Under the pieces are notes generated by a model. That model was not told where the DNA came from and did not search any database. It saw only the letters and a program-made list of their open reading frames with translations. From Candidatus Obscuribacteraceae bacterium (GTDB lineage: Bacteria > Cyanobacteriota > Vampirovibrionia > Obscuribacterales > Obscuribacteraceae), in the NCBI GenBank assembly GCA_044226015.1, contig JBGAHS010000001.1, positions 64,001 to 128,000 of the forward strand: a stretch of DNA of 64,000 nt. Reading direction: 5' to 3'. Both the position numbers and the translations under genes were made by a program. Positions 1-64,000 of the stretch are shown piece by piece (position 1 is the stretch's first letter; every line of letters begins with the position of its first letter).

Positions 1-1407
1 ACACTAAAGTATCCAAATCCCAGAGCGCGAGTTGCCTTTGCGATTGTGACAGCCCTGATGCCAGTCTGGGGAGCGATCATGCCCATAATGGGAGTAGCAC
101 TTTTTGTTTTGCTGCTTATCCTGGGAGCGCCTCCAAATCAGCTTGTCTTGGTTTTGGGAATCGCTTCATCGCTTTTATTGACCGCGTTATTCAGTGCCAT
201 TTTGTTTATAAGATTGGCTGACAAAAAACTCCTTCTCAGTCGTGATGGTTTGCGCCTTCCAGGCAGCAGTGTCATTTTCAAGAAGCGCGAATTCAACTGG
301 GCTGAAATTAGCAATGTTATTTTCTCGGGCAGTCTGTTAGAAGGAAAGCAGAATTTTGCAATCAATATCAATACCAAATCTGGTGATAATTTCAAAATTT
401 TTGCCAAAAGATTGAGTTACGAAGACCTCGAACAACTAGTGCTGGCGCTGGAGTTGTGGGCTGAGCCTGGAACTATGGACGATAAGATATCGTTTGTTAA
501 AGATGAGCTGCAGGTTCATCTGCATAAGCAAATTTCTTCGTCTGAACATTCCGGTCAAAGCTACACTGAAATCTGGGAAGAGGAGTTAGAACGTAGATTT
601 AATAGCACAGCATTTATGGTTCTGGAGCCAGATGCTTCCCTTCGTAGTGGAGAACTGGTCATTGTTCGCCAGCTTTCTTTTGGTGGTTTGTCGGCAATTT
701 ATTTATGTCAGCAAAACAAGAGAGAGCTGATGGTCTTAAAAGAGTCGGTGGTTCCGGCTGATGCTAATGATGAATTGCGACAGCAAGCCGAGCAGATGTT
801 TGAGCGGGAAGCTAAATTCCTGATGAAGCTCGCCCACCCTAATATCGTAAAAGTGAATGACTATTTTGTAGAAAGGGGACGCAACTACCTGCTTCTTGAG
901 CACATTAATGGTGCAGATTTACGTCAATTCGTCATTAAGAACGGTCCCCTGACCGAAAACCGTGTGTGGCAGATTGCTCGAACACTGACCGAGGTTCTAA
1001 AATACTTGCACGAACAAAACCCCTGCATAATTCATCGCGATTTAACCCCAGACAATATAGTTCTGGAGAATGGACGTGTAGTTAAGGTCATTGATTTTGG
1101 TGCCGCCAATGAATTCATCGGAACAGCAACAGGAACGCTTATTGGAAAGCAATCATACTTGCCCCTGGAGCAGTTGCGTGGCAAGGCTGTTCCGCAAAGC
1201 GATATTTACGCTCTGGGGTGCACACTTTTTTTCTTGCTGACAGGAGAAGATCCAGAGCCGTTAGCTGTGGTTCGGGTGCGCTCTGTTCGCCACGAACTTA
1301 GCGAAGCTCTGGATGAATTCATTGCAGCTTGCACCGATGCTGATTACAAAAAACGTCCAGCCAGCGCTGCTGATATTCTCGATAGACTAGCCGCGCAAGC
1401 CACCTGA
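1..1407 (+). CDS. Membrane-anchored Ser/Thr protein kinase (N-terminal TM helices, C-terminal Hanks kinase); probably 5'-partial
   Basis: HRDLTPDN, DFG and SDIYALG kinase motifs; two hydrophobic N-terminal helices; frame is open from position 1 to the GTG at 46. Confidence 0.88.
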   Translation, partial: TLKYPNPRARVAFAIVTALMPVWGAIMPIMGVALFVLLLILGAPPNQLVLVLGIASSLLLTALFSAILFIRLADKKLLLSRDGLRLPGSSVIFKKREFNWAEISNVIFSGSLLEGKQNFAININTKSGDNFKIFAKRLSYEDLEQLVLALELWAEPGTMDDKISFVKDELQVHLHKQISSSEHSGQSYTEIWEEELERRFNSTAFMVLEPDASLRSGELVIVRQLSFGGLSAIYLCQQNKRELMVLKESVVPADANDELRQQAEQMFEREAKFLMKLAHPNIVKVNDYFVERGRNYLLLEHINGADLRQFVIKNGPLTENRVWQIARTLTEVLKYLHEQNPCIIHRDLTPDNIVLENGRVVKVIDFGAANEFIGTATGTLIGKQSYLPLEQLRGKAVPQSDIYALGCTLFFLLTGEDPEPLAVVRVRSVRHELSEALDEFIAACTDADYKKRPASAADILDRLAAQAT

Positions 1408-2139
1408 AATTACCCAGCTTTCGCCGGTAATCCAGCTTGACTCTGGGGAGGATAAGAACACTACAGCAGGAGCGATATCGTCTGGGGTGCCAATGCGTCC
1501 CAACGGTGTTTGGGACTCAACATGGGTTCTAAAATCGCTTTCGTGAAAACCTGCTGTTCTAAATCCCTCAGTGTCAACCATTCCAGGATTTACGGTATTT
1601 ACTCGAATTTTTCGAGGTCCGAGTTCTTTTGCTAGCGATTTCGTGATGGTATCGACTGCGGCTTTTGTTCCGCTGTAAACAGACCCTGTTGCGGGTGCAT
1701 AAGTGCTAGCAACTGAACTTATGTTGATGATGCTTCCACCGTTTTCGCTAAAGTGTTTAACCGATTCCTGAATACTCAATACAAGTCCGAGCACATTCAA
1801 ATTAAACAAGCGATGAAAGTGCTCTTCGGTAATTTTATCAATTGGAAGAAACTCGTAAACGCCTGCATTGTTCACAACAATGTCCAGCCCACCAAATGCT
1901 TTCTTTGTCTCAGCGTAAAGCTTTTCAATATCTTCCCTTTTGCTCATATCAGCATGAACTGCTATGGCTTTGCCACCATTGGCGGTGATGTCCTTTACGA
2001 CTTTGTCGGCGCCTTCTTTGCTCGATGCATAGTTCACTACTACTGAAGCACCCTCTTTTGCAAGGTGTTTAGCGATGCCTGCTCCTATGCCTTTTGATGC
2101 ACCTGTGACTACAGCTACTTTATTGATCAACTTACCCAT
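1387..2139 (-). CDS. Short-chain dehydrogenase/reductase (FabG/glucose-1-dehydrogenase-like)
   Basis: TGASKGIG, NNAG and YSGTK catalytic motif. Confidence 0.93.
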   Translation of the reverse strand: MGKLINKVAVVTGASKGIGAGIAKHLAKEGASVVVNYASSKEGADKVVKDITANGGKAIAVHADMSKREDIEKLYAETKKAFGGLDIVVNNAGVYEFLPIDKITEEHFHRLFNLNVLGLVLSIQESVKHFSENGGSIINISSVASTYAPATGSVYSGTKAAVDTITKSLAKELGPRKIRVNTVNPGMVDTEGFRTAGFHESDFRTHVESQTPLGRIGTPDDIAPAVVFLSSPESSWITGESWVISGGLRG

Positions 2140-2354
2140 TTCTTTTTCCTTCTTTCTGCAATCTAAGACTGGGACAGAACCGTGCTGTCCTTACTAATGA
2201 TTCGTTCTAATTTTCCTGAGGCTTGAGCCTTTGCTTTGCCTCTTCTGATGAAATAATAGACCGGTCGGTCTAACTCGTCAACTCCCCCAAAATTATTTCT
2301 TTTGAGTATCGCCATTCGTCTGCAAATGGGGTAAATAGACCTTAGAGACAATGT

Positions 2355-4403
2355 GTGGCGGTTTTTTGCGTGCTTGATATTAGCGAAATTCGAGCTGAGT
2401 TTCTAAAAGAGAGCATTACGATTCTTGAGCCTTTAGCGCAAGGAGGCATGGCTGACGTCTTCAAAGCAAAACAAGACGTTATGGACAGATTGGTTGCGGT
2501 AAAGGTTTTGCGGCTTACTGAGGAGTCAGACCTGACAAGGTTTCAAAATGAAGCGCGAGTTTTAGGGACGCTAAATCACCCTTCAATTGTCAAAACGCTC
2601 TCCTTCGGAATATTGCCTCAGTCTCGGTGTCCATACATGGTTTTGGAATTCATCGATGGCATCACTCTGGCTAAAGAGATGGAAACTGGTCCTTTCTCTC
2701 TGAAGCGATTTAGAAGTGTATTCATTCCGCTATTATCAGCGCTCAGCTATGCTCATGAGAAAGGATTGGTCCATCGAGATGTGAAGCCTTCGAACGTCAT
2801 GGTTGGTTGTGAAGCCGATGGCAGCGAGTTCGTGAAATTGCTTGATTTCGGTATTGCACGGGTTATACAAGACGAAGGTTCAGAAGCGCAAAATCTCACG
2901 CGTACCGGAACATTGTTAGGTAGCCCCTCGTACATGAGTCCAGAGCAGTGCAAAGGTCAGCCGCTTAATAATAAATCTGACATCTACTCTTTGAGCTGTG
3001 TCATGTTTGAAGCGCTATACGGTCGACCTGTTTTTGAGGCGAACAGTGCTCTGGAGATAATGTCCTTGCATGTGAATGGCTCACCACCTACGATGGCAGA
3101 TCTGCGCCGTAACTTCGATAGCAGTGATCGGCTGTCCCAGCTTATTTTAGCAGGACTTGCAAAAGAGCCTGATTCGCGACCTACAGCAGCAGAATTCACG
3201 TCGAAGTTACAGCGCATTTTAGACTCTACAACTTTAAGCAGGGTACCACGGCTGCGTACCCCTGCAAGCAATAATTCAAAGCTGATGCTACTAATTCTTG
3301 GTCTGAGTCTTTTGTTCGCCGCTGTTACAGGCAAAGTCTATTTTGATCGTGCAAGGACAAATAGCGACCCTTCCGTGAACATGCAGGAGAAAGATTTAGG
3401 TCCGAGTACCTTATGGAGTCGTGGGAAAGCGCTAGAGCAACAGGGTCACTATCTTGAGGCTATGGAGCGGTATCAAGCTGCCTTGAATGCGCTTGGACAC
3501 AGGAAGCACCATGATGAGCTGAATTTTCTCCTGAATTCTCGCATGGCAGATTGCTGCAGTAACTTGTATGTCATTAACAATAAAGATGAGCAATGGTACG
3601 AGAAAGCGAATAATTATGCGTCCATCGCATGGAATTATTCTCTTGATCATTTTGCTGACTCAGAGCGCGAACGCGGTAACTTTATGGATGCTTGTCGAAT
3701 TCAGTGCGGTCTGCGTTCTATGAAGAAGGAGCTTGAGGGCACGATACCGAATATAGTGGCAGAAGCTGAGAAGAGGCTTAAGGGAAATACCTGGGAATTA
3801 CTTGAAGTAGAAGGGGCTGCTTACGTGAAGCTGCTTGATTGCGGCAGGCTTGACCTCGCTGAGTCTTTGATAGGACGTATGCAGAAACAATCTGTGGAAT
3901 TTGGCTCGGACTCGTATCCTTATGTGAAGGTACTGTCGCAAAAATTGGTGCTGCTGTCCAAGAAAGGAGAATTTGAAGAGGTTCGCAGTGGCGCTCTCGC
4001 TCTCGGAAGGCAATTGATTCTTGCTCCGGGAAAAACGTTTACTTCCGACCGCCGTCTGAACCTTTTAGCAAATGCAATTTTTATGGCATTATCTGATGCT
4101 AAAGAGCCATCCATAATCGAAGAGCTAATTCTGTACAACGATAAGGAAAATCCAAAAGATAAGATTTCGGACGCATATCAATATGCTGTCTGCTATTTGA
4201 GGCTGGGAAGTACCTATGTCGAAATGAAGAACTGGAAGAAGGCTATACCTCCGTTGCAAACCTGTTGGAGTAATTTGAAGATGGAGCAAACAGAGATACG
4301 CCCTACGCAGAAGTCTTGTCTGGATTTGCTTGTTTTGTCATATTCTTCTCTGGGACTCGCCCGCGAAGCTGAACAATACAGGAGAATGAGGGAAAAACTC
4401 TAG
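2355..4403 (+). CDS. Ser/Thr protein kinase with TM helix and C-terminal TPR-like region
   Basis: VAVK, HRDVKPSN, DFG and YMSPEQ motifs; hydrophobic LMLLILGLSLLFAAV segment; helical TPR-like tail. Confidence 0.9.
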   Translation: MAVFCVLDISEIRAEFLKESITILEPLAQGGMADVFKAKQDVMDRLVAVKVLRLTEESDLTRFQNEARVLGTLNHPSIVKTLSFGILPQSRCPYMVLEFIDGITLAKEMETGPFSLKRFRSVFIPLLSALSYAHEKGLVHRDVKPSNVMVGCEADGSEFVKLLDFGIARVIQDEGSEAQNLTRTGTLLGSPSYMSPEQCKGQPLNNKSDIYSLSCVMFEALYGRPVFEANSALEIMSLHVNGSPPTMADLRRNFDSSDRLSQLILAGLAKEPDSRPTAAEFTSKLQRILDSTTLSRVPRLRTPASNNSKLMLLILGLSLLFAAVTGKVYFDRARTNSDPSVNMQEKDLGPSTLWSRGKALEQQGHYLEAMERYQAALNALGHRKHHDELNFLLNSRMADCCSNLYVINNKDEQWYEKANNYASIAWNYSLDHFADSERERGNFMDACRIQCGLRSMKKELEGTIPNIVAEAEKRLKGNTWELLEVEGAAYVKLLDCGRLDLAESLIGRMQKQSVEFGSDSYPYVKVLSQKLVLLSKKGEFEEVRSGALALGRQLILAPGKTFTSDRRLNLLANAIFMALSDAKEPSIIEELILYNDKENPKDKISDAYQYAVCYLRLGSTYVEMKNWKKAIPPLQTCWSNLKMEQTEIRPTQKSCLDLLVLSYSSLGLAREAEQYRRMREKL

Positions 4404-4425
4404 TGGTATCAACTGCGGTATCGGC

Positions 4426-4977
4426 TTAAGGCTTGCTGGAAGGCGGCGGCGCCATTGGCTCCGAGATGCGAATTACTCGGCTAATTTGACGCAGCAAAAG
4501 TTGCGGGTCTTCCTGTGTTGGTGAGTCAATCATCAAAAGCCCGTTGTCGCGGTAATAAGGATTTACATAGCTTGGGTAAGTTTCTGCACTGGAAATATAC
4601 GCTATTTTGCCTGCCCGTTCGAGGGCTATAGCGAGAACCACTGACGCTTTCGTTCCGTATGGAGTCTCAAGATATAAAATAGCAGGTTCTAAGAGTTCTA
4701 CTCCAACATGTTCAAAAACCTCAGTCAAATAGACTGAATGCTCCGCAAGTAGCTCGGGATCATCGTTGTAGAACTTGAGTGCTTCTTGAACAACTTCGAT
4801 ATCACCGTCGATGAGAGCATAACCAAGGTTGACTATGCCGCCAAAATTCTGGTTAGGGCTCAGTTCATCCATGTTGCCCAGTTTAATGAACAATTCCAGT
4901 TGCGCTCGCATTACGTCGGAATCAAAAGCGAAGTCCGTTTGCGCGGAATAATTCATTTGTGATTTGCTGCCCAGCAT
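4426..4977 (-). CDS. Hypothetical protein
   Basis: 183-aa ORF with protein-like composition; no recognised motif. Confidence 0.6.
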   Translation of the reverse strand: MLGSKSQMNYSAQTDFAFDSDVMRAQLELFIKLGNMDELSPNQNFGGIVNLGYALIDGDIEVVQEALKFYNDDPELLAEHSVYLTEVFEHVGVELLEPAILYLETPYGTKASVVLAIALERAGKIAYISSAETYPSYVNPYYRDNGLLMIDSPTQEDPQLLLRQISRVIRISEPMAPPPSSKP

Positions 4978-5260
4978 CTCGATAGCCCCCAGATAATCGT
5001 ACCCAGACGAATGGAAATACGTCGGAATTCAGATCGATTCGGGATTCGGCAAGGAACATTCGTCAGTCGAGATGACAGCGCTGCTCCGCTAATTTCTAAT
5101 TGGTAAGTGCATAAACGGCTATTAGCCGAACCCGATCCTATTTATGCCCTTCAAATGTGCAACGAAAAGGCTAAAATGTCAAGTGGGCTGAAGTGCGTAT
5201 TTTGGGCGCTGGAATGCCAGTTTTGGCGGCAGAAGCATTGTATTTGTGGGCTTGTATCGC

Positions 5261-5360
5261 CTGGCGGCTTTGAGTCTGCGGCATCGAATCTGGGAGCGCC
5301 ATTCTGGCGGCTTCGAGTCTGGCGGCATCGAATCTGGGAGCGCCATTCTGGCGGCTTCGA
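5261..5360. repeat. Tandem direct repeat, ~44-bp unit x ~2.3
   Basis: CTGGCGGCTT(C/T)GAGTCTG(G)CGGCATCGAATCTGGGAGCGCCATT repeated, just downstream of the epimerase stop. Confidence 0.85.
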
Positions 5361-5413
5361 CTACTTAGTTTCCATTTCGTTGCCGAGGCGCTCCCATAGT
5401 TAGTTCGGCAGTT

Positions 5414-6442
5414 TTACTTGACGCTAACTGCCTTCTTCTCAGGGGTCCAGTATTGATCACGATACTTGCGGTAGTACTCGATGGTTTTAGCGAGCCCATC
5501 TTCTAGCGATGTCGTCGGCTTCCAGCCAACAAGGCGTTCCATCTTTTTCACATCGGAATAGAAGTCGCCCGGTTCTTGCGCTTTGCGTTCTGCTGAGAAT
5601 TCTGCGAATTCCCACTTGCCTTGGTTTGCCACTTTGATGATGGACTGCACAAGTTCAAGGAAGCTGACCGGAATATCCGAGCCTACGTTAAAGATCTCGC
5701 CGTAAGCAGCTTCGGTAACCGCCGACATCAAAATTGCATCTACACAATCATCTGAGTAGAGGAAGTCGCGCAAAATGCTACCGTCGCCGAAGACCTTGAT
5801 GGTGTCGTCATCGAGTGCAACACGAACGAACCAGTTAGCCACGCCAAATCTGGAGTGCTTCATCTGCGATCTCGGTCCATATATATTGCTCAGGCGCAGT
5901 AGGACTGATCTGATGCCGTGTACGTCGTTATAAACCTTGATGATTTTTTCAGCGCTCAGATTAGAAATTTCGTATATGCCTTTCGGGTTGGTTGGCGCTT
6001 CTTCATTCACTGGAAGTGAGACTGATGGTCCGTATTGTCCGCGTGTTCCGGTATATACAACGACTGCATTTTTGTTGTGTTTACGCAGTGCTTCCATGAG
6101 AATTGCGGTGCCAGTTATGTTGATTTCGATATCTGGAAACGGATTCGAGAGGCTCATGAGATGGCAAACTTGCCCAGCCAAATGGAAAACAAAATCCTGA
6201 TTTTTAACTAGATAAATAACTGCATTCTCATCACGAATGTCACAGTAGTTAATACGAACACGATCTTTTATTGGATGAACGTTGAATTCGTTGCCACCAT
6301 AATCAGGAATCATCGAGTCCATTATTGTGACGTTTGCACCAAGCTCAACGAGACGAATGGCCAAACTTGAACCAATGAATCCCATGCCGCCTGTGATTAG
6401 CACAGACTTTCCGGCGAAACTTTTTGCATCGATGGCAGACAT
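5414..6442 (-). CDS. NAD-dependent nucleotide-sugar epimerase/dehydratase
   Basis: TGGMGFIG, HLAG and NIYGP motifs; YxxxK reads YEISN; extended SDR. Confidence 0.9.
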   Translation of the reverse strand: MSAIDAKSFAGKSVLITGGMGFIGSSLAIRLVELGANVTIMDSMIPDYGGNEFNVHPIKDRVRINYCDIRDENAVIYLVKNQDFVFHLAGQVCHLMSLSNPFPDIEINITGTAILMEALRKHNKNAVVVYTGTRGQYGPSVSLPVNEEAPTNPKGIYEISNLSAEKIIKVYNDVHGIRSVLLRLSNIYGPRSQMKHSRFGVANWFVRVALDDDTIKVFGDGSILRDFLYSDDCVDAILMSAVTEAAYGEIFNVGSDIPVSFLELVQSIIKVANQGKWEFAEFSAERKAQEPGDFYSDVKKMERLVGWKPTTSLEDGLAKTIEYYRKYRDQYWTPEKKAVSVK

Positions 6443-6676
6443 TTGATTAGCTCCTGCTCAGATTAGAAAATCGAAAGACTGAAATTGCATCTTATCTTCG
6501 AGCGCACAAGCGCGACCTATGATCTTATCACGGAAAATCGGGCGCTTAAATGCCTGTAATGTGGCTGATATGTAGGTGATTTCAGGAGCACGTGAAGGCT
6601 ACTTAATTCAATGATTTGACGTTTCCACTACTATTACAACTGACCATATTGACGACCCCTAATAAGGAGTTTTGTA

Positions 6677-7855
6677 GTGGCTTTAAATGTTCCGTTTGGC
6701 GACATGAAAGTTCGTTATCAGGCTATTCGCTCTGACATCGATACAGCAGTTCAACGCGTTCTCGACAGTGGCTGGTACATTTTGGGACCAGAATTAGAAG
6801 CATTCGAGAAGCAATTTGCTGAATTCTTGGGCGTCAACTATGTCGTTGGTTGTGCATCAGGCACTGAAGCTATTTACCTCGCCCTGGCAGCTGCAGGGGT
6901 AGGACCCGGAGACGAAGTTATCGTTGTTGCGCACACAGCAGTCCCAACGATTTCCGCAATTTCAATGACAGGCGCAGAGCCTGTATTTGTCGACATCGAT
7001 CCGACAAGTTATGTCATGGACGTGACGAAGGTTGAAGCAAAAATTACAGCTAGCACCAAAGCAATTGTTCCTGTTCATTTGTATGGACAAATGGTCGACA
7101 TGGAACCTTTGCTGAAACTAGGTATGCAAAAGGGTATCCCTGTAATTGAAGATATCGCTCAGGCAACTGGTGCTGTGTACAAGCTTAAACAAGCTGGCAG
7201 CATGGGTGCTTTCGGTGCATTCAGTTTCTATCCAAGCAAAAATCTTGGAGCATTCGGCGATGGCGGTGCAGTTTGCACTAACTCCAAAGAAGGCTATGAA
7301 AAGCTACTGAAACTCCGCAATTATGGACAATCGAAGCGCTACTATCATGACGAAGTCGGTATCAATAGCCGTCTTGATGAAATGCAAGCCGCAATTCTTT
7401 CCGCGCAACTTCCTTACCTCGTTCAGTGGAACAAGCGTCGTCGCGAAATCGCGAAACTTTACACAGAAGGTCTGCATGACCTGGTTATCACCCCAGCAGA
7501 ATCAGCAAACACATCTCACGTCTACCACTTGTATGTAATTCAGACGAATGATCGTGACGGTTTGCAGAAGTATTTGGCTGAGAAGGGTATCGGAACCCTG
7601 ATTCACTATCCAGTTCCAGCACATCTTCAAAGAGCCTATTCATATCGTGGATACAAGACTGGCGATTTGCCTGCGACCGAGCAATTGGTTAAGCGCATTT
7701 TGAGCCTGCCGATGTACCCAGAACTAACCGACGAGCAGGTAGGCTACGTAATCAAGGAAGTTCGCAACTATCACTTGAAGAATCCGAGTGCACAACTCGT
7801 GTACAACTCGGTATTCCAAACAAACTTTGTTCCGACACCTTCTACATACATGTAG
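6677..7855 (+). CDS. DegT/DnrJ/EryC1/StrS family PLP-dependent sugar aminotransferase
   Basis: SGTEA, PVHLYGQ, SFYPSKNLGAFGDGG and NSRLDE motifs. Confidence 0.95.
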   Translation: MALNVPFGDMKVRYQAIRSDIDTAVQRVLDSGWYILGPELEAFEKQFAEFLGVNYVVGCASGTEAIYLALAAAGVGPGDEVIVVAHTAVPTISAISMTGAEPVFVDIDPTSYVMDVTKVEAKITASTKAIVPVHLYGQMVDMEPLLKLGMQKGIPVIEDIAQATGAVYKLKQAGSMGAFGAFSFYPSKNLGAFGDGGAVCTNSKEGYEKLLKLRNYGQSKRYYHDEVGINSRLDEMQAAILSAQLPYLVQWNKRRREIAKLYTEGLHDLVITPAESANTSHVYHLYVIQTNDRDGLQKYLAEKGIGTLIHYPVPAHLQRAYSYRGYKTGDLPATEQLVKRILSLPMYPELTDEQVGYVIKEVRNYHLKNPSAQLVYNSVFQTNFVPTPSTYM

Positions 7856-7901
7856 AAATGACCGTTTTTGGTAGTCCCCATTTACAAACGCAAGTGAAAC
7901 T

Positions 7902-8636
7902 ATGAATCGCACACAAGCAACACCAACAAGCGCTAGAAGCCGTTCGGGAATTCCGATTCAATCAATTTCGGTAATTATTCCGGCGTACAACGATGAGACG
8001 ACTATTGCCAAGCTAGTTCAGGACACTGACTGCTTGCTCAAGGAAATCTCTAACGAATACGAAATCGTTGTTATAAATGACGGCAGTAAGGATGGGACAC
8101 TTGCTGTGCTGAAAGATTTGACCAAGAAATTCACTAACTTGCGTTTGATCAATCATGAGGTCAATCAAGGATTCGGCAAGACGATCAAAGAGCTGTATTA
8201 TGCAGGTTCGAAGGAATTGGTTTTCTCTCTGCCGGGAGACTATCAGTTCGCACCGAAAGAACTGTTGACTATGGCTCGTGGGCTTGCTGATCACGATTTC
8301 GTAATTGGACATCGTGTGAAACGCAATGATCCACCTCGCCGTAAACTACAGAGCAATATCTATAATTTGATGTTGCGCATTTTCTACGGTTGCTCGTTCC
8401 AAGACGTAAACTCCATCAAGCTTTTCCGCAAGGAAGTGCTCAACCACTTCAAGCTTGAATCAGACACACCATTTATCGACGCTGAACTTTGTATTCGTAC
8501 CCACAAGGCCGGATTCAAGGTCGTCGAAATTCCAATCGAGCATCTGCCGCGCCTTTCACAAGGTGCCTCGGGCGGCAAATTCTCGGTTATCTGGGATACA
8601 TTCTCTGACCTGGTCAAAATGTCCTCCAGAGTGTAA
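7902..8636 (+). CDS. GT2 family glycosyltransferase (polyprenol-phosphate sugar transferase-like)
   Basis: SVIIPAYND, INDGSKD, NQGFG and EIPI motifs. Confidence 0.9.
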   Translation: MNRTQATPTSARSRSGIPIQSISVIIPAYNDETTIAKLVQDTDCLLKEISNEYEIVVINDGSKDGTLAVLKDLTKKFTNLRLINHEVNQGFGKTIKELYYAGSKELVFSLPGDYQFAPKELLTMARGLADHDFVIGHRVKRNDPPRRKLQSNIYNLMLRIFYGCSFQDVNSIKLFRKEVLNHFKLESDTPFIDAELCIRTHKAGFKVVEIPIEHLPRLSQGASGGKFSVIWDTFSDLVKMSSRV

Positions 8637-8678
8637 TTGTTCGAAAGAACCACTGGCAGAATTACTTCGTAGTAGTTA

Positions 8679-8718
8679 AATACAGACTCCGGTCATTGAC
8701 TGGAGTCTGTATTATTTT
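8679..8718 (+). terminator. Probable intrinsic terminator hairpin
   Basis: AATACAGACTCCGGTCA / TGACTGGAGTCTGTATT inverted repeat followed by ATTTT, between convergent genes. Confidence 0.7.
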
Positions 8719-8795
8719 GCAGGTACCTTATCTTGGGGTTAAGACAGGGTATTTGTAACGCTGTTGTCGGATGTGAGATTTCGTATTCGAGCTCC

Positions 8796-8894
8796 CGGAG
8801 CTGCGGTCTCGGAAGAGCGTACTCGGAGCTGCGGTCTTGGAGCTGCGGTCTCGGAGCTGCGGCCTTGGAGCTGCGGACTCGGAGCTGCGATCTC
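8796..8894. repeat. Tandem 14-bp repeat (~7 units, consensus CGGAGCTGCGGTCT)
   Basis: Directly visible; abuts the stop codon of the 8894..10624 gene. Confidence 0.85.
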
Positions 8895-10624
8895 TACGCT
8901 TTGCTGCTTAGCACCGTAGGCGGTGGCGCGACAAAACTCTGGCTGCTTTCTAGTGTGCAGTTGGCAGCACTCCACGTGAGGTAGCCACCAGCTAGATTTT
9001 TCACCGCAAAGCCATTCTGTCTGAGGAATCTGTATGCATAATACGAGCGTTGTCCGCTCTGGCAAGAGGTTACTATAGTTTTGTCTTTCGGAAGCTTATT
9101 CAGTGCTTGTCTCAGTTCGGGCAATGGAATATGTAGGCTTCCGGGTATGTGACCGCCGTCACGTTCTTTCTTGCTTCGAACGTCAATGACGCAATAGTCT
9201 TCCGCTGGCAACTTGCTGAGTTCATCCCACTGAACCTGTATGAGAGAACCATCTCTGATGTTGAGTCCGATCATGCCGAGCAGGTTGATTGGGTCTTTTG
9301 CAGAGCCGAATGGAGGAGCGTAGGCAAGCTCGAGTTCGGCAAGATCATCGATTGTCATATGTGCTTTCATGGCTGTGGCAAGAATGTCGATTCGTTTGTC
9401 TACGCCTTCTTTTCCAACTATCTGCGCTCCTAAAACTTCTCCTGTTTCTTTTTGGAACAGCACTTTCATGTCGAGCCGCTCTGCTCCGGGGAAGTAGCCA
9501 GCGTGATGGCTTGGGTGCAGATAGATTTTTTCGAAACCAATTCCAGATTGTTTCAATTGGATCTCGTTTAGTCCTACAAGTGCAATAGTCAGATCAAATA
9601 CTCGAATAATCGCAGTGCCCAGAGTACCCTTGTATTTTTCGAGCTTGCCGAAAATGTTGTCTGCTGCGATTCGCCCCTGTCTGTTTGCTGGACCACCCAA
9701 AGCAATGCGTGTTAGTGCTTTGCTAACAGGATGCACCACTTCAATGGCGTCTCCAACAGCCCATATGTTCGGGTTGCTCGTTTGCAAATACTCATTAACT
9801 CTAATGCCGCCGCGATCGCCAACCATGACGCCTGCTTTCTCTGCAAGTTTTATTTCAGGTCTTATTCCAAGTCCCAAAATGACAATGTCTGAGGCGATAG
9901 GCTCAGCATCGCCCGCTACTGTCCAACAGCACAGAGGGCTGTCATTTCCCGAAGGCGGCAAAAACTCTCTAATAGGGCTTGATAGGCGTAGCTTGATGCC
10001 GTGCTTCTGTAATTCTTGATGCACCAGACCAGCCATTTCTGCATCTATAGGAGCCAGAACCTGCGCACCGCTGTCAATGAGGCTAACGTCTAGCCCACGA
10101 TTCTTCAATTGCTCTGCCAGTTCTAGCCCTATAAAGCCACCACCGACGATGACGGCGTTTTTTGCTTTCTTTTGTTGAATCCATTTTTCGATGGCTTGAA
10201 CATCTTCGATGCTTCTTAAAGTGAAAATGCCGGGCAGGTCTATTCCAGGCATCTTTGGTTTGATTGGCGCGGCACCAACAGCGAGAATGAGGTCATCATA
10301 AGTCTCGTCGTAAGTGTTGTTTGTCTGTGTGTTTCTGATGCTTACTGTTTTCGTAGCTGTGTTGATTTCGATTACTTCACTATTAACTCGTACGTCGAGG
10401 TTGAACCGCTCTTTGAGCCCGTCCGGAGTTTGCAGGAGAAGGCTGTTTTCGTTCTTAATTTCGCCACCAATATAATAAGGAAGACCGCAGTTAGCATAAG
10501 AAACGTGTCCGCTGCGTTCAAATACGATAATCTCAGCCCTTTCCGAAAGGCGGCGCGCTCTAGCTGCTGCACTCATTCCGCCTGCCACTCCGCCAACAAT
10601 GATGATCTTCTTTTCTTCTTGCAT
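8894..10624 (-). CDS. CoA-disulfide/persulfide reductase with C-terminal rhodanese domain (CoADR-RHD/Npsr type)
   Basis: GGVAGG FAD motif, SYANCGLPY redox Cys, GGGFIG, YAPPF, and rhodanese DVR...GHIPG...CQSGQRS. Confidence 0.92.
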   Translation of the reverse strand: MQEEKKIIIVGGVAGGMSAAARARRLSERAEIIVFERSGHVSYANCGLPYYIGGEIKNENSLLLQTPDGLKERFNLDVRVNSEVIEINTATKTVSIRNTQTNNTYDETYDDLILAVGAAPIKPKMPGIDLPGIFTLRSIEDVQAIEKWIQQKKAKNAVIVGGGFIGLELAEQLKNRGLDVSLIDSGAQVLAPIDAEMAGLVHQELQKHGIKLRLSSPIREFLPPSGNDSPLCCWTVAGDAEPIASDIVILGLGIRPEIKLAEKAGVMVGDRGGIRVNEYLQTSNPNIWAVGDAIEVVHPVSKALTRIALGGPANRQGRIAADNIFGKLEKYKGTLGTAIIRVFDLTIALVGLNEIQLKQSGIGFEKIYLHPSHHAGYFPGAERLDMKVLFQKETGEVLGAQIVGKEGVDKRIDILATAMKAHMTIDDLAELELAYAPPFGSAKDPINLLGMIGLNIRDGSLIQVQWDELSKLPAEDYCVIDVRSKKERDGGHIPGSLHIPLPELRQALNKLPKDKTIVTSCQSGQRSYYAYRFLRQNGFAVKNLAGGYLTWSAANCTLESSQSFVAPPPTVLSSKA

Positions 10625-10646
10625 GACTACAATAACCTCAGTTCTC

Positions 10647-10680
10647 GTTATTTAACTATATCGCTAATTAGTTATATAAC
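10647..10680. promoter_or_regulatory. Putative operator: 12-bp inverted repeat with 10-bp spacer
   Basis: GTTATTTAACTA-N10-TAGTTATATAAC (1 mismatch), ~22 bp upstream of the CoADR-RHD start. Confidence 0.5.
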
Positions 10681-10821
10681 CAATCGGTCTTAAGGATGAT
10701 TGAGCAATTTTGCAGATATGAAAGACTTGACAAATTTCTGCATCCGATGAAAACGCTATAGCAGTCATTGTGCTAATCTCTTGTCTCAACCTGAGCGGCA
10801 GGGGTTTCTAAGTGCCAGCGC

Positions 10822-11883
10822 ATGACTAAGTTTATTGACCTGATAGGCGACGGAATCGAGAATCCACATAATGCTCGCGCTCTTATTGATGTGGCGCGCA
10901 TGTTCGACTCTACTTGCCGGTTTCGCGATCGCAAAGGTCTTCACGAGTCAATCAAGCAGGTAGGGCTTCCTTCTGACTATTCTATGAACTTCGTCCATGT
11001 TCAGAACGTTGTTGACAGGTATTCGCCAATAATCGCGCTCGAAAACCTGGAGAATGCGATAGACATCTTTGGTTTCAATTTCAGATCTGGCTTGCCCGGT
11101 GCCCTGGTGGTTGGCAATGAACGTTATGGTGTGTCCCACGAACTGCACAATTCTGCTAATTATGTCTTGCATATTCCAATGACCAGTTTTACTGTTAATA
11201 CATTGAATGTTGCCACTGCTGCTGGTGTCGCACTTTATTATTTGAAGAATGGCCCAACAGCAAGAATGCATGTGCGTGCTCAGCCCGAAAAACGTCGCCC
11301 TGAAATCTTGTTGATTGGAGGTCACGATGCTGGTGAGCTAGGAAGTGCATTGCGTTCCGCTTCCGCTTTCGGCTGGGAACGTGCCTTTCTGGAAGATAGA
11401 AATTCGCTCTGGTTTGGGCGCCAGCGTGTGTCAAAAGCGGAAAACGGAAATGCCGGCAGACGAGGACGGAATACGATTAAGTTGTATCCCGTTTCTCAAG
11501 ACAACCGGTATGGGTTTAAGCGAGTCACAGTCATAAGTCGTCGCGAAGGTATTCCGCTTCAGAAGGCGAGGCTTGCAGAGGGACCACAGCAAATCGTAAT
11601 CATACCTGATGAAAGTTCGGTTGATGTAGTTGCAGAGAATTGGCACCGTGCTGGTTCAAACGTTCAATTCGTAAAAATTGAAGTGCCAGCTGTGGATTAT
11701 GATTATCACTATAGAGTTTTTGCTTCTATTGCACTTGCTGAAATTTCACGCCAGGTGGGTCATAGCGCTGCTGAGCGCTATGCACGAAAAGTCAAACAAG
11801 GACCTATATACGATAAGTTTCTTTCCTTCGTTCAACATGGTGCTTTTGAAGAAATCGATTTGGAAGATCTGGCTGTTTATTAA
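10822..11883 (+). CDS. SpoU/TrmH-family (SPOUT) RNA methyltransferase-like protein with a second degenerate SPOUT-like half
   Basis: DGIENPHN, VVGNERYGVS and IPM...TLNVATAAGVALY motifs; second half begins GELGSALRSASAFG. Confidence 0.75.
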   Translation: MTKFIDLIGDGIENPHNARALIDVARMFDSTCRFRDRKGLHESIKQVGLPSDYSMNFVHVQNVVDRYSPIIALENLENAIDIFGFNFRSGLPGALVVGNERYGVSHELHNSANYVLHIPMTSFTVNTLNVATAAGVALYYLKNGPTARMHVRAQPEKRRPEILLIGGHDAGELGSALRSASAFGWERAFLEDRNSLWFGRQRVSKAENGNAGRRGRNTIKLYPVSQDNRYGFKRVTVISRREGIPLQKARLAEGPQQIVIIPDESSVDVVAENWHRAGSNVQFVKIEVPAVDYDYHYRVFASIALAEISRQVGHSAAERYARKVKQGPIYDKFLSFVQHGAFEEIDLEDLAVY

Positions 11884-11995
11884 TCCCTTGGGAAAATCGC
11901 GAAATCTAAATCAGTTCTCGCGTTCGATTTTGTATTTGTGCTCCTGTGCGATACTCTCTGCAATAGTTTTTGTCAGCAGTTTTGTGCTGCGCTAC

Positions 11996-12889
11996 TCAAT
12001 GATGGCTTCGGAACTTCCATTTTTCATCTAGTTGATACACGAGCTCAAGTTCTGAAGTATCAACAGTCATTTGTCCAATCTTTCTAAACAGCACACTGTG
12101 TGAGCACAAAAATGCTGCGCAAAATATTATCGCGATCATGAATGTCAAAATTGAAGCTACGGCTAGCTGAAACTCAAGCGATGATTGGTTTTGGCAGTCA
12201 TGGAATTTATCTGCAGAGTTCCATTGTTTTGCAGCTGTCGTCGGGTCTGCAAAAGTTCTGTAGTCTGCAGAAAATTCCACTAGATCTGCTGATGCGCTCA
12301 AGCTGTCTCCAGCCTCAGCAGATCTGACAGAGAAAGCTTTTGTATATGCGTAATTTTTCAGGCGATCTTGCTTATGTGTTAGGAACGGCATCTCACCTTT
12401 TAGCTTTGCCTGAAGCCATGTCTCTTCAACATTGTCACGACATTGAGCATCTAATTTCTTGTTTATGCCGAGTTTGCTCCATTCCTCATTTGCATTTTGA
12501 CAGATTTCCTCACTCGTTAGTGGTGTTACAGGTGGTGTGTCGCTTTCCGTTTCGCCTGTTAGTGATGCAGCAGCTGTTGCGTCAATTTCCCTTTGGCTTG
12601 CCGGTGGCATCCCAGTTTGTAAATCAATGCGCTTGCCGCTTGATTCTTTCGTAGCAGCTTGCGCATCAATCTGCCTGCCGCTCGATTCCGGCATCCCAGT
12701 TTGTGCAGCATTGTGCCTACCGCTTGATTCTGGCGTCGCAGCTTGTGCATCATTTTGCTTGCGGCTCGAGCGTTTTGCTATCATCTCGCTGAGTTCTGCT
12801 TCAATAAGCGATTGACTCTGCTCTCTTTTGTTATTGTGTTTTAGCAAGTTATGTTTGCTTGCCCTTCTAAATTGCATCATCTTCAACAT
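11996..12889 (-). CDS. Hypothetical membrane protein with internal 14-aa repeats
   Basis: About 4 copies of a QxDAQAATxESSGR-like unit; C-terminal hydrophobic helix. Confidence 0.6.
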   Translation of the reverse strand: MLKMMQFRRASKHNLLKHNNKREQSQSLIEAELSEMIAKRSSRKQNDAQAATPESSGRHNAAQTGMPESSGRQIDAQAATKESSGKRIDLQTGMPPASQREIDATAAASLTGETESDTPPVTPLTSEEICQNANEEWSKLGINKKLDAQCRDNVEETWLQAKLKGEMPFLTHKQDRLKNYAYTKAFSVRSAEAGDSLSASADLVEFSADYRTFADPTTAAKQWNSADKFHDCQNQSSLEFQLAVASILTFMIAIIFCAAFLCSHSVLFRKIGQMTVDTSELELVYQLDEKWKFRSHH

Positions 12890-13451
12890 TTCACTGTTTA
12901 ACTAGGTTTTGGTCGAACAAAGACTTTGCACTCACCCCCACAGGAGACTGCAGCAAAAAATTGGGAGCAGTTTGATACTGTTCCGTGTGCAACTCGGTAA
13001 GAAGCGCACAATTCCATCCTAGCGCATGTTGTCAAGGGTGATTTTTGAATTTCACCACACTGAATGACTACAATCGTTTGTACCGCATGGCTTTTGGGCA
13101 AAATTTTCTCGCTCTCAAAATAAGAGAGGTTTAAACAATGCCAGTTTCAATTCTGTTTTCAGTCTCGCCGCGTTGACTCTTGTCCACGCCCAGGCTGCTT
13201 TTAGCTGTTTTTGAAACTCCAGTCGCAATCTTCCAATTGCAGCTTGGCACAATTTGGATAAGTCCTTCATGTTTTTGACGCGGCATTAACGAAAGTGCGC
13301 TTGTTTCAAATTTTACTTTGAATTGCCTATCGGTTTGCCTGTAAATACCGTTGGCTCAAGCAGTTCAGGTCTTGCTGCTGAGGTTAAGCAGCTGACTAAA
13401 TTGCTCTTAGATTTAAAACGCTCCTTACATCTCGGGCTTAAAATTGCTTGT

Positions 13452-14186
13452 ATGAGTAAAACAACAAACCTTGATCCTAAGACGGAGCACTTAGTTGTTC
13501 CTAAGTCTCCCCAGAAAACCAAGCTGGAGAAAACTCAAAGCTGGTTGACGATTATCTCTACATCGGTAGGTCTGCTGGGAATCGCCGGTTCAACTTTCGC
13601 ATTTGCGGTGTCTTCGTTCTACACGGGAAGCATCGATGTGAAGCCCGACTTCGACACACCTGGAATGGTCGTGAAAGTTTACACGAGCGAGGGGCATGAA
13701 TCTGTTTTCCACACCAAGCACATCAATTTGATGCCTGGGCAGTACCATCTAGAAATTGTCTCTCCAAATGGTCGTGTCATTCATCGTGATACCAAAGTCA
13801 GTTTTCACCACAATAGCGACATCTATGTGACGTTAGGTCCACCGCCGCAAGGCTCTACTATTTCTGCTAACCCAGTGGATGCCACATCATCTGATAGCTC
13901 ACAGCCTGAAGCAAAAGACGGTCTCGGAGCTCTTGTGAATTTTGGGGCAACTGCTTCTGGTGGCTCTGCTTCTAACAGCACCTCTGAGCCAGCGTCTTCG
14001 ACTGCGGGCGTCAGCGAGCCTGTTGCTAAATCAACAGATGAGTCCTCCGCAGCCGGCAAAGATTCTGCTGAATCGAGCACTGAAACCGCCGAGGGAGCAG
14101 CAACAAAAAAACGTTGGTGGCAAGTCTGGAAGCGTGGTGACAAGGAAGCTTCCTCGAATGAGTCCAGCGGCGAAAATTCAAAATAA
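13452..14186 (+). CDS. Hypothetical membrane-anchored protein with small beta-rich domain and Ser/Ala-rich tail
   Basis: ATG at 13452 preferred over TTG at 13323; TM segment; stop overlaps the hemL start (TAATG). Confidence 0.65.
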   Translation: MSKTTNLDPKTEHLVVPKSPQKTKLEKTQSWLTIISTSVGLLGIAGSTFAFAVSSFYTGSIDVKPDFDTPGMVVKVYTSEGHESVFHTKHINLMPGQYHLEIVSPNGRVIHRDTKVSFHHNSDIYVTLGPPPQGSTISANPVDATSSDSSQPEAKDGLGALVNFGATASGGSASNSTSEPASSTAGVSEPVAKSTDESSAAGKDSAESSTETAEGAATKKRWWQVWKRGDKEASSNESSGENSK

Positions 14187-15481
14187 TGCAGATAAAAGAA
14201 GAGCAAGCAAGCGGCACCTTTTTTGCTGAACAGTCTGCAAAATACTCTGAAGAAATTGCGCGCCTCATTCCTGGTGGTGTCGACAGCCCGTTCCGCTCGT
14301 TCAAAGAAGTTGGTGGGCACACTTTATTCTTCTCTCGGGCACTTGGCTCTCGGCTCTTTGATTTAGACGGTAACGAATACATAGATTATCTTGGAGCCTG
14401 GGGACCAGCAATTCTTGGGCACTGTGTACCGTCTGTCGTTGAGGCGTGCAAGAAAGCTGTTGAACATGGACCAGTCTTTGGCTCGCCTCATATGTACGAG
14501 TTGCAACTAGCCCAGCTCTTGAATGAAGCCATGCCGTCGATGGAGATGATGCGCTTCGTGAATTCCGGTACCGAAGCCGTGATGAGTGCAGTGCGACTTG
14601 CGCGGGGCTTCAAAAAGCGTGATCTGATCATCATGTTTGAAGGCTGCTATCACGGGCATTCTGATTCTGTTTTGGCCTCACAGGGGCATTGTTCCAGTGA
14701 TGGTATTCCTGAGATTTCGAAGCAGAATACATTGCTTGTGCCGTTCAATGATGTCGAGGCGCTAGCTTCGTGCTTGAAGGCGCACAAAGGAAAAGTTGCA
14801 GGCGTAATTATTGAACCTGTCGCAGGTTCAATGGGGGTGATACCTCCTGATGAGGGATATCTCCAGCGCGTTTCTGAAATCTGCAAAGTAGAAGATGTCG
14901 TTCTGATTTTCGATGAAGTGCTAACTGGTTTGCGAGTAGCTCGCGGCGGTGCGCAGTCTATTTATGGAGTCGTGCCTGACCTTACTTGCTTGGGCAAAGC
15001 GCTTGGCGGTGGAATGGCTATCGGCGCTTATGGTGGACGGCGCGAAATAATGCATGCGCTTGAACCAATTGGAAAAGTCTATCAGGCGGGTACTTTTTCG
15101 GGAAACCCTGTCACTATGGCTGGTGGCATTGCCACGCTGACCGAACTCAAGAATTCCAATGCTTATGAACGCATGGAGATGCGAGGAACACAGCTATTCG
15201 ATGGCATCAGTGATTGGTTGCGGAGCCATTCATTTCCGCTGCAGTTACAACGAGTTGGCTCTATGTTTTGCTTGATTTTTTCAGACTTGCCTGTGCGCAA
15301 TTTCAAGGATTCACTCCGGATAGACTCTCACAGATTCGCAAAGCTCTACCATGAACTGCTGCGACGTGGCATCTACCTGCCCCCCTCAAGTGTTGACGCT
15401 GCAGCCATCTCTGCCGCCCACAGTGAAGCCGACATTGAAGAATCAGTAAGAGCCATTTGCGAATCTCTCGCAGCAGTTTAA
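14186..15481 (+). CDS. hemL: Glutamate-1-semialdehyde 2,1-aminomutase
   Basis: IPGGVDSPFR, RFVNSGTEA, YHGHSD, FDEVLTG, LGKALGGG and YQAGTFSGNP motifs. Confidence 0.95.
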   Translation: MQIKEEQASGTFFAEQSAKYSEEIARLIPGGVDSPFRSFKEVGGHTLFFSRALGSRLFDLDGNEYIDYLGAWGPAILGHCVPSVVEACKKAVEHGPVFGSPHMYELQLAQLLNEAMPSMEMMRFVNSGTEAVMSAVRLARGFKKRDLIIMFEGCYHGHSDSVLASQGHCSSDGIPEISKQNTLLVPFNDVEALASCLKAHKGKVAGVIIEPVAGSMGVIPPDEGYLQRVSEICKVEDVVLIFDEVLTGLRVARGGAQSIYGVVPDLTCLGKALGGGMAIGAYGGRREIMHALEPIGKVYQAGTFSGNPVTMAGGIATLTELKNSNAYERMEMRGTQLFDGISDWLRSHSFPLQLQRVGSMFCLIFSDLPVRNFKDSLRIDSHRFAKLYHELLRRGIYLPPSSVDAAAISAAHSEADIEESVRAICESLAAV

Positions 15482-15575
15482 ATATGCAACTCGAGAGCTC
15501 AAGTTCAAATCGAAGTACGGTAGCGATATGTGAAGATGATAAGGCGTGGTTAGCGACAAGCAGTAACCGCTGGGG

Positions 15576-16280
15576 TTAATAAATGAGTTTTGTGGTGGTG
15601 TATGTTATTTCTGTTATTAGACTGTAGTCCAGGCGAGCGATTTCCGTTACTGTGAACGTGGCTTGAGAATAAAGTTGAATAGGCACTTCTTTTGACGGTT
15701 CAGTTGATGCGTTGAAGTCACACGAAGTCATGGTTTGGTATCGTCGGAGCGTAAATTTGTCCTTTTCGAGCCAAATCGTTGTCCTTAAACCAGAAGGCCT
15801 CTCCAAAACAAGCTTATAGCAGCTTATCCCCTCGATTTCTTCATCTTGCTTCGGGGTAATTTCTGAAAAGCCTTCGGTCCAAGCATTCATGTTCTCCTTA
15901 ACTGAGGGGAAAAGGATGCAAGGAATGACAAGTGCGCCTGAGCCGATCACTCCTGTAGCTTGTGCTAATGCTAAATACAAAGCTTTTGATTTGAGTCTCT
16001 TTGACAAGCCGTATGAGAAATAAGTTTCTGCGTCATCTGATTCAACAAGTCCTGTTCGGTTGTTTTTGTGCCATTCGAACTTGTATACGGCAGGGGCTTT
16101 GTATTTTGTGCAAAATTCAACACTAGGTTTTGGTCGATCATGGTCAGGAAAACTCCATTGCCGAATACAACCAACATCTTCGTATTCGCGACAAGACACA
16201 TATCGACTAATGAATTCCTCAAACACTGCTGGCACGTTCAATATCATTACCTCACCACAATCTAAATCGCTTAATTGCAT
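15576..16280 (-). CDS. Partner/putative immunity gene of Rhs tip cassette 1; LolA/DUF2092-like beta protein
   Basis: Overlaps the cassette 1 stop, co-directional; EEIEGISCYKL...TIWLEKD pattern resembles LolA-like proteins. Confidence 0.6.
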   Translation of the reverse strand: MQLSDLDCGEVMILNVPAVFEEFISRYVSCREYEDVGCIRQWSFPDHDRPKPSVEFCTKYKAPAVYKFEWHKNNRTGLVESDDAETYFSYGLSKRLKSKALYLALAQATGVIGSGALVIPCILFPSVKENMNAWTEGFSEITPKQDEEIEGISCYKLVLERPSGLRTTIWLEKDKFTLRRYQTMTSCDFNASTEPSKEVPIQLYSQATFTVTEIARLDYSLITEITYTTTKLIY

Positions 16281-17160
16281 CCCATTGCGTTTTCAGTGCG
16301 TTCATAGCTTCGTTTAATGCTTGTTTCGATTGACCTAGGTTCCAAGCGATTGCGGGGTCAATGCCGTTAGCTGAAATACACTCCAAAAGAGATATGACAG
16401 CTCCAGTCAGGCACGTATCATAGGCCACAGGGCAAGGATTAATTTGGTGTTGAATTGAGTTTGGACCGTAAGATTCATAGCATGCTGCCTTTAGCGCATC
16501 ATAGCTCAGCAAACAGCTTTTGCTAGCACTTCCTGTTGGATCTAATTCATTGATTGCTTGGAGAAGATATTTTTCGCTGAGCCTGCCAGCTGTTCCCCGA
16601 AAGGGAAAAGGCAGCGTTTCACCTTTTCCATAGTCATTGGGCGTTAATCCTGTGAAATCGACGAAGTTAGTCGGGCCATTTCCAACGTAAACGTATAGAT
16701 TAGTTCCTCCTGCTTCCTCAAACGGATCTCTGTTGACAAACCTACCCCTTGAAGGAGCATATACTCTGAAGACCGGCATGTTAAGTCCGCTTCTAGAATG
16801 GTAGTAGTAATTTGCATACTGGAATTCTGCGTCGGCACTACCATTTAGTTTGACAACAAGCCCATAAGGATCATAATTGTACTGTGCTTCAATAGCAGTT
16901 ATTCCCCCCACAGTCTTAGTCAGTTCCCTGATGGAACCCAGGCGGTCTTTACTGTAAGAGTATTGATTGGAACCTGCAATGGTGAAGTTGACTTGTCCTT
17001 GATTCAAGAATTGTTTGCCAATACTCAGGCTACCTGACGCATCCCGTTCCTCACACCTAGCTGCCCCGCACCACAAATGCTGTTTCGTCGAAGTGACACT
17101 GCCAGCAGTGCGCTCTTCGATTTTCGTTGCGCGCGAAAGTGCATCATACGAAAATTGGGT
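16252..17160 (-). CDS. Silent Rhs C-terminal cassette 1 (Rhs core end + variable Cys-containing tip); no native start
   Basis: In-frame TQFSYDALSRATKIEERTAGSVTSTKQHLWCG shared with the full Rhs; YYHSRSGL...NRDP...PTNFVDFTGL junction. Confidence 0.88.
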   Translation of the reverse strand, partial: TQFSYDALSRATKIEERTAGSVTSTKQHLWCGAARCEERDASGSLSIGKQFLNQGQVNFTIAGSNQYSYSKDRLGSIRELTKTVGGITAIEAQYNYDPYGLVVKLNGSADAEFQYANYYYHSRSGLNMPVFRVYAPSRGRFVNRDPFEEAGGTNLYVYVGNGPTNFVDFTGLTPNDYGKGETLPFPFRGTAGRLSEKYLLQAINELDPTGSASKSCLLSYDALKAACYESYGPNSIQHQINPCPVAYDTCLTGAVISLLECISANGIDPAIAWNLGQSKQALNEAMNALKTQWDAIKRFRLW

Positions 17161-17202
17161 GATGTTCCCAGTGCGATTTGATTGGATTTCAGAGACTTTT
17201 AA
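17149..17202 (-). repeat. Cassette junction repeat (13-bp core + ~40-bp leader), copy at cassette 1
   Basis: Minus strand reads TTAAAAGTCTCTGAAATCCAATCAAATCGCACTGGGAACAT-CACCCAATTTTCG. Confidence 0.9.
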
Positions 17203-17357
17203 GATTAGCAGAGTCGCTTAGTTTGTCATAATTGTATTGCGCTTCAATAGCAGTTATTCCGCTTAGTCTGCTAGTCTTCCAACAGAGTTCAAAATGGAAA
17301 CGATGAAAATTAATCATTACGTCGAATCGATTCGAAACATATTACGCTCACCGGATC

Positions 17358-18056
17358 TTAAGTGCTGGGATTGGCGCGGAGCTGACAAATCAAAATTTTT
17401 TCCACAATTTCGTTCTTTATAGATATTCCGGACTCGTTTTCAACTAAAGATAAATCCAGAGATTGGTAAATCCGCAGTGCCTGCGCCCAGCGTTGTAGCT
17501 CCATAAGACTATCTGCTAAATTGATCTGATTTTCTAAATCAATTTCATCGGCGTTCGCTGAACGTAATTCAACTGCTTTTACAAAGCAGTCTAAAGCTTG
17601 TTCCAGATAAGCGGTCCTCATCGATGGATCACAGGGGTAATCCTTAAGGATCCTACCTTTTTGCGCCAGAAATCCATCATTTAGTGGAAACATCGAAATG
17701 GCCTTATCGGCAATTAAAAGTGCATCTTTGGCGACTTGGAGTTTCTCTGCAATTGATAATGGGTTCTTTTTTGTCATCCATTTGTGTATGGCCAAACTGA
17801 TCCATGTTAGAAACGTTCCCTCATCCTTCTCTGCAAGCTCGTAGATCGCGCAAACTGTCTTCCATCCAGCCGGAAAGTCCACTCGATGAGCAAGTACTAT
17901 TAGTCTTTCGTCCTCTGTAAATCCAGAATTTGCCGTGGACCTCAGGAAATGCCGGAGCTTGTCTTTGCTTATGAATTGGTCTACTTTTGTGTTGTCGAGC
18001 ACCGTCTGAAATTGCCGACCAGCATCTGTATTCCACTTATTAATGTACTCTGCCAT
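17358..18056 (-). CDS. Putative immunity protein of cassette 2 (helical/TPR-like)
   Basis: Start overlaps the cassette 2 stop; LEQALDCFVKAVEL and LADSLMELQRWAQALRIYQ TPR-like helices. Confidence 0.7.
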   Translation of the reverse strand: MAEYINKWNTDAGRQFQTVLDNTKVDQFISKDKLRHFLRSTANSGFTEDERLIVLAHRVDFPAGWKTVCAIYELAEKDEGTFLTWISLAIHKWMTKKNPLSIAEKLQVAKDALLIADKAISMFPLNDGFLAQKGRILKDYPCDPSMRTAYLEQALDCFVKAVELRSANADEIDLENQINLADSLMELQRWAQALRIYQSLDLSLVENESGISIKNEIVEKILICQLRANPST

Positions 18057-18903
18057 TAGACACCTCCATAAACCGGGTTGCCTGGCCAGGGCAGTAAAAT
18101 GGTATCAAATAAATCCACCATGGCAATTGTGGTGGAACAGCCTTGGGCAACGGTAGCGGCAGCCTGGTTTCGTCGTGGGATTTTTCAATTGGCTGCTTTT
18201 TCGGTATCGTTCGGTAATCTGGTGGTCTTTTGCCACAGTACTCCCAGCTTCCAGAAAATGTTTCGCCTTTTCCAACAGAATCATTGCATGCCGCGTCATT
18301 TTTGTAACAGCATCCTGGATCCCGACCAGCTTTCAAGCATTTTTGAGTCTGCTGCTCACAACAATCTTTGCTTGAGCAACAAGCTAATCCGTATGGGTCC
18401 ATGAATATTGTTGGAGCATTATTTGCGTATTCGAACAAATTCGTTCCGATATTTTCCCCAAGCGGATCTCTGCTTAACCACCGGGCGAATGAGGGTGCAT
18501 AGTTTCTGAAAAGCGTTTGGTTCATGCCTGAGTTCTGGTGGAAGTACATACCAGCGTAGCCGAAGTCTGAAAACGTTCCGCTCGTGCTTAAGTAAACAAG
18601 CCGTCCGTAAGGCTCATATGAAACTATAAGATCAATGAGTAAAGAGGCACCAGTAGTGTGCGTCATTTCTCTCACTGACCCCAGGTGATCAAATGTGAAG
18701 AAATGGGTTGTTGATGCACTCGCGGCAAATATCACCTCTCCTTTGCCAAAAAACTGCTTGCCATTACTCAAACTACCAGTGCCATCTCTTTCCTCGCACC
18801 TAGCGGACCCGCACCACAAATGTTGCTTTGTGGAAGTGACACTGCCAGCAGTGCGCTCCTCGATTTTAGTTGCGCGCGAAAGTGCATCATGCGAAAATTG
18901 GGT
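18040..18903 (-). CDS. Silent Rhs C-terminal cassette 2 (Cys-rich tip)
   Basis: TQFSHDALSRATKIEERTAG..., WLSRDPLG and PTIFMDPYGL; tip CCSSKDCC...CC; core at 18892-18904 with a degenerate leader. Confidence 0.88.
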   Translation of the reverse strand, partial: TQFSHDALSRATKIEERTAGSVTSTKQHLWCGSARCEERDGTGSLSNGKQFFGKGEVIFAASASTTHFFTFDHLGSVREMTHTTGASLLIDLIVSYEPYGRLVYLSTSGTFSDFGYAGMYFHQNSGMNQTLFRNYAPSFARWLSRDPLGENIGTNLFEYANNAPTIFMDPYGLACCSSKDCCEQQTQKCLKAGRDPGCCYKNDAACNDSVGKGETFSGSWEYCGKRPPDYRTIPKKQPIEKSHDETRLPLPLPKAVPPQLPWWIYLIPFYCPGQATRFMEVSNGRVH

Positions 18904-19158
18904 GATGTTTATGGTGGGAGAAGTCTTGATTTCGGTGAAGTCGAATGATGCAGCCAAAGTCTCTGGGTGAGAAGTCCGTCGTGCTTTTAATTCTTCCAGT
19001 GGAAGAGGTTCGAGGTTTCCGCATCCTCATGGTAATAAAAGTCAGCTGAATTCAAGGCTAAGCATTGCTCAAATTTTTGAAATGTGCATAACAGCGACCG
19101 CATCAACTATAATTTAAGTCATAGTTAGTTATGACTTACAAAAGTCCATTTTTTAGCC

Positions 19159-19761
19159 GTGGATCGATTTAAGGATTATTCGCAATTGAAAACATACTCG
19201 GACAAAGGGATCACCGAGTACGTTTCGGGGAATGGAGAGTTATTGCTTCTGGCAAGCTTTTCGACAACTTTTGAACGTGGCCAGTTGATTATCTTTGATT
19301 ACAAAAACGAAACCAGAACGCCGACAGTAGGACGCGACGGAAAATTACTTTTTAAGGGATTTAGCCCCTTTTTTCAATGCCGAATGGAATTCGATTTCAA
19401 GAATGGCCATCTGACCTACACTCCTGCGAGTCCTTCATTGAAGGAGCTAGGAAAAGGCGGTCAGCTCGTAGACTTGATTAGTGAAATAAGAATTGTCTCG
19501 ATAATTCCTTCTATGTTATTTGGACTCTATTCTCTGCCATTTGCAAACTCAGAATCGATCATTGTTCCATCAGAAGTTGAACTCGCAACAGGAACATCAA
19601 CTAGAAAAATCCGCTACAACAACAGTGGCTACATTGAGGAAATCATCAGAGACTCCGTACAGGAAGACCGCTCTGTTTTCCTTTCTGGATTGCAGCTAAC
19701 AAAATCTACTTCCTCTTACAACACTAAAATTCTGGTGGGAGAACATCGCTGGGAGGAGTAA
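19159..19761 (+). CDS. Hypothetical protein, LolA/DUF2092-like N-terminus
   Basis: YSQLKTYSDKG...FSTTFER...IFDY resembles the N-terminal part of 15576..16280. Confidence 0.5.
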   Translation: MDRFKDYSQLKTYSDKGITEYVSGNGELLLLASFSTTFERGQLIIFDYKNETRTPTVGRDGKLLFKGFSPFFQCRMEFDFKNGHLTYTPASPSLKELGKGGQLVDLISEIRIVSIIPSMLFGLYSLPFANSESIIVPSEVELATGTSTRKIRYNNSGYIEEIIRDSVQEDRSVFLSGLQLTKSTSSYNTKILVGEHRWEE

Positions 19762-19829
19762 CTCCCAGAATGCATAGCAGAATGTCCAATGAAAGTCTTG
19801 CTTCGTTCAACTGCAATCGATACTTTAAG

Positions 19830-19890
19830 GAAGGTTCCCAGCGGATTCAGCTCTGTGGTGACTCTACCCATTTCATCGAAGGACCAACGT
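19830..19890 (-). repeat. 61-bp fragment of the Rhs gene body (copy of 33606..33666), inverted
   Basis: Reverse complement matches 33606..33666 with 2 mismatches (RWSFDEMGRVTxELNPLGTF). Confidence 0.9.
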
Positions 19891-20057
19891 TTACCAGGCT
19901 CTGAGAATTCCAGACCACTCAACTGTCCCGGCTTATCAAATAACTCTCGCACTTTGCTTCGTGCTCAAATGGTGGCTCAAAGTTTTTGGCTAGATATGGG
20001 CATTACAGAGAATCGAGTATGTATACTGTATAGTGTTAGCCACTGTATGAGGCTCTA

Positions 20058-20435
20058 ATGACGTTTCTTATACATCAATGTCGGCACTTTATTCGACGAA
20101 CCGAACTAAGCGTACAAATTTTTTTTGGGTTCACTCCTGATTTCGAAAAATTAGATTACGTGTTTTACTCGCGCCCCCTCTTTTCCAAGGAAGGTTTGAT
20201 CAGGGATCACTTATCTTTACTCCCATTTGCAGACACCTCCTTGAAGCGAGTTGTTAAAGACTTGGGTGGTTGGGAGCATATTACAGATCCCGAGTATTTA
20301 CCGAATAGCGAAGAGTATGAAAGACTAGCCGAAGTCGGTTTTTCAAAGGATGATTTTAATAAAACTAGAGAGTATCTGTCCGATAGAAGCGCCTATAACC
20401 GAAGAGCCCTAGCTCGACAAAAGGAAAAGAAGTAA
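20058..20435 (+). CDS. Hypothetical protein convergent with cassette 3
   Basis: 125-aa ORF ending 13 bp from the cassette 3 stop. Confidence 0.5.
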   Translation: MTFLIHQCRHFIRRTELSVQIFFGFTPDFEKLDYVFYSRPLFSKEGLIRDHLSLLPFADTSLKRVVKDLGGWEHITDPEYLPNSEEYERLAEVGFSKDDFNKTREYLSDRSAYNRRALARQKEKK

Positions 20436-20448
20436 TCTCCTAATTTTT

Positions 20449-21297
20449 TCACTGACTAAGATTGACCGTTGCTCCGGGGAACTTCGTTAGACATTTATTA
20501 ATATCTTCTGCAAAATCAGTATCACAATCCTCCAGTTCCTGAGCTAGCACCGGATTGTTACTGGCTTCCGGCTCGTTGGCATGGCAGCCTAATTTGTCGC
20601 TCCGGCAATCATTCCATTTGTTCAGCGCTTTAAGAACACACATGTTCATTTTCATCTGAATAAAATTCATTTTGATATTTTTTATGGCGTTAGTGATTGC
20701 GTGCGCTGAAATCATCATAACGGCTGTGCTAGCCACGACGGCAGCGCCGACTGGGGTAAGGGCGATAGTCGCTGCCTGAGCATATCGACCGGACGGATCT
20801 ATATCCAAAGTTGGAGAGTTTTCTACATATCCGTAAAGATTCAACCCTCCTTTTTCTCCAATCGGATCTCTGTTGATGAATCTACCAAGAGCAGCATTAT
20901 AAGCCCTGTAGACCGGCATGCTGAGTCCACTTCTTCCATGCAGATAGTATCCTGCATATTGCATGTCAGCAGAGCTGGTGCCCGTCACAATGGTCTCAGC
21001 GACCACACCATAAGGATCATATGAATATCGGGTTTTAATGGCACCAGTGGAATCGGTCAGCTCTCTTATAGAGCCCAGGTGATCTTTGTTATAGAAATAA
21101 TTTGCGGGCGTGCCACCACTAAAGTTCACCTGGCCTCTGCTGAAGAATTGCTTACCATTGCTGAGACTGCCTGATGCATCTAGTTCCTCGCATCGCTCAC
21201 TCCCGCACCACAAATGTTGCTTCGTCGACGTAACACTACCTGCGGTGCGCTCTTCGATTTTCGTGGCACGCGAAAGTGCATCATACGAAAATTGGGT
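20449..21297 (-). CDS. Silent Rhs C-terminal cassette 3 (hydrophobic helix + Cys-spaced helical tip)
   Basis: Same in-frame TQFSYDALSR junction; KDHLGSIRE, FINRDPIG and DIDPSGR motifs. Confidence 0.88.
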   Translation of the reverse strand, partial: TQFSYDALSRATKIEERTAGSVTSTKQHLWCGSERCEELDASGSLSNGKQFFSRGQVNFSGGTPANYFYNKDHLGSIRELTDSTGAIKTRYSYDPYGVVAETIVTGTSSADMQYAGYYLHGRSGLSMPVYRAYNAALGRFINRDPIGEKGGLNLYGYVENSPTLDIDPSGRYAQAATIALTPVGAAVVASTAVMMISAHAITNAIKNIKMNFIQMKMNMCVLKALNKWNDCRSDKLGCHANEPEASNNPVLAQELEDCDTDFAEDINKCLTKFPGATVNLSQ

Positions 21298-21340
21298 GAT
21301 GTTTCCGGTGGGATTTGATTGGATTTCAGAGGTCTTTAAA
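21286..21340 (-). repeat. Cassette junction repeat (core + leader), copy at cassette 3
   Basis: TTTAAAGACCTCTGAAATCCAATCAAATCCCACCGGAAACAT-CACCCAATTTTCG. Confidence 0.9.
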
Positions 21341-21508
21341 CACTTTACCCGCTACTATCAAAACGAGTTCAAGTAGGAATCGATATTGCGAAAGGGTGAA
21401 CATTTTGCCAAATCGATTCGAAGTCAACCTTTCAGCGCGAACCTGTTAGTAGTTGTACCGCATTATTCCAAACAAAGTCCCATTTCGTCACTCTTGAGGT
21501 GGAGGGAG

Positions 21509-22177
21509 TTACAATGCTGCATTAAGTCTATCGGAGAAAGGGATTCCTTTTTCAATATATTTAAGTCGAATTGAATCCCACGTATAAACATAAGCATGTA
21601 GGAGTTTTCCTCGGTCAACAACGTGGTTGGTAATGATCAGAGTTTTCGGAATTTTTCCTTCTTTTGACAGCACGAATTCTGGTTGATACAAGGATCCTGT
21701 TTCCAATACTTTCTGTATTTTTCCATGAGCGCAAAGGAATACGGTCGTCAAAATACTGCGTGGACCGTCTGAAAGAATAGCCATCTTATCATCCAGACGA
21801 AGGATGGAAATTGGTTTACCGTAGCAGAGTTCGTCAACATCATCGCCATTGTCAGAGCAATAAACTAATCTATTTTTTTTGTCAAAGATTTTTAGAACCG
21901 CTTGTTCCCCGGCTTTGCCCCTGAGCGCCCCAGGCGTTCTCATTATGCGAACAGAGTAGTGTTCAGTCTCGGTGTCGCTTTCGTTTCTAACAGTCCAATC
22001 GTAAAGAAACCAAAGTGAACTGTGTTGATCTCTCCACTTTCTCCAACGCGCAAGGCTTTTCACATCTGCTGTAGTTTTAGCTTTCACTGTTCGAAGCTCT
22101 TCATAGGCGTATCCGGCTGGCAACCAAAGAATCGCGGATATGAAAGACACAGCAAGCACATAAACCAATCCTGGCAT
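21509..22177 (-). CDS. Putative exported immunity protein of cassette 4
   Basis: Starts 3 bp after the cassette 4 stop; N-terminal signal peptide LVYVLAVSFISAILWLPAGYA. Confidence 0.72.
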   Translation of the reverse strand: MPGLVYVLAVSFISAILWLPAGYAYEELRTVKAKTTADVKSLARWRKWRDQHSSLWFLYDWTVRNESDTETEHYSVRIMRTPGALRGKAGEQAVLKIFDKKNRLVYCSDNGDDVDELCYGKPISILRLDDKMAILSDGPRSILTTVFLCAHGKIQKVLETGSLYQPEFVLSKEGKIPKTLIITNHVVDRGKLLHAYVYTWDSIRLKYIEKGIPFSDRLNAAL

Positions 22178-22180
22178 AAA

Positions 22181-23140
22181 TCATCCACCCTTGGACTTTT
22201 GTAAGCAGCCTTTATCGCACCGAGTCTTTTTAGCTTTTAAGCATTTTTCGCATTTTTGAATTGCTCCTAAATATCCGGGATCTCCACCACCAAATTTACT
22301 AATACCCTCCTCCAGCCCGAATTTACTGACGTAATACCCGGCAAGCATGGAACCCGCTCTCAAATTTTTTGCAGGATCTGACATTTCGCTCCACTTCGCA
22401 CCAACTTGGCTTGCAGATTGCTCGTTATATATTTGCAAAAGACCCTTTGCACCAGAGCCTTCTGTGTTGTCTACACTCGGCTCAAAATTATCGGGTGAGT
22501 GTGGAGTGCTTTCACGAAAAGCCATACATAACAAAAATTCCGTACCCAGTTGAGTCCCAACTGTGCCAGCTACGGTCTTGCCTGAATAGTTACAACCTCC
22601 GTCCAGCAACCTAGCAACTTGAACGCAAGTGAGAAGCCCTAGTGGGTCCAGGTAACGAATTGGATTTCCGCCAACATAGCTGTAAATATTTAAATCACCG
22701 GCTTCACCAATTGGATCTCTACTGAGCCATCTGCCTAATGAAGCTGAGTATTGACGAAACCAAGTCATGTTCAATCCACTTCGCATATGTGAGTAGTAAC
22801 CAGCATATTGAAAATCAGCGTCCTGTGAGCCTGAGATCTTGTTGACGACACCATATGGATCATAACCATACAGTGAAACAATGGTCCCTGAGCTATTAGT
22901 TAATTCCCTCACAGATCCAAGCTTATCTATGCAATAAAAATAATTAGATCCTGTGGCAGAATTAAAATTGATTTGTCCCATGCCGCAGAACTGCTTTCCA
23001 TTGCTCAAGCTTCCGGACAGATCTCGTTCTTCAGACTTCTCTGAATCGCACCATAAATGTTGCTTCGTCGAGGTAACACTGCTTGCGGTGCGCTCCTCAA
23101 TCTTCGTTGCGCGCGACAGTGCATCATACGAAAATTGGGT
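22181..23140 (-). CDS. Silent Rhs C-terminal cassette 4 with lytic transglycosylase (SLT/lysozyme-like) tip
   Basis: PIRYLDPLGL junction; tip motifs MAFRES (catalytic Glu), GAKGLLQI and DPAKNLRAGS. Confidence 0.85.
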   Translation of the reverse strand, partial: TQFSYDALSRATKIEERTASSVTSTKQHLWCDSEKSEERDLSGSLSNGKQFCGMGQINFNSATGSNYFYCIDKLGSVRELTNSSGTIVSLYGYDPYGVVNKISGSQDADFQYAGYYSHMRSGLNMTWFRQYSASLGRWLSRDPIGEAGDLNIYSYVGGNPIRYLDPLGLLTCVQVARLLDGGCNYSGKTVAGTVGTQLGTEFLLCMAFRESTPHSPDNFEPSVDNTEGSGAKGLLQIYNEQSASQVGAKWSEMSDPAKNLRAGSMLAGYYVSKFGLEEGISKFGGGDPGYLGAIQKCEKCLKAKKTRCDKGCLQKSKGG

Positions 23141-23182
23141 GATGTTTCCAGTGGGATTTGATTGGTTTTCAGAGGCTTTTAA
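23129..23182 (-). repeat. Cassette junction repeat (core + leader), copy at cassette 4
   Basis: TTAAAAGCCTCTGAAAACCAATCAAATCCCACTGGAAACAT-CACCCAATTTTCG. Confidence 0.9.
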
Positions 23183-23191
23183 CGAGCTGAC

Positions 23192-23515
23192 CTAGCGACA
23201 GGAATTAAGTGCGCTAAAAGTCCGGGGCGGTGTTTTCGTTTGCTCAAGAACAATTCTGCGATCTAGCCAAACGGATTGAAGATGATCGTGGTTCCAAAAG
23301 CTGAGCTGGTCAAGCTCTTTCGCTAAAATGCTTGCCTTTGCAAAGTAGTCTTCAGCGGTTTTAAGGGAATGATTGCGGACTGCATCGTTTCCACATTCGA
23401 TGAGCCTTGCAAGTTCTATGTTCTTCGATCTAACTATGCCGTAATAGCCCACAAGAAGTCCCACAGACAGTGAGGCAAAGATCCTTTTTGACTTCGAGGA
23501 AAATTCTATATTCAT
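23192..23515 (-). CDS. Small membrane-anchored hypothetical protein (possible orphan immunity gene)
   Basis: 107 aa, N-terminal hydrophobic segment; follows the decayed Rhs remnant. Confidence 0.5.
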   Translation of the reverse strand: MNIEFSSKSKRIFASLSVGLLVGYYGIVRSKNIELARLIECGNDAVRNHSLKTAEDYFAKASILAKELDQLSFWNHDHLQSVWLDRRIVLEQTKTPPRTFSALNSCR

Positions 23516-23611
23516 TATTCAGTGCGTATGTGTAAGGATTTACGTCCTTTCGGTCAAACGAGGGAGTCAACTGCTGGCTGATTGAAACCAGGGTTTGGTT
23601 TCACATTGTAA

Positions 23612-23818
23612 TCAATACCGGCATGTAACGTTGTTCCTGGCCCAGCATCGTGAGTCTTTGTAAGCTAGTGGATCACGGGAAAAAAATGCCCCACGAACTG
23701 GCTCATACAATCTGTACACTTGCGCAATTAAACCATTCCGGGAAAGACGATAATAGCCGGCGAAACCGAAGTCTGATTCGCGTGTCCCTGCAATTTTGAT
23801 TGATTGACAATAATACAT
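23612..23818 (-). pseudogene. Decayed Rhs core remnant
   Basis: SDFGFAGYYRLSRNGL...YRLYEP...FFSRDPL matches the Rhs core consensus; lacks the junction repeat and DPxG. Confidence 0.7.
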
Positions 23819-23943
23819 ACGACTTCGACATTGACGTTGTTGTTCGCCAGATTAGGCTACTACGAGTTCTCGGTTTCCTGAACTTACGCTTCTTCCCAAT
23901 CGTATTCTGATTTCAACGTATGTTGGATAGTTCTCTGCACGAA

Positions 23944-24588
23944 TTAAGGTGCATTGTCGACAATTGATTTGTCGGTTTCTATAATTGCCTCAATCGCGGA
24001 GGCGACTCTTTTCAATGTTTCATTACGGGATTTTTTCGCAAGAGACAGGTAACTAGGCAGCATTGTTGAGCGACAGGCTAGCAGCATATTTAGTGCGGTT
24101 ACCTTGTCTAGTGGTTTCTTTGATGTCCACCACAATTGAGCATATGATTCAGATTGGCTCCAGCCTGTCCCGGCTAGCAGTTGCGCCGCGTTGTCTCGAA
24201 TCACTTCACTGAAATCACTCAAAAGAAAATGCATTGCTAGCCGTTCTCTCAATGCAGAGTCTCTCAACCTTCGGCACCGCAGAAGAAAATACAATCTAAT
24301 TGATTCCTCTGGATACGGAAGAATTGCCAACTTTGATATCTCGTCATCAGAAATTGATTTAACAAGCAGTTGTGATTGCCAATCCAGAGTTATTACGTGT
24401 TTTATTGCAAGATGTTCTTTCTTGGTCCAAGCCAATGGTGCAGAATCACAAAGCAACTCACAGAAGTCCTTGACCAGTTCGGCTAGGTTTGAATAGTTAC
24501 TCAAAGAACAATTCTCTTCCTCGATCAATTTAAGGTGCTTCTTCAAGTTCGAAATTTTTTCTTTAAGGATCATTACATTCTTCATCAT
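23944..24588 (-). CDS. Putative immunity protein of cassette 5 (helical/HEAT-like)
   Basis: Start overlaps the cassette 5 stop; EVIRDNAAQLLA and TLKRVASAIEAI helical repeats. Confidence 0.7.
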   Translation of the reverse strand: MMKNVMILKEKISNLKKHLKLIEEENCSLSNYSNLAELVKDFCELLCDSAPLAWTKKEHLAIKHVITLDWQSQLLVKSISDDEISKLAILPYPEESIRLYFLLRCRRLRDSALRERLAMHFLLSDFSEVIRDNAAQLLAGTGWSQSESYAQLWWTSKKPLDKVTALNMLLACRSTMLPSYLSLAKKSRNETLKRVASAIEAIIETDKSIVDNAP

Positions 24589-25474
24589 CTACAGCTGGGG
24601 TGTCGCCTGTAAAGCCACCATTGCATCTTCTTACGCAATAGCTCAAATATTGCACAGCCCAGAGAACACAACACTTGTATTTTCTTGGGTCTGGGTCGCA
24701 TCCGCCCGGTCCGTACATTTTATCGCAATAACCAGCACCAAGTTCTTTTGTATTATGCAGAGCATCAAATTTTTGATGACAACAGCGAAGACATCTCACC
24801 TTAGTACCATCTTGACACTCGAGAAATGGAAATTCATTTGGACGACCAATCGCAAAGTCTTCAGGCCAGGGAGTGAATTGTCTCTTTCGTGGCTTTGCCG
24901 CGTTCATTGTTAGTGGAATGCTAACAGGCGCCCCTGATGCACAAGCGCCTCCAGCGCATCCCATAAGACCTGTGTGGTCTACCCAGCGGATTGGATCATT
25001 GGAAACGTATGAATATAAATTTGGACCAGCGTTTTCACTTAGCGGATCTCTGCTAAGCCATCGACCATTAATTGAGGAATATACTCGATAATACGTCAGA
25101 TTTAAGCCAGATCTGACGTGTAGATAGTAATCTGCATACTGAAAGTCCGCGGAAAGAGTGCCTTGGACTTTGGTGACATCTCCATAAGGTCCATATGCGT
25201 ATTGCGCGACTATAGCGCCAGAGCTATCTGTCATTTCCCTTATACTTGAGGGAGGCGCATCCTTTGTAAATTGGTAGTTTGTACTTGAACCAGCATTAAA
25301 GTCTCGCTGTCCTCTTGCGAAGAATTGTTTACCGCTACCAAAGCCGCCGGTTAGGTCACGCTCCTCGCAACGTTCAGACCCGCACCACAAATGCTGCTTC
25401 GTAGAAGTGACACTGCCAGCGGTGCGCTCCTCGATTTTCGCTGCACGCGAAAGTGCGTCATACGAAAATTGGGT
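24563..25474 (-). CDS. Rhs C-terminal cassette 5 (very Cys-rich tip), immediately downstream of the recombinase
   Basis: NTQFSYDALSRAAKIEERTAG, WLSRDPL and PIRWVDHTGL; core at 25463-25475; only a TTG six codons upstream. Confidence 0.88.
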   Translation of the reverse strand, partial: TQFSYDALSRAAKIEERTAGSVTSTKQHLWCGSERCEERDLTGGFGSGKQFFARGQRDFNAGSSTNYQFTKDAPPSSIREMTDSSGAIVAQYAYGPYGDVTKVQGTLSADFQYADYYLHVRSGLNLTYYRVYSSINGRWLSRDPLSENAGPNLYSYVSNDPIRWVDHTGLMGCAGGACASGAPVSIPLTMNAAKPRKRQFTPWPEDFAIGRPNEFPFLECQDGTKVRCLRCCHQKFDALHNTKELGAGYCDKMYGPGGCDPDPRKYKCCVLWAVQYLSYCVRRCNGGFTGDTPAVDDEECNDP

Positions 25475-25521
25475 GTTTTTGTATGTGTCCAAATGCCGGA
25501 ACTGCCCTGCAGGAATGGATT

Positions 25522-26640
25522 CTAAGAAGTGCTGCTGGAATTCTTGCGAATTTTGTTTGGTGCTTCTTCGTGCCCCATAAGTTTGAGGAAATTGTTCGTA
25601 ATTTTCTCCATCGGCTGCCGTAATCTCTCCACGTCAATGACCAAATATCCAAATGTGGTGTCATTCTTTACGGAATGATTAGCTAGTTTTTTCAATGCAT
25701 AATGAGGAATTCCAAGGCTCTCAGCCTTCGTCAAAAACGTGCGGCGCAGGTCGTGAATTGTAAAGTGACAGTTTGAATGCTCTCGAAGTTTTTGAAGCGT
25801 CGCATCAAAGTGCGTGATGCCAGCACGTCTCCCTGGAAACACAAAATCTGATTTGCTAGAAGCAAACCGTCTCTTTAAGAGCCTTGTCAGAAAACTGCTG
25901 AGAGGGAGTACATGCGCTCTATGGTTTTTAGTTCTCTCTCCATCAATGGCGACAGTTTTTGCTTCGAAATCGATGTCCGACCATCTCAAGGAGGCGGCCT
26001 CAGCTCTCCTGAAACCAGTGAGCAATACGAAGAGAAGATAGTCGCGGACTGTTTCGCTTCGCACAGTCTTCAGAGCCGAATACCACCGAGTCAATTTAGA
26101 GTCTGGAATCATGCCCTGCCTTACAGTCGCCCGATACCAGCGCTTATTTTGTGTAAGCACGTCAACTGGGTTGTTTCTCAATAGCGGGCGCCCGTTTTTC
26201 TCATGATAACGACGAAGAGCGAAATTGAAGAGCATTCTCATAATGCGCATCACCATGTTGGCCTGAAGCTTGCTTGCTTCTGTTGAGTGCGTACCGATAT
26301 CTGAGTGCTTCTTCTCAATCATTGCCGAGCTAATTGAAGACAATGGTAGGTCTATCCAATCACTCAGATGGTGCGCAACAAGAGCGTTGTAGATGCGAAC
26401 AGAAGACTGACGCAATTCTGGCTTCGACTCTAAATAATCTCTGAGAACAGTTCTAAGCGTTTTTCCTCTAGATTTCTTTTTAGAGACCTGGCGCTTTGCG
26501 AAGCTGGTTTGCTTAATGCGATTCTCAATCCTTGAGACTAGACCCGGGCCGCTTTTGATTCTAACCATCACAATAATTCTTAGTTCAGTCATGTGCTTCT
26601 CCACAAATTTTTTTCCAGTTTGGAGATTGGCACTACACAT
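25522..26640 (-). CDS. Tyrosine recombinase/integrase (core-binding + catalytic domains, no obvious arm-binding domain)
   Basis: LLTGFRRAEA (R), RTKNHRAH (K), HDLRRT (HxxR), LANH and TFGY (Y); true start uncertain (possibly MTELR or MVRIK). Confidence 0.92.
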   Translation of the reverse strand: MCSANLQTGKKFVEKHMTELRIIVMVRIKSGPGLVSRIENRIKQTSFAKRQVSKKKSRGKTLRTVLRDYLESKPELRQSSVRIYNALVAHHLSDWIDLPLSSISSAMIEKKHSDIGTHSTEASKLQANMVMRIMRMLFNFALRRYHEKNGRPLLRNNPVDVLTQNKRWYRATVRQGMIPDSKLTRWYSALKTVRSETVRDYLLFVLLTGFRRAEAASLRWSDIDFEAKTVAIDGERTKNHRAHVLPLSSFLTRLLKRRFASSKSDFVFPGRRAGITHFDATLQKLREHSNCHFTIHDLRRTFLTKAESLGIPHYALKKLANHSVKNDTTFGYLVIDVERLRQPMEKITNNFLKLMGHEEAPNKIRKNSSSTS

Positions 26641-26932
26641 AACTCAAACAAGTTGAACAGACTCATTAGAATGCAATTCGAATTGAAGTTGCGTTCTCTC
26701 ATTTCCCATGCAAACGTGTCTTTTGATGGTGTTAGAAAGCTTTGCTCCACGAAGAGCAAAAAGAGTTACCTCTTCCGCTTGTTCATTAAATTCTGAGTTT
26801 GTGGTTCGAGGGGGATGTATTTCTGTGTCATCAAAGATATACTCCTCCAATAAATTTCTTCCCGGTTGAAAGATAACAACTGGTGCACTGCGTCAAGTGC
26901 CCCAGGCATGCCGTTTCTAAAGGAGCGACGTA

Positions 26933-27790
26933 ATGTCAAAATTTGCGACAATGGCCCTTTCGTTGAGCATTTGTATTTTTGGAAATTTGATTCCAGCAAA
27001 TGCCCAATGTGTTGGCGGAAGTCCTTCATCAGCGGTCACGTCTATAGATGAAACTGGGAATTTTCCATCAAGTCGTATGTTGGTGGACGGGCTAGGAACG
27101 ACCGTGGACACTGGCACCGCAGGAAAGATAAAAGTAAATGTTAGCGCCCTGATTGCTGCACCGCAGCGGGTGGGTTGGTGGACGCCTCTCACGACTGCGG
27201 CAACGACGTTCAGCGCAGTGGGCATGACTGCCGTACCTACTGCATCTGGCACTGCAGCCAATGCTAGTGGCACATCAGGCAACTTGATAAAATACAGTAC
27301 AGCGACAACGGTGAATGCAGTTGGCGGAATTCGGTCAACTGCATTCACTGACGCGCGATATCAGTACTCGCCAACATTTGCTACGAGAGTACGTACCAGC
27401 GCCTCTGGAATAGCGAGCCAACGAATATGGATAGGACTGGCGGCAAGCAACCCCAGCGGAAGTGCTACGCCAACAGCTAATCTCGCCTCATTTCGATATG
27501 ACACCGGTGCTGGCGATACGACGTGGAAATGTGTGAGTTCAAATGCTTCCACAAACACGGTGGTTGACAGTGGAGTTACAGTTGCTACAAGTACTACTTA
27601 CGACATGTTTGTAGACAGCTCCGATCCTTCAAAACTCGTGTACACAATTAACGGTGCTATTGTTGCAACGATCACTACTAATTTGCCAGTGGACAATACA
27701 AACATCGGACCGAATATTTCAATCACAAATCTCCTGGCGGGAACTGCTCGAGATTTGAGCGTCGGCACAACTAGAATCCAGCAATATTAG
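26933..27790 (+). CDS. Secreted Thr/Ser/Ala-rich beta-strand protein, first gene of the Rhs operon
   Basis: AAGGAG RBS; signal peptide ending PANA; beta-rich composition. Confidence 0.75.
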   Translation: MSKFATMALSLSICIFGNLIPANAQCVGGSPSSAVTSIDETGNFPSSRMLVDGLGTTVDTGTAGKIKVNVSALIAAPQRVGWWTPLTTAATTFSAVGMTAVPTASGTAANASGTSGNLIKYSTATTVNAVGGIRSTAFTDARYQYSPTFATRVRTSASGIASQRIWIGLAASNPSGSATPTANLASFRYDTGAGDTTWKCVSSNASTNTVVDSGVTVATSTTYDMFVDSSDPSKLVYTINGAIVATITTNLPVDNTNIGPNISITNLLAGTARDLSVGTTRIQQY

Positions 27791-27800
27791 TGAGGTAACT

Positions 27801-29123
27801 TTGAAAACTGTGAAAAAGTGGTCAAATCATTGTTTTGCGCTTGCTGTTGTATTTCTTGCAGCGCAGCCAGTATTAAGCGCAACGGCTCCAACGCCCTTTA
27901 TTGGAACTGCTGGAGAAATGCTCTCTCCGAAAACGGTCACTATGGGAGTTAAGGCTTCCATTGGGAACTCTATCCACTTTACAACCGACGGAAGTACGCC
28001 TAACGGAGCTAGCACAACCTATCTCAATCCATTCACAGTAACAACTTCTACAACGTTAAAAGCCATTTCCATCGACGGCTCGCCCAATCCCGTAGCTACA
28101 TTGTACATCGATCTGCCGTCAGTGTATCTGGATGCCGAAGAAGGCATTGTTCCAGCTACTGGAAATCCCAACCCAGTGATTGTTTGGACTGACCAATCAG
28201 GAAATTCTAATAGTGCAAGTGCCATTAGCGGACAAGATCCAAAGTTACTTCCAAATTCAATCAATGACTTAGCCGCAATTGAATTCTCGGGACAATATTT
28301 CAACCTTCCTGCTGGTTTTGCTGATTTCACAAAAGGCGTAAGCATATTCATAGTCGCTAAGACTGCCTCCTTGACCGCTGGAGCTACTTTGCTCGATATC
28401 GGCAATGGCAGCAGCGGAAATAACATAAAAGTGCGGATTTCGAATACGGGTTCTAAAGCTGAGTTCGATGTCTATAGTGGTACCACCAGCAGTGCCGCGC
28501 AATCAGCCAGTGCTCTCAGTACCAGTGAGTACACTCTAATTGAAGCTGTGCTTGTTCCGAATGTCTCGGGAACTGATGCGACCGGAACTATCTATGTAAA
28601 TGGGCAGGCTGGAACGCCAGTCACAAACATGTTTTTAGCAGCAAATACAAGTAGGTCTATTAATACAATAGGTGCTGCTGCTGCTGGGTCCAGTCCGTAC
28701 AGCGGAAAGATCGCAGAGCTGCTTATTTTTCCAAACGCTATAAATAATCGACAAGATGTCGAGGCAGTTCTGCTGCAAAAATTTGATTTATTGCGTCAAC
28801 AGCCTCCCACACCACAGATCAGCGTTGCGGGAGGAAATAAGAACGGTCCAACGCAAGTCGTTATAAGTTCGGCAGATGACACATCCGTCCTTCACGTGAC
28901 CACCGACGGAACGACGCCGAACGCCTCCTCTCCCATTTTCAATGGCTGCCCTATTCTCATTAACTACACCACGACGCTGAAAGCTATCGCAGTAAAGAAT
29001 GGAATTTCCAGCAGCGTTGCTTCCGAAACCTATACCCTCAACGCCGACCAATGCCCGACTCCGAGCCCATCGGATATGGTTGCGCCCACAATAAATTTAA
29101 CCGTGCCTGTTCAAAGTCAATAA
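27801..29123 (+). CDS. Secreted protein: two Fn3-associated/chitobiase-C-like domains flanking a LamG/ConA-like domain
   Basis: HFTTDGSTP...TTLKAI and HVTTDGTTP...TTLKAIA; WTDQSGNSN and YSGKIAELLIF motifs; signal peptide. Confidence 0.8.
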   Translation: MKTVKKWSNHCFALAVVFLAAQPVLSATAPTPFIGTAGEMLSPKTVTMGVKASIGNSIHFTTDGSTPNGASTTYLNPFTVTTSTTLKAISIDGSPNPVATLYIDLPSVYLDAEEGIVPATGNPNPVIVWTDQSGNSNSASAISGQDPKLLPNSINDLAAIEFSGQYFNLPAGFADFTKGVSIFIVAKTASLTAGATLLDIGNGSSGNNIKVRISNTGSKAEFDVYSGTTSSAAQSASALSTSEYTLIEAVLVPNVSGTDATGTIYVNGQAGTPVTNMFLAANTSRSINTIGAAAAGSSPYSGKIAELLIFPNAINNRQDVEAVLLQKFDLLRQQPPTPQISVAGGNKNGPTQVVISSADDTSVLHVTTDGTTPNASSPIFNGCPILINYTTTLKAIAVKNGISSSVASETYTLNADQCPTPSPSDMVAPTINLTVPVQSQ

Positions 29124-29139
29124 AAGCGAAGAAGAGAAA

Positions 29140-32100
29140 ATGAAATTTATCAGAATGAATAACCGCTCGCGTTCGGCACTATTGATGGTGCTCCTATTGC
29201 TTAGCATGGTGCCTTCGCAAATGGTTTTATCTGCGCCTGCTGAACGCATTTCAATAAAAAAGCAGCATGAGGCTAGCAACACTGCTAACCCACGCCCAAA
29301 AATTGAAATTGGCGACTCATCGCTTTCATTTCCTGCGTCCCCCACGGACAGTGATCTCATAAATTGCCACGTATTTTTGGAGCCATTAGCACCGTCTGAT
29401 CAAGATGTTAATCAAAAGGAAAACAAAGAGCTTGCGACCGCAATCCTGAAGTATCTAAAAAGGCAGAAATCAGAAGATGTATCTGCACTTACTTCATTCT
29501 TGCAGTCTAATCCTAAGTCACGATGGACGGCTTCTCTCGCGTTGAATGTTGCGCAAAAATTGTTTGATGCGGGTTATCTAAATGAAGCAGCCGATTACTG
29601 GGAAAAATCATGGAATCTGTCTAAAGATAAGAAAGATCCGGCGATGAAAATGGTTGCAAACTCAGCCGTATCGCATTTGGTGCAACTGGAAGCTCGCCTC
29701 GGGTTAGCGGAAAAGCTCGAAGAACATTTGAGATTAGCTTCTTCACGTGTAATGGCGGCGTCAGATATGTTGCGGCTAAAAGCTGCACAAGATGGACTCT
29801 GGACCATGAACCAAAATGAAGGCATTGCCTTCAAATGTGGTCCATATGGGCTAAAGTCCCTTGCACTTTCAAAAAGCCCTGGGCTGCAAACCACTCGCTC
29901 ACCTGAAGAAGTTGATCAAATAATCAAAACCGCAGATTCCACGAAGCGTGGAACAAATCTAGAGCAGTTGAAAGATCTTGCTCGTAAATTGGATTTGGAC
30001 CTTTCACCTGTTAAGCGTAAGTCCGGATCTCAGATTCCAGTTCCTAGCCTCGTGCATTGGTCCAAAGGACACTTTGCTGCCATTCTCGAAGAGTCCAATG
30101 GTTTTTACAAAATCGAAGATCCTACTTTCGATTCTGACGGAACAAAATGGGTGAGCGCAGCTGCTCTTAATGCTGAGAGCGATGGCTATTTCATGATTCC
30201 TTCTGACAAAGTGGGCGCAAACTGGATTACGCTCGACGATAGCGAAGCAAGAAATGTTTGGGGAAAAGGTTATGCCGCGCTTCCTCAACAATTCAAAACT
30301 CCTTATTGCCCAAAAACACCTTGCGCTGGTGGTAATTGCAAGCCCAAGGGAGGATCTGGAGGAGGACCTGATTCGTGTGGTATGCCTGTAGCGTCAGCGT
30401 TTTCAATGAATGCCACCTTGAACATCGTGGATACGCCATTGACGTATTCGCCACCAGTAGGGCCTGAAATGGGGGTAGTTGTAAATTACAACTACAATGA
30501 GGGACAACAACCATCAACGTTTTCTTTCACCAACCTGGGGCATAACTGGAGCCTGAACTGGCTCTCTTACCTTACCATTGATAGCACAGACCCAATCCAC
30601 CGGATAGTTAACGTACGCGTCCGTGGTGGAGGTTATGAGACATACAAGGAGGCATTCAACCACGATGCTTATTCACTGGCGATCATTGCAGAAGTCAACA
30701 ACGCTGGCGTGATTAGTTGGGAGCGACGGATGCCGGACGGAAGTGTCGAGAAATACGAAAGAAAAAATGCAGCAGGCGACACATTCTTTCTAACGCAAGT
30801 ACTCGACCCGCAAGGTAAAGCTGCAGTTTTAGCCTATTCTTCAAACACTGTGACTGACCCAGGCTATTTCCGCCTGGCTTCGATAACAGACGCTTGCGGC
30901 AACTCTCCAATGACTGTTGCGTATGACTCAAACATCTCAACAGACCCTGGCTATTACAAGGTAACCGGGGTGACAGATGGCTTTGGTCGCTCAGCGAGTT
31001 TTGCTTATAGCGCAGATAAGAGCCAGTTGTTGAGCATGACGGATGCAGTTGGTAACCAATCTAGCTTTCGCTATCAGACGGATACGGACTCGACTTTCAT
31101 CAATCTCATGGTGTCACCGTACGGCAGTACGCAATTCTATCGCTACACTCCTGGAGGTGATACCGACACTGTTCCAGAAGGACTAAAATTCACATTGCCA
31201 GACGGAACAAGCACTCGCATCGAAAATTGGTTGAGTTCTATCAAACAAACTTACTTCTGGGATAGAGAAGCCTCTGAAATGTATCCCAACGATGCGTTCA
31301 ACAATGTGTACACACATTGTCAGACCACAAGATGGCTTTTTATTTCGAATTCTATAGAGTCTTCAATCCCTAGCTGGACTAGGAAGCCATTGGAAGCCCC
31401 CGTGAACTATTACAGCGTTGGACAAAGTGGGCAGAATGCAACTTCGGCTGGCGGTCTTACGCGATATCAGCAGATTGCCCAGCAGCTGGTGCCAATAAAA
31501 AATAGTATCACTGTTGGTGGCACCGTTACCGCGGGTAATCTAATCAAGGTTCAAATTCGTGATTTAGGACTTATTGATTCAGGAGACATTGTTCTCTCGT
31601 ACCAGGTCGTCTCTGGCGATACTATTTCTACTATCGCCGCCGGGCTTGCACAGAGTTTCAACAATGATCGGTATTGCCAGGGATATGGCATAACAGCGGC
31701 TGCAGTGGGGAACGTGATAACAGTAACTTCTCTTACTGCCAATGATTTTGACAGTAGCAAATTTGCAAATTTATCGGGTTCAATAACAGAGACCTTAACT
31801 TTTGCGTCTGGAACCAACCGGGTTCAGAACTTCAGTTTCAGCGGCACTCCTACTGCAGGACAGGTGTATGCAATTACTGTTACGGATTCCAGCCTGCCTG
31901 GTGGCTCTCAAACAGTGAGTTATACAGTTCAGGCTGGCGATAGCAATTCAGATATCGCGCAAGCACTTTCACTTGCAGTAAACGCAAATACGAACCTGCA
32001 AACATCTAAGATTTCTTCTGCTTGGACTAGTGCTCCCTATAGCGGGGTGATCGGTCAAATCCCCGCCATTAGCGCGGCTCCCATGCTGGGTTGTCAGTCA

Positions 32101-35100
32101 TCTTCGACAAGCACCACAACCTATGCAAGCACGGTAAATGGCTCATCCAGTGTCAATTTCACTAATGTTACCAGTGCCCACGGATTGGTGAAATCTAACT
32201 ACAAGACTTTCCCTGGCACAATATGGGGGAATCCGATTCAGGTCATCGATGAGCTAGGCAGGCGTCTGGAGTTTTCCTACGCTAGCAACCAGATCGACGT
32301 GTTGAAAGTTGTGAACTTAAGCACTTCGCCAATCATGGGGTTGGCTTACTATACCTATGGAAGCACCCCGCATAAGCCAACAATGATCATTGATGGAACA
32401 TTGCAGCACACTCTGTACAGCTACAACAGCTTGGGTCAATTAACAACGCTTACAGATCCTACGGGTGCTGTTACAACTTACAATTACGACGCCAATGGAT
32501 ACCTCACTTCTATAGATGGACCGCTCAGTGGAAACCAGGATGTTACCAGCTTTTCCTTCTATGGATATGGAGTTCCAAGTTCCATCACGGACTCAGAAGG
32601 TTACGTGTTGAATTTTTCATATGACGGACTAAATAGACTAACGACAACGTCCTTTCCGGACGGAACATCGGAGGAAACGAAGTACAACAGGCTTGACGCA
32701 GTCATGATGTCCGATCGCATCGGTCGCTGGACCCAGCGAACCTATGACAATATGCAAAACCTCGTTTCGGAAACCGATCCATTAGGAAGACAAACTAAGT
32801 ATTGCTGGTGTCATTGCGGTGGGCTAGCTTCATTGACTGACCCTGCAGGCAATACCACAAAGTGGCATCACGATCTTGAAGGACGAGTGATTCAGAAGGA
32901 GTATGCTGATGGGTCTCATTACGATTACGTTTACGAGACGACGAACAGCCGAATAGCCTCTATTTCTGATGCAATTCAACCTACACCGCAAACAACATTG
33001 TTTGCCTACAATTTCGATGATTCGGTTGCGGTGAAACGGTACGCCAATGCGGTGAATGCGACATCGCAGGTGGTATCAGCTTTTGATCCGTACTTTGATC
33101 GCCCGCAGTCAATCTCAAACGGATGGGGTCAATACAACTATAAGTATTACCCTAATTATCAGGATTTCGGTGCCGACACAGGTTGGACTTCAATTGTAGT
33201 GGGCGGAATCCCAGAAGTCCCGAACGCAACCGATACGATAAGCATCGTTTTCTATAGCTCAAATTTGCCAGGAGGACAATATACATTTAATTACACAGTC
33301 CCTACGGGAGACGTGGGAAATCCGGCTCAGTTAGCAACTCACCTCGGCGCTGCTATAGGTGCAAATGCAACTCTGCAGGCCGCAAATATTTTTACGGCGA
33401 CAAGCGGTGTTCTAATTAAAATCCACAATCAAACAACAGCACTTCGAGTAGCACCGACTGCTACGGGGGGCACCATCGTGACCTGCGGTGCCGGCAAGCT
33501 CAGCGATGTGACCAATAGCGTGATTTCCAATTCACAGATTTCTTACGGCTACGATAATGATGGAAGAACGAACGTCAGACTCATCAACGGCGGAAATAAC
33601 AATTCACGTTGGTCCTTCGATGAAATGGGAAGAGTCACCTCAGAGCTGAATCCGCTGGGAACCTTCAACTATGCCTACATCGATAACACGTCTGGATCAT
33701 CGAAGGGCGTCAATCGTCTTGCTTCGATAACCTATCCCAATAGCCAGGTCACGAACTTTAGCTGGCTGCCGAACATCGGCGACCAGCGCCTGCAACAAAT
33801 TTCGAATCTCAGCCCCACGGCAACTACATTGTCTAAATTTGCCTACGCATACAATTCTGCGGGTGAAATCACGCAATGGCAGCAGCTTCAGAATAGCGTC
33901 AACACCCATCTTGGACTGGCTTACGATAACGCTGGACAGCTGATTACAGCAGTTTCCGATTCGGGCACGCAATTCAAAGCTTACGTTGCGGGCACTCCGC
34001 ATACTGGTGATGTTGTCTCAGTGACTGCATATGACGCCTCGCTAACCGGCACGACTCCTGTGGGTCAGGAGACTGCGTCCTACACAGTTGTGGGCGGAGA
34101 TACATCGGCGACAATCGCTACAAATCTTGCTAGCGCAATCACGTCAGTTATGGGGACGAACCTGGGACTCAGTGCTTCTGCCTCGGGCAAAGTCATTTCT
34201 ATCACGACATCAGCCACGCGAGCAACGCAATTTACTTCCGCTGTCACCGGCGCCGGTGCAACTGACACCATAATCATGGACCGCGGACAACCTAGCGGAA
34301 ATCGGCACAGTCAGCTTTACTACGGCTACGATTGCGCGGGTAATCGCACGGGAGTTCAGGGCGACAGCACTGGAAGTTTCGGCACTGGTGGCTTGAGCAC
34401 AAACGCCACGGCATACGGCTACAACAATCTCAATGAGCTCACAAATTATGCCCCTGGTGGTCCAATCAGATTTGAAGGAACCACGACCAATCCGATTATT
34501 TCAGCAGTGGCAAATGTCACAAAAACTGTCACGGTCACCGGCTCGGTGACTACCGGGGACAAATTAACGGTTAGCGTCCATGATCCTGCAATTACTGCCG
34601 GGAAGGATATCACCTACACGGTCGCTGGTGGCAACACAACCACCGACATCGCAACAGGCTTGAAAAACCTGGTCAACGCCGATGGCACGTTGTCTTCTCT
34701 GGGCATCACTGCAACTTCGAGTTCTAATGTGCTGACGATTACATCGACATCAGCCAACAAGACAATGTATTCGGCGAGCAAAAACACTGGAGCTACCGAA
34801 ACACTAACTCTCAACACTTCTGCTTCGGATACGGGGCTGATAAGTCCATCGAATGCATTTAGTTCGAATCCGAAGCTAGCATTGAGTTCGAACACCGTGA
34901 AGGTGACAGCCAAGAGTGGCGGCGGAACGGCCGCAACCAATTCGTATCCAATAAGCATCAATTCGGGCTCTTCCGCGACACTGCAATATGACGCGAACGG
35001 CAATATGACGAGCGACGGCACGAACACCTATGCCTGGGATGCCGAAAACAGGCTGATTCAGATTACCTATCCGGGTTCTGGAAATAACACCCAATTTTCG

Positions 35101-36069
35101 TATGATGCACTTTCGCGCGCCACGAAAATTGAGGAACGCACCGCTGGCAGTGTCACGTCTACGAAGCAACATCTGTGGTGCGGATCGTCCCGATGCGAGG
35201 AAAGAGATGCAGCCGGTAGCATGAGCAATGGGAAGCAGTTCTTCGGAATTGGGCAGGCAAACTTTGCCAGTGGCACGCCGGCGAAATATTTCTACACGCG
35301 AAGCCATGATTTTTCAGTTAGAGAAATGACCGACAATTCAGCTGCTATTGTTGCCCAGTATGGGTATGAACCATATGGAAAACGAACTAAACTTCAAGGA
35401 GCGTCCGAGGCTGATGTGCAATATGCAGCTATGTACATGCATCCAAGAAGTGGGTTAAGCTTCACGCATTTTAGGCAATACGATGCTGATCGGGCTATAT
35501 GGTTAAGTCGAGATCCGATTTCGAGCGGATATGGTTATGCAGCTAATAGTCCAGTCAATTTTATAGATCCAATCGGATTGAAAGAAATCAATTTAACAGT
35601 GGAGTTGGAGGCTAATTGCCTTGGATATGCAACTTATCCTATGACTGGAGACTTACTTCACAACCCACGGGCTGAGGAATCATTGTCGGATACGCTAGGA
35701 AGACTAGGATATAGTTGTTTTCCAATCTCCTCAGCAAAAGATTGCAAGTGCGACTGTCCGTCTGGTGGGGCAGGAGGTGCTGGAGGTGCGGGTAATCACA
35801 CACCTAAGCTGGTAGTCGGAGTTTATACTTATGAAAGCAATCCTCCAAACGCTGACCCTTGGTCCGATCCCTGGATTAAGGGACCTGGTAATGATTTTCA
35901 TGCTGTCAGGGAAGATGCCCCTGGAAATTGGAGTTATGTTCCAAGGAGCATGAACGTTCATAAGACCAATGGTAACGTAGCTGAAGCTATACAAGTATCT
36001 TCTCCCGAAAAAGGATTTCCCGGACGCAAACTCCCAAAAAACCGCACATTTTGCTGTTGTGGAAAGTAA
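29140..36069 (+). CDS. Full-length Rhs/YD-repeat polymorphic protein (signal peptide, C39-like peptidase domain, YD repeats with inserted domains, Rhs core, variable tip)
   Basis: N-terminal signal peptide; KCGPYGL...VHWSKGHF...IEDP; YD repeats (YNSLGQLTTLTDPTG, YDANGNMTSDG, YAWDAENRL); WLSRDP...PVNFIDPIGL. Confidence 0.95.
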   Translation: MKFIRMNNRSRSALLMVLLLLSMVPSQMVLSAPAERISIKKQHEASNTANPRPKIEIGDSSLSFPASPTDSDLINCHVFLEPLAPSDQDVNQKENKELATAILKYLKRQKSEDVSALTSFLQSNPKSRWTASLALNVAQKLFDAGYLNEAADYWEKSWNLSKDKKDPAMKMVANSAVSHLVQLEARLGLAEKLEEHLRLASSRVMAASDMLRLKAAQDGLWTMNQNEGIAFKCGPYGLKSLALSKSPGLQTTRSPEEVDQIIKTADSTKRGTNLEQLKDLARKLDLDLSPVKRKSGSQIPVPSLVHWSKGHFAAILEESNGFYKIEDPTFDSDGTKWVSAAALNAESDGYFMIPSDKVGANWITLDDSEARNVWGKGYAALPQQFKTPYCPKTPCAGGNCKPKGGSGGGPDSCGMPVASAFSMNATLNIVDTPLTYSPPVGPEMGVVVNYNYNEGQQPSTFSFTNLGHNWSLNWLSYLTIDSTDPIHRIVNVRVRGGGYETYKEAFNHDAYSLAIIAEVNNAGVISWERRMPDGSVEKYERKNAAGDTFFLTQVLDPQGKAAVLAYSSNTVTDPGYFRLASITDACGNSPMTVAYDSNISTDPGYYKVTGVTDGFGRSASFAYSADKSQLLSMTDAVGNQSSFRYQTDTDSTFINLMVSPYGSTQFYRYTPGGDTDTVPEGLKFTLPDGTSTRIENWLSSIKQTYFWDREASEMYPNDAFNNVYTHCQTTRWLFISNSIESSIPSWTRKPLEAPVNYYSVGQSGQNATSAGGLTRYQQIAQQLVPIKNSITVGGTVTAGNLIKVQIRDLGLIDSGDIVLSYQVVSGDTISTIAAGLAQSFNNDRYCQGYGITAAAVGNVITVTSLTANDFDSSKFANLSGSITETLTFASGTNRVQNFSFSGTPTAGQVYAITVTDSSLPGGSQTVSYTVQAGDSNSDIAQALSLAVNANTNLQTSKISSAWTSAPYSGVIGQIPAISAAPMLGCQSSSTSTTTYASTVNGSSSVNFTNVTSAHGLVKSNYKTFPGTIWGNPIQVIDELGRRLEFSYASNQIDVLKVVNLSTSPIMGLAYYTYGSTPHKPTMIIDGTLQHTLYSYNSLGQLTTLTDPTGAVTTYNYDANGYLTSIDGPLSGNQDVTSFSFYGYGVPSSITDSEGYVLNFSYDGLNRLTTTSFPDGTSEETKYNRLDAVMMSDRIGRWTQRTYDNMQNLVSETDPLGRQTKYCWCHCGGLASLTDPAGNTTKWHHDLEGRVIQKEYADGSHYDYVYETTNSRIASISDAIQPTPQTTLFAYNFDDSVAVKRYANAVNATSQVVSAFDPYFDRPQSISNGWGQYNYKYYPNYQDFGADTGWTSIVVGGIPEVPNATDTISIVFYSSNLPGGQYTFNYTVPTGDVGNPAQLATHLGAAIGANATLQAANIFTATSGVLIKIHNQTTALRVAPTATGGTIVTCGAGKLSDVTNSVISNSQISYGYDNDGRTNVRLINGGNNNSRWSFDEMGRVTSELNPLGTFNYAYIDNTSGSSKGVNRLASITYPNSQVTNFSWLPNIGDQRLQQISNLSPTATTLSKFAYAYNSAGEITQWQQLQNSVNTHLGLAYDNAGQLITAVSDSGTQFKAYVAGTPHTGDVVSVTAYDASLTGTTPVGQETASYTVVGGDTSATIATNLASAITSVMGTNLGLSASASGKVISITTSATRATQFTSAVTGAGATDTIIMDRGQPSGNRHSQLYYGYDCAGNRTGVQGDSTGSFGTGGLSTNATAYGYNNLNELTNYAPGGPIRFEGTTTNPIISAVANVTKTVTVTGSVTTGDKLTVSVHDPAITAGKDITYTVAGGNTTTDIATGLKNLVNADGTLSSLGITATSSSNVLTITSTSANKTMYSASKNTGATETLTLNTSASDTGLISPSNAFSSNPKLALSSNTVKVTAKSGGGTAATNSYPISINSGSSATLQYDANGNMTSDGTNTYAWDAENRLIQITYPGSGNNTQFSYDALSRATKIEERTAGSVTSTKQHLWCGSSRCEERDAAGSMSNGKQFFGIGQANFASGTPAKYFYTRSHDFSVREMTDNSAAIVAQYGYEPYGKRTKLQGASEADVQYAAMYMHPRSGLSFTHFRQYDADRAIWLSRDPISSGYGYAANSPVNFIDPIGLKEINLTVELEANCLGYATYPMTGDLLHNPRAEESLSDTLGRLGYSCFPISSAKDCKCDCPSGGAGGAGGAGNHTPKLVVGVYTYESNPPNADPWSDPWIKGPGNDFHAVREDAPGNWSYVPRSMNVHKTNGNVAEAIQVSSPEKGFPGRKLPKNRTFCCCGK
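35088..35100 (+). repeat. Junction core inside the full-length Rhs gene (codon ~1984)
   Basis: CACCCAATTTTCG, identical in all six cassettes. Confidence 0.92.
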
Positions 36070-36689
36070 TGATGACCATTAAGCGATATATATCTATCTC
36101 AATGAGCCTTTTGATTCTCATCGGACCTAAAGCTTTTTCAGCACCCATAGAAAAAGGAAGAATGCAGTTAGAAGTATTCAGTCTCGGAAGGCTTAAACAT
36201 CAAAAGCAGAATCAAGCCTGTTTAGGCTTGCGCTTTTTTTGTAATGCCGACAACCCCATTGAAGTTGTGCTGCAATCCTTTTGTGGTAAAGGAGTCGAGT
36301 CAGAGATGCTATTTAATCACAAGAAAGATCCAGGCTCACTCAGAAACGTACTTTTCGCCAACTTCCACTATCAATGGGTAAACCAAAAGGGAAAAACTGT
36401 ATTGGAAGAAACTGCTTATGCTAACCAATCCGAAGTGAAATTGAAAAAAGAACAATGTGGATTTGCCGATGTGTCAGAATCTGCCATGGTTTATCTTCCT
36501 ATCGTGTTACCAACTCCTCCTGGTAAGTACAACTTGAAGGTGCAATTCGACAACACGGCATTGGAAGACGCAAGCCAGTCACGGAACAACATGGGAGTTG
36601 ATGGACCTGACGGAAAGCCGCTGCTTATATCAAAGCCGACGCAGGTATTCGAGGCAATCATGACCGAGCAGGAAATTGTAATCAATTGA
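36069..36689 (+). CDS. Putative exported immunity protein for the currently attached Rhs tip
   Basis: TAATG stop/start overlap with Rhs; signal peptide MMTIKRYISISMSLLILIGPKAFS. Confidence 0.75.
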   Translation: MMTIKRYISISMSLLILIGPKAFSAPIEKGRMQLEVFSLGRLKHQKQNQACLGLRFFCNADNPIEVVLQSFCGKGVESEMLFNHKKDPGSLRNVLFANFHYQWVNQKGKTVLEETAYANQSEVKLKKEQCGFADVSESAMVYLPIVLPTPPGKYNLKVQFDNTALEDASQSRNNMGVDGPDGKPLLISKPTQVFEAIMTEQEIVIN

Positions 36690-36697
36690 GTGCTCAT

Positions 36698-36836
36698 ACA
36701 CCATAATCACGGACCACGGACAACCTAGCAGAAATCGGCACAGTCAGCTTTACTACGGCTACGATTGCGCGGGCAATCGCACGTGAGAGCACTGGCAGTT
36801 TCGGCACTGGTGGCTTGAGCACAAACGCCATGGCAT
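36698..36836 (+). repeat. ~140-bp decayed duplicate of the Rhs body (34265..34414)
   Basis: Shares GAAATCGGCACAGTCAGCTTTACTACGGCTACGATTGCGCGGG and GTTTCGGCACTGGTGGCTTGAGCACAAACGCC; small internal deletion. Confidence 0.9.
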
Positions 36837-36876
36837 CTCTGTTTGAACACTGGCACACTAGGCGATTTTACTAGAA

Positions 36877-36937
36877 TTAAAAACCTCTGAAATCCAATCA
36901 AATTGCAAATTGCACTGGAAACATCACCCAATTTTCG
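36877..36937 (+). repeat. Cassette junction repeat (leader + core), copy at cassette 6
   Basis: TTAAAAACCTCTGAAATCCAATC(AAATTGC)x2-ACTGGAAACAT-CACCCAATTTTCG. Confidence 0.9.
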
Positions 36938-37801
36938 TATGATGCACTTTCGCGCGCCACGAGAATCGAGGAGCGCACCAGCGGTAGCCTTACGTCTACA
37001 AAGCAGCACCTGTGGTGTGGTTCACAGAGGTGCGAGGAAAGGGATGCATCAGGCAGCCTGAGTAACGGGAAGCAGTTCTTCACTCTGGGCCAGAGGATCT
37101 TCACCAGTGGTAGTGGCACTAACTACTTCTATATAAAGGACTCACCTCCCGGCAGCATAAGGGAGATGACCGATGCCTCAGGTGCCATAGCAGCCCAGTA
37201 TGGTTATGGACCATGGGGGGAAGTCACCAAGATTCAGGGAGTCGGGGACTCTGACTTTCAGTATGCCGGTTATTACATTCATTCCAGAAGTGGACTCGGA
37301 CTCACCCGTTATAGAGCCTACAATGCCAATCTCGGTGTTTGGCTTAGCAGAGATCCTAGCGATGATGAGGAAGATGAGCCCAATAGATACAGGTATGTTG
37401 CGAATAATCCGATAAAGTTTAACGATCCTCTTGGTCTGTTCCCCGGTATTCCGGGTCCACCGCCAATACCTAATCCTTCATCCGGAGGCGGGCACATAAT
37501 AGGACCAGCAGGTAGCCCGCCACCTAACGACGAACCAAATGATAATGAGGTATACAATCATCCGGCCTATCTGAATTGCCTGGCTGGTGTACACAACCTA
37601 TTCGATTCCATCCAAGCGCAATACGAAAAAGAGGAAGCTGACGACTTCAAGAAAGCTGGTAAGAATAAGAAGAAGCTAAAGTGCGCACGAGACAAGTGGC
37701 GCAAGAAATGGCAGGACTTCAATGATGATCAAGCGTCGAGATCGGCCGATTGCTTCACAAAGGCGAAGATGATTATGCGACGGGAGAGGGGGTCACGATA
37801 A
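36926..37801 (+). CDS. Silent Rhs C-terminal cassette 6 (Pro-rich linker + helical tip)
   Basis: In-frame TQFSYDALSRATRIEERTSG... 80 codons upstream of the ORF-track ATG at 37166; WLSRDP and PIKFNDPLGL. Confidence 0.88.
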   Translation, partial: TQFSYDALSRATRIEERTSGSLTSTKQHLWCGSQRCEERDASGSLSNGKQFFTLGQRIFTSGSGTNYFYIKDSPPGSIREMTDASGAIAAQYGYGPWGEVTKIQGVGDSDFQYAGYYIHSRSGLGLTRYRAYNANLGVWLSRDPSDDEEDEPNRYRYVANNPIKFNDPLGLFPGIPGPPPIPNPSSGGGHIIGPAGSPPPNDEPNDNEVYNHPAYLNCLAGVHNLFDSIQAQYEKEEADDFKKAGKNKKKLKCARDKWRKKWQDFNDDQASRSADCFTKAKMIMRRERGSR

Positions 37802-38221
37802 TTTTCCGAATATGGTTTCCAGATCGATCTGGGGGTCACCTTCTAATAAGGAGTCAGGCTCAGCATCGTCAGCATGATCATCTAGCTCTTCACCTTCAAT
37901 GTTTATGTGTTCCTCAAGTTGCCATCCTTCCTTCCTAAAGAACAACAGTGTATTTCTAAGGAAGTTCACAGCTTGACAAAGAGACTGCATAGAATCTTCA
38001 CCAACCAGTTTCGCAGGGGATCTTAGTCCGTCAAGGTAAACGGTACAAAACGATGGACCATGATTCTGAACCTTCGTGGGCAACCCAATCGCCAGTCGTA
38101 CCGGGATCCCTCTTTGCCCAGTTGCTGGCATTATTGGTTCCGGATAGTCGTTCTTCGGGGGCACAAATAACATCCACATTTCAGCTATGGGTTCTTCCTT
38201 CGAATCCGATATCTTATTCAT
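37793..38221 (-). CDS. Hypothetical protein (DUF6968-like), convergent with cassette 6
   Basis: VRLAIGLP...CTVYLDGL...VGEDSMQSL pattern; family call from memory only. Confidence 0.6.
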   Translation of the reverse strand: MNKISDSKEEPIAEMWMLFVPPKNDYPEPIMPATGQRGIPVRLAIGLPTKVQNHGPSFCTVYLDGLRSPAKLVGEDSMQSLCQAVNFLRNTLLFFRKEGWQLEEHINIEGEELDDHADDAEPDSLLEGDPQIDLETIFGKLS

Positions 38222-38648
38222 ATGCTTGGCCCCAAATTAATCTAATATTTGATCTTAACAGATAGATATCTGGATCTTCGGGATTATTTAGCGTCCTAAG
38301 CGGGATGGTGCTTCCTTGCGGTGGGGGCGAAGTGGTGGCTCTGGCGGTGCCGAGCTATTCATCCCCTATTAGTATTCTTGCTAATACTTGTGTACTCAGC
38401 TGGATTCTTTCTAGAAAACGAAAGTAACATGGGGTCAGCTCACCTTCAATGGAAAAAGGATCGACTATGGGTTTTGTTGACACATCCGAAAAGGACTCTT
38501 TACGGTTATCTTTCACTTTGTACCATCTGAACTTATGCGGTTTTGAAATATGCCAAAACGGTCTCCTCAAATGCCATTTTCGGCTAAGCAATAGTGCTGA
38601 GAGCTCATTGAATTGGCACGTCGGAGTTTCAATCTATAGCCTACTCGT

Positions 38649-40151
38649 TTGGAGCAATCCGTAAAAAGATGCTTGAGAATTTTGCACCGGGCGATCGATT
38701 TCGACTTTCACTCCACCAAGCTTGGAAAGCGGATCTCTGACAGTGCGGATTTCGGTCGTAGCTTCGTGCATGCCTCCTTAGAAAACCCGGTGAATGGACT
38801 TAGACAGGTCGCCAACCAAACTGGGCTTGTGAAGTTGCCAGAGTTTGATATCGTCAATGACGCAAAGCCGTCCATGGCGTCTTCAGCAGGTGATATCACT
38901 GGTGGTGTTGCCATGTACGCTCTGCTCTCTGCTGGAGGCAACCGTGTGATGGGGAACTTCGGTGGAGAAGGACTGCGCGGCACCGCAATCAGGGCTGGAA
39001 TTACGGGAGCCGTGTTTGATGGACTCTTGAAGCCAAGCGATGAGAATTCTAAGTCATTCGTGAAGGATAGAATTTCTAGTGCTATGGTTGGTGCATCTAC
39101 ATTCGCAGGAATGGCTGCCACTGCATATGGACTCGACAAGACCGGTTTCTTCGCTGTTCCGGAAGCGCGTTCGTTGGGCGGAAGCATCGGTTACGGAGCC
39201 CTCAGTGGTATAGGCGGCGGGCTGGCACACGCGCAGGCGAATGCCATGTTCAAAGACGGTCATCTATTCTCGAAACCGAATAATTACGTCAATGATTCTC
39301 TGTCTTTTGCGGCCTTTGGTGCTGCATTTTGTGCCCTGGGTTACGGAACAGAGAAGATTATGTCTTCCGTGAACAAACGGGTTATTGAACTGAAGTCAGA
39401 TGATGCAAGTGTGCGATATAAGCTAGATCGTAACGGCGAAGTGGCACAAGTAGAGACCATTGTTCCCTCGACAAATACCTATGGTGCTGATGTTAGAGTT
39501 GTGAATTCAAGAATGACTGATGGCAGCTGGTCGGGTAGGGCCTCGGCTCGTTTTGGAAAGGGAGAATCATTCTGGAGTGAGGCGGTGCCTTATCAGGTTT
39601 CTCAGGTCAATCGCTTGCCCAATGGAGAGATGCGTATTTTGGGCACTGATGGCGACATCCGAGCTTTCAATACAAAAGGCGAGTTCTCCAGGTATTCTGT
39701 CGGTCAGAGAGTTGTAGGAGAGAAGTTTGATTTTCAGAGCGGTGACGGCTCCAGATACGTTGCTGATATGTCGCAGGTGAGAAAATACGATGAGAGCGGC
39801 CGACTTGGCGAATTCAAAGATTGGAATACTAAATCTCTAAATTCTCTTGGGTATGACAATGAGGGTAACGTCTCCAACGTGCGCACATGGCGAGCCGGGG
39901 GCATGGCAGTCGAAATGCGAAAGGATGGAAATAGTTGGCGCGTCAGTTTGTCTACAGTCAATGCCGCTGATGAAAGCGGCATCGTTGGCTCGACCTACAA
40001 AGGCGACGACATGTTTAATTGGCGTGGGCAAGTTAAAGTTCTAGACAATGAAGCTCTTCAGTTTACCCCGGAGGGCGGCAAGGGAATGGTCTTCAAACCT
40101 GGCGAGCATACTGAATCTCTAGGGTCGATGCTCAGGTCACAGAAGAAATAA
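38649..40151 (+). CDS. Hypothetical protein: Gly/Ala-rich hydrophobic N-half, beta-rich C-half
   Basis: 500-aa ORF; start uncertain (TTG). Confidence 0.7.
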   Translation: MEQSVKRCLRILHRAIDFDFHSTKLGKRISDSADFGRSFVHASLENPVNGLRQVANQTGLVKLPEFDIVNDAKPSMASSAGDITGGVAMYALLSAGGNRVMGNFGGEGLRGTAIRAGITGAVFDGLLKPSDENSKSFVKDRISSAMVGASTFAGMAATAYGLDKTGFFAVPEARSLGGSIGYGALSGIGGGLAHAQANAMFKDGHLFSKPNNYVNDSLSFAAFGAAFCALGYGTEKIMSSVNKRVIELKSDDASVRYKLDRNGEVAQVETIVPSTNTYGADVRVVNSRMTDGSWSGRASARFGKGESFWSEAVPYQVSQVNRLPNGEMRILGTDGDIRAFNTKGEFSRYSVGQRVVGEKFDFQSGDGSRYVADMSQVRKYDESGRLGEFKDWNTKSLNSLGYDNEGNVSNVRTWRAGGMAVEMRKDGNSWRVSLSTVNAADESGIVGSTYKGDDMFNWRGQVKVLDNEALQFTPEGGKGMVFKPGEHTESLGSMLRSQKK

Positions 40152-40195
40152 TTTCATTTGAAGCTTGCCGCAGAATTTGGCATCAACAGAATCTG

Positions 40196-41587
40196 CTAGT
40201 TGAACCAGAAAGCATAGCCTGGAAATGAACCGCCGAAGTCTCGCATTAGTTCTCGCCAGGTGGCACCGCGAGACAATTGTCCATGCTCGAGGTAGGGAAC
40301 CGCTGCGGGGCCTTGCACCCATTCGACCAGGTCAAAGTCGCTGGCTTGCAAAAATACCTTGCGCACGTTGATGCCGAGACCTGCATCTTCTCCACGCCAG
40401 AAGGGAATTAGCTTCTCTCCTTTGAGCACCTTTTCGCTTTCATCCATGACACGGCCCCAAGAGCGCACCATTTCTTCGGTTACATGCATGTTAGGCAGCA
40501 CACCTGTTTGATTTGGATTTGGAAGCCATTCTCTATCGTCATCTGTTTCTGCCATGATGAACTTCCAGCTGACTCTGCTTTGAGCTACGACTTCTTCGAG
40601 GTCGTGCAATGCCGTTTCCATTCGTTTTTGATCTATGAGTTTCCAATTAATCAGGTGAACAAATGCAATCCAATCGACGATTTCATTGGTCTCCCTGCCA
40701 AAGTGATGCGCATGTTTTCCAGGGCGTTCCTGGGCTAGGAACTTATACGGCGAATCAACATTGTTAAATACAAGATGCGCTGTTGCATTGAATGTGTTGC
40801 TGCTGTCATACGCAAGGTAGAATTCTAAAAGCGATGAGAGAAGATGTGTATATCCTCGCAGCCAGTGTACGTCCCCGCGATCAAGATTTATGTAAAAAGC
40901 TCGTGCGCTATCTTCCGTCATCAAGCTGTTGTGCGAGATTTTTGCATAGAGTCGCCAGAGTGATTCTGGCTCGCTAACCTTGCCGTCGCCATTCAAGTCC
41001 AACTTTATCATTCCAAAGTGTATCGGGAGTTTTACGTCATCTGATTTTATTTGAGCCAGGGTCGTATCACAATCTCGGAAACTCTTTAACAATGCATTTG
41101 CAGTTTCTCGAAGCTTTTCGTAGCTCATTTTTTTCGGGTGCGGATTCTCGGCTATTCCAATTCGCAAAAAAGGAATTTCCTCGACGTGAGGCTTTTTCAC
41201 GCCGTATTCGTATAGAGTGCCAGCAAAATTACTGAGCCCGTGCAATAGTTGCGTCAGCCCTAAGCCAAACCGAGCCTGGTCGTCGTCTTTCGCTACTGCT
41301 AGTCTTGCTTTCAACGCTTGTTCGCCGCCGGCGAGATCACCGCTTTCCAAATATTTTTCGGCGAGCGGTGTGTCAGGTGCTTGCTCATTCTTTGTTGAAG
41401 ACTGCTTTTGTTTGCTTGCCGGACGCTCTTGCTGAGCTTTTCTTCCCGTCAATTCTGCGGCGGCTATCTTTTGATTCATTCTTCCGGTCGTCGCAGGGGT
41501 ACTTTCAGCTTGGCTGTTTGCAAGGACAGGCGATATGCTCAAGGTCGCCGCAACTAAAGCCACGCTAAAAGCCTTACTAAACCGCAT
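40196..41587 (-). CDS. Secreted hypothetical protein
   Basis: GGAGGA RBS; signal peptide ending PVLA; C-terminal FWFN. Confidence 0.8.
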   Translation of the reverse strand: MRFSKAFSVALVAATLSISPVLANSQAESTPATTGRMNQKIAAAELTGRKAQQERPASKQKQSSTKNEQAPDTPLAEKYLESGDLAGGEQALKARLAVAKDDDQARFGLGLTQLLHGLSNFAGTLYEYGVKKPHVEEIPFLRIGIAENPHPKKMSYEKLRETANALLKSFRDCDTTLAQIKSDDVKLPIHFGMIKLDLNGDGKVSEPESLWRLYAKISHNSLMTEDSARAFYINLDRGDVHWLRGYTHLLSSLLEFYLAYDSSNTFNATAHLVFNNVDSPYKFLAQERPGKHAHHFGRETNEIVDWIAFVHLINWKLIDQKRMETALHDLEEVVAQSRVSWKFIMAETDDDREWLPNPNQTGVLPNMHVTEEMVRSWGRVMDESEKVLKGEKLIPFWRGEDAGLGINVRKVFLQASDFDLVEWVQGPAAVPYLEHGQLSRGATWRELMRDFGGSFPGYAFWFN

Positions 41588-41752
41588 TATTCCTCCTGGT
41601 CAAAACTCGACCCTTAACTCTAATCGTTGATTCTACCTCTATCGCGCCGGGTTCTCTTTCCTCAACGAACACTTCTTCGACTGTCCGGTGCAAGCTCGGT
41701 CGCGCCTGAATATGTAGCTAAGTTTGATCTTTCTACTACCAGAATGTGATAA

Positions 41753-42385
41753 TTGACTCGTCAACCCGACTTTGTGAATTTCAGCTTCTATTTTGATATG
41801 TCCATCGAAAGCGTTGATTTTTCCTTATTGCCTCTTCGCGAGATGTTTGAACTGACTGCGACGAATTTTTCTGTCGCTGCTTTTCGTGTGGAATGTGAAA
41901 AATTCGCGCAGTTTGATGCGCAAAACTCTGATGAAGATCTCCTGCAGATGCAGATTAGCGATGGTATCTTCATGCAAGTTCCGCTCTCCTGCGGAATGCA
42001 CAGTAAGGGTTCGGAACTTCCATTGAAACTGTCCACGGTAAATGCTGGTATTACATCCGTGCTTTGGTGGGACTCTTATGCTGAAACTAACTCGCCGAGC
42101 TATTCGTTTGAGCACAATTTGTTCAATGGAAAATATAACGAGCTGTTAGTCAAAGCTAAGTCTGCTCTTGGCGACCCGTCGTTTGAAGGGCAAAATCAAG
42201 ATGCAATGGCACATAAGTTTGCTTTTTGGCGTGGAAAAAATGGACTGTTCGTTGTCCAGCAAAGCGCTTTTGATCTTCAGTTTGGTTACGACATAAATCT
42301 CTGGGTTCAACCATGGACTGGTCCAAATCCAGAGCCTGGCAAGCTGTTTATCGATGTTCTCACTGAGCGTCTTAGAGATTTGTGA
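41753..42385 (+). CDS. Hypothetical protein
   Basis: 210-aa ORF; start may be the ATG of MSIESV. Confidence 0.6.
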   Translation: MTRQPDFVNFSFYFDMSIESVDFSLLPLREMFELTATNFSVAAFRVECEKFAQFDAQNSDEDLLQMQISDGIFMQVPLSCGMHSKGSELPLKLSTVNAGITSVLWWDSYAETNSPSYSFEHNLFNGKYNELLVKAKSALGDPSFEGQNQDAMAHKFAFWRGKNGLFVVQQSAFDLQFGYDINLWVQPWTGPNPEPGKLFIDVLTERLRDL

Positions 42386-42532
42386 TGCTCAGTGTTTGTG
42401 ATGCGTTCAGTGTTTGTGATGCGTTCAGTGTTTGTGATGCGTTCAGAGATTTGTGATGCGTTCAGAGATTTGTGATGCGTTCAGAGATTTGTGATGCGTT
42501 CCAGAGATTTGTGACGCCTTCCAGTTGTTTGT
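42374..42532. repeat. Tandem 18-19-bp repeat, 8 full units + 1 partial
   Basis: AG(AGA/TG)TTTGTGATGCGTTC repeated without spacers; first unit contains the TGA stop of 41753..42385. Confidence 0.92.
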
Positions 42533-42542
42533 AATTGACTTA

Positions 42543-42953
42543 CTATGCTTTCTTCGGTTTCTTCTTCGTTGCATCGTTATGCGCAACTGCATTTCCAATC
42601 AACTTCTTGAAAGCTTTCTCTTTGAGCTTCTCACCTTCACGAATATCAATCGCTCTTCTTGTGTTGCCTTCCAGGCTTGAGTTAAATAGCCCATCAGGGT
42701 CTTCAAGCGCAGCTCCTTTTGCAAACGTCAATTTGACCACGGCTTTATAGCTTTCGCCTGTGCAAATAATTCCCGAATGCGACCATACTGGCACCTGCCA
42801 TTTCCATTCTTCGAGAATTTCTGGGTCAGCTTCCTTTATTAGTTTTCGAATTTGCGAGAGTGTTTCTCCGCGCCAATCATTCAGCTCTTCTATTCGTTTA
42901 TCTATCAGAGCCGATGCATCTTCTGGCACAGCTGGTCCGCTTACTTTTTTCAT
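42543..42953 (-). CDS. DUF1801 (YdhG-like) protein
   Basis: DWRGETLSQIRKLI...EEWKW..PVW...KLTFAKGA...FNSSLEGNTRRAID motifs. Confidence 0.88.
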   Translation of the reverse strand: MKKVSGPAVPEDASALIDKRIEELNDWRGETLSQIRKLIKEADPEILEEWKWQVPVWSHSGIICTGESYKAVVKLTFAKGAALEDPDGLFNSSLEGNTRRAIDIREGEKLKEKAFKKLIGNAVAHNDATKKKPKKA

Positions 42954-43027
42954 TTATTTTCTCTTGGGCAGAACACTGAGCTAACCGGAAAGAACAAATT
43001 ATCTCACATTAACTCACTTCCGCTGCA

Positions 43028-44446
43028 TCATGTTTGCAGCTGAGCTGCATGTTTTGACACAGGTGTTTTCTCGCTTGGGTTTTGGAATCGACCATAAGCA
43101 GCAAGAACTGTTTCGAGCATAGGCAACATTCTTGTGACTTGCCTGGTGCGAATGAGTAAGTCCCAAATTGGTTCGAACTTTTTCCATCCACCAGCATAAG
43201 ACAAGTGTCTTAGTTGTGCATGGAAATCATCTTTGCCCGCAGCACTTTTGAATAAATTTGCCCACGAATAGAATTCACGGTACGCCCTCCAATAGCCGGC
43301 TTCAAGCGCTTCTGCGCTGAGCTTCGCTGGCTTGTAGACTACATGTCTGGTGTCGTACAAGTCCCAATTGTTATGGACAATTCTGTTTTCTGCCATCATT
43401 CGATTGTGCAATTCAGTGCTCGGGTATGGCGTCATGATGTGGAAAGTCGCAGTTTCTATGCTGTTCTCGACAGCCCAGTTAACAGTGCGGCTGAATACAG
43501 TTTCGTCATCATTGTCCATGCCGAATACAAAGCTTCCATTTACCATGATGCCGCAGTCGTGAACTCGCTTGATTGCCTCGCCGTAATCGCGATTAAGATT
43601 CTGATATTTGTCGTGCTCTGTGAGATTGCCAGGATCAAGCGTTTCGAAACCAACAAAGACGCTGCGCATTCCAGCTTTTGCGGCTTTCTCCAGAAGCTTA
43701 GGTTTTAAGATTGCTTGTACAGTTGATGCGCCCTGGAAAACCTTGCCCATTCCGACCATGCCTTCAAACAGCGCAGTCGCGAAGCGCTCATTTCCAAGCA
43801 AATGGTCGTCTAGAAAATAGATATGCTTTCCGGGGAGTTTTTCGATTTCTGCAAGAGCGTCGTCTACCGCTTGTGTATAGAATGATCGCCCTCCGGCATA
43901 GAATGCTTCTTTGTAACAAAAATCGCACGTGTGTGGACAGCCTCGTGATACCACAATCGAATTCGGACAGAGATATCGTTCGCGTTTAATCAGGTCTCGG
44001 CGAATTGCTGGTTTGTCCTTTAGTGTGCGAACTGTTGAAATGTATCTCTTCTCTGGACGTTTCGCTCGAAAATCGGCAAGGAATTTTGGCCAGGCGTCTC
44101 CAGCTGGTCCGAGCATTATTGTGTCTGCGTGCTCTGCCGCTTCGTCGGGGAGTGACGTTACGTGCAAGCCACCCATCACGACATAGCAGCCCTTTTTCCG
44201 GTAATGGTCGGCAATTTTGTATGAGCGAAAAGCCGAGGTGATGTAAGCCTGAATCACAACGAGATCAGGCTCATCGTCCAGCGATAGCTCTTCCACATGC
44301 TCGTCCACAAGCTCAATCTCGTCTTCATCATTAAGATAAGCTGCTAAAGTAGCAAGTCCAAGAGGCGGGAAAAGAGAGTATTTTATTGGGCGAAAAAACG
44401 GACTTTTTGCTTCTGTCAGAGCGGACAGAATCATTTTAACTTTCAT
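43028..44446 (-). CDS. B12-binding domain radical SAM protein
   Basis: PPLGLATLAA, GGLHVT, SRGCPHTCDFC (CxxxCxxC) and TPYPST motifs. Confidence 0.93.
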   Translation of the reverse strand: MKVKMILSALTEAKSPFFRPIKYSLFPPLGLATLAAYLNDEDEIELVDEHVEELSLDDEPDLVVIQAYITSAFRSYKIADHYRKKGCYVVMGGLHVTSLPDEAAEHADTIMLGPAGDAWPKFLADFRAKRPEKRYISTVRTLKDKPAIRRDLIKRERYLCPNSIVVSRGCPHTCDFCYKEAFYAGGRSFYTQAVDDALAEIEKLPGKHIYFLDDHLLGNERFATALFEGMVGMGKVFQGASTVQAILKPKLLEKAAKAGMRSVFVGFETLDPGNLTEHDKYQNLNRDYGEAIKRVHDCGIMVNGSFVFGMDNDDETVFSRTVNWAVENSIETATFHIMTPYPSTELHNRMMAENRIVHNNWDLYDTRHVVYKPAKLSAEALEAGYWRAYREFYSWANLFKSAAGKDDFHAQLRHLSYAGGWKKFEPIWDLLIRTRQVTRMLPMLETVLAAYGRFQNPSEKTPVSKHAAQLQT

Positions 44447-44507
44447 GTGAGAACCTCATGGGTGTCATTTACATACCCAGGTCGCATGCGCAAGTTTTAC
44501 TGCAGAA

Positions 44508-45506
44508 TTAATTCGAGCTGTCGGGTTTGATATCGCGCCAGTTTTTTCCGGCATCTGCCAATTTACCTTTGGTGGTTTCAATCCAGTTGGACGTTATGCG
44601 ATATTCGAAGCTATCTTTCTCTTCGCAATTTAGCATAACCCACTCAAATTTCGCAAATGCCTTTTCATACTCATGTTTTGAAAACTCGTTCATCGCGGCG
44701 TAAGCGTAGGCCAGTACGCGATTTGTTTTGTTTTCGCTCGCGTTTTGTAACAGCTGATCAAAGCTGATTTTACCGTTTAAGTATTCAATGATTGGAACTG
44801 GAAATGTTCGGTCGTGAGCCTCGGCAAGCGCCTTCTTTAGCACTGCGTCAGCTTCATCATTTTGTCCCTGGCAGCGATGCGCTATGCTAGAAAAAATTGC
44901 GGCATACGCCCAGCGATAGTGGTGCCATTTTGTTCGATTTAGATATTCGTCGAATGATTTAGCAGCACCTTCGAAATCAGATATTATCAATTTTTCTTTG
45001 CCAGTGGAATAAGAAGCCACCGTAAGAGCATCACGTAGGTACTTCTTCATTGCTTGGGTTCCAGCAGCACCTAGATGGTCTGAAATCTTGCTTCCAGTGG
45101 GTACTGTCACAACAATTGTAGGAAAAGCTTCCACATTGAATTGATCTTCAAGTGATTGAATTCGCGATGCATTCTTGCCATTCTCCCGTTTCTTATCAAC
45201 CACTTTTATAGGAATGAATTCGTTATTGAGAAGTGCCACCACATCTTTAGACTGAAATGCAGTTTTGTTCATCTGAATGCAGGGGTCGCACCATTCAGCA
45301 GTGAAATCGTAAAAGAATAGTTTGTTTCCGTGTCGCTCAGTCTCCGTTATTTGCTCTGGAGTTCGCCATTGTATCTCTGCGCTGGCTACAGGAGGGTTTA
45401 TAGATTCGACGATAGTCATTCCACAGCGAAGTGCCACAAAAAGGAACGTGCTTATCAGCAGCCACATCGGTGTGGAGGTGGCTGAAACTGCGTCAATCTT
45501 CACCAT
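44508..45506 (-). CDS. Membrane-anchored thioredoxin-fold protein with TPR-like C-terminus
   Basis: DFTAEWCDPC, FPT cis-Pro motif, N-terminal TM, helical tail. Confidence 0.82.
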   Translation of the reverse strand: MVKIDAVSATSTPMWLLISTFLFVALRCGMTIVESINPPVASAEIQWRTPEQITETERHGNKLFFYDFTAEWCDPCIQMNKTAFQSKDVVALLNNEFIPIKVVDKKRENGKNASRIQSLEDQFNVEAFPTIVVTVPTGSKISDHLGAAGTQAMKKYLRDALTVASYSTGKEKLIISDFEGAAKSFDEYLNRTKWHHYRWAYAAIFSSIAHRCQGQNDEADAVLKKALAEAHDRTFPVPIIEYLNGKISFDQLLQNASENKTNRVLAYAYAAMNEFSKHEYEKAFAKFEWVMLNCEEKDSFEYRITSNWIETTKGKLADAGKNWRDIKPDSSN

Positions 45507-46272
45507 AGGAAAACTCCCTGCGATTCAGCAATACTGTTGCAAGAAACAGATACAACAGAAGATTGGAAAGATAGACAACAATGGGAAGGAAAGAGAATCG
45601 CGTACTATTGAACACCTCATAAATATCAATGCCGGGGTACACGAACTGCTGCAAGAAATTTGCAAGGAAAGAAATGCCCTTGAAAAAGTAATAAGCAACT
45701 GGAAGTGTTGCTTCGTAATTGCTCATTGAGAAATTCAAAGCCGGGCTTATAAGAGATGCGTAAACAAGAATAATGAAGACTGTTACGCCCAGGCGCATCG
45801 GAAACGAACGAATCACCACCATTAGCGCTGAGTAACTGAGCGCATTCAGGGCAAGGTTGGCCATGTTCCAGCCATCGGTTGGTGCAAGGGTGCTGCGCGA
45901 CTGCAGTGTCTGTGCAAAATTGAACACTAATATATCCATCAGCATGATTATGAAAACGCCAGCGGAGCCAGCGAGCCATTTGCTAATGATGTATTGCGAA
46001 CGTGCCAGCGGTCGCGAAAAAAGCAGAGAGAGATATTCTCCATCGTTCATTTGACGCGTGTTAGCTACGTTGTCTTGAATGAAGGTATAGCTGATGCCCA
46101 TAGCTAGAGTCGGACCACTGACTAAGGCGATCATTGCATCAGCTGTCTTACCATCTATCGCTATGGTGCTTATGAAGAGAGGCACTACCACAGCTAAAAA
46201 CAGCAGCCCTAAAATGGATGCCAGGTTGCTGAATTTTGCAATTAAAGTGAATAGGAAAACTGCTTGGCTCAT
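45493..46272 (-). CDS. ABC-2 type transporter permease
   Basis: About 6 TM helices; SRPLARSQYIISKW motif; follows the ABC ATPase. Confidence 0.82.
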   Translation of the reverse strand: MSQAVFLFTLIAKFSNLASILGLLFLAVVVPLFISTIAIDGKTADAMIALVSGPTLAMGISYTFIQDNVANTRQMNDGEYLSLLFSRPLARSQYIISKWLAGSAGVFIIMLMDILVFNFAQTLQSRSTLAPTDGWNMANLALNALSYSALMVVIRSFPMRLGVTVFIILVYASLISPALNFSMSNYEATLPVAYYFFKGISFLANFLQQFVYPGIDIYEVFNSTRFSFLPIVVYLSNLLLYLFLATVLLNRREFSYGED

Positions 46273-47222
46273 TTGCCATTTCCCTCATCTTTGTGCATGG
46301 AAATGAATATGTCTTCAAGTCCACGTTTTTCTTGAAACACTTCTTCCACCGCAACCTGGTTTTGCACAAGGGCTTGTACAAGTTTTACTTTATCGGTGTT
46401 CGATTGCAAGCGAAATCGAATTATTGGCTCAACTACATCTAAAAGGTCTGCACCGAGATTTTTCGCTACGGCTTCCAGAGTCTCTATGCTCGCCATCGGC
46501 TGCAGTTCGCTGCAGCGGACCACCACAATAAGTTGTGCTTCGGCAATAGAAGATAATCGCTCGATTTGCTGAATTTTTCCGCCTTTGATGAATGCGACAC
46601 GGTCACACACACGCTCTAGTTCATCAAGATGATGGGAATTCAAAACTATGGTGATTTTTTGTTTCTTCCATGAAAGAAGCATGTTGCGCAGAAGATTTGC
46701 GCCGAGTGGATCCATTCCAGAGCCTGGCTCATCAAGAAAACAAAGTCGTGGTTGACCAAGCAACATCTGTGCAAGTCCCAGACGTTGTAGCATGCCTCGG
46801 GAAAACTTTTTGATGCCACGATTCCATGCTGCTGGGTCGAGTTCTACTGTTCGTAATGCTGCTTCAATCTCTTCCTTAGCGAGATTATTTGGGCGCTTTG
46901 CGAGCATGTGGTGATAATGCATGAACTGTTTTGCGGTCATCCACGCATCGAAATTCGGGCGCTCAGGTAAAAATGCGCATTGCTGTTTGACCTTCAGATT
47001 ATCTGGCGGTTCGCCAAAAATGTGAATCGTACCCGAACTTGGTCGCAAGAGGGTTAGCATGCACCCCATAAGCGTCGTTTTTCCTGCACCGTTAGGTCCG
47101 ATAAGCCCAAAGACTTCACCTTCTGCAATCTCTAGATTGATGTCGTCAAGCGCCCTCACCCGCCCTCTTTGATAGGTTTTGCGAAGGTTTTCGATTTTTA
47201 TGCAGGGAAGAGAATCTGTCAT
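46269..47222 (-). CDS. ABC transporter ATP-binding protein
   Basis: GPNGAGKTT, FSRGMLQR, FLDEP and NSH motifs. Confidence 0.95.
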   Translation of the reverse strand: MTDSLPCIKIENLRKTYQRGRVRALDDINLEIAEGEVFGLIGPNGAGKTTLMGCMLTLLRPSSGTIHIFGEPPDNLKVKQQCAFLPERPNFDAWMTAKQFMHYHHMLAKRPNNLAKEEIEAALRTVELDPAAWNRGIKKFSRGMLQRLGLAQMLLGQPRLCFLDEPGSGMDPLGANLLRNMLLSWKKQKITIVLNSHHLDELERVCDRVAFIKGGKIQQIERLSSIAEAQLIVVVRCSELQPMASIETLEAVAKNLGADLLDVVEPIIRFRLQSNTDKVKLVQALVQNQVAVEEVFQEKRGLEDIFISMHKDEGNGK

Positions 47223-47334
47223 AGCATTCAGTTTAGCAAAGCTTTTGCTCGCATAACATCATTGTTCAAGAAACGATCCTTTGACGGCGATTACGCAGTG
47301 GCACCGTAGGCGATACCGTTCTTGTAATGTTATT

Positions 47335-48045
47335 TTATTTGTCGAACTTAATGGCGTATTCCATCAACTTTTCGCCGGCTGCTTTCCTGATTGGCCTAAT
47401 TTCTTTCGAGTTATATGCCGCACTAAACGCATCAAGCTCGGCTTGAGTCTCAGCAGGGTTTTTTACTGCCTTGCGTACATCTAGCTGTTTACCTAGAACC
47501 GATGTGAGCACTATAGGCTTGGTCGCAGTCATTTCGGCGCCGTTAGCCTTCATTGCGAGATTTAAATTGTTTTCTGTGCTGGTGCCGAGCGTCACTATGT
47601 TTTCGCGCCTGAGCGACCCCACAATTTGAGGTCCATTCATAACGTTTTCGCCGAGGTTACCATCTAATAGAGCTAGCTTGAATTTTCTGTTTCCTGCTAT
47701 CGTTATTTCTGCGCCTGAAGCTTCAACACCGGTTAACGGGTTGAGTTTTGAAATGTGTGTCACCCAAGTGACTCTGTGACCTGCTGCTTGCAATGAGTCT
47801 CGCATTGCCATGCCTGCGGAATGAGTGTCTTCGATGATCAGTACGCCCGGTTTCCGTTGAAGAAGGGCAATCGCTGCACCGGCGGCAACCGCAGCTACTA
47901 AACCCGTTCTAACAGGGTGCTCGTAAGCTTCTTTCCACAATGATGATAATGCGCTGTTGCTGCCATCATCATTATCATGAGAAATCAACTCTGATTTGCT
48001 CAAAGTTAATTTTGAATCTGCCGTTTCAGTATTTTTATTCGACAT
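47335..48045 (-). CDS. Hypothetical protein with degenerate receiver (REC)-like domain
   Basis: VLIIED...LALLDGNL...NGPQIV...TK pattern. Confidence 0.6.
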   Translation of the reverse strand: MSNKNTETADSKLTLSKSELISHDNDDGSNSALSSLWKEAYEHPVRTGLVAAVAAGAAIALLQRKPGVLIIEDTHSAGMAMRDSLQAAGHRVTWVTHISKLNPLTGVEASGAEITIAGNRKFKLALLDGNLGENVMNGPQIVGSLRRENIVTLGTSTENNLNLAMKANGAEMTATKPIVLTSVLGKQLDVRKAVKNPAETQAELDAFSAAYNSKEIRPIRKAAGEKLMEYAIKFDK

Positions 48046-48179
48046 CTCAAACCTGCCCTGCGAGTGTCTCGATTACAGCAGTGTACGCGCAGTCAGTGGC
48101 AGTGGAAGCTCGGTTATTACGTCTGCGTTTAGGGAAAACACGTATGAAGTCCGCTGAGAAATGCTTTATTAAATGGAAA

Positions 48180-48722
48180 TCATACTGTTGTCAGTTCTTC
48201 GCTGAAGAGCTTATCAACCTCATACCAGTCCTTTACCCTCCTATAACCGGTGATTTTGCGGTTGTGCGGAGCGTCAAAAAGAATTCCTGTTCCAGAGAAC
48301 TTGCGGAAGTGTCGTGGGTTATCGTCGATGAGATAGTCGGCTTTGATGATGCTTTTGTCGCCGCAAAAAACAAAATTCATCGGCGAAAGAAAAGGGAAGT
48401 GTTTCAGTAGCCATTTGTATTTGGCTTCGAATGAAAGTGGCACTTCCATTGCTGCTGTTGTGATGAAAATCTCGTGCTCAGCGCTTAACTTTTTTAGCAC
48501 GTCCTGCGAACCCGGCATAACATCAAGGTCTGCAAAAAAGTCATAGGTGTGGACCATTTTTGTCGCCTCATCCCAATGCTCTCTGGGAATGACGTGATGG
48601 AAGTGTTGCCCATTAAAATGGTCGTGACTGAGGGAGGCATTGAATTTCTGATTGTAGCGGTTGATGTGTTCGCTGAGTGCATCTGCGATGACTTCGTCCA
48701 TGTCAACAGCTATCCTGAACAT
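48180..48722 (-). CDS. 5'(3')-deoxyribonucleotidase (NT5C, HAD family)
   Basis: IAVDMDEVIAD, KYKWL..HFPF, DYLIDDNP and APHN motifs; ATG at 48722. Confidence 0.92.
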   Translation of the reverse strand: MFRIAVDMDEVIADALSEHINRYNQKFNASLSHDHFNGQHFHHVIPREHWDEATKMVHTYDFFADLDVMPGSQDVLKKLSAEHEIFITTAAMEVPLSFEAKYKWLLKHFPFLSPMNFVFCGDKSIIKADYLIDDNPRHFRKFSGTGILFDAPHNRKITGYRRVKDWYEVDKLFSEELTTV

Positions 48723-48888
48723 TTGAACCTCCAACAAGCGAGACTAACCAGGTCTAAACAGCATCTAGCATATACCGGAACATAGGCAAAGGTAAGTGTC
48801 ATTTATTGGTGACTTTGCCTTCGATAGGTGGGAGAATTAGGACAGATTCCGCCGCTTCTTTCTGATGCTATGCCGCGAGGGAAATTTT

Positions 48889-49275
48889 ATGGAGTTTTTG
48901 ATTCGCGCTGGGGTGTTCGCATTTGGCTTATTTGTGCTCTTCGTCGTCATGTGCGTTAGCTGCACAAGTATTCCGCAAGGCGAAAAAACGCAGTCCTTTT
49001 CCGAAGTCGTACAACAGTTGAATCGCTTGAACTCCGTTACACACAATACCAACCCCAATACCGTTCAAGCGGACAAATCAGCAAATCCGATTAATTCTGA
49101 AAATGCAAATGGTGCTAGCGTGAGATCCAATTCTAGTGGCTCCAGCTCAAGTACCAATTCTAGTGGCTCCAGCTCAAGTACCAATTCCGGTGGCTCCATT
49201 AACACATCTATTTCGCCGCTTGATTCGAAAACTGCTGGCACCGCTGATGGTGGCACCGGCTCGGCTCGTAAATAG
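48889..49275 (+). CDS. Putative lipoprotein, Ser-rich, with 24-bp internal repeat
   Basis: Hydrophobic leader ending VSC; SSGSSSSTN x2. Confidence 0.55.
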   Translation: MEFLIRAGVFAFGLFVLFVVMCVSCTSIPQGEKTQSFSEVVQQLNRLNSVTHNTNPNTVQADKSANPINSENANGASVRSNSSGSSSSTNSSGSSSSTNSGGSINTSISPLDSKTAGTADGGTGSARK

Positions 49276-49313
49276 GACTAAAGGTCCTCAGTTGGGACTT
49301 CATCAGATCTCAA

Positions 49314-50630
49314 TTGTGCAGTCTTTATTCACGAAGAACTCACGAACTTTTCAGTAATCTTCTTTCAGAAGTTGGGCTGGAGGATGGAGTTGTGTCGACT
49401 GAACGGAAAGCAGAAGGATTTGCACCTGAGCCTCAAGTGGGTGAGCAGGCGAGCCGCCTTTCGGAAGAAGTGCTATCGCGCAACGCCAGTGTAGTGCGTT
49501 CGGACAGAGTCGCCCTTATGCAGGATGTTCCTAAGCATTTTGATGGTGCGAACAAATTTGAAATTGTTGACCAGAATTCAGAGGGCAAAGGCAGTCATCC
49601 ATGGGATTCTCCAGCTGACTCTACTGAGAGCCTCAAGGTTGACTCTGCTCGCCGGTCCGAAGGTTTACGAGTTGAGCTGAATGGCTCGGCGCCGCAACAT
49701 GTTTATGGTGTCCTTGATGATGTCCTGAAAGTAACAGCTGCGGAATCGAATTATATTGGAAACAACATCGATGCGGCGGGTCGCTGGGCTGTAGCTAACC
49801 CGGGGAAGACTGCTCTTGGAACTGCTGTTATTGCCGGGGGCATAGTCGCCGCACCTTTGGTCGGCGGCGCCATCGCTGCCACCGAAATCGGAGCAGGGGC
49901 TTTAGCTATTGGTGGTGAATTGTTTTTAGGCGCTAACGCAGGGCTGGGTCTTGGGTGTAGCCTGGCAGCTATAGCTCGTGGCGCCAATGGACTTGTACGC
50001 GAAAACCATCTTGGTGATTTGCTCAAACTTGATTATGATGACCCGAACAACAAGCAAGCAGTCAAAGCAGCACAAGAAAAAGTAGGTGCTGATATCTTCA
50101 ATGTTGGGGTTGGTGGTATCGCTGCGATAGGAATTAATGTTGCCTTGCGTGGTGCCAGGGTGGTGGAGGGCGCCGCTGCGGGCGGTTCAGAAGCGTCCAT
50201 AGTTTCAGATGGAGCTGCTGCAAAATTGGTCAGAAATGATTCCGCCGTTGCTACAGTGCTTCCGGAACAAACTTTAACGCCAAAGGATGCTCTAAATGAG
50301 GTGCGGACCAGGGTATTAGCTCTTTCTTCTGAAGCTCGACGCGGTGGCGATTACGACTCTTACTACAGACCCTTGAGCGAGCTGCAAAAAAGTTTTGACA
50401 GATCTAGATGGTATAACGAGGAGCCGCGTAGTCTGGCTGAACGACTTGAATCTACAGGTCGCTATTGGACAGAAAAATATGGCGATCAAAAATTCTTTGA
50501 TTACGTCAATAAGAGAGAAAACGTCGATAGATTTGAGGAAGTCGGCAGTATCTTGCTTGACGTAGCTCGGCGCATAAATCCGGCAAGCGATTATGCCTCA
50601 AACTGGTCTCTCGGCCTGAGTCATTATTGA
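49314..50630 (+). CDS. Hypothetical protein with central Gly/Ala-rich hydrophobic helices
   Basis: 438-aa ORF; start uncertain. Confidence 0.65.
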   Translation: MCSLYSRRTHELFSNLLSEVGLEDGVVSTERKAEGFAPEPQVGEQASRLSEEVLSRNASVVRSDRVALMQDVPKHFDGANKFEIVDQNSEGKGSHPWDSPADSTESLKVDSARRSEGLRVELNGSAPQHVYGVLDDVLKVTAAESNYIGNNIDAAGRWAVANPGKTALGTAVIAGGIVAAPLVGGAIAATEIGAGALAIGGELFLGANAGLGLGCSLAAIARGANGLVRENHLGDLLKLDYDDPNNKQAVKAAQEKVGADIFNVGVGGIAAIGINVALRGARVVEGAAAGGSEASIVSDGAAAKLVRNDSAVATVLPEQTLTPKDALNEVRTRVLALSSEARRGGDYDSYYRPLSELQKSFDRSRWYNEEPRSLAERLESTGRYWTEKYGDQKFFDYVNKRENVDRFEEVGSILLDVARRINPASDYASNWSLGLSHY

Positions 50631-50646
50631 AACGCCCGGGGAAAAC

Positions 50647-53406
50647 CTAGATCAAAACCTCTGCGTCAATTGAATAAGTGCCCGCGCGTAGTCGTTGAAC
50701 TGGCACTATGACTTGATTTTGCGCACCACCTGGAGTAATCACAACTATTTCGTCACCCTTGATTATTCTGATTACGTCTTTGCTGTGATTAGTGAGCTTC
50801 ACCCGCACTTTGTTTTGAGTGCCAGTTACTTTGACGGTTATTTTTCTAACTTCGCCTTTGATTGGTTCATGTCCATTTGGTGAAAGATCGACCGTCACAA
50901 GGTCGAAATTGCCTGGGTTGCTGCGCAGTCCAGCTGTGCTGACGCACAATGTGTGGGCACCAGCAGGAAGCCCCGGTGGCATTTGAGCTTTCATTTGCAC
51001 AGGAGATGAAACCACTACATTTGCATCATAAGCACCATCGATAATCACTCTGTTTCGCTCAGCTATGCCATCAAAATGATGCCCAGATATAGTCAGATTT
51101 CCATTGCTGCCGCAAACGGGAGATACCGATTCCAGGCTGGGCACCTGTGCTCCGGAAGGAGTCGCAAGAGGTTGCAAAACCTCGATGGCTGCAGGTGTTT
51201 CCTCCGGATGCGCTGACAGTGAAATATGCATACTATAGCCTGGAGGAGCGTCCTCAGGAATCTGGTATACGACTTTTCCGTTCTCTCCAGTTGAGAGTTG
51301 TGCCCCGTTGAAGCTTATTCCAACAAAAGGCTCACCTTTGTGTTGGGAATTTTGAACTGCAATCGTCATATATTGTCCGGCTACAGCCCTTCCGGGATAG
51401 AGCATGTTTGCGTCCTGGCTAGGGGCTCTCATATCATGAGCCCCCTCAGGGCTATCCCAGTTATTTCTTGAACGGCTGCTGTCGGGGAACAAGCTAGCCA
51501 CTGGAGTGCCCGAAGGCACTGCCGGCTTCGTATCTGCTGCGTTTGATGCAGTCGCGGACCAATCATTTCGTGAAGGTGCTTCGCTATTTTTAGTTTCGCC
51601 TGCACCGGGGATGGTTTTCTCTTTTCCCTCTGCCACTACTGCTGCTTGCGCTTCTTTTTTCTCATCTGTTGCTGTTTTTTCAGCCACAGCTTGTTTGCTG
51701 TTCGGTTCTTCTTTTTTGTCACCTGCAAGCTTTCGTTCATCTGCTGCTGAGTTGTCGGAACCTTTATCTTGCTCTGTCTTTGCGTCGGCTGCTTTGGACT
51801 CTGCTGCTGCTTTTGCCTCAGCAGCAGCTTTTGCGGCAGCTGCCGCTTTGAGGTCAGCCTCAGAGACTGAACTTAGTTGCTTTTCGCTGAGTATTTCTGG
51901 TTTCTTGTTTTTCGCGGGCACCTCTTTACCTTCTGCGTCAGAGGAGCCCTCAGCTTTTTTTGCTTCGTCGCTGCCCCCAGCGCCTTCAGTGGATGCAATT
52001 TCTGTGCCCGGTTTGGAGTTTGCTTTCACTAAAGCCTCCGCCACTGATTTTGCAAGTGCCTCTGCAACTTGTTTCTGCTGAATTGCAAGTACGGCACTTA
52101 CTTCTGCCGCTTTCTTTTTCTCTTCTTCAGCTTTGGCTATTTTGTCCTTATATTCTTGAGCCGATACTAAGAACAAGCGGTGCCGCTCTGTAACTGGTGA
52201 GTAAATCTGCAGCATGCTCTGTGTATTTGGTGCATTCTTGTCTTGCTTGCAATCTATTTTCAAATCGCCGACTTTGCCTATCCAGAAATTCACATCTTGT
52301 TGACTCTGAATATCAAACCCTTTGTCTACGCTAGATTTAGCTGTAATGACAGTAATAAACTCGCCGAGGCTTTCGCTAGCACCCTCTGCTTTTCCAGTGT
52401 AATTTCCGACTATTTCAATGGTTAGAAGTCCATCAATCTTCTTTGCCCACAAAGCGACGATAGATGCCTTGAGTTCCGGGTTTACCTCGATGGTGCCTGA
52501 CTCCCACGACTCTGCCGACATCATTGATTCAGCTTTAGATTTATCACTTGTTTGGACAATACGGTTTGCCACCAATTCTGGTGCTGAGAGTGCTTTGTCC
52601 AGGGCTTCTGCAGCCAACTTTGCTACTAACTTTTGCGTGGCATCTTCTAGTTTGCTTACAGCTTCTGACTCTTTCAGCGATTTGTTTACATCTTTCAGAA
52701 CGCTAATCAATGCTGGGTCAAATTTATATTTTGGCGCGTTGGGATCTTCTACAACCGTCGGCTTAGCTGACTTTACTTCTTCTTTTTTTGTTTCAGCTTT
52801 TGCTGGTTCTTCTTTTTTCTTTCCACCCATGTGGAAGAAACCACCGCTGCCCTTCTTTTCTTCTGCGGCGGCTTTCTCTTTTGAAGCTGGCTCTGTCGCT
52901 TTCTTGTCGTCAGCCTTTTTGTCTTCTGTCTTAGTTTCTTTCTTGGCGTCTTTGGAATCTTTTGATTCCTTTTCTTTGCCTTTAGCTTTCTTCGATTCTT
53001 TCTTTTCGTCTTTGGCAGCGTCTTTGGCAGCGTCTTTCACTGCATCTTTAGCATCGCTTTTGGCTTCTTTGGCATCGTCTTTCGCATTTTTTGCAGCATC
53101 TTTAGCATCTTCTTTTGCTTCTTTGCTGGCATCTTTTGCGTCTTTATCTTTCTTTGCAAGTTTTACCTTCGGCGCGTTTGCTTCGGCGTCACCGTCTGTG
53201 GTGCTAATGTCGTTCATAGCAATTTCTTGCTTGTGTGATTTCTTGCTGCTGGAACTTTTCGCCCAGGCGGACTGCCCGCATGACAGTGCAACGCTGAAGG
53301 ATAGAAGCAGTCCGAATATGCGACGACTTGATACCGAAATTAGTGCTTTGGAATTTGAATCATTTTTGACCCATGAGTAACTTTGCAAATCATTCTGCGT
53401 AATCAT
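50647..53406 (-). CDS. Large exported protein: Lys/Asp/Ala-rich low-complexity regions, C-terminal IPT/TIG-like domains
   Basis: Signal-like segment ending SAWA; KDAK repeats; PSLESVSP...LTISGHHF...SNP motif. Confidence 0.75.
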   Translation of the reverse strand: MITQNDLQSYSWVKNDSNSKALISVSSRRIFGLLLSFSVALSCGQSAWAKSSSSKKSHKQEIAMNDISTTDGDAEANAPKVKLAKKDKDAKDASKEAKEDAKDAAKNAKDDAKEAKSDAKDAVKDAAKDAAKDEKKESKKAKGKEKESKDSKDAKKETKTEDKKADDKKATEPASKEKAAAEEKKGSGGFFHMGGKKKEEPAKAETKKEEVKSAKPTVVEDPNAPKYKFDPALISVLKDVNKSLKESEAVSKLEDATQKLVAKLAAEALDKALSAPELVANRIVQTSDKSKAESMMSAESWESGTIEVNPELKASIVALWAKKIDGLLTIEIVGNYTGKAEGASESLGEFITVITAKSSVDKGFDIQSQQDVNFWIGKVGDLKIDCKQDKNAPNTQSMLQIYSPVTERHRLFLVSAQEYKDKIAKAEEEKKKAAEVSAVLAIQQKQVAEALAKSVAEALVKANSKPGTEIASTEGAGGSDEAKKAEGSSDAEGKEVPAKNKKPEILSEKQLSSVSEADLKAAAAAKAAAEAKAAAESKAADAKTEQDKGSDNSAADERKLAGDKKEEPNSKQAVAEKTATDEKKEAQAAVVAEGKEKTIPGAGETKNSEAPSRNDWSATASNAADTKPAVPSGTPVASLFPDSSRSRNNWDSPEGAHDMRAPSQDANMLYPGRAVAGQYMTIAVQNSQHKGEPFVGISFNGAQLSTGENGKVVYQIPEDAPPGYSMHISLSAHPEETPAAIEVLQPLATPSGAQVPSLESVSPVCGSNGNLTISGHHFDGIAERNRVIIDGAYDANVVVSSPVQMKAQMPPGLPAGAHTLCVSTAGLRSNPGNFDLVTVDLSPNGHEPIKGEVRKITVKVTGTQNKVRVKLTNHSKDVIRIIKGDEIVVITPGGAQNQVIVPVQRLRAGTYSIDAEVLI

Positions 53407-55358
53407 CAGTGTCCTCGTTTCTTGGCAAAGAGCTTCCTGTAAAGTGAGATCGTTTCTGCTGGTGTCAGTCCGTAACCGAGATAGTGTCCGTCGAGGTGAA
53501 TTTCAAAATGTAAGTGCGGATGTTTCACCCGCCCAGGCACATTTTCACCTGTTCCGGAATATCCAATGTAGCCAACTGTTTCGCCAGCATCGATTGGCAT
53601 TCCTACTCGAAGATCTGGACGCGCTTTGTTGAGGTGGGCATATACCGTGACAAGTCCATTTCCATGGTCAAGCCAGACCTGGCAGCCTCGAAATAAATCC
53701 TCGTTTGTGGGCGAGCAGTATTGGCTCGTCGCACATTCGCTCATTATTTTGTTGTATTGCTTTGCGTCCATATCGTGATAATTTACGTCTGCCCTGATTA
53801 CTTTACCAGCAGCGGCAGCAAATGCGGGAGTATTGACAGCCACATGTGTTCCGGCGCCGGGGTCATGAAAGAAGTCAAGTCCCTGGTGGATGCCGTGTCT
53901 GTAAAGCCTTCGGGCGCCAGGGAAAACGCCTGGATGTCCGGGCAAATTTCCTTTGACTGGAAGTCGCAGAATTCTCAATCTGCTATCTAATTTTCTTACT
54001 GGGACTGCCTGGTGTACTGGAGCTGGTTCGTTCATCATACGGAAGTCAAGTCCGTCGCCATCAATAACGCCAAATCCACCGTTGCCCGGCATCAACCCTC
54101 TTAAATCTGAATCGCTTGGAAAGAAAAACTGTTTTACTGAGCCGTTTGATTTCTCTATCGCCAGCACCCGGCAATTCTCTCGCTCGATTACGTAAGCTGG
54201 TGAATGTGCAGCGATGGCGAATCGGCTGGGTTGTATTCCGTTAGGCATCTTGTAATTGAGACGTTTTGAAACGCCTCCTGTGTTCACCACGTTTGACGGG
54301 TAAATGCTAATAACGCCCGACCGTCTCAATACTTCGGTACTGCCATCAAATCCGATACCAATACCGTCAGCCACATTTGGGTCACCTGCATGAATGCGCC
54401 AGGGCAAAACTTCCCTGAAATAGCGGGAGTTCTTCTGTCCAAGCGGGAAGCGCCAGATTTGATTTCTTTCGGGGTCAAGCAAGAGAAGATGCGTGCCATC
54501 AGACGTTATGGCGACGTAGTGCGGGTCAGGCGAACCTAGCGTCTGTCTATTAGCCCAGAGCAAATTCCATTTTTTGTTGTGAGGGTCATACTCAAATAGC
54601 GAGCCACTCTTGTCGAGCACCGCCAGTGATTTGTGTAATGGCCAGTAGCAGAAAGAAAGGAATTCCTGCAGCTGAATTCCTTTTATTTTGTTTTGTGGAA
54701 CGGGGATGGTTTCTGCATGCAAGACATGTTCTTGTTGATTGCTTCCCGCTATGTCAGCAAGCAGGTAGAGGCAGTCGCTACCCAGCATGAACATATGCTT
54801 GTCCACCTGGGCAATAGAATTAGGGTAAATCGGGCGCCCTTTTTCGTCGACGAGTTTGAATCTTTGATACTGTGGTGCAGCAGATGCGTGCGGCTCACTA
54901 ATCGCTGCACCAGTAGTGGTGCCTGCGCCTTTACCTTGCTGAGCAGCTTTCGCGTCAGCGAGCAGTTGGGGCAACTCCGAGACACCCTGGTCTTGCAGCT
55001 CTGTTGAAGCAGCTGAGACCGGCTCATCAGAGCCTTGCCCTATGAAAGCGGGTGCTGGCGCCAGTTGCTCTGTGGGCAGACCTGTCAGATGGGAATTCGT
55101 TGGGGACGTCGAAGATAGTGCAGCAGAGTATGGCACCGCTGCCGTAGCGGATGGTGCCGATACCGATGCAGTTTGCACCGATACAACCCCTGCCTTTCTG
55201 GCTTCATTGCGAATTATTCTCGCGGTGAGGTCTGCCTCTGCGGCATTGTCAGAAGCCATAACTCGAGCAAAGGCACTGCAAAGGCTTGCTGCCATCAAGC
55301 TTAGTGCCATAACGTTTAGTAGATTGCAGGTGCCGATTTTCTTCAGGGGCGCAAACAT
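53406..55358 (-). CDS. M23 family metallopeptidase with N-terminal beta-propeller-like region
   Basis: HQGLD, YAHL, IGYSG and HPHLHFEI motifs; signal peptide. Confidence 0.88.
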   Translation of the reverse strand: MFAPLKKIGTCNLLNVMALSLMAASLCSAFARVMASDNAAEADLTARIIRNEARKAGVVSVQTASVSAPSATAAVPYSAALSSTSPTNSHLTGLPTEQLAPAPAFIGQGSDEPVSAASTELQDQGVSELPQLLADAKAAQQGKGAGTTTGAAISEPHASAAPQYQRFKLVDEKGRPIYPNSIAQVDKHMFMLGSDCLYLLADIAGSNQQEHVLHAETIPVPQNKIKGIQLQEFLSFCYWPLHKSLAVLDKSGSLFEYDPHNKKWNLLWANRQTLGSPDPHYVAITSDGTHLLLLDPERNQIWRFPLGQKNSRYFREVLPWRIHAGDPNVADGIGIGFDGSTEVLRRSGVISIYPSNVVNTGGVSKRLNYKMPNGIQPSRFAIAAHSPAYVIERENCRVLAIEKSNGSVKQFFFPSDSDLRGLMPGNGGFGVIDGDGLDFRMMNEPAPVHQAVPVRKLDSRLRILRLPVKGNLPGHPGVFPGARRLYRHGIHQGLDFFHDPGAGTHVAVNTPAFAAAAGKVIRADVNYHDMDAKQYNKIMSECATSQYCSPTNEDLFRGCQVWLDHGNGLVTVYAHLNKARPDLRVGMPIDAGETVGYIGYSGTGENVPGRVKHPHLHFEIHLDGHYLGYGLTPAETISLYRKLFAKKRGH

Positions 55359-55366
55359 ATTTCCCT

Positions 55367-56605
55367 TTAGCGTTTCGGTGGATTCTTGGTTGGCCCGTTG
55401 TTAGTCAGAAGTGCAGAGTCTGCGATTAGCCATTTGCCGTTAACTTTTTCCATGGTGTAGTTGACTGTGTACTTATCGTCTTGCTCTTTGATCACGGAAT
55501 TATCGGCTTCTTTAATGTATTTGCTGTATTCACGCACTTCGGCTACGACTGCAAACTTTGTGCCTGTACCAAGGTCAGTATATTTTTGAACAGTGCACCC
55601 TTTGGGTTCCATTTCGTAATAGGTACCGTTTGTCTGCAGCCATTGTACAGCAGTTGTTTGTTTCTTCAACGCTGTGCCGGTCAGAATTTCGGCTAAGTGG
55701 GAAGTGTCGCGCTTCCTGATCGCAACTTTCTTAATTTGCTGCCAGGATTTGATTGTTGCCACAAAATCTTCTTTCTTCTGATCGATATTGGGGCTGATTG
55801 CAGGCTGAGTTGACTTAGGCTTGATGACATTTGGAATGGTCATCGGTTTTTTGATTGCGTTGATAATCGGATGCTTCACTTCCGGCTTTGGCTTAACTGC
55901 TACTTCGTCTGGCTGCTGGTTTTCATCAGGCTGTTTGACTGAATGTTCTGCAATCGTTGTTTTGTTTGCATCTAGGCTGTTCACTGCAATGAGGCATGAA
56001 TAGGGTTGTGCGCTCTTGCTGCGATCGATTACGACTTGATAGCGCCCGGCAGCAAGATTTACGCCTGCCCCCGGCTTTAGTTTACCTTTCAATTTTTCAA
56101 GTTCTTTATTGAACTCTGCGATTCTGCGTGGTTTGGCGCCGAGAGCTTCCAACAAGAAATCAGCCGCCATCTCAATGTCGAGCACGTCTTTTACATTGCC
56201 CGAACCTAGTTTGCCCAAGCCGAGTTGGGCACTTGTGACTTGTTCTGAACGAACGCTGAGCTTGACGTGATTTTGTTTTTCATCAGTGAGGTCAGAAATG
56301 TCATTGCTGGATGCTTTGAATGGTCCAAGACCGGGCCAGGTAGCTTTAGTCACAAATTGACTTTGGCGGAACTCTTCGAAAGCGCACATTGGTGCAACTG
56401 TGCTGGGAACGCCAGTGGTACTGGCTACTGCAGCGGAATTCGTGTTTTTGCTAGCGTTGTCATTGTCAATGGTTGGAGCTTCCTGGTCGATCCACATAGA
56501 GTCGAGTGAGGAAGCCTCGTCGGCCGACCATACCGGCATAAGCCCGGAAACGCTGAGTGCGCAAGAGAGAGTGATAATTGCTTTCTTGTGATGGAATTTG
56601 GACAT
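55367..56605 (-). CDS. Exported protein with C-terminal DUF4101 (ARC6/Ftn2 IMS-like) domain
   Basis: W..IK..A.....HLAEILTG.AL...WL...YY...VAEVRE...YTVNYTM...WLI pattern; signal peptide. Confidence 0.68.
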   Translation of the reverse strand: MSKFHHKKAIITLSCALSVSGLMPVWSADEASSLDSMWIDQEAPTIDNDNASKNTNSAAVASTTGVPSTVAPMCAFEEFRQSQFVTKATWPGLGPFKASSNDISDLTDEKQNHVKLSVRSEQVTSAQLGLGKLGSGNVKDVLDIEMAADFLLEALGAKPRRIAEFNKELEKLKGKLKPGAGVNLAAGRYQVVIDRSKSAQPYSCLIAVNSLDANKTTIAEHSVKQPDENQQPDEVAVKPKPEVKHPIINAIKKPMTIPNVIKPKSTQPAISPNIDQKKEDFVATIKSWQQIKKVAIRKRDTSHLAEILTGTALKKQTTAVQWLQTNGTYYEMEPKGCTVQKYTDLGTGTKFAVVAEVREYSKYIKEADNSVIKEQDDKYTVNYTMEKVNGKWLIADSALLTNNGPTKNPPKR

Positions 56606-56771
56606 AGACGCCTACAAAACCGCTAATACTCAGAGGTTAACATGTGCGGGGCATCTTTTCTTTAATAAAGAATCTGCTTAGATTGGCTTCGTTTGCCAAA
56701 GAGCGCACAGTAGAGGCAAGAAGTGGAACTCTAAAAAGTATTAAAAATGTTTATCAAAACTGCTTGTTAGC

Positions 56772-57920
56772 TTATTCCAACTTAAGACTTGCCAGAGCTA
56801 GTTGGCTTGCCAACCGCTGCACTTCCGCAGGAATGAGGTTTTCGCCCTCAGAGAGTTGAACACCATTTACTCTGGAATTAAGTAAATAGCGCATACACAA
56901 GACTTCTGTAGTCAGGTGAATTAAAGTGGGTTCAGGTGAGCCCGTTAGCATGACTACATTTGCGGGTCCGCCACCGCCGATAACAAATATCTTTTTTGTG
57001 GATGCTTTGTCGTCTTTAAGGTGATATTCGACAAGATGAGGAGAGGGAGAGCGGGTGGAAACAGATGTGGACGCCAATTCCGCAAGATCGATTTCTTGTG
57101 CCCAGTGCCCGACATTCATCAAGATTATGCCGTCGCGGCAGTGATGGAATTGATTGAGCCCGAGGACATTTTTTGCACCTGTGGCCGTGACAATTAGCTC
57201 GCTCTGTGCCAGAGCCTCTTCCATCGAAGCCAGTGCGAAGCCGTCGTAGTGTGCTACAAGTCTTCTGGTGGCATCTTGCTCGACCACACTGACTTGTGCA
57301 CCTGTTTGTCTGAGGTGATATGCGACTCCGGCGCCAACTCTGCCATACCCGACTACTGCGGCTCTGCGTCCTGTCCAGAGTCTACCGGTGACCTTGTACA
57401 GAGCATCGGTGACACCGTCACCGACACCATGGAAATTCTCAATGAGATTTTTCAATTCACCATCATTAATGTTGATGACAGGTAATTTCAAATTGTTTGT
57501 CGCACGCAGTTTTTGTATTCCGCTGCTGGTTATTTCGCAAGCTGCCAGCAAATAGTCATTTGATGCTTCTTGCAGGTAGGCTGTCATCAGAACAAAGCCT
57601 GTGTCGGAAATTATCTCTGGGCGATGCGATAACACTTTTGCCGTACTGCTGTCGCCGAGAAACACTTCAGCACCAATTTTTCTCATATAATCGATTGATG
57701 CTTTGTCAGATGTTGCAGCCGAGCACTCTGAGAGAAACAATTGGACTCCTGCTTGGAGCAAGACTTTCACAGTCGCTGCAGTCAAGCCTGTTAAATGGCA
57801 GTGCCATGCTATTTTTCGCCCTTTTAGATCTGCCTGACCGAGCAGGTAGTCTTGCAACTTTTCCATGATCGGAAACGAAAAATTGTAATATTCAATTTCT
57901 TCTTCGGTAGATTTGAACAT
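56772..57920 (-). CDS. ahcY: Adenosylhomocysteinase family protein (divergent, short form)
   Basis: EITSSG, PVININDG.LK...EN..G.G, VVGYGRVGAGVA, VTATG and NVGH motifs. Confidence 0.75.
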   Translation of the reverse strand: MFKSTEEEIEYYNFSFPIMEKLQDYLLGQADLKGRKIAWHCHLTGLTAATVKVLLQAGVQLFLSECSAATSDKASIDYMRKIGAEVFLGDSSTAKVLSHRPEIISDTGFVLMTAYLQEASNDYLLAACEITSSGIQKLRATNNLKLPVININDGELKNLIENFHGVGDGVTDALYKVTGRLWTGRRAAVVGYGRVGAGVAYHLRQTGAQVSVVEQDATRRLVAHYDGFALASMEEALAQSELIVTATGAKNVLGLNQFHHCRDGIILMNVGHWAQEIDLAELASTSVSTRSPSPHLVEYHLKDDKASTKKIFVIGGGGPANVVMLTGSPEPTLIHLTTEVLCMRYLLNSRVNGVQLSEGENLIPAEVQRLASQLALASLKLE

Positions 57921-57925
57921 CTTGT

Positions 57926-58540
57926 CTATGTCAGTGAGTCCATAACCCGCATTCCAAATTCACGCAGTAACAGCACCGTATCTGATACTGGAAGTCCGAT
58001 GACATTGCTATAGCATCCTTCGACTTTTTGTATGAAAGCCGAAGCAACTCCTTGCAGTGCGTAAGCTCCGGCTTTGTCCATTGGCTCTTCGCTGTTGGCG
58101 TAAAATCTTGCTTCGGGCTCAGATAGCTTGCGAAAATACACCGAGGTCGTTCCAAAGATAGACCTGGAATAGCCGTCGGGTAAGCGGACAATAGACACAC
58201 CGGAATAAACCTGGTGAGCCCGTCCTGATAGGCTCATCAACATATCATAAGCCTCTTCATGCGTTTGAGGCTTATTCAAAATATGATTGTCTCTGACTAC
58301 GATGGTGTCAGCCCCCAGGACAAGTATTTGTTCGTCGCTGGCACATTGATTTTTCATTCGCGAAGCAACTTCTTTTGCTTTGCCTAGCGAAAGGTGTTTC
58401 ACATATTCTTCGGGATGAACTATTTCGATGTCTTCATTGAGTTCGCTGACCTCTATCGAGAATTCAATTCCCAAGCCTGACAGTAGTTCTCGCCTTCGGG
58501 GAGAACCGGATGCAAGCACCAGCTTTATTTTTTGACTCAC
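57926..58540 (-). CDS. maf: Maf family nucleoside triphosphate pyrophosphatase
   Basis: LASGSPRRRELL, GADTIV, DKAGAYALQG and NVIGLP motifs. Confidence 0.95.
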   Translation of the reverse strand: MSQKIKLVLASGSPRRRELLSGLGIEFSIEVSELNEDIEIVHPEEYVKHLSLGKAKEVASRMKNQCASDEQILVLGADTIVVRDNHILNKPQTHEEAYDMLMSLSGRAHQVYSGVSIVRLPDGYSRSIFGTTSVYFRKLSEPEARFYANSEEPMDKAGAYALQGVASAFIQKVEGCYSNVIGLPVSDTVLLLREFGMRVMDSLT

Positions 58541-58544
58541 TTAT

Positions 58545-60539
58545 TTAACCTGAGAGCAACTCGAAAAATTGAACTCGGCAGTTGCCACGATCAGCCACGT
58601 AGAGCACGTTGTTATCGGGGTCGATGCTCAAATCAGAAGGACCCATAAATCTACCGGGTTCTGTTCCTCTGCCGCCAAATTGATAGAGATAGTCTCCAGC
58701 GGTTGAGAAAACTTGAATGCGATGGTTCAAAGAATCTGCTACATAAACGCGGTCTTGCTTATCGATTGCAATTCCGCGAGGAACATTGAATTCACCTTTG
58801 CCTGTGCCTTTTCCACCCCATGCGCGTTGAAAAAGCCCGGCTTTAGAGAAGACTGAAATTTTCGAAGTTCCATAGTCAACAACAAAGAGTTGCCCAAATC
58901 TGTCCAGCGAGATTCCCTGAGGAAGCTGAAGCTGACCTTCGCCAGAGCCCTTGTTTCCGATTTTTCTCATCCATGAACCCATCTCTGCCGAAATAACATG
59001 GACGCAGCCATTATCGGGGTCGGAAAAATAGAGGTTGCCGACGGTGTCGCAATACATTCCTAAAATGCCACCATCTTTTCCATGCTGGTTTTTGAACTCG
59101 CGCATGAACATACCCTGTCCATCAAATACACGAATCCACTGGTCAGAGGTATCAGCAGCGTAAATTCGACCTCTGGTGTCGACAGTTACGCTAGATGGTT
59201 TCGAGAAAATGCCACCATTTGTTTTTGATGTTTTTACTGCTGGGTTTGGACGCGACTCACCCATCTGACGTCCATCTCTGCCGAAGACCTGAAATTTTCT
59301 TGTCGAGGTGTCTGCAACCACGATTTTGCCGCCGCGAGCAGCAATAGCTGATGGTTCCTGAAAGCAGCCCGGTCCATCACCTGCTCGTCCGATTTGACCT
59401 ATAACTTTTGCCAGTTGTACAGATTGCGTAATTGGCTTGATTTGCCCAGCAGCGGGCTTGTTTGCCTCTGATGTGCGACCAGCGAGCCACGGCTTAACAA
59501 CAGCTTTGGGTGCCTCATCACCGTGGTGTGCTCCTAGCGGATGCAGCGCGGGTGCGCCTGCGCTTGGTGGGCGCAACCCTGATGGTGGCGTCAACTTGGC
59601 GCTTCCGCCAGCCCCGCCTCCCATGGGTATTCCTGGGGCGTATGAGCTGCTTGTGCCGCCTCCGGTGAGTCCTGAGCGCAGCATGCTGCCAGAGGACGAT
59701 CCCCGTGTCACGTTTAGCGCTCTATCAAATTCTTTTTCGAACTCAGTGACTGTTGCGTATCTGTCAGCTGATTTCTTGCGCATCGCTTTTGCAATAACCG
59801 AGGCAACATCAGGTGAAATTTCTGGATTCACTTCGTTAGCGGGTTTTGCCTCTTTCGAAATAATTGCCATCAAGGTTGAAGTCAAACCGTCTCCGGCAAA
59901 TGGAACCTGTCCAGCAAGCGCTTCGTAAGCCACCACTGCTAGTGAATAGATATCGGCGCGATGATCGACCTGGCGAGCGTCTTGCAGCTGTTCAGGCGAA
60001 ACGTAGGATAGAGTTCCTAGCATTACACCTGGTTTTGTCAGGTTGGAATTGTCTGCTTCTGACGACCGCGCAATACCAAAGTCGGTGATTTTTACTTTGC
60101 CATCAGGCAGAATGAAAATGTTGTCTGGCTTGATGTCTCTATGAACAAGTGTTTGCTCATGTGCGTGAGCAAGACCTTCGCAAGTTTGTTTGAAAATTGG
60201 ATAGAACTCTTCGTTTGTCAGCTTCTGTCCATTGCTGCGCTCAAGCATCTGTCGCAAGCTTTGTCCGTCGAGAAGTTCCATGACGTAATAAGCATTGTCG
60301 GCATTTATAGATACATCAAAAATGGAAATGAGGTTGGGATGGCTCAGCCCCGCCGCAAGAATCGCTTCTCTGCGAAATCGCTCTCTGAACTCATCTTTCT
60401 TATCCGGGTCTACGTTGTCCAGAATAAGTTGCTTGATTGCAACCTGACGGTTCAAGCGCGGGTCTTCGGCCTTATAAATAATGCCCATGCCACCGCGGCC
60501 AATCTCACAAATTATTTTGTACTGTCCGAAGTTCTGCAT
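58545..60539 (-). CDS. Ser/Thr protein kinase with C-terminal NHL-repeat beta-propeller
   Basis: GRGGMG, HRDIKPDN, DFG and YVSPEQ; G.G.GEFN.PRGIAID...VYVADSLNHRIQVF repeats; no TM helix. Confidence 0.93.
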   Translation of the reverse strand: MQNFGQYKIICEIGRGGMGIIYKAEDPRLNRQVAIKQLILDNVDPDKKDEFRERFRREAILAAGLSHPNLISIFDVSINADNAYYVMELLDGQSLRQMLERSNGQKLTNEEFYPIFKQTCEGLAHAHEQTLVHRDIKPDNIFILPDGKVKITDFGIARSSEADNSNLTKPGVMLGTLSYVSPEQLQDARQVDHRADIYSLAVVAYEALAGQVPFAGDGLTSTLMAIISKEAKPANEVNPEISPDVASVIAKAMRKKSADRYATVTEFEKEFDRALNVTRGSSSGSMLRSGLTGGGTSSSYAPGIPMGGGAGGSAKLTPPSGLRPPSAGAPALHPLGAHHGDEAPKAVVKPWLAGRTSEANKPAAGQIKPITQSVQLAKVIGQIGRAGDGPGCFQEPSAIAARGGKIVVADTSTRKFQVFGRDGRQMGESRPNPAVKTSKTNGGIFSKPSSVTVDTRGRIYAADTSDQWIRVFDGQGMFMREFKNQHGKDGGILGMYCDTVGNLYFSDPDNGCVHVISAEMGSWMRKIGNKGSGEGQLQLPQGISLDRFGQLFVVDYGTSKISVFSKAGLFQRAWGGKGTGKGEFNVPRGIAIDKQDRVYVADSLNHRIQVFSTAGDYLYQFGGRGTEPGRFMGPSDLSIDPDNNVLYVADRGNCRVQFFELLSG

Positions 60540-60541
60540 TA

Positions 60542-60985
60542 CTAATTGATTTCGAACACAAGTTCAGTTCTGCCAAACTTGATTCTATCTCCAGGGAAGA
60601 TTTGCTTGCGTTCCGATAAAACATCGCCATTTAACAGCGTACCATTTGTACTGCCCAGGTCTTCGACAAAGTAATTGCCTTTGATGAACAAAACCCAGGC
60701 GTGGTGCCGAGAAATGTAACTATCATTGTTCAGGGAAATGTTGTTAGCTTTGTCTCGTCCAATTTTGCTAACCGACTGACTCAATGGATATCGCTCGTTT
60801 GTTTCTTTATTTACCAACATGGCTCCGTGCATTGAAGCCTGTCCCGATGGCTGAGAAATAAAGCTGCTAATGTCACCAGAATCAGTACCGCTGCTCATGG
60901 TCGAGGGACCACAAAAGCCGCATTGACCAGCAGCATTTACCATGCCGCCACATCGTCCACATTTTTGATCTGTACCGCTCATCAA
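60542..60985 (-). CDS. FHA domain protein with N-terminal CxxC...CxxC
   Basis: IGR, ISRHHA and DLGSTNGT motifs; CGRC/CGFC. Confidence 0.92.
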   Translation of the reverse strand: MMSGTDQKCGRCGGMVNAAGQCGFCGPSTMSSGTDSGDISSFISQPSGQASMHGAMLVNKETNERYPLSQSVSKIGRDKANNISLNNDSYISRHHAWVLFIKGNYFVEDLGSTNGTLLNGDVLSERKQIFPGDRIKFGRTELVFEIN

Positions 60986-61039
60986 CCAGCCTAACTAAGA
61001 TGCGTTTGGGTTTCGAGCACCCGTGTATTCATTTGGAAC

Positions 61040-61795
61040 CTAAGCGTTCCCATTGTCTTCTGAGTAGCGAACAACAACCACCGTCACATTGTCTGGCGCT
61101 CCGCCATCCAGAGTCTGATTCACCAGTTCGCCACAAACTTCTTCGGGGTCATTCAAGTTTTCAGTGACTCCGCTGATTTGCTCGTCTCTTAGCACTGTTG
61201 GCAAGCCGTCAGTGCAAAGGACCAACCAATCGTCGTGCTTGACATCGACAGGTGTTAGATCTATTTCTACCTTGTCATCGTGTCCAAGACATCGTGTGAT
61301 TAAGTTCTTATAAGGATTAATGCGCGCTTGTTCTTCTGTGAGTCTTCCTGCTCTTACCATCTCCTGAACTACGGAGTGATCTTGAGTCAACAAAACAGGC
61401 TTACCATCTCTCACCAGATAAGCTCTGGAGTCGCCAACGTGGGCAATTTGCAGTTTGTTGCCATCAGATTGAACTGCTACTACGACTGTGGTTCCCATTC
61501 CTCTAACCGAGGCGTCCTGCTCTGCAACGGAAAAAACTGAGCGATTTGCCAGAAGCACTGCATCCTGCAGCCATTGTTTAATCGCTTCGAGGTCGGAACT
61601 GTGAGGTCGCCGGTCATTCCAGAGCTGTGCGATTGCATCAACCGTTAGCTTGGAAGCTCTTGCGCCACCTAGCGCTCCTCCCATGCCGTCGGCGACCACA
61701 AACACTCTCTCATCCGGGCTGACATAACAATTGTCCTCGTTCTTAGGACGCTGTCTGCCTTCGTGGGTCTTAGAAGCCACACGCCATTTCAGCAT
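61040..61795 (-). CDS. PP2C-family Ser/Thr phosphatase (Stp/PrpC/PphA type)
   Basis: NED, VADGMGG, MGTT, HVGDSR, LCTDGL and DNVT motifs; ATG at 61795 overlaps the upstream stop. Confidence 0.94.
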   Translation of the reverse strand: MLKWRVASKTHEGRQRPKNEDNCYVSPDERVFVVADGMGGALGGARASKLTVDAIAQLWNDRRPHSSDLEAIKQWLQDAVLLANRSVFSVAEQDASVRGMGTTVVVAVQSDGNKLQIAHVGDSRAYLVRDGKPVLLTQDHSVVQEMVRAGRLTEEQARINPYKNLITRCLGHDDKVEIDLTPVDVKHDDWLVLCTDGLPTVLRDEQISGVTENLNDPEEVCGELVNQTLDGGAPDNVTVVVVRYSEDNGNA

Positions 61796-63708
61796 TTTTT
61801 CTCTCCGTTTTCCTGTGCTTTGCCAGAGCCGATTGATTTTGGACTCCACTTTGACAAGCGGATCAATTTCCAAAACATTATTCCCCCTAGAATAATATTC
61901 CCTATCACCATATAGAATCCAGTGTCACGATAGTTTGTCAGAATTCCTGGATTAAGTGCAAGCACCGTCATTATTGAGAGTGCGACGTAGCTGAGTCCGA
62001 TAATGCAAAAAGTAAAAAGTGATTTCTTCAAATTCCGCAATTCATGCACGTTGCGAACGCACTTCCGGCATGGACCTGGCTTCTTGGCTTCCTGGACGGG
62101 CGCAGGCAACAATTTCGTGCTGCCATTTCCATTGGAATTATTGGAATGTTCCTCTCTGACTCTTTTCAGGTTACTGACTGCCATTCCAGCAAGTTGCATC
62201 AGTCCTTGCAAAGTGGAAAGTGCTTCCATGCCTTCTATTGTGATTATCTTCTTGACCAGCGGTCGCACTGCTGAAATGAAGCTGAAGTCTGGCTTCAAAG
62301 TTCTTGCGATGCCTTCCAGTGAACTTCCTGCGCGGAGTATATATGCAAGATTTGCGGGCAGGCGCAGGCTTCGTTCGCTGACTACAGTGTCGATGTCGTG
62401 CTCAAGCTGACGGAAGTCCAGGTCGAAGAGGCTCTTGCCCGCATAGTAATCCATAAACGGCGTTATTGCTCTACCGATTGCGTCGTGATTGGTTCCAGCT
62501 CTGACAACGCCAATATCTGATAAACCTTTGACTAGCGTTTCTGCATCCTTATTTACTGTTGCAATGACACAAGACAAGATGCTTCTTCTTTGTGTTTCTG
62601 TTATTTCGCCAACCATTCCGAAGTCGAAGATTATCAGGTTGCCGCTGCGATCGACTGCAAGGTTGCCCGCATGAGGGTCTGCGTGGAAAACACCCTTGAT
62701 GACAATCTGCTCCAAAAAGGTCGTGATAAGCAGGTTGCCCACTGCTTCGGTGTCAATTCCTTTTTCTCTTAGCTCGTTAACCCGGTCGATTTTTGTGCCT
62801 TCAAGATATTCCAGCGTGAGAACTTTTCGAGCGGAATACTTCCAGATGACTCTGGGAATGCGAATCTTCGGGTTGTCGCGCAGGAGGCGGCGCATTTTGT
62901 CGGCATTTCTGCCTTCGAGTAGATAATCAACTTCGGAAAAGAGGTTTTTGCCAAATTCGTCCGACATCTCAATCCAATTATTGAAATCAAAACGCGCAGG
63001 CTTGCCGTTTTTATTTTTGCGGAACGCGTTGAATTTGGTTTTCCACTCATCGAGCTTGAGCCCAGTTTTAGCCGCCAGGCGCATCAAGCCCAGGTCGCGA
63101 TAGAAGTCGTGAGTGAGTCCGCTGCGCTGAACCTTCAGCACGGCCTGGCGTCCATCGTTCAGCTGAACGCGATGAACCTGACCAATGCTGGCTGAAGCCA
63201 GGGGAATCGGGTCGAAGTAAGCAAACAGCTGCTCAGGCGGAGCGCCGAGTTCTTGAATCACTGTCTGGCGAAGCTGCTCAATTGAAAACGGTGGAACCCT
63301 ATCTTGCAGGCTCGTCAGTTCATCGGCAATCGTGACAGGAAGCAAGTCGCGCCTGACAGAGAGGAACTGTCCGAGCTTGATGTATGTTGGACCCAGGTCT
63401 ATCAACAGCTGCTTCACTGCAGCTGCTGTTCGGCGCTCTAGTTCCTGCTTGCCGAGTTCTTTGCTGGCAAACGAAGTCCACACAGAATTAGTAAAAAAGG
63501 CAAAAAGGCTGCGAGCAACGTGCAGAAAACGTTCGTCGCGCAGACACTGCGGAAAACGCACTGTGGCATCGGCAAGCTCTGCATCGTAAACTTCATGGGG
63601 CAGGTTGTTGACGGAATTGCTCAGGCGTGTCGGCGCGGGTTTAACCGGCAATGCTGGTATTTCCGCCGGTAGTTTTGGTTCTTTCGAGCTGACCATCAGA
63701 CCCGTCAT
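61789..63708 (-). CDS. ABC1/UbiB/AarF family atypical kinase
   Basis: LGPTYIKLGQ, ASASIGQVH, KVQR, FHADPHAGN and DFGM motifs; two C-terminal TM helices. Confidence 0.94.
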   Translation of the reverse strand: MTGLMVSSKEPKLPAEIPALPVKPAPTRLSNSVNNLPHEVYDAELADATVRFPQCLRDERFLHVARSLFAFFTNSVWTSFASKELGKQELERRTAAAVKQLLIDLGPTYIKLGQFLSVRRDLLPVTIADELTSLQDRVPPFSIEQLRQTVIQELGAPPEQLFAYFDPIPLASASIGQVHRVQLNDGRQAVLKVQRSGLTHDFYRDLGLMRLAAKTGLKLDEWKTKFNAFRKNKNGKPARFDFNNWIEMSDEFGKNLFSEVDYLLEGRNADKMRRLLRDNPKIRIPRVIWKYSARKVLTLEYLEGTKIDRVNELREKGIDTEAVGNLLITTFLEQIVIKGVFHADPHAGNLAVDRSGNLIIFDFGMVGEITETQRRSILSCVIATVNKDAETLVKGLSDIGVVRAGTNHDAIGRAITPFMDYYAGKSLFDLDFRQLEHDIDTVVSERSLRLPANLAYILRAGSSLEGIARTLKPDFSFISAVRPLVKKIITIEGMEALSTLQGLMQLAGMAVSNLKRVREEHSNNSNGNGSTKLLPAPVQEAKKPGPCRKCVRNVHELRNLKKSLFTFCIIGLSYVALSIMTVLALNPGILTNYRDTGFYMVIGNIILGGIMFWKLIRLSKWSPKSIGSGKAQENGEKKC

Positions 63709-63803
63709 TTCCGTTAAAGATGCCCCCTCAATTAACTGAAACCGGCACTCAGTGCAAGGTTGTGCTTACACAAAGTGCCGGTAATGAGACTTTGAGGACC
63801 TGC

Positions 63804-64000
63804 TTATACAGCAGCTCTCATTGACTTGAGTTCGGCAAGTTCTGCTCTGAGAGTAGCAAGTTCTGCTCTCAGTTCATTGATTTCGCTGGAATCGCCAAGC
63901 GCGCCCAATGAGAAATCAGAAACTTGTCTTTTCAGCTTTTCGCGAACCTGGCTTTCCAGAACTTCAGAGCGTTGCCATACTTGCTGATAAACTTCACCTG
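63804..64000 (-). CDS. 3' end of a small coiled-coil protein (5'-partial; not in the ORF track)
   Basis: Manual translation ...EINELRAELATLRAELAELKSMRAAV*, with TAA at 63804-63806. Confidence 0.7.
   Translation of the reverse strand, partial: GEVYQQVWQRSEVLESQVREKLKRQVSDFSLGALGDSSEINELRAELATLRAELAELKSMRAAV

Follow-up and report, generated by a model that had tools for sequence, protein, structure and literature searches.

A candidate site-specific system for exchanging Rhs toxin tips, probably working as a shufflon, in an uncultured Obscuribacteraceae bacterium

How the variable tips of Rhs and other polymorphic toxins are replaced has been an open question ever since the displacement model, which invoked circles and, in the part of the account used here, knew of no integrase beside rhs genes (PMC2935791). 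The locus described here, in a stretch of 64,000 nucleotides (the window) from an uncultured bacterium from a bioreactor, raises this question in a concrete form. Namely, a tyrosine recombinase lies between an Rhs body and an array of silent tips: does it exchange them, and does it do so by inversion? We consider it rather probable that the locus belongs to a site-specific Rhs tip-exchange system, likely working as a shufflon here.

The locus and its recombination sites

The features of the locus are the following, with positions as in the window.

15576..16280, minus: gene after tip 17160, predicted immunity or partner gene, 234 aa, no Pfam match; role suggested by position
16252..17160, minus: silent tip cassette L5, 302 aa from TQFSY
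17144..17171, minus: site L5; left arm 17162-17171, spacer CACCCAA 17155-17161, right arm 17145-17154
17358..18056, minus: gene after tip 18903, predicted immunity, 232 aa, weak TPR-like matches
18040..18903, minus: silent tip cassette L4, 287 aa, TQFSHD
18887..18914, minus: site L4; one substitution in right arm; spacer 18898-18904
18904..19830, no strand: cassette tail, holding a convergent 200-aa gene (19159-19761, plus)
19830..19890, minus: Rhs body remnant, 61 bp, 97% to 33606-33666
20058..20435, plus: convergent gene after tip 21297, possible immunity, 125 aa
20449..21297, minus: silent tip cassette L3, 282 aa
21281..21308, minus: site L3; spacer 21292-21298
21509..22177, minus: gene after tip 23140, predicted immunity, 222 aa
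22181..23140, minus: silent tip cassette L2, 319 aa
23124..23151, minus: site L2; spacer 23135-23141
23944..24588, minus: gene after tip 25474, predicted immunity, 214 aa
24563..25474, minus: silent tip cassette L1, 303 aa, immediately following the recombinase
25458..25485, minus: recombinase-adjacent site, CATACAAAAA / CACCCAA / TTTTCGTATG; spacer 25469-25475; 46 nt past the recombinase stop codon
25522..26640, minus: tyrosine recombinase, 372 aa, or 356 aa if a later ATG is the start, PF00589 E 3e-21
26933..27790, plus: partner gene 1, 285 aa, N terminus resembling a signal peptide, no family match
27801..29123, plus: partner gene 2, 440 aa, Laminin_G_3 and CHB_HEX_C_1/Fn3_assoc
29140..35088, plus: Rhs body, codons 1-1983, start resembling a signal peptide, Peptidase_C39, RHS/YD repeats
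35078..35105, plus: body (expression) site; spacer 35088-35094
35089..36069, plus: attached tip, 326 aa, Rhs-associated core and DPxG motif
36051..36689, plus: gene after attached tip, predicted immunity, 212 aa
36698..36836, plus: Rhs body remnant, 88-94% to 34265-34414
36915..36942, plus: site R1, in direct orientation relative to the body site; spacer 36925-36931
36926..37801, plus: silent tip cassette R1, 291 aa
37793..38221, minus: convergent gene after tip 36926, possible immunity, 142 aa

This layout agrees closely with the original prediction. The central segment (25475-35088) does carry the recombinase on the minus strand and, divergently, two partner genes and the Rhs body on the plus strand; the coordinates of the five truncated tips leftward (minus) and of the attached tip and one further cassette rightward (plus) are all borne out; and the tips do begin at a common codon, all seven opening uninterrupted frames of 282-326 aa at TQFS(Y/H)D, that is, at Rhs codon 1984. 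One refinement concerns the genes that follow the tips: those behind tips 21297 and 36926 run convergently and the others co-directionally. In a profile search, the Rhs-associated core domain is found above the curated cut-off in all six silent tips, and the first 90-150 nt of the tips are 86-96% identical. The Rhs protein, giant and likely secreted, combines RHS/YD repeats, an Rhs-associated core and a DPxG-type motif before the variable C-terminus, as expected of an Rhs polymorphic toxin. Homologues of partner gene 2 stand ahead of related Rhs genes, and a weak homologue of partner gene 1 ahead of one.

The sequence CACCCAATTTTCGTATGA, allowing at most one mismatch, occurs seven times in the window, compared with a mean of 0.01 in 100 shuffles: on the minus strand at 17144-17161, 18887-18904 (the one with a mismatch), 21281-21298, 23124-23141 and 25458-25475, and on the plus strand at 35088-35105 and 36925-36942. 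The outward-facing copies of a 13-bp core that had been described are thus real; the full common core measures 18 bp, the 13 bp being the part identical in 7/7. What is more, a second Rhs locus outside the window (locus 2) holds 17 further copies of the 18-bp core, giving 24 sites on contig C11. In all of these a variable left arm is followed by the 7-bp spacer CACCCAA and a conserved right arm, the arm limits being read from symmetry. The sfx sites of the R64/IncI pilV shufflon, as far as the consulted part of PMC11852207 describes them, follow the same pattern of conserved spacer and right arm and variable left arm. At 23 sites, core codons 0-4 show 0/114 synonymous deviations, compared with 108/513 in codons 5-29. 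Site 25458-25485 is near-palindromic, its arms being complementary at 9/10 positions (chance about 0.003) as against 3-5/10 at the other sites. Given the direct orientation of the site at 36925 relative to the body site, a crossover there would excise rather than invert. A scan for the exact core gave no matches in metagenome contigs and four in genome contigs, from taxa unrelated by record title, and a promoter/terminator scan gave matches at chance level only.

The recombinase and its family

The catalytic residues of the recombinase are all present (R211-K238-H296-R299-H322-Y332). Its nearest homologues are Arm-DNA-bind_3 integrases of Obscuribacterales, and it scores only 20.6 bits with the integron IntI-family model TIGR02249, whose cut-off is 265. 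The arm-binding domain found in 22/24 related recombinases is missing from it: there is no PF13356 match, and a custom profile finds no remnant in six frames of 25501-27400. Loss of this domain through a sequencing frameshift was considered and rejected. Leaving self-matches aside, the four nearest homologues of the recombinase likewise lack the arm domain and cluster with it; the monophyly of the arm-less form is partial, P0006 (weak arm score) and G006:C15 grouping with the arm-bearing P0007/P0008. Rci is likewise an arm-less member within an arm-bearing group, according to part of PMC8138268.

One way in which the original prediction could have failed is that the recombinase belonged to an unrelated element, and the relatives speak against this, since the recombinase family is tied to Rhs loci there. 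In Obscuribacterales relatives, truncated Rhs tips come immediately after integrases of the family, the breakpoints being exact to the base, and over 45 cassettes the match to the body consensus leaps from 0.16 to 0.91 at a single base, -29. In metagenome loci of the family with at least 2 kb downstream, a co-directional tip lies within 2 kb in 17/44, and none does in the remaining 27/44. Palindromy of the -29 sites is weak except at two sites of one genome (7-8/10), so that symmetry is not a general trait of the family. Most of the related loci are co-directional tip/recombinase arrays, in which only excision and integration are possible, and this points to excision and re-integration as the ancestral route. 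Among these co-directional loci is L064, where an arm-less enzyme is flanked by sites in direct orientation, with spacers that are alike except for one base. A second divergent layout (L135 and L073) has four sites sharing one spacer. In 5/5 same-genus genomes, no Rhs or recombinase match lies beside hemL, and the two flank genes sit on different contigs, so that these genomes offered no orthologous locus for comparison.

Exchange between strains and its possible causes

The second locus is without a recombinase and has outward-facing arrays, as at the window locus. It is decayed in this genome, with a 5'-truncated body, IS insertions and frameshifted tips. Locus 2 has near-identical tips in triplicate, spread over both strands, and one tail is common to both loci; the window's copy (18904..19830) belongs to a stretch of 1047 bp that is 96.5% identical to locus 2 but is followed there by a different tip. 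In this genome, an inverted duplication of 451 bp, 100% identical, stops at core base +16, past which the tips differ, and in two flanks of body type the divergence sets in at +19. The reads, three runs of one sample taken as Logan contigs, support the assembly around the duplication; a misassembled locus-2 centre was rejected, as a single contig crosses the junction and depth over the duplicated 450 bp is 2.5-fold. Over 17001-37000 of the window the read contigs break at the repeated sites, with no informative joint among them, and the loose ends that were looked up all map elsewhere on C11 (9/9). A contig of depth 4.8 runs from the recombinase through site 25475 into a locus-2 tip, with the switch about 70-100 nt into tip 25474. 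This switch lies inside common sequence and may be a graph chimera, for which reason the contig was set aside as evidence of exchange.

The strain evidence for swaps bears on locus 2 rather than on the window's own locus. In the sister-strain protein P0247, the last 300 body residues are 299/300 identical to the locus-2 body, and the tip, fused at TQFSY, is 334/336 identical to a minus-strand cassette that is silent here (C11:1267945). A body joined to an opposite-strand tip is explained equally well by inversion and by re-integration of a circle. Residue 12 of the P0247 tip agrees with the attached tip and the consensus and not with the cassette. In this sequence, available as protein, the point of exchange may therefore be as much as about 28 codons further downstream, as would be expected of homologous recombination or of a misjoin. 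A search for a silent copy of the displaced locus-2 tip gave 12 matches, none of which was one. Two sister-strain flanks (30/32 identical) run into other tips than here, as does a third, which consists of an 8-residue leader only, and the strain holds tips that are absent or broken in this genome.

Nor is the order of cassettes fixed, as near-identical relatives carry site-bounded blocks in swapped order. In particular, blocks of 5505 bp (100%) and 4833 bp (99.98%), bordered by AGATCGA sites, are exchanged in L100 relative to L101 and G110:C7, an order swap between direct sites in relatives with arm-bearing enzymes, and the same tip has a body-type flank in one related locus and a recombinase flank in another. 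Both observations also suit a rival explanation that we find possible and on balance doubtful, namely that only excision and re-integration take place. Circles of site, tip, immunity gene and left arm would enter the body site and push the old tip downstream, the inverted left array being a frozen accident left by one old rearrangement and the centre static. The prevalence of co-directional arrays in relatives fits this, as do the triplicated locus-2 tips on both strands, the tail common to the two loci and the sister-strain tips missing here. It fits less well with the outward-facing arrays at both loci here and on one unrelated contig, and the inverted 451-bp duplication ending in the core would be explained most simply as a join of flipped and unflipped states. 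What is more, simple tyrosine recombinases that lack the arm domain and act on short core sites are not known to have a way of rejecting sites in inverted orientation.

The base-exact breakpoints, rather than ones of variable length, tell against another rival, which we hold to be distinctly improbable: ordinary orphan arrays recombining by RecA-type homologous recombination in the similar region of about 90 bp after the core, with the recombinase a degenerate, stranded integrase, now inactive, that had produced the breakpoints long before. Its attractions are the 86-96% identity at the start of the tips, residue 12 of P0247, which suits a crossover downstream of the core, the low-depth contig changing tip within tip 25474, and homologous recombination being the published route (PMC2935791, PMC3967940, in the parts used). 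That said, invariance is limited to the 18-bp core instead of spanning the homology, the core is kept in cassettes that diverge right after +16 to +19, and the enzyme has intact catalytic residues and an arm-less form conserved in four other proteins. The shufflon reading is retained in modified form. The tie between recombinase and Rhs, the site anatomy, the strain-level switches of order and attachment at the site and the body fused to a tip that lies on the opposite strand here support it; inversion as the only process, with no loss of repertoire, is not supported in view of the co-directional relatives, the sister tips absent or broken here, and the duplicated and decayed cassettes.

Known systems, proposed mechanism and cargo

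The following comparisons draw on parts of the cited papers. Like the R64/IncI pilV shufflon (Rci, sfx), the locus has a constant N-terminus with exchangeable in-frame C-termini (PMC11852207, PMC3414803) and an adjacent arm-less tyrosine recombinase, a 7-bp spacer and sites in both orientations (PMC11852207, PMC3414803, PMC8138268). It differs in that the cargo is a predicted polymorphic toxin with a partner gene and not an adhesin, that the locus is chromosomal, that the segment expected to flip contains the body and the recombinase and has an outward array on either side, that one site is near-symmetric, that the nearest enzyme relatives are Arm-DNA-bind_3 integrases, and that relatives show excision/re-integration. 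With Rhs orphan arrays (Jackson 2009, PMC2935791; Koskiniemi 2014, PMC3967940) it shares the DPxG-delimited variable C-terminus, truncated tips with small genes, and displacement of old tips by new, for which circular intermediates were proposed; base-exact breakpoints, a co-occurring dedicated recombinase family and cassettes on both strands set it apart. A classical orphan array has co-directional orphans with core fragments of varying length and no integrase; here, 5/6 silent tips lie on the strand opposite to the body, every tip begins at the same base, and the array has an integrase-family gene as its neighbour. At Streptococcus pneumoniae tvr, a recombinase shuffles interchangeable 3' gene parts by excision and re-integration via circles, as the co-directional relatives appear to do, but there hsdS specificity domains are shuffled, with no inverted arrays and no element-per-cassette integrases (PMC6265443). 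The rAID of Bacteroidales (PMC12247911) and XerC/D-adjacent polyimmunity loci (PMC3482391) likewise place a tyrosine recombinase beside a conflict-gene array with conserved intergenic motifs, but hold orphan immunity genes only, with no in-frame fusion of a toxin tip to a delivery body. Every cassette here opens with an Rhs tip, in contrast to the co-oriented, tip-less orphan immunity genes of rAID. Rin phage tail-fibre shufflons reportedly swap tips on a large extracellular protein by a tyrosine recombinase as well, but are said to serve a phage host-range switch and to lack toxin/immunity pairs. Our literature search found no report of a dedicated recombinase of this kind for Rhs toxins.

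In the mechanism we propose, the arm-less recombinase would itself make the observed joins, likely cutting and crossing over at the spacer CACCCAA. Inversion of the central segment against the five opposite-strand cassettes, as one route, would place another predicted toxin tip on the Rhs body; cassettes would also be excised and re-inserted, and the enzyme would presumably serve the recombinase-less locus 2 in trans. As to origin, the enzyme probably descends from the integrase of a co-directional 'tip + immunity + integrase' element inserting into rhs. Loss of the arm domain and of the long att arm would have been followed by one rearrangement placing the integrase divergent to the Rhs operon, and with that placement, excision between the body site and the integrase's own site would have become inversion. 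We give about even chances to the fuller account, in which a family of integrases in Obscuribacterales targets a site in rhs and moves minimal elements of toxin tip and immunity, and an arm-less descendant was domesticated into a two-locus, 24-site shufflon reversibly flipping the whole Rhs operon. This would be the first dedicated site-specific machine for exchanging polymorphic-toxin tips, found in transition from integrase to invertase.

The locus and its relatives offer an enzyme that may be responsible, the site at which it would act and swaps seen between strains, so that the question becomes testable in a two-site reporter. If inversion is true, the weapon could be switched reversibly with every immunity gene retained, in contrast to Salmonella, where the route is deletion (part of PMC3967940). 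The loci would then also form a natural series that runs from integrases with the arm domain to an invertase lacking it and includes a shift of the target site by 28 bp, and new short-site recombinases would be added to the tools for DNA shuffling.

The tips would be antibacterial toxins and the gene after each its immunity gene. A toxin domain is suggested in one of the seven window tips, L2, whose C-terminal part resembles an SLT lytic transglycosylase (E 0.0011, just below the Pfam cut-off), and known immunity families match 0/8 downstream genes in the window. At locus 2, Ntox37 is found in 1/4 tips and Imm53 in 1/4 downstream genes.

Two Rhs loci in one genome

The Rhs locus of the window holds two divergent genes, and a second locus (locus 2) lies elsewhere on the same contig, as listed here.

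29140-36069, plus strand: Rhs gene, 2309 aa, with Peptidase_C39 and RHS repeats
25522-26640, minus strand: tyrosine recombinase, divergent from the Rhs gene
G000:C11:1,237,700-1,289,300 (centre in L044): locus 2, with IS-like insertions and frameshifted tips

Two partner genes lie upstream of the window Rhs gene, and the 18-mer CACCCAATTTTCGTATGA occurs in the window in seven copies at no more than one mismatch, against 0.01 expected. Each copy starts a frame of 282-326 aa at the position corresponding to Rhs codon 1984, and all of these frames, the tips, carry an Rhs-associated core first and an unrelated C-terminus after it. The silent tips comprise five that run leftward on the minus strand and one that runs rightward, as does the tip attached to the constant Rhs part (the body). 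The original prediction had described the gene layout, the common start codon of the tips and their orientations, and this description was confirmed. Homologues are named as Obscuribacterales/Melainabacteria, and the sequencing runs containing the window DNA are recorded as bioreactor metagenome. Remnants of the Rhs body between cassettes (site, tip and downstream gene), at 19830-19890 and 36698-36836, are signs of earlier deletions made away from the site. Elsewhere in the window, an operon with a strong AT skew at 50647-56605 on the minus strand encodes a protein with a TIG domain, an M23 peptidase and an ARC6-like protein with an IMS domain.

Locus 2 adds 17 further core copies (C11:1,239,461-1,287,840; 13 minus, 4 plus), again laid out as two outward-facing arrays, and its assembly is backed by read contigs. 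Its Rhs body is a 5'-truncated paralogue of the window body, 79% identical from residue 324, and no related recombinase was found near it.

The site in front of the tips

Judged by symmetry, and counting relative to the tip start, the site consists of a left arm at -11..-2, a spacer CACCCAA at -1..+5, the predicted crossover region, and a right arm TTTTCGTATG at +6..+15. The spacer is identical in 24/24 sites and the right arm in 23/24, with left arms variable; the accessible text of PMC11852207 describes the same spacer size and arm pattern for the R64 sfx sites, namely a 7-bp spacer, a conserved right arm and a variable left arm. The site 46 nt past the recombinase stop is palindromic at 9/10 positions, as compared with 3-5/10 in the other 23, and the chance of so symmetric an arm is about 0.003. 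Synonymous deviations number 0/114 in the first five codons and 108/513 in the next 25, a count over 23 sites (one with a 3-nt deletion left out) that are kin and not independent samples. Most cassettes have a common motif of about 30 bp upstream that differs from the body sequence. Locus 2 contains an inverted duplication of 451 bp, 100% identical, which stops at +16 and is followed by different tips. Two flanks of body type, with 4 mismatches over 174 nt, part from +19. By its sequence, the repeat appears to be a recombination-type site and more than mere homology.

The recombinase family and the proposed routes of tip exchange

The window recombinase has its catalytic residues and lacks the arm domain Arm-DNA-bind_3 (PF13356) present in 22 of 24 scanned family members; no remnant of this domain was found upstream of it, and it groups with the four closest homologues other than itself (54-59%, 357-372 aa), which are likewise arm-less. 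In relatives, the family occurs in Rhs loci, usually in the order body-tip, immunity, recombinase, truncated tip on a single strand, a unit of which one array has up to three copies. Among metagenome loci of the family, 27/78 have an Rhs-system match. Where at least 2 kb of downstream sequence is present (44 loci), a co-directional tip lies within those 2 kb in 17 loci, near-duplicates included, and in the other 27 there is none. We place the recombinase with Rhs.

Agreement with the body consensus, taken over 45 distinct cassette rows of which two are in fact ends of bodies, is 0.16-0.18 at -31/-30 and jumps to 0.91 at -29/-28; AGAT starts at -29 in 38 rows. Consequently, arm-bearing enzymes break at -29. 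In the two other arm-less cases with visible DNA context, L064 and G006:C15, the adjoining tips start near -1, as in the window. L064:8717-13620 holds a short 709-aa Rhs with beta-propeller-like repeats; direct sites then flank an arm-less recombinase, which is antiparallel, and a truncated tip. Convergent tip/recombinase arrays, a mirror image of the window layout, were seen in L095, L067/L048, L063 and G097:C3:67,000-99,000.

What, then, exchanges the tips? We consider it probable that inversion and re-integration act in combination. L100, compared with L101 and G110:C7, carries blocks of 5505 bp (100%) and 4833 bp (99.98%) in opposite order, bordered by AGATCGA sites, and since all sites are direct, excision and re-integration are implied. 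Inversion is favoured by the geometry of the two loci, the lack of an arm domain in the enzyme and the asymmetry of the sites, as well as by the inverted 451-bp duplication that ends in the core. A second, independent case of a divergent layout, on JADMIO010796452.1, points the same way: upstream of the partner genes lie a recombinase and a tip that face away and have the same spacer as the body site. So does a sister-strain body joined to a tip that is on the opposite strand here. Namely, P0247 (2306 aa, ENA), which falls in the cluster of locus-2 Rhs, is a full-length locus-2 body (299/300 of the last body residues identical) fused at TQFSY to a tip silent on the minus strand here (334/336 identical). 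One of the two tip differences, at residue 12, agrees with the attached tip, so that this crossover is not pinned to the spacer; an assembly misjoin could also have made the join. P0247 presumably shares one sister-strain contig with P0001, a recombinase differing from that of the window at 6/356 residues, since both are recorded on contigs 260,066 nt long. Three more proteins on contigs of this length (P0288, P0295 and P0297), presumably of the same strain, join locus-2 flanks to other tips, of which one is reduced here to a 78-residue remnant, one is without match and one has only a 36% paralogue.

That said, co-directional arrays dominate, including L064 with its arm-less enzyme, it takes circles or conversion to account for duplicated tips and shared tails, and locus 2 is decaying, all of which disfavours inversion. 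Moreover, one illegitimate inversion would turn a co-directional array into the window layout, and the layout alone is therefore no proof of function; the available read contigs break at repeats, and inversion itself was not observed. Re-integration only is a less likely account, and homologous recombination with an idle recombinase a still more unlikely one. The window system probably works like a shufflon. We do not file it as an Rci shufflon, the likeness being one of working mode with inversion inferred, nor as an integron, nor as an rAID as portrayed in the accessible part of PMC12247911; the exchange in relatives resembles the tvr excision/re-integration switch, as far as excerpts of PMC6265443 describe it. 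No description of an Rhs shufflon or Rhs-targeting integrase was found in the mostly open-access main texts searched, nor in the portions seen of 10.64898/2026.07.13.738213, PMC3482391, PMC3414803 and PMC13183296; Additional File 1 of PMC3482391 tabulates recombinase neighbourhoods and may bear on novelty.

Tip contents and further Rhs arrays

The tips would be antibacterial, to go by their matches: locus 2 has Ntox37 and Imm53, while SLT occurs in the sister-strain tip P0288 and, as a weak match, in window tip 23140. No toxin or immunity family was found in the other six window tips or in any of the eight window downstream genes. By inspection, the Rhs body and both partner proteins have signal-peptide-like N termini.

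Further Rhs tip arrays reach contig ends at G000:C3:1-6,500, C3:410,000-421,271, C5:260,000-274,600 and C13:99,000-105,008, with tips directed away from these ends; a matching body was not found in the assembly, and the arrays are possibly further two-sided loci with unassembled centres. Six C3/C13 cassettes begin at the identical spacer CACCCAA and have a different right arm. Contig G000:C2 (70 kb, 140-bp identical ends), possibly a plasmid, carries at 16,099-29,284 a paralogous full-length Rhs of 2883 aa with a partner gene and no cassettes; the tip end of this Rhs and the gene after it are similar to the cassette furthest left in locus 2. At G000:C4:23,998-28,097 (L045), an arm-bearing recombinase relative is divergent to another Rhs-type gene, a truncated one. 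Finally, pieces of about 100-120 bp (96-97%) at window 38590-38710 and 24448-24549 are common crosswise to the window locus and locus 2, and past its right end each locus carries part of a gene, predicted to confer immunity, that comes from the left array of the other.

Follow-up and report, generated by a model that had tools for sequence, protein, structure and literature searches.

Two questions are raised by this locus: how one full rhs gene flanked by silent toxin tips would exchange its own tip for another, and what a short non-coding leader is doing in front of most of the silent copies. The window, a stretch of 64 kb (G000:C11:64001-128000), contains seven Rhs cores according to a core scan, namely the full rhs gene and six cassettes around it, five of them on the minus strand and one on the plus strand. 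The parts of the locus are as follows.

26933..29123, plus strand: two genes ahead of rhs, in the central segment (domain search)
29140..36069, plus strand: full rhs gene (2309 aa) with Peptidase_C39, RHS repeats and Rhs-associated core
35088-35094, plus strand: expression-site spacer inside rhs, with the expressed tip beyond it
36051..36689, plus strand: partner gene of the expressed tip, a putative immunity gene by its position
15576..17161, minus strand: cassette 1, open core and tip 16252-17161, partner gene 15576-16280
17358..18904, minus strand: cassette 2, core and tip 18040-18904, partner gene 17358-18056
19159..21298, minus strand: cassette 3, core and tip 20449-21298, convergent partner gene 20058-20435 (plus strand), then a relic unit (a 61-bp rhs piece, a tip end and gene 19159-19761 on the plus strand) common to the second array described below
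21509..23141, minus strand: cassette 4, core and tip 22181-23141, partner gene 21509-22177
23192..25475, minus strand: cassette 5, core and tip 24563-25475, genes 23944-24588 and 23192-23515
36925..38221, plus strand: cassette 6, core and tip 36925-37801, convergent partner gene 37793-38221 (minus strand)

This order, with variable tips and partner genes behind an Rhs core, is that of an Rhs polymorphic toxin locus. Every tip begins in frame at a CACCCAA spacer with an 11-bp right arm, the reading frames of the silent tips are open, and five of the six silent tips are inverted relative to rhs. By analogy with Rhs biology the tips would be toxic and the partners neutralising; the domain search named just one of the seven window tips, through a weak SLT match in tip 4 (E 0.0011, below the cut-off). 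The second of the two genes ahead of rhs encodes LamG and Fn3-associated domains and precedes rhs in relatives too. Gene 26933-27790 had no Pfam or NCBIfam match, and its closest Atlas clusters (score 0.90-0.91) consist mostly of hypothetical proteins from viruses. No ancestral gene order was recovered from the genes flanking the locus.

A scan of the whole genome identified 25 cores: the seven in the window, 17 in a second array (C11:1.239-1.288 Mb) and one on contig C2. The second array comprises 13 minus-strand and four plus-strand cores around a 5'-truncated rhs and, with one further degenerate site, amounts to 18 sites. No recombinase was found beside it and the locus is decayed. A 173-bp copy of the rhs arm lies inside its left array (G000:C11:1239000-1289000).

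The leader was located at the following positions.

17162..17202, minus strand: leader of cassette 1 (spacer 17155-17161)
18905..18974, minus strand: variant, degenerate leader of cassette 2 (spacer 18898-18904), a subtype common to two second-array sites
21299..21340, minus strand: leader of cassette 3, the left flank of its site (spacer 21292-21298)
23142..23182, minus strand: leader of cassette 4 (spacer 23135-23141)
36877..36924, plus strand: leader of cassette 6, with a 7-bp duplication (spacer 36925-36931)

These coordinates agree with a sequence-only reading of the window, which had described the leader at cassettes 1, 3, 4 and 6 (with the duplication in 6) and in degenerate form at cassette 2. 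Its absence from the full rhs gene and from cassette 5 was likewise borne out, as was its occurrence on both sides and both strands (minus at cassettes 1-4, plus at 6). The proposed consensus, beginning TTAAAxxCTCTG, needs one correction: three variable bases, not two, follow TTAAA. A 17-mer from the leader matched four times in the window against a mean of 0.06 in shuffled sequence, with none of 100 shuffles reaching four. In the 8.19-Mb genome a 19-mer with up to three mismatches gave 14 matches; all 11 with two mismatches or fewer sit 5' of an Rhs core (four in the window, seven in the second array), and the remaining three, each with three mismatches, are unrelated to Rhs cores. The expectation that the leader occurs only at the 5' ends of Rhs cassettes thus holds for all 11 of these copies, so it is not a dispersed repeat. 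Among 103 other genomes of the family a DNA query matched four at 68-74%, none over the leader, and the exact site pattern had no match in metagenome and viral contigs. Searches of metagenomes, viral contigs and family genomes found no close strain of this genome; protein-based scans for close relatives returned only distant Rhs loci (five and one loci).

The site itself is best described by counting from the first base of CACCCAA as +1. Positions +1 to +18 are nearly invariant across sites. Third-codon positions within +1 to +16 (six columns) have no variant in 24 sites, against 2-13 variants per column from +19 to +70: the constraint is on the DNA and not on the protein. Foreign tip types join after just 18-21 identical bases. 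In another Rhs family, six cassettes have their breakpoint at this spacer too, and these have no leader. Two features at the inner edge of the minus-strand array deserve attention here.

25459..25485, minus strand: cassette-5 site, recombinase-proximal and leaderless (spacer CACCCAA 25469-25475)
25522..26640, minus strand: tyrosine recombinase of 372 aa, adjoining cassette 5

At the cassette-5 site the 7-bp spacer is flanked by ten-base arms that pair at nine of ten positions. A 10-mer that pairs this well occurs at 302 of 8,189,317 genome positions, and the site is the best symmetric one in the genome, where five others reach only 8+8. Arm pairing is 4/10 at the rhs site and 3-5/10 at leader sites, the left half of which is weak. 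Cassette 5 does not merely lack a leader: a strong site is there, and the stop codon of the recombinase lies 46 bp from its spacer. A different dyad, CATCA-N13-TGATG across the core of leader-bearing sites, had been pointed out earlier. Such a dyad exists, and 19 of the 20 leader-type sites have CAT at -3 to -1, but recombination probably does not use it. Its centre is five bases further right and it fits the invariant stretch less well than does a spacer-centred dyad; the stronger dyad, with nine of ten pairs around +1 to +7, is that of the leaderless cassette-5 site, and the earlier reading had misplaced it.

The origin of the recombinase, an integrase ancestry that had escaped the sequence-only reading, became apparent from a tree. 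Integrase homologues were collected from 61 genomes, together with 60 regions around the top integrase and Rhs hits, and the tree was built from the 56 distinct integrases that aligned over 230 residues or more; neither Rci nor Rin is among the rows. One branch (support 98/100) of 29 rows from 14 genomes includes the window recombinase. An Rhs core lies within 5 kb of 27 of the 29 rows inside this branch and of none of the 27 outside it, in a sample of non-independent relatives with many short contigs, where about half of the rows were chosen through Rhs hits and G010, G016, G031 and G006:C15 entered via integrase hits alone. The nearest kin found for the recombinase are arm-bearing integrases: Arm-DNA-bind_3 was detected in 12 of 13 tested relatives, whereas the window recombinase and G006:C15 had no match. 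The former is a long branch with a replaced N-terminus. G006:C15, also armless, breaks at the downstream position too. When aligned with relatives the catalytic residues of the recombinase are intact; the enzyme could nevertheless be inactive. Loss of the arm domain through a single inversion that severed it was considered and rejected, as no relic of the domain was found on contig C11.

In the relatives, 12 integrases from eight other genomes are followed on the same strand by a tip that starts 81-614 bp past their stop codon, and G019 and G097 have tandem arrays of rhs, tip, integrase and tip. Displaced tips match the intact rhs of their own genome from the first base (±1) of AGAT(C/T)A(A/C), a base-exact breakpoint in ten of ten comparisons from four genomes (G019, G097, G104 and G105); around this motif 33-40 of 40 bases are identical downstream against 8-15 of 30 upstream. 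Direct repeats of the target gene, each starting at a fixed base, surround the element in these four genomes, as for integration of the lambda/P4 type; another mark of that type, an integrase with an arm-binding domain beside its att site, is missing from the window enzyme. Inverted arms around the 7-mer are clear only in two G019 cassettes. We infer that elements of tip, immunity gene and integrase insert into rhs in the relatives and supply a new tip. In the proposed ancestry such an element would integrate at the I-x-Y-P codons of rhs, fuse its own tip to the gene and displace the previous tip downstream. Relative to the spacer used in the window, this older site is 28 bp upstream. Several tip pairs or arrays of relatives face each other like shufflon segments (L118 and L119 at G104:C82 and C64; L116/L117 at G097:C3), and the G104:C64 contig has Rhs core sequence at both ends.

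Site-specific exchange at the spacer is, in our view, very probable. The published alternative (PMC2935791) is ordinary displacement of Rhs C-termini by homologous recombination, in which the integrase would be a passenger and the leader a copied scar. It is consistent with the long and variable core fragments that precede displaced tips in G006:C70, G013 and G084, and with the mosaic composition of the first 120 nt of the tips. Cassette 2 and one site of the second array, for example, have the leader and about 70 nt of tip in common before they diverge, so some exchanges took place beyond the spacer. As a general explanation we consider homologous displacement highly improbable: it does not account for base-exact breakpoints in four other genomes, for invariant wobble positions, for a genome-unique palindrome 46 bp from the enzyme or for an integrase branch restricted to Rhs.

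What, then, is the leader? Its last 8-12 bp are likely the left half-site and its sole functional part, and the rest a relic. This reading is drawn from the leader's edges, its register, the retention of its last eight bases and the leaderless cassettes with the same spacer. When leaders are compared in pairs, homology mostly breaks off at -29 to -34 and, in a subset, at -41 to -46; truncated cassettes of the relatives start at -28 to -34 (9 of 18), -41 to -46 (seven) and -9 (two). The best conserved outer hexamer of the leader is in register with the older spacer. Because its 5' edge matches the older site, most of the leader is likely a relic. The last eight bases, GG[AG]AACAT, survive in 16 of the 20 leader-type sites. 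In the proposed course of events the recombinase would have lost its arm-binding domain and the crossover would have moved by 28 bp, after which the stretch between old and new site would have stopped coding in silent cassettes and become the leader.

That the leader does not match rhs beyond about 10 nt, as reported earlier, is correct for ungapped comparison (-23 to -12 scores strongly negative against 36 intact rhs segments in an ungapped profile), but a weak in-frame likeness remains when gaps are allowed (p≤0.005 for only two of 20 leaders, p 0.03-0.1 for the main type), so that the statistics behind the relic reading are weak. Codon counts are ambiguous, with 13 synonymous and 14 non-synonymous changes against 59 and 8 in tips. 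An intact coding region of some other rhs paralogue was rejected as the identity of the leader, none having been found in ungapped, gapped and family-genome pattern comparisons; the leader-type peptide pattern occurs in none of the 103 other family genomes. Short stranded pieces of rhs coding sequence lie upstream of leaders at 19830-19890, 36698-36836 and 17226-17260, copies of 33606-33666, 34265-34414 and 16871-16905, respectively.

Two functional roles for the leader were weighed. The whole 33-45 bp could be an accessory site, bound by the recombinase or a DNA-bending protein of the host, that sets the pairing of sites and promotes inversion at the expense of deletion. Leaders do resemble one another closely even where the partner genes are unrelated, and their 5' edges cluster; they contain three AATC repeats at 5-bp spacing, and relatives G097/G098 have a conserved upstream motif of their own (GCACCAC..GCGRTGC). 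However, half of the leader-type sites (10/20) lack the 17-mer, several keep only 8-14 bp, six same-spacer cassettes do without a leader and the enzyme has no arm-binding domain, so that we regard this role as improbable. Still less credible is a promoter or translation start that would express orphan tips or immunity genes. Expression of orphan rhs is described elsewhere (PMC5727410), CAT at -3 to -1 reads as ATG on the opposite strand, and two variant leaders of the second array have an in-frame ATG. A promoter scan nevertheless gave 18 sites where 15.4 were expected, with no match recurring at leaders; leaders 1, 3, 4 and 6 lack a start codon and run into an in-frame stop within 60 bp, and the frames on the opposite strand (4-81 codons) are not conserved.

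A further candidate, a relic of a FimE-like invertase, was rejected as a source of the leader: three leaders of the second array do have such a relic upstream (NF007371, E 2e-5), yet similarity to it stops at -73, short of the leader. The broken gene, for a small FimE-like recombinase, is found again with its upstream region next to Rhs units (L003:13008-13160, window 38486-38587 and G000:C4:23417-23597). Of 103 genomes of the family, 50 have a match to an intact homologue.

The half-site and relic interpretation of the leader does not by itself tell how tips are moved. The reading that we prefer, with a probability of roughly 0.6, combines exchange at the spacer, inversion and a mostly relic leader. 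The adjacent armless recombinase would swap the predicted toxin tip by DNA inversion at the 7-bp crossover point: a crossover between the rhs site and any site on the opposite strand would turn round the DNA between them and join a new tip to rhs in frame. Deletion between sites on the same strand would be kept low by the weak left arms, as proposed for R64. The opposed arrays suggest inversion, and so does the lack of an arm-binding domain in the enzyme. For five tips, inverted orientation is the only way to be reached, and opposed arrays flank rhs in both assembled arrays of this genome. In a hand tally of 23 multi-tip loci from 15 other genomes, many on short contigs, 19 were co-directional and four convergent, and none had a full rhs between opposed arrays. 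No alternative arrangement of the locus was seen. When window positions 17050-37049 were compared with contigs of four out of five read runs, none of the five joints listed was a strand switch; these contigs have 10-14x coverage and break at repeats, so that a flipped junction could hardly have appeared in them, the joints are only those listed, and of the runs two come from the possible source sample, one had no matches and one, from another study, gave short pieces.

The sequence-only reading had treated the distribution of leaders as what an inversion model predicts. As a test of inversion that argument is not supported: excision and integration with two primary sites predict the same distribution. 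Leaderless sites on both sides of the central segment arise under any model with crossover in the spacer. In the second array, a decayed locus, the inner left site carries a leader, within a 451-bp exact inverted duplication around the centre. The movable unit proposed earlier, of tip, partner gene(s) and leader with crossover at the core, fared better and is supported by tip reuse and a shared block: one second-array tip stands behind three different leaders, its copies being 92-96% identical from about -10, and a block of partner gene and leader is common to both arrays (96.5% over 1047 bp). Duplicated and shared units imply that conservative inversion alone is insufficient and that copying is needed; occasional excision and re-integration, together with homologous exchange, would explain the units common to both loci.

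A rival reading, which we think unlikely, has cassettes moving only as excised circles, without routine inversion, the leader serving as the arm at the cassette end. The symmetric recombinase-side site and the rhs site would then be two primary insertion points, each building an array. Besides predicting the same leader distribution, it agrees with the co-directional tandem arrays of tip and integrase in relatives, with units common to loci 1.15 Mb apart, with a tip present in triplicate and with the symmetric site being a direct repeat of the sites of cassettes 1-4. Against it, the rhs site shares an identical spacer with five cassette sites that lie in inverted orientation to it, the enzyme is devoid of the arm-binding domain that is used for directional integration, much as the Rin invertase is described (PMC6109161), and leader sites form no attC-like hairpin above chance (z -0.7 to 1.2). 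The last finding, along with the failure to match the IntI family (TIGR02249, 20.6 bits against a cut-off of 265), also means that the locus is not an integron.

By site anatomy and layout the locus would work like a shufflon. The site is short and repeated, its right arm conserved and its left arm variable on either side of a spacer; the adjacent tyrosine recombinase is armless; and the silent C-termini are in frame and inverted to the expression site. In the R64 shufflon a tyrosine recombinase (Rci, acting on sfx sites) also swaps the C-terminus of one expressed gene, and sfx sites are described as a 7-bp spacer between a left arm that varies and a right arm that is conserved (PMC11852207, PMC11850598). 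The target is PilV in R64, whereas here it is an Rhs protein with partner genes; furthermore, the constant part of the gene lies inside the invertible segment here, one site is symmetric, and the enzyme comes from a P4-like integrase branch. A similar layout is that of the Rin shufflon reported from Bifidobacterium prophages (PMC6109161), with an armless tyrosine recombinase beside silent C-terminal cassettes, each of which begins at a short asymmetric site. Rin acts on phage receptor-binding tips and its inversions were seen in reads, whereas none were seen for this locus; the tips here are chromosomal Rhs tips of 1.7-2.4 kb with predicted immunity genes, and arm-bearing integrative relatives are visible.

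Silent arrays of core, tip and partner gene beside a full rhs are also known from Rhs C-terminal displacement (Jackson 2009, PMC2935791; Koskiniemi 2014, PMC3967940), where a circular intermediate is described as pushing the old tip downstream; the published model is homologous and, in the sections drawn on here, notes no co-occurring integrase. The present breakpoints, in contrast, are base-exact and tied to one integrase branch, and the tips lie on both strands. Integrase-like genes near Rhs loci were described in the bee gut bacteria Snodgrassella and Gilliamella and suggested to help capture tips (Steele 2017, PMC5727410); the relevant part of that paper defines no site or mechanism. Tyrosine integrases with an attachment site inside a gene are reported for dnaJ2 prophages (PMC6109161) and dusA integrases (PMC4482086). 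Unlike in these gene-rebuilding elements, the rebuilt 3' end in the relatives studied here is a different tip, so the insertion itself would change the predicted toxin domain. A literature search, largely outside subscription journals and excluding supplements, found no paper on a site-specific switch of Rhs tips. The word 'rhs' is absent from the main text of Milman 2023, whose supplementary tables may list such loci, and the consulted portion of Zhang 2012 mentions recombinases only beside polyimmunity loci.

A broader reading, to which we give slightly less than even odds, is that this integrase branch is dedicated to Rhs C-terminal displacement, which it drives throughout the family by inserting site-specifically into rhs, and that here an armless descendant made of the inserted elements a toxin-tip shufflon, which stores more than 20 tips at two loci, the leader being a fossil of the older site. 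If so, the locus is a snapshot of an integrative element becoming a shufflon, and the relatives show the route. If inversion operates, it would be a reversible switch of a predicted toxin in which all immunity genes are retained. With one enzyme, one 27-bp site and natural variant sites defined, displacement of Rhs tips is directly testable, and the natural pairs of symmetric and asymmetric sites bear on how armless recombinases avoid deleting their own arrays.

Some further observations concern the rest of the genome and of the window. Two more Rhs families have tip arrays running into contig ends (C13 end, C3 start, C3 end and C5 end); one of them breaks at the same 7-bp spacer without a leader, and the full rhs genes of both are absent from the assembly. 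On C2 (70 kb), which has overlapping contig ends and may be a circular element, the rhs is a full frame of 2886 codons with a tip end resembling a second-array tip, and an intact small tyrosine recombinase follows it. Within the window, a perfect 9-bp inverted repeat with a 6-bp spacer (19116-19139) lies just upstream of the convergent gene 19159-19761 and is a possible operator. Degenerate coding repeats were found at 12569-12778 (42/84 bp, in a 297-aa ORF) and at 52913-53149 (a lysine/aspartate/alanine-rich run in a 919-aa ORF), and tandem repeats of 18-19 bp with the core TTTGTGATGCGTTCAG occupy 42389-42501.

Follow-up and report, generated by a model that had tools for sequence, protein, structure and literature searches.

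A candidate integrase att site at the edge of Rhs toxin-tip cassettes in an Obscuribacteraceae bacterium

A 13-bp core is repeated in the 64,000 nucleotides of an Obscuribacteraceae genome analysed here (the window). It is likely to be the strand-exchange region and one binding arm of an att site at which the neighbouring tyrosine integrase would swap toxin-immunity tips onto an Rhs gene. Ever since the C-terminal displacement model was put forward, it has been asked how Rhs genes gain tips while old tips are kept; prior papers propose homologous or illegitimate recombination (PMC2935791, PMC3967940, PMC5361080). This locus gives a candidate enzyme and an 18-nt window for tip exchange, by which the question is reducible to a simple two-plasmid assay. 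The candidate att site thus offers a testable mechanism for Rhs toxin diversification, and a recombinase acting in frame on a short site might also serve as a tool for swapping domains.

The core and its cassettes

The full-length Rhs/YD gene of the window encodes a peptidase C39 domain, RHS repeats, an Rhs-associated core and a 163-aa variable tip (PF05593, TIGR03696). Of the two accessory proteins encoded on its upstream side, the 285-aa one has no Pfam match and its Atlas look-alikes are phage proteins; the 440-aa one contains LamG and CHB_HEX_C domains, and homologues of it precede Rhs genes in relatives. The coordinates of all features are collected in Table 1.

The preliminary description had listed seven identical copies of the core, and each was found exact at its position and on its strand; two further copies have 1-2 mismatches. 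None of 100 shuffled windows reached at least nine core matches (shuffle mean 2.13). The genome holds 25 exact cores, 24 of them in Rhs context on contig C11 (the seven of the window and 17 at 1.239-1.288 Mb, hereafter locus 2) and one, unrelated, on contig C12. A degenerate form of the core pattern has six matches in unrelated genomes.

Reading frames stay open for at least 282 codons from the core in 22/24 copies of the two C11 loci, and in 22/24 a tip of 121-204 aa follows a DPxG-type motif. The tips behind identical cores are unrelated. One of the 22 tips scanned, outside the window, passed a toxin-family cut-off (Ntox37). Five neighbouring ORFs were scanned, with Imm53 in one and DUF4279 in three, none of these matches belonging to the window's own tips. 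No relative of the cassette was encoded on any viral contig.

Across the two C11 loci there are 21 core-led orphan tip cassettes. Five cores of the window lie on the minus strand and two on the plus strand, against 13 and four at locus 2, and at both loci all of them are directed outward from the centre. Since both arrays face away from the gene, inversions could shuffle tips. An integrase of this kind is missing from locus 2, where the Rhs gene is without its first 323 codons; the locus carries three consecutive ORFs (C11:1255144-1258420) that presumably resemble a recombinase trio.

Table 1. Features of the window, with site assignments given as putative where they are predicted.
Feature	Position	Strand	Remarks
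Tyrosine integrase	25522..26640	-	372 aa from first ATG; PF00589, E 3e-21
Two accessory genes, Rhs upstream side	26933..29123	+	285 aa and 440 aa
Full-length Rhs/YD gene	29140..36069	+	2,309 aa
Likely immunity gene of attached tip	36051..36689	+	212 aa; no family match; assigned by position only
Core in full-length Rhs gene	35088..35100	+	in frame, T-Q-F-S; putative expression site, attB/attL-like
Putative 27-bp site, full-length gene	35078..35104	+	arms match at only 4/10
Putative parts of the 27-bp site	35088-35094; 35095-35104		coding left arm; 7-bp spacer CACCCAA (first range); invariant right arm (second range)
Integrase-side site	25459..25485	-	10-bp arms, 9/10 inverted repeat around 7-bp spacer; core 25463-25475
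Orphan-type left arm, example	21299..21329	-	~31 nt, non-coding; unlike full-length gene
Cores, minus strand	17149-17161, 18892-18904, 21286-21298, 23129-23141, 25463-25475	-
Cores, plus strand	35088-35100, 36925-36937	+
Orphan tip cassette c1	24563..25475	-	open 303 codons from core; then ORFs 23944-24588, 23192-23515
Orphan tip cassette c2	22181..23141	-	319 codons; weak SLT match; core 23129-23141; then ORF 21509-22177
Orphan tip cassette c3	20449..21298	-	282 codons; core 21286-21298; ORF 20058-20435 convergent
Orphan tip cassette c4	18040..18904	-	287 codons; core 18892-18904; then ORF 17358-18056
Orphan tip cassette c5	16252..17161	-	302 codons; core 17149-17161; then ORF 15576-16280
Orphan tip cassette c6	36925..37801	+	291 codons; core 36925-36937; ORF 37793-38221 convergent

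Conservation and junctions at the cassette edge

All 24 Rhs copies of the two C11 loci carry the core unchanged, including its four wobble positions. In their alignment offsets 0-12 form the sole invariant run of at least 5 nt, and 17 positions among offsets 0-17 are invariant. Of the C11 orphans 21/22 start at the core, and the strongest conservation lies at the core edge that adjoins non-homologous DNA.

The decay of conservation had been described as 0-2 changes per copy over the 20 nt after the core, which holds, followed by free variation of third positions. The latter is true from codon 31 onward, where synonymous diversity is 0.7-0.8, but not straight after the first 33 nt: over codons 5-30 it is only 0.1-0.6. 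The claim that synonymous divergence is non-uniform agrees with the seven-copy alignment, in which 4/4 codons of the core are monomorphic against 4/25 of codons 4-28 (Fisher p 0.003); with 24 copies it is 4/4 against 1/25 (p 0.0002), both tests being made on a core chosen post hoc and on copies that are related.

Natural junctions bracket the crossover at offsets 0 to +17, an 18-nt stretch at the cassette edge, where a crossover site had been proposed. A 433-nt left flank is identical at two sites and joined there to cassettes that diverge from +18, with 51 differences in the next 100 nt; two other flank-sharing pairs diverge from +20 and +21. The exact core is kept by three cassettes that are 30-51% divergent from +18 to +21 onward. 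Three cassettes 92-96% alike over ~730 nt stand behind three different left flanks. One more flank-sharing pair (82904 / 1239462) is alike to about +72 and is uninformative on the crossover, and the three similar cassettes diverge again within the tip. This pair and the chimeric tips indicate that other recombination acts too.

Att sites of tyrosine recombinases have two inverted binding arms around a spacer of 6-8 bp. The integrase-side core lies 47 nt beyond the integrase stop, within a dyad that was spotted post hoc and whose 9/10 match is found at 61 of 599,880 genome positions. So strong a dyad occurs at 1/24 sites. The other 23 match at 3-5 of 10 and relatives' sites at 2-8 of 10, which rules out a dyad general to all sites. 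Orphan left arms have features of their own, namely a GA(A/G)ATC box at -29 to -24 (13/21) and AACAT at -5 to -1 (19/21); the arms of full-length and orphan sites differ at -1 and -3. A promoter scan gave matches at chance level.

Homologous recombination or gene conversion alone seems an unlikely source of these junctions. Orphans would then inherit the 5' boundary of one founder (an old attR), tips would move, as C-terminal displacement has it, by RecA-dependent crossover within ~100-500 nt of shared Rhs core, and the integrase would be a relic. Such a route was demonstrated experimentally for Salmonella rhs, with 522 bp at 95% identity (PMC3967940), and typical cassettes of this genome agree at ~90% over their first 90 nt. 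The pair alike to +72 and the chimeric tips would fit it as well, as would orphan 1261350, whose Rhs homology reaches 173 nt upstream, and the longer, long-homology orphan fragments of the C3/C5 Rhs lineage. It predicts, however, that decay should come earliest beside the non-homologous arm, where the bases are in fact the most conserved, and the exact core persists in the three strongly divergent cassettes. In a further Rhs lineage (C3, C13), 6/6 short orphans have this start point and open with the core's first 10 nt; the break point is the same. The model of PMC2935791, as set out there, addresses core fragments of variable length, whereas the C11 fragments are uniform.

The contigs of four public runs, which drop rare variants and are the only form of these run data used, contained no recombined junction or circle joint at the core and no inversion isomers. 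This lack of visible switching would also suit recombination by homology alone. Two of the runs, X1 and X2, are possibly from the source sample. An unbranched contig of depth 12.6 spans the integrase-side site, which indicates that alternative joins at this place are not abundant in the sample concerned. A low-depth contig (run X2, record 14) leads from the integrase end to an apparent locus-2 cassette; it was taken to be a chimera of the assembly graph or the product of a homologous crossover and is not counted as support, because its five differences all lie past the shared 34-nt stretch (offsets 35-68).

The integrase and its relatives

The integrase (356 aa in its database copy) was aligned to structure 4a8e. 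Its catalytic residues R211, K238, H296, R299, H322 and Y332 are intact, in alignment columns that are 95-98% conserved. The Arm-binding domain PF13356 was detected neither in this enzyme nor in its relative from genome G006, and was found in 3/3 other relatives scanned. The window holds no Arm fragment and the five nearest database homologues are likewise Arm-less, which weakens the idea of a freshly truncated relic. Nor is the enzyme an IntI (TIGR02249 20.6 bits, cut-off 265). Within 700 nt upstream of a core, integrase sequence occurs at 1/24, where it is the intact gene itself. When metagenomes were scanned with the integrase, one relative at 41% came up, and the remaining matches were distant.

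An Rhs core lies within 5 kb of 43/72 top-ranked homologues (21/41 genomes), and of 21/22 of the topmost. In a quick tree, one 61-row clade (SH-aLRT 99) unites all 49 Rhs-adjacent rows with the window enzyme. That enzyme forms a long branch, and its position as sister could be wrong. Outside the clade, 0/23 rows are Rhs-adjacent. The earlier view of the core as a recombinase site is thus strengthened by an adjacent integrase whose clade is linked to Rhs loci throughout the family.

A frequent gene order in relatives is Rhs-tip-immunity-integrase-orphan tip. Some relatives (e.g. L139, L142, L143, L017-L018) have integrase elements with a copy of the target core at either end and the gene restored; the window keeps this layout only at the integrase-to-orphan junction. 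No empty-versus-occupied genome pair was found among the 79 loci compared. The relatives suggest a class of mobile elements, ~4 kb in size, that carry a toxin tip and target a toxin gene.

Short orphans of the relatives start with AGAT at -28 in 27/29 cases, and there identity to full-length genes rises from 0.24 to 1.00. The 13-bp region is freely variable in the relatives, and only 3/32 of their short orphans start near it. The window's crossover is therefore not that of the family, which lies 28 nt upstream. The Arm-less relative in G006 adjoins an orphan that starts at the same register as in the window.

That displaced break point would suit a true site-specific crossover made by another enzyme, be it a host XerC/D-type recombinase, another integrase of the genome or the recombinase-like ORFs of locus 2. 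We consider this very unlikely. The rest of the genome has eight more tblastn matches to the integrase, at 24-43% identity, and locus 2 carries its cassettes with no integrase adjacent. Against this, it is the adjacent integrase that ends 47 nt from a core, has the best dyad as its site, belongs to the Rhs-linked clade and has the Arm-less G006 relative.

It is barely conceivable that the core has no role in recombination and owes its invariance to protein constraint, to preferred codons, to a structure in RNA or single-strand DNA, or to recent duplication: many copies are closely related, the Fisher test was post hoc and the full-length site can form a 9-12 bp hairpin, but its residues T, Q, F and S have even codon usage within the Rhs gene, unrelated tips follow identical cores, and hairpin z-scores of only -0.5 to -2.1 over eight strands from four sites also rule out an attC-like hairpin. 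Protein constraint in particular fails to explain the invariance, as nine Rhs copies of other lineages in the genome, with no break here, encode the same peptide by other codons (9/9). The suspected constraint at the DNA level, beyond protein selection, is borne out by these copies.

A possible route of tip exchange and its known counterparts

If the core is the att site of the adjacent integrase, a circle bearing an orphan-type left arm, the core, a new tip and its immunity gene would recombine with the Rhs gene at its site. In-frame fusion would join the new tip to the gene, and the old one would be displaced behind the orphan-type arm, silent yet intact. Such a system may derive from small integrative elements (tip, immunity gene and Arm-bearing integrase) like those of the relatives, a single Arm-less enzyme now acting in trans, and at a shifted site, on many cassettes that lack an integrase. 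With less certainty, recombination between opposed cores could flip the central segment and put another tip on the gene in a shufflon-like manner, a possibility raised by the left array being inverted relative to the gene.

Taken further, minimal Rhs-targeting elements might have been domesticated in this lineage into a toxin-switching machine. In it one Arm-less integrase with its crossover shifted by 28 nt would, like that of an integron, capture tip-immunity cassettes devoid of an integrase and, like that of a shufflon, also flip the Rhs segment that lies between the two outward-facing arrays. This is a tentative and somewhat doubtful reading. If true, a clone would switch toxins while keeping all of its immunity genes.

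Element e14 and phage 21 enter a coding gene, icd, and supply it with a new 3' end. The Rhs site would likewise be an in-gene, in-frame att core where the element restores the frame and the old end becomes an orphan. Here, in contrast, the replacement end is a different toxin domain with an immunity gene, so that integration would change function; the cassettes stack into arrays, and most of those in this genome are without an integrase.

In shufflons of the R64 pilV/Rci type, a constant N-terminal part is joined to alternative C-termini lying behind a short repeated site. The window shares with such systems (PMC9881135) opposed sites, alternative C-termini and an adjacent Arm-less tyrosine recombinase. 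Unlike in shufflons, the constant part and the recombinase occupy the centre here and the tips face outward, each with a partner gene; the tips were apparently acquired as cassettes. The words 'rhs' and 'toxin' are absent from the main text of PMC9881135.

A full-length gene with orphan core-tip arrays and immunity genes is also found in Rhs C-terminal displacement (Jackson 2009, PMC2935791; Koskiniemi 2014, PMC3967940). In that model the old tip is shunted aside, a circular intermediate is proposed, and displacement is usually ascribed to homologous recombination (PMC2935791, PMC3967940). The present locus differs from those described there in that its orphans start at one base, its junctions map to 18 nt, an integrase adjoins a site and the arrays run both ways. 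Integrase genes near Rhs loci of Snodgrassella and Gilliamella were proposed to aid capture of Rhs sequences (Steele 2017, PMC5727410), in a text that, in the parts bearing on these genes, leaves their role to further work and maps no site, junction or element. A literature search, mostly of open-access main texts, found no published integrase att site mapped in an Rhs gene. For V. cholerae, PMC5361080 states that there is no evidence for integrase-driven effector insertion.

Integrons (bioRxiv 10.1101/471110) and Bacteroidales rAID arrays (PMC5361080) likewise combine one tyrosine recombinase with recombinase-less cassettes separated by a repeated motif. Unlike integrons as described there, the locus has neither an IntI nor an attC-like hairpin, and its cassettes are gene fragments that would be activated by in-frame fusion. 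The cargo of rAID arrays, co-directional genes with the recombinase on their 5' side, serves interbacterial defence and is described as immunity genes only (PMC5361080), whereas the cassettes of this genome carry the Rhs core and a tip.

Core copies at two Rhs loci

A pattern search of the window found the exact 13-bp core at 7/7 of the positions for which it had been described; up to two mismatches give nine matches, a number reached by 0/100 shuffles. One copy lies inside the Rhs gene, where it encodes T-Q-F-S in frame. The remaining six begin orphan cassettes. Five of these occupy the minus strand between 15.6 and 25.5 kb, and the sixth is on the plus strand at 36.9 kb; every cassette combines roughly 170 Rhs-core codons with a tip of its own and is accompanied by a small neighbouring ORF. 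Two fragments of the Rhs gene body lie among them (94-97% range for both): 36698-36836, resembling 34265-34414, and the inverted 19830-19890, resembling 33606-33666. In cassette c5 (core 17149-17161), a 35-nt piece of its own Rhs core is repeated at 94% in the upstream flank (16871-16905 / 17226-17260).

The whole genome holds 25 exact copies, 24 of them in Rhs context on contig C11: the seven of the window and 17 at a second locus (locus 2), 1.14 Mb away and built on the same plan. Its central Rhs gene is 79% identical to that of the window, lacks the first 323 codons and has no homologous integrase as a neighbour. Thirteen of its cores point leftward and four rightward, and the arrays are interrupted by IS-like ORFs and by three recombinase-like ORFs, which we take to resemble a recombinase trio. 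About 1 kb of the window (18784-19830, including ORF 19159-19761) is 96.5% identical to C11:1239342-1240386 and is joined to a different tip, which indicates that the two loci exchange DNA.

Counting the first core base as offset 0, the left flank is of the coding, full-length type at 3/24 sites; one of these three is itself an orphan, whose homology extends 173 nt upstream. At the other 21 sites the left arm is non-coding; 19 of these arms carry AACAT (-5 to -1), and 13 have a GA(A/G)ATC box (-29 to -24). From the core, the frame is open for 282-352 codons in 22/24 copies and broken in two. Ntox37 was recognised in 1/22 tips scanned, and Imm53 and DUF4279 in one and three of five neighbour ORFs scanned; the other tips and neighbours are labelled toxin and immunity by their position.

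Coordinates of the features (window numbering, or contig of the studied genome or of the relative named)
Feature	Position	Strand	Remarks
Rhs gene, 2,309 aa	window 29140-36069		C39 peptidase, RHS repeats, Rhs-associated core
Tyrosine integrase gene	window 25522-26640	minus	stop 47 nt before first left-hand core
Unrelated tandem repeats	window 42389-42501; 52913-53149; 12569-12778; 5278-5360		kinds: 18-19 nt units, low-complexity coding repeat, 42/84-nt units, 39-nt pair
Locus 2	G000 C11:1,239,000-1,289,000 (L199-L201)		17 cores, outward-facing
Inverted repeat, 451 nt	C11:1271658-1272108 / 1279436-1279886		100%; flanks locus-2 central gene
Three consecutive recombinase-like ORFs	C11:1255144-1258420		within locus-2 arrays
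Third full-length Rhs gene, 2,883 aa	G000 C2:19681-30149		
Arm-type integrase	G000 C4:23998-28097		related at 43%; beside different YD-repeat-like ORF
Stacks of ~3.5-4 kb units	G019:C40 (L017-L018); G097 C1, C3, C13 (L139-L143); G110:C7 (L145-L146)		3' of Rhs gene, in relatives

Constraint at the core and position of the join

Across the 24 copies, the core is the sole invariant run of at least 5 nt. Synonymous divergence, for which the preliminary description had proposed a codon-wise check, is not uniform: it is zero over codons 0-4, 0.1-0.6 over codons 5-30 and up to 0.8 farther on. Fisher tests, post hoc and on related sequences, give p = 0.003 (seven copies) and p = 0.0002 (all 24). Other Rhs lineages provide a better control: nine copies that do not break here encode the same residues as ACG CAG, ACA CAG or ACT CAA, which upholds the proposed DNA-level constraint at the cassette edge. 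In a further lineage (contigs C3 and C13), six short orphans have the same start point and carry the first 10 nt of the core.

The crossover was mapped on ten site pairs, picked for common flanks or common cassettes and named here by C11 coordinate. To the left, sites 1271675 and 1279869 are identical over 433 nt; they part at +18, and 51 of the 100 nt that follow differ. For 1261350/1277744 divergence starts at +20, and for 1253608/1285207 at +21. Conversely, three cassettes located on both sides of the gene (1247619, 1266376, 1285207) are 92-96% alike over ~730 nt to the right, behind three different left flanks. At -1 and -3, full-length and orphan arms differ in every case. Together, these comparisons place the join between offsets 0 and +17.

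Pair 82904/1239462, alike to ~+72, is uninformative for the join, and three further pairs show ordinary similarity only. Since this pair extends so far and the three similar cassettes part within the tip, other recombination also acts. Homologous recombination alone is nevertheless an unlikely account of the arrays: it explains neither the peak of conservation at a non-homologous edge nor the divergent cassettes.

The integrase-side site has 10-bp arms around a 7-bp spacer, forming an inverted repeat that matches at 9/10 positions; its right arm ends at +16, where divergent cassettes cease matching. Having been spotted post hoc, and with 3-5 of 10 positions matching at each of the other 23 sites, this repeat is a lead.

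Integrases beside Rhs genes in related genomes

The window integrase has six of six catalytic residues and no N-terminal Arm DNA-binding domain, in contrast to 3/4 relatives scanned. Its five nearest database homologues (47-59%) also lack the Arm, so the short form constitutes a subfamily; several homologues come, by source name, from Candidatus Obscuribacterales, a hint at the host group. At 26641-26880, the integrase frame is open for ~75 codons 5' of the ATG, behind one TGA; no homologue of this extension was found in the genome or the fetched loci.

Among 104 genomes of the family, the integrase occurs in 65 (E <= 1e-45) and the Rhs core in 62 (E <= 1e-25). DNA was fetched around the best 72 of 146 non-self integrase matches. 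An Rhs core lies within 5 kb of 43 of these 72 (21 of the top 22; 21/41 genomes), chance expectation being generously ~3%; three of the 43, all in genome G101, have a more distant YD protein as neighbour, and several misses lie on short contigs. In a quick tree with 84 rows, among them loci selected for Rhs adjacency, one clade of 61 (SH-aLRT 99) holds 49/49 Rhs-adjacent rows and the window enzyme, a long branch; outside it, 0/23 are Rhs-adjacent.

The usual order in relatives is Rhs gene, tip, immunity-sized ORF, integrase, orphan tip, the last lying 80-1,200 nt past the stop of 21/81 integrases. Integration into the Rhs gene of a circle with a tip, an immunity gene and an integrase would be expected to produce this layout. 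The stacked units each contain a tip, a neighbour ORF and an Arm-bearing integrase, apparently as minimal integrative elements targeting Rhs genes; in G019, three full integrases are stacked among seven tips.

Start points were compared over 41 long and 29 short copies (three shorter, four skipped). The short orphans begin sharply at -28, with AGAT first in 27/29, and identity to full-length genes rises there from 0.24 to 1.00. Three orphans begin near the window's site, one adjoining the Arm-less enzyme of G006. The box in the orphan arm of the studied genome aligns with the -28 site of the relatives, consistent with a crossover that may have moved downstream while the intervening 28 nt drifted. 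A GCAC...TGC hairpin stands immediately left of the break in 11/29 orphans.

A candidate attachment site within the Rhs gene

The core is a real feature that probably works like an in-gene att site, with integron-like and possibly shufflon-like use. It most likely comprises the spacer and one arm of that site, at which the adjacent enzyme would swap tip-immunity cassettes in frame onto the Rhs gene. The integrase would join a new cassette, leaving the old tip silent and intact. As left and right cores are opposed, the same recombination between them would flip the central segment, so that a tip from the left array becomes attached while all arrays still face outward. That cassettes to the left and right of the locus-2 gene have starts in common fits inversion; the inverted array could alternatively come from a single old rearrangement. 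That a different recombinase acts at the core is improbable.

Known comparison systems are e14 in icd and the R64 shufflon mechanism. Integron and rAID were rejected by the tests run.

In the passages bearing on the matter, Koskiniemi 2014 describes fusion over 522 bp of homology (PMC3967940), Kirchberger 2017 remarks on integron likeness, evidence for an integrase being wanting there (PMC5361080), and rAID arrays pair a recombinase with immunity genes only (10.1101/471110). The displacement model is repeated in PMC13183296, and Rhs goes unmentioned in the main text of PMC9881135. The integrase-Rhs association itself is not new, since Steele 2017 describes integrases in the vicinity of Rhs genes in bacteria of the bee gut, leaving their role open (PMC5727410). 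A mapped att site in an Rhs gene was not found in the main texts of the literature searched; supplements may bear on the point.

Four public runs, as contigs only, contain no joint at any core; an unbranched contig of depth 12.6 spans the integrase-side site. In public run X4, a single contig of low depth (3.1) joins window 26458 to 27698, so that the beginning of the integrase and the greater part of the first accessory gene are missing; this junction coincides with the onset of homology among integrases.

Four contig ends of the assembly (C3 start and end, C5 end, C13 end) fall within Rhs cassettes, all breaking close to one residue (query positions 2033-2036), and C5 carries convergent cassettes. 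The assembly yielded no full-length gene for these lineages; either collapsed repeats or an invertible centre could underlie the breaks. By eye, the tip end and neighbour ORF of the third full-length Rhs gene, on C2, resemble those of cassette 1239462, and a 195-aa recombinase-like ORF follows.
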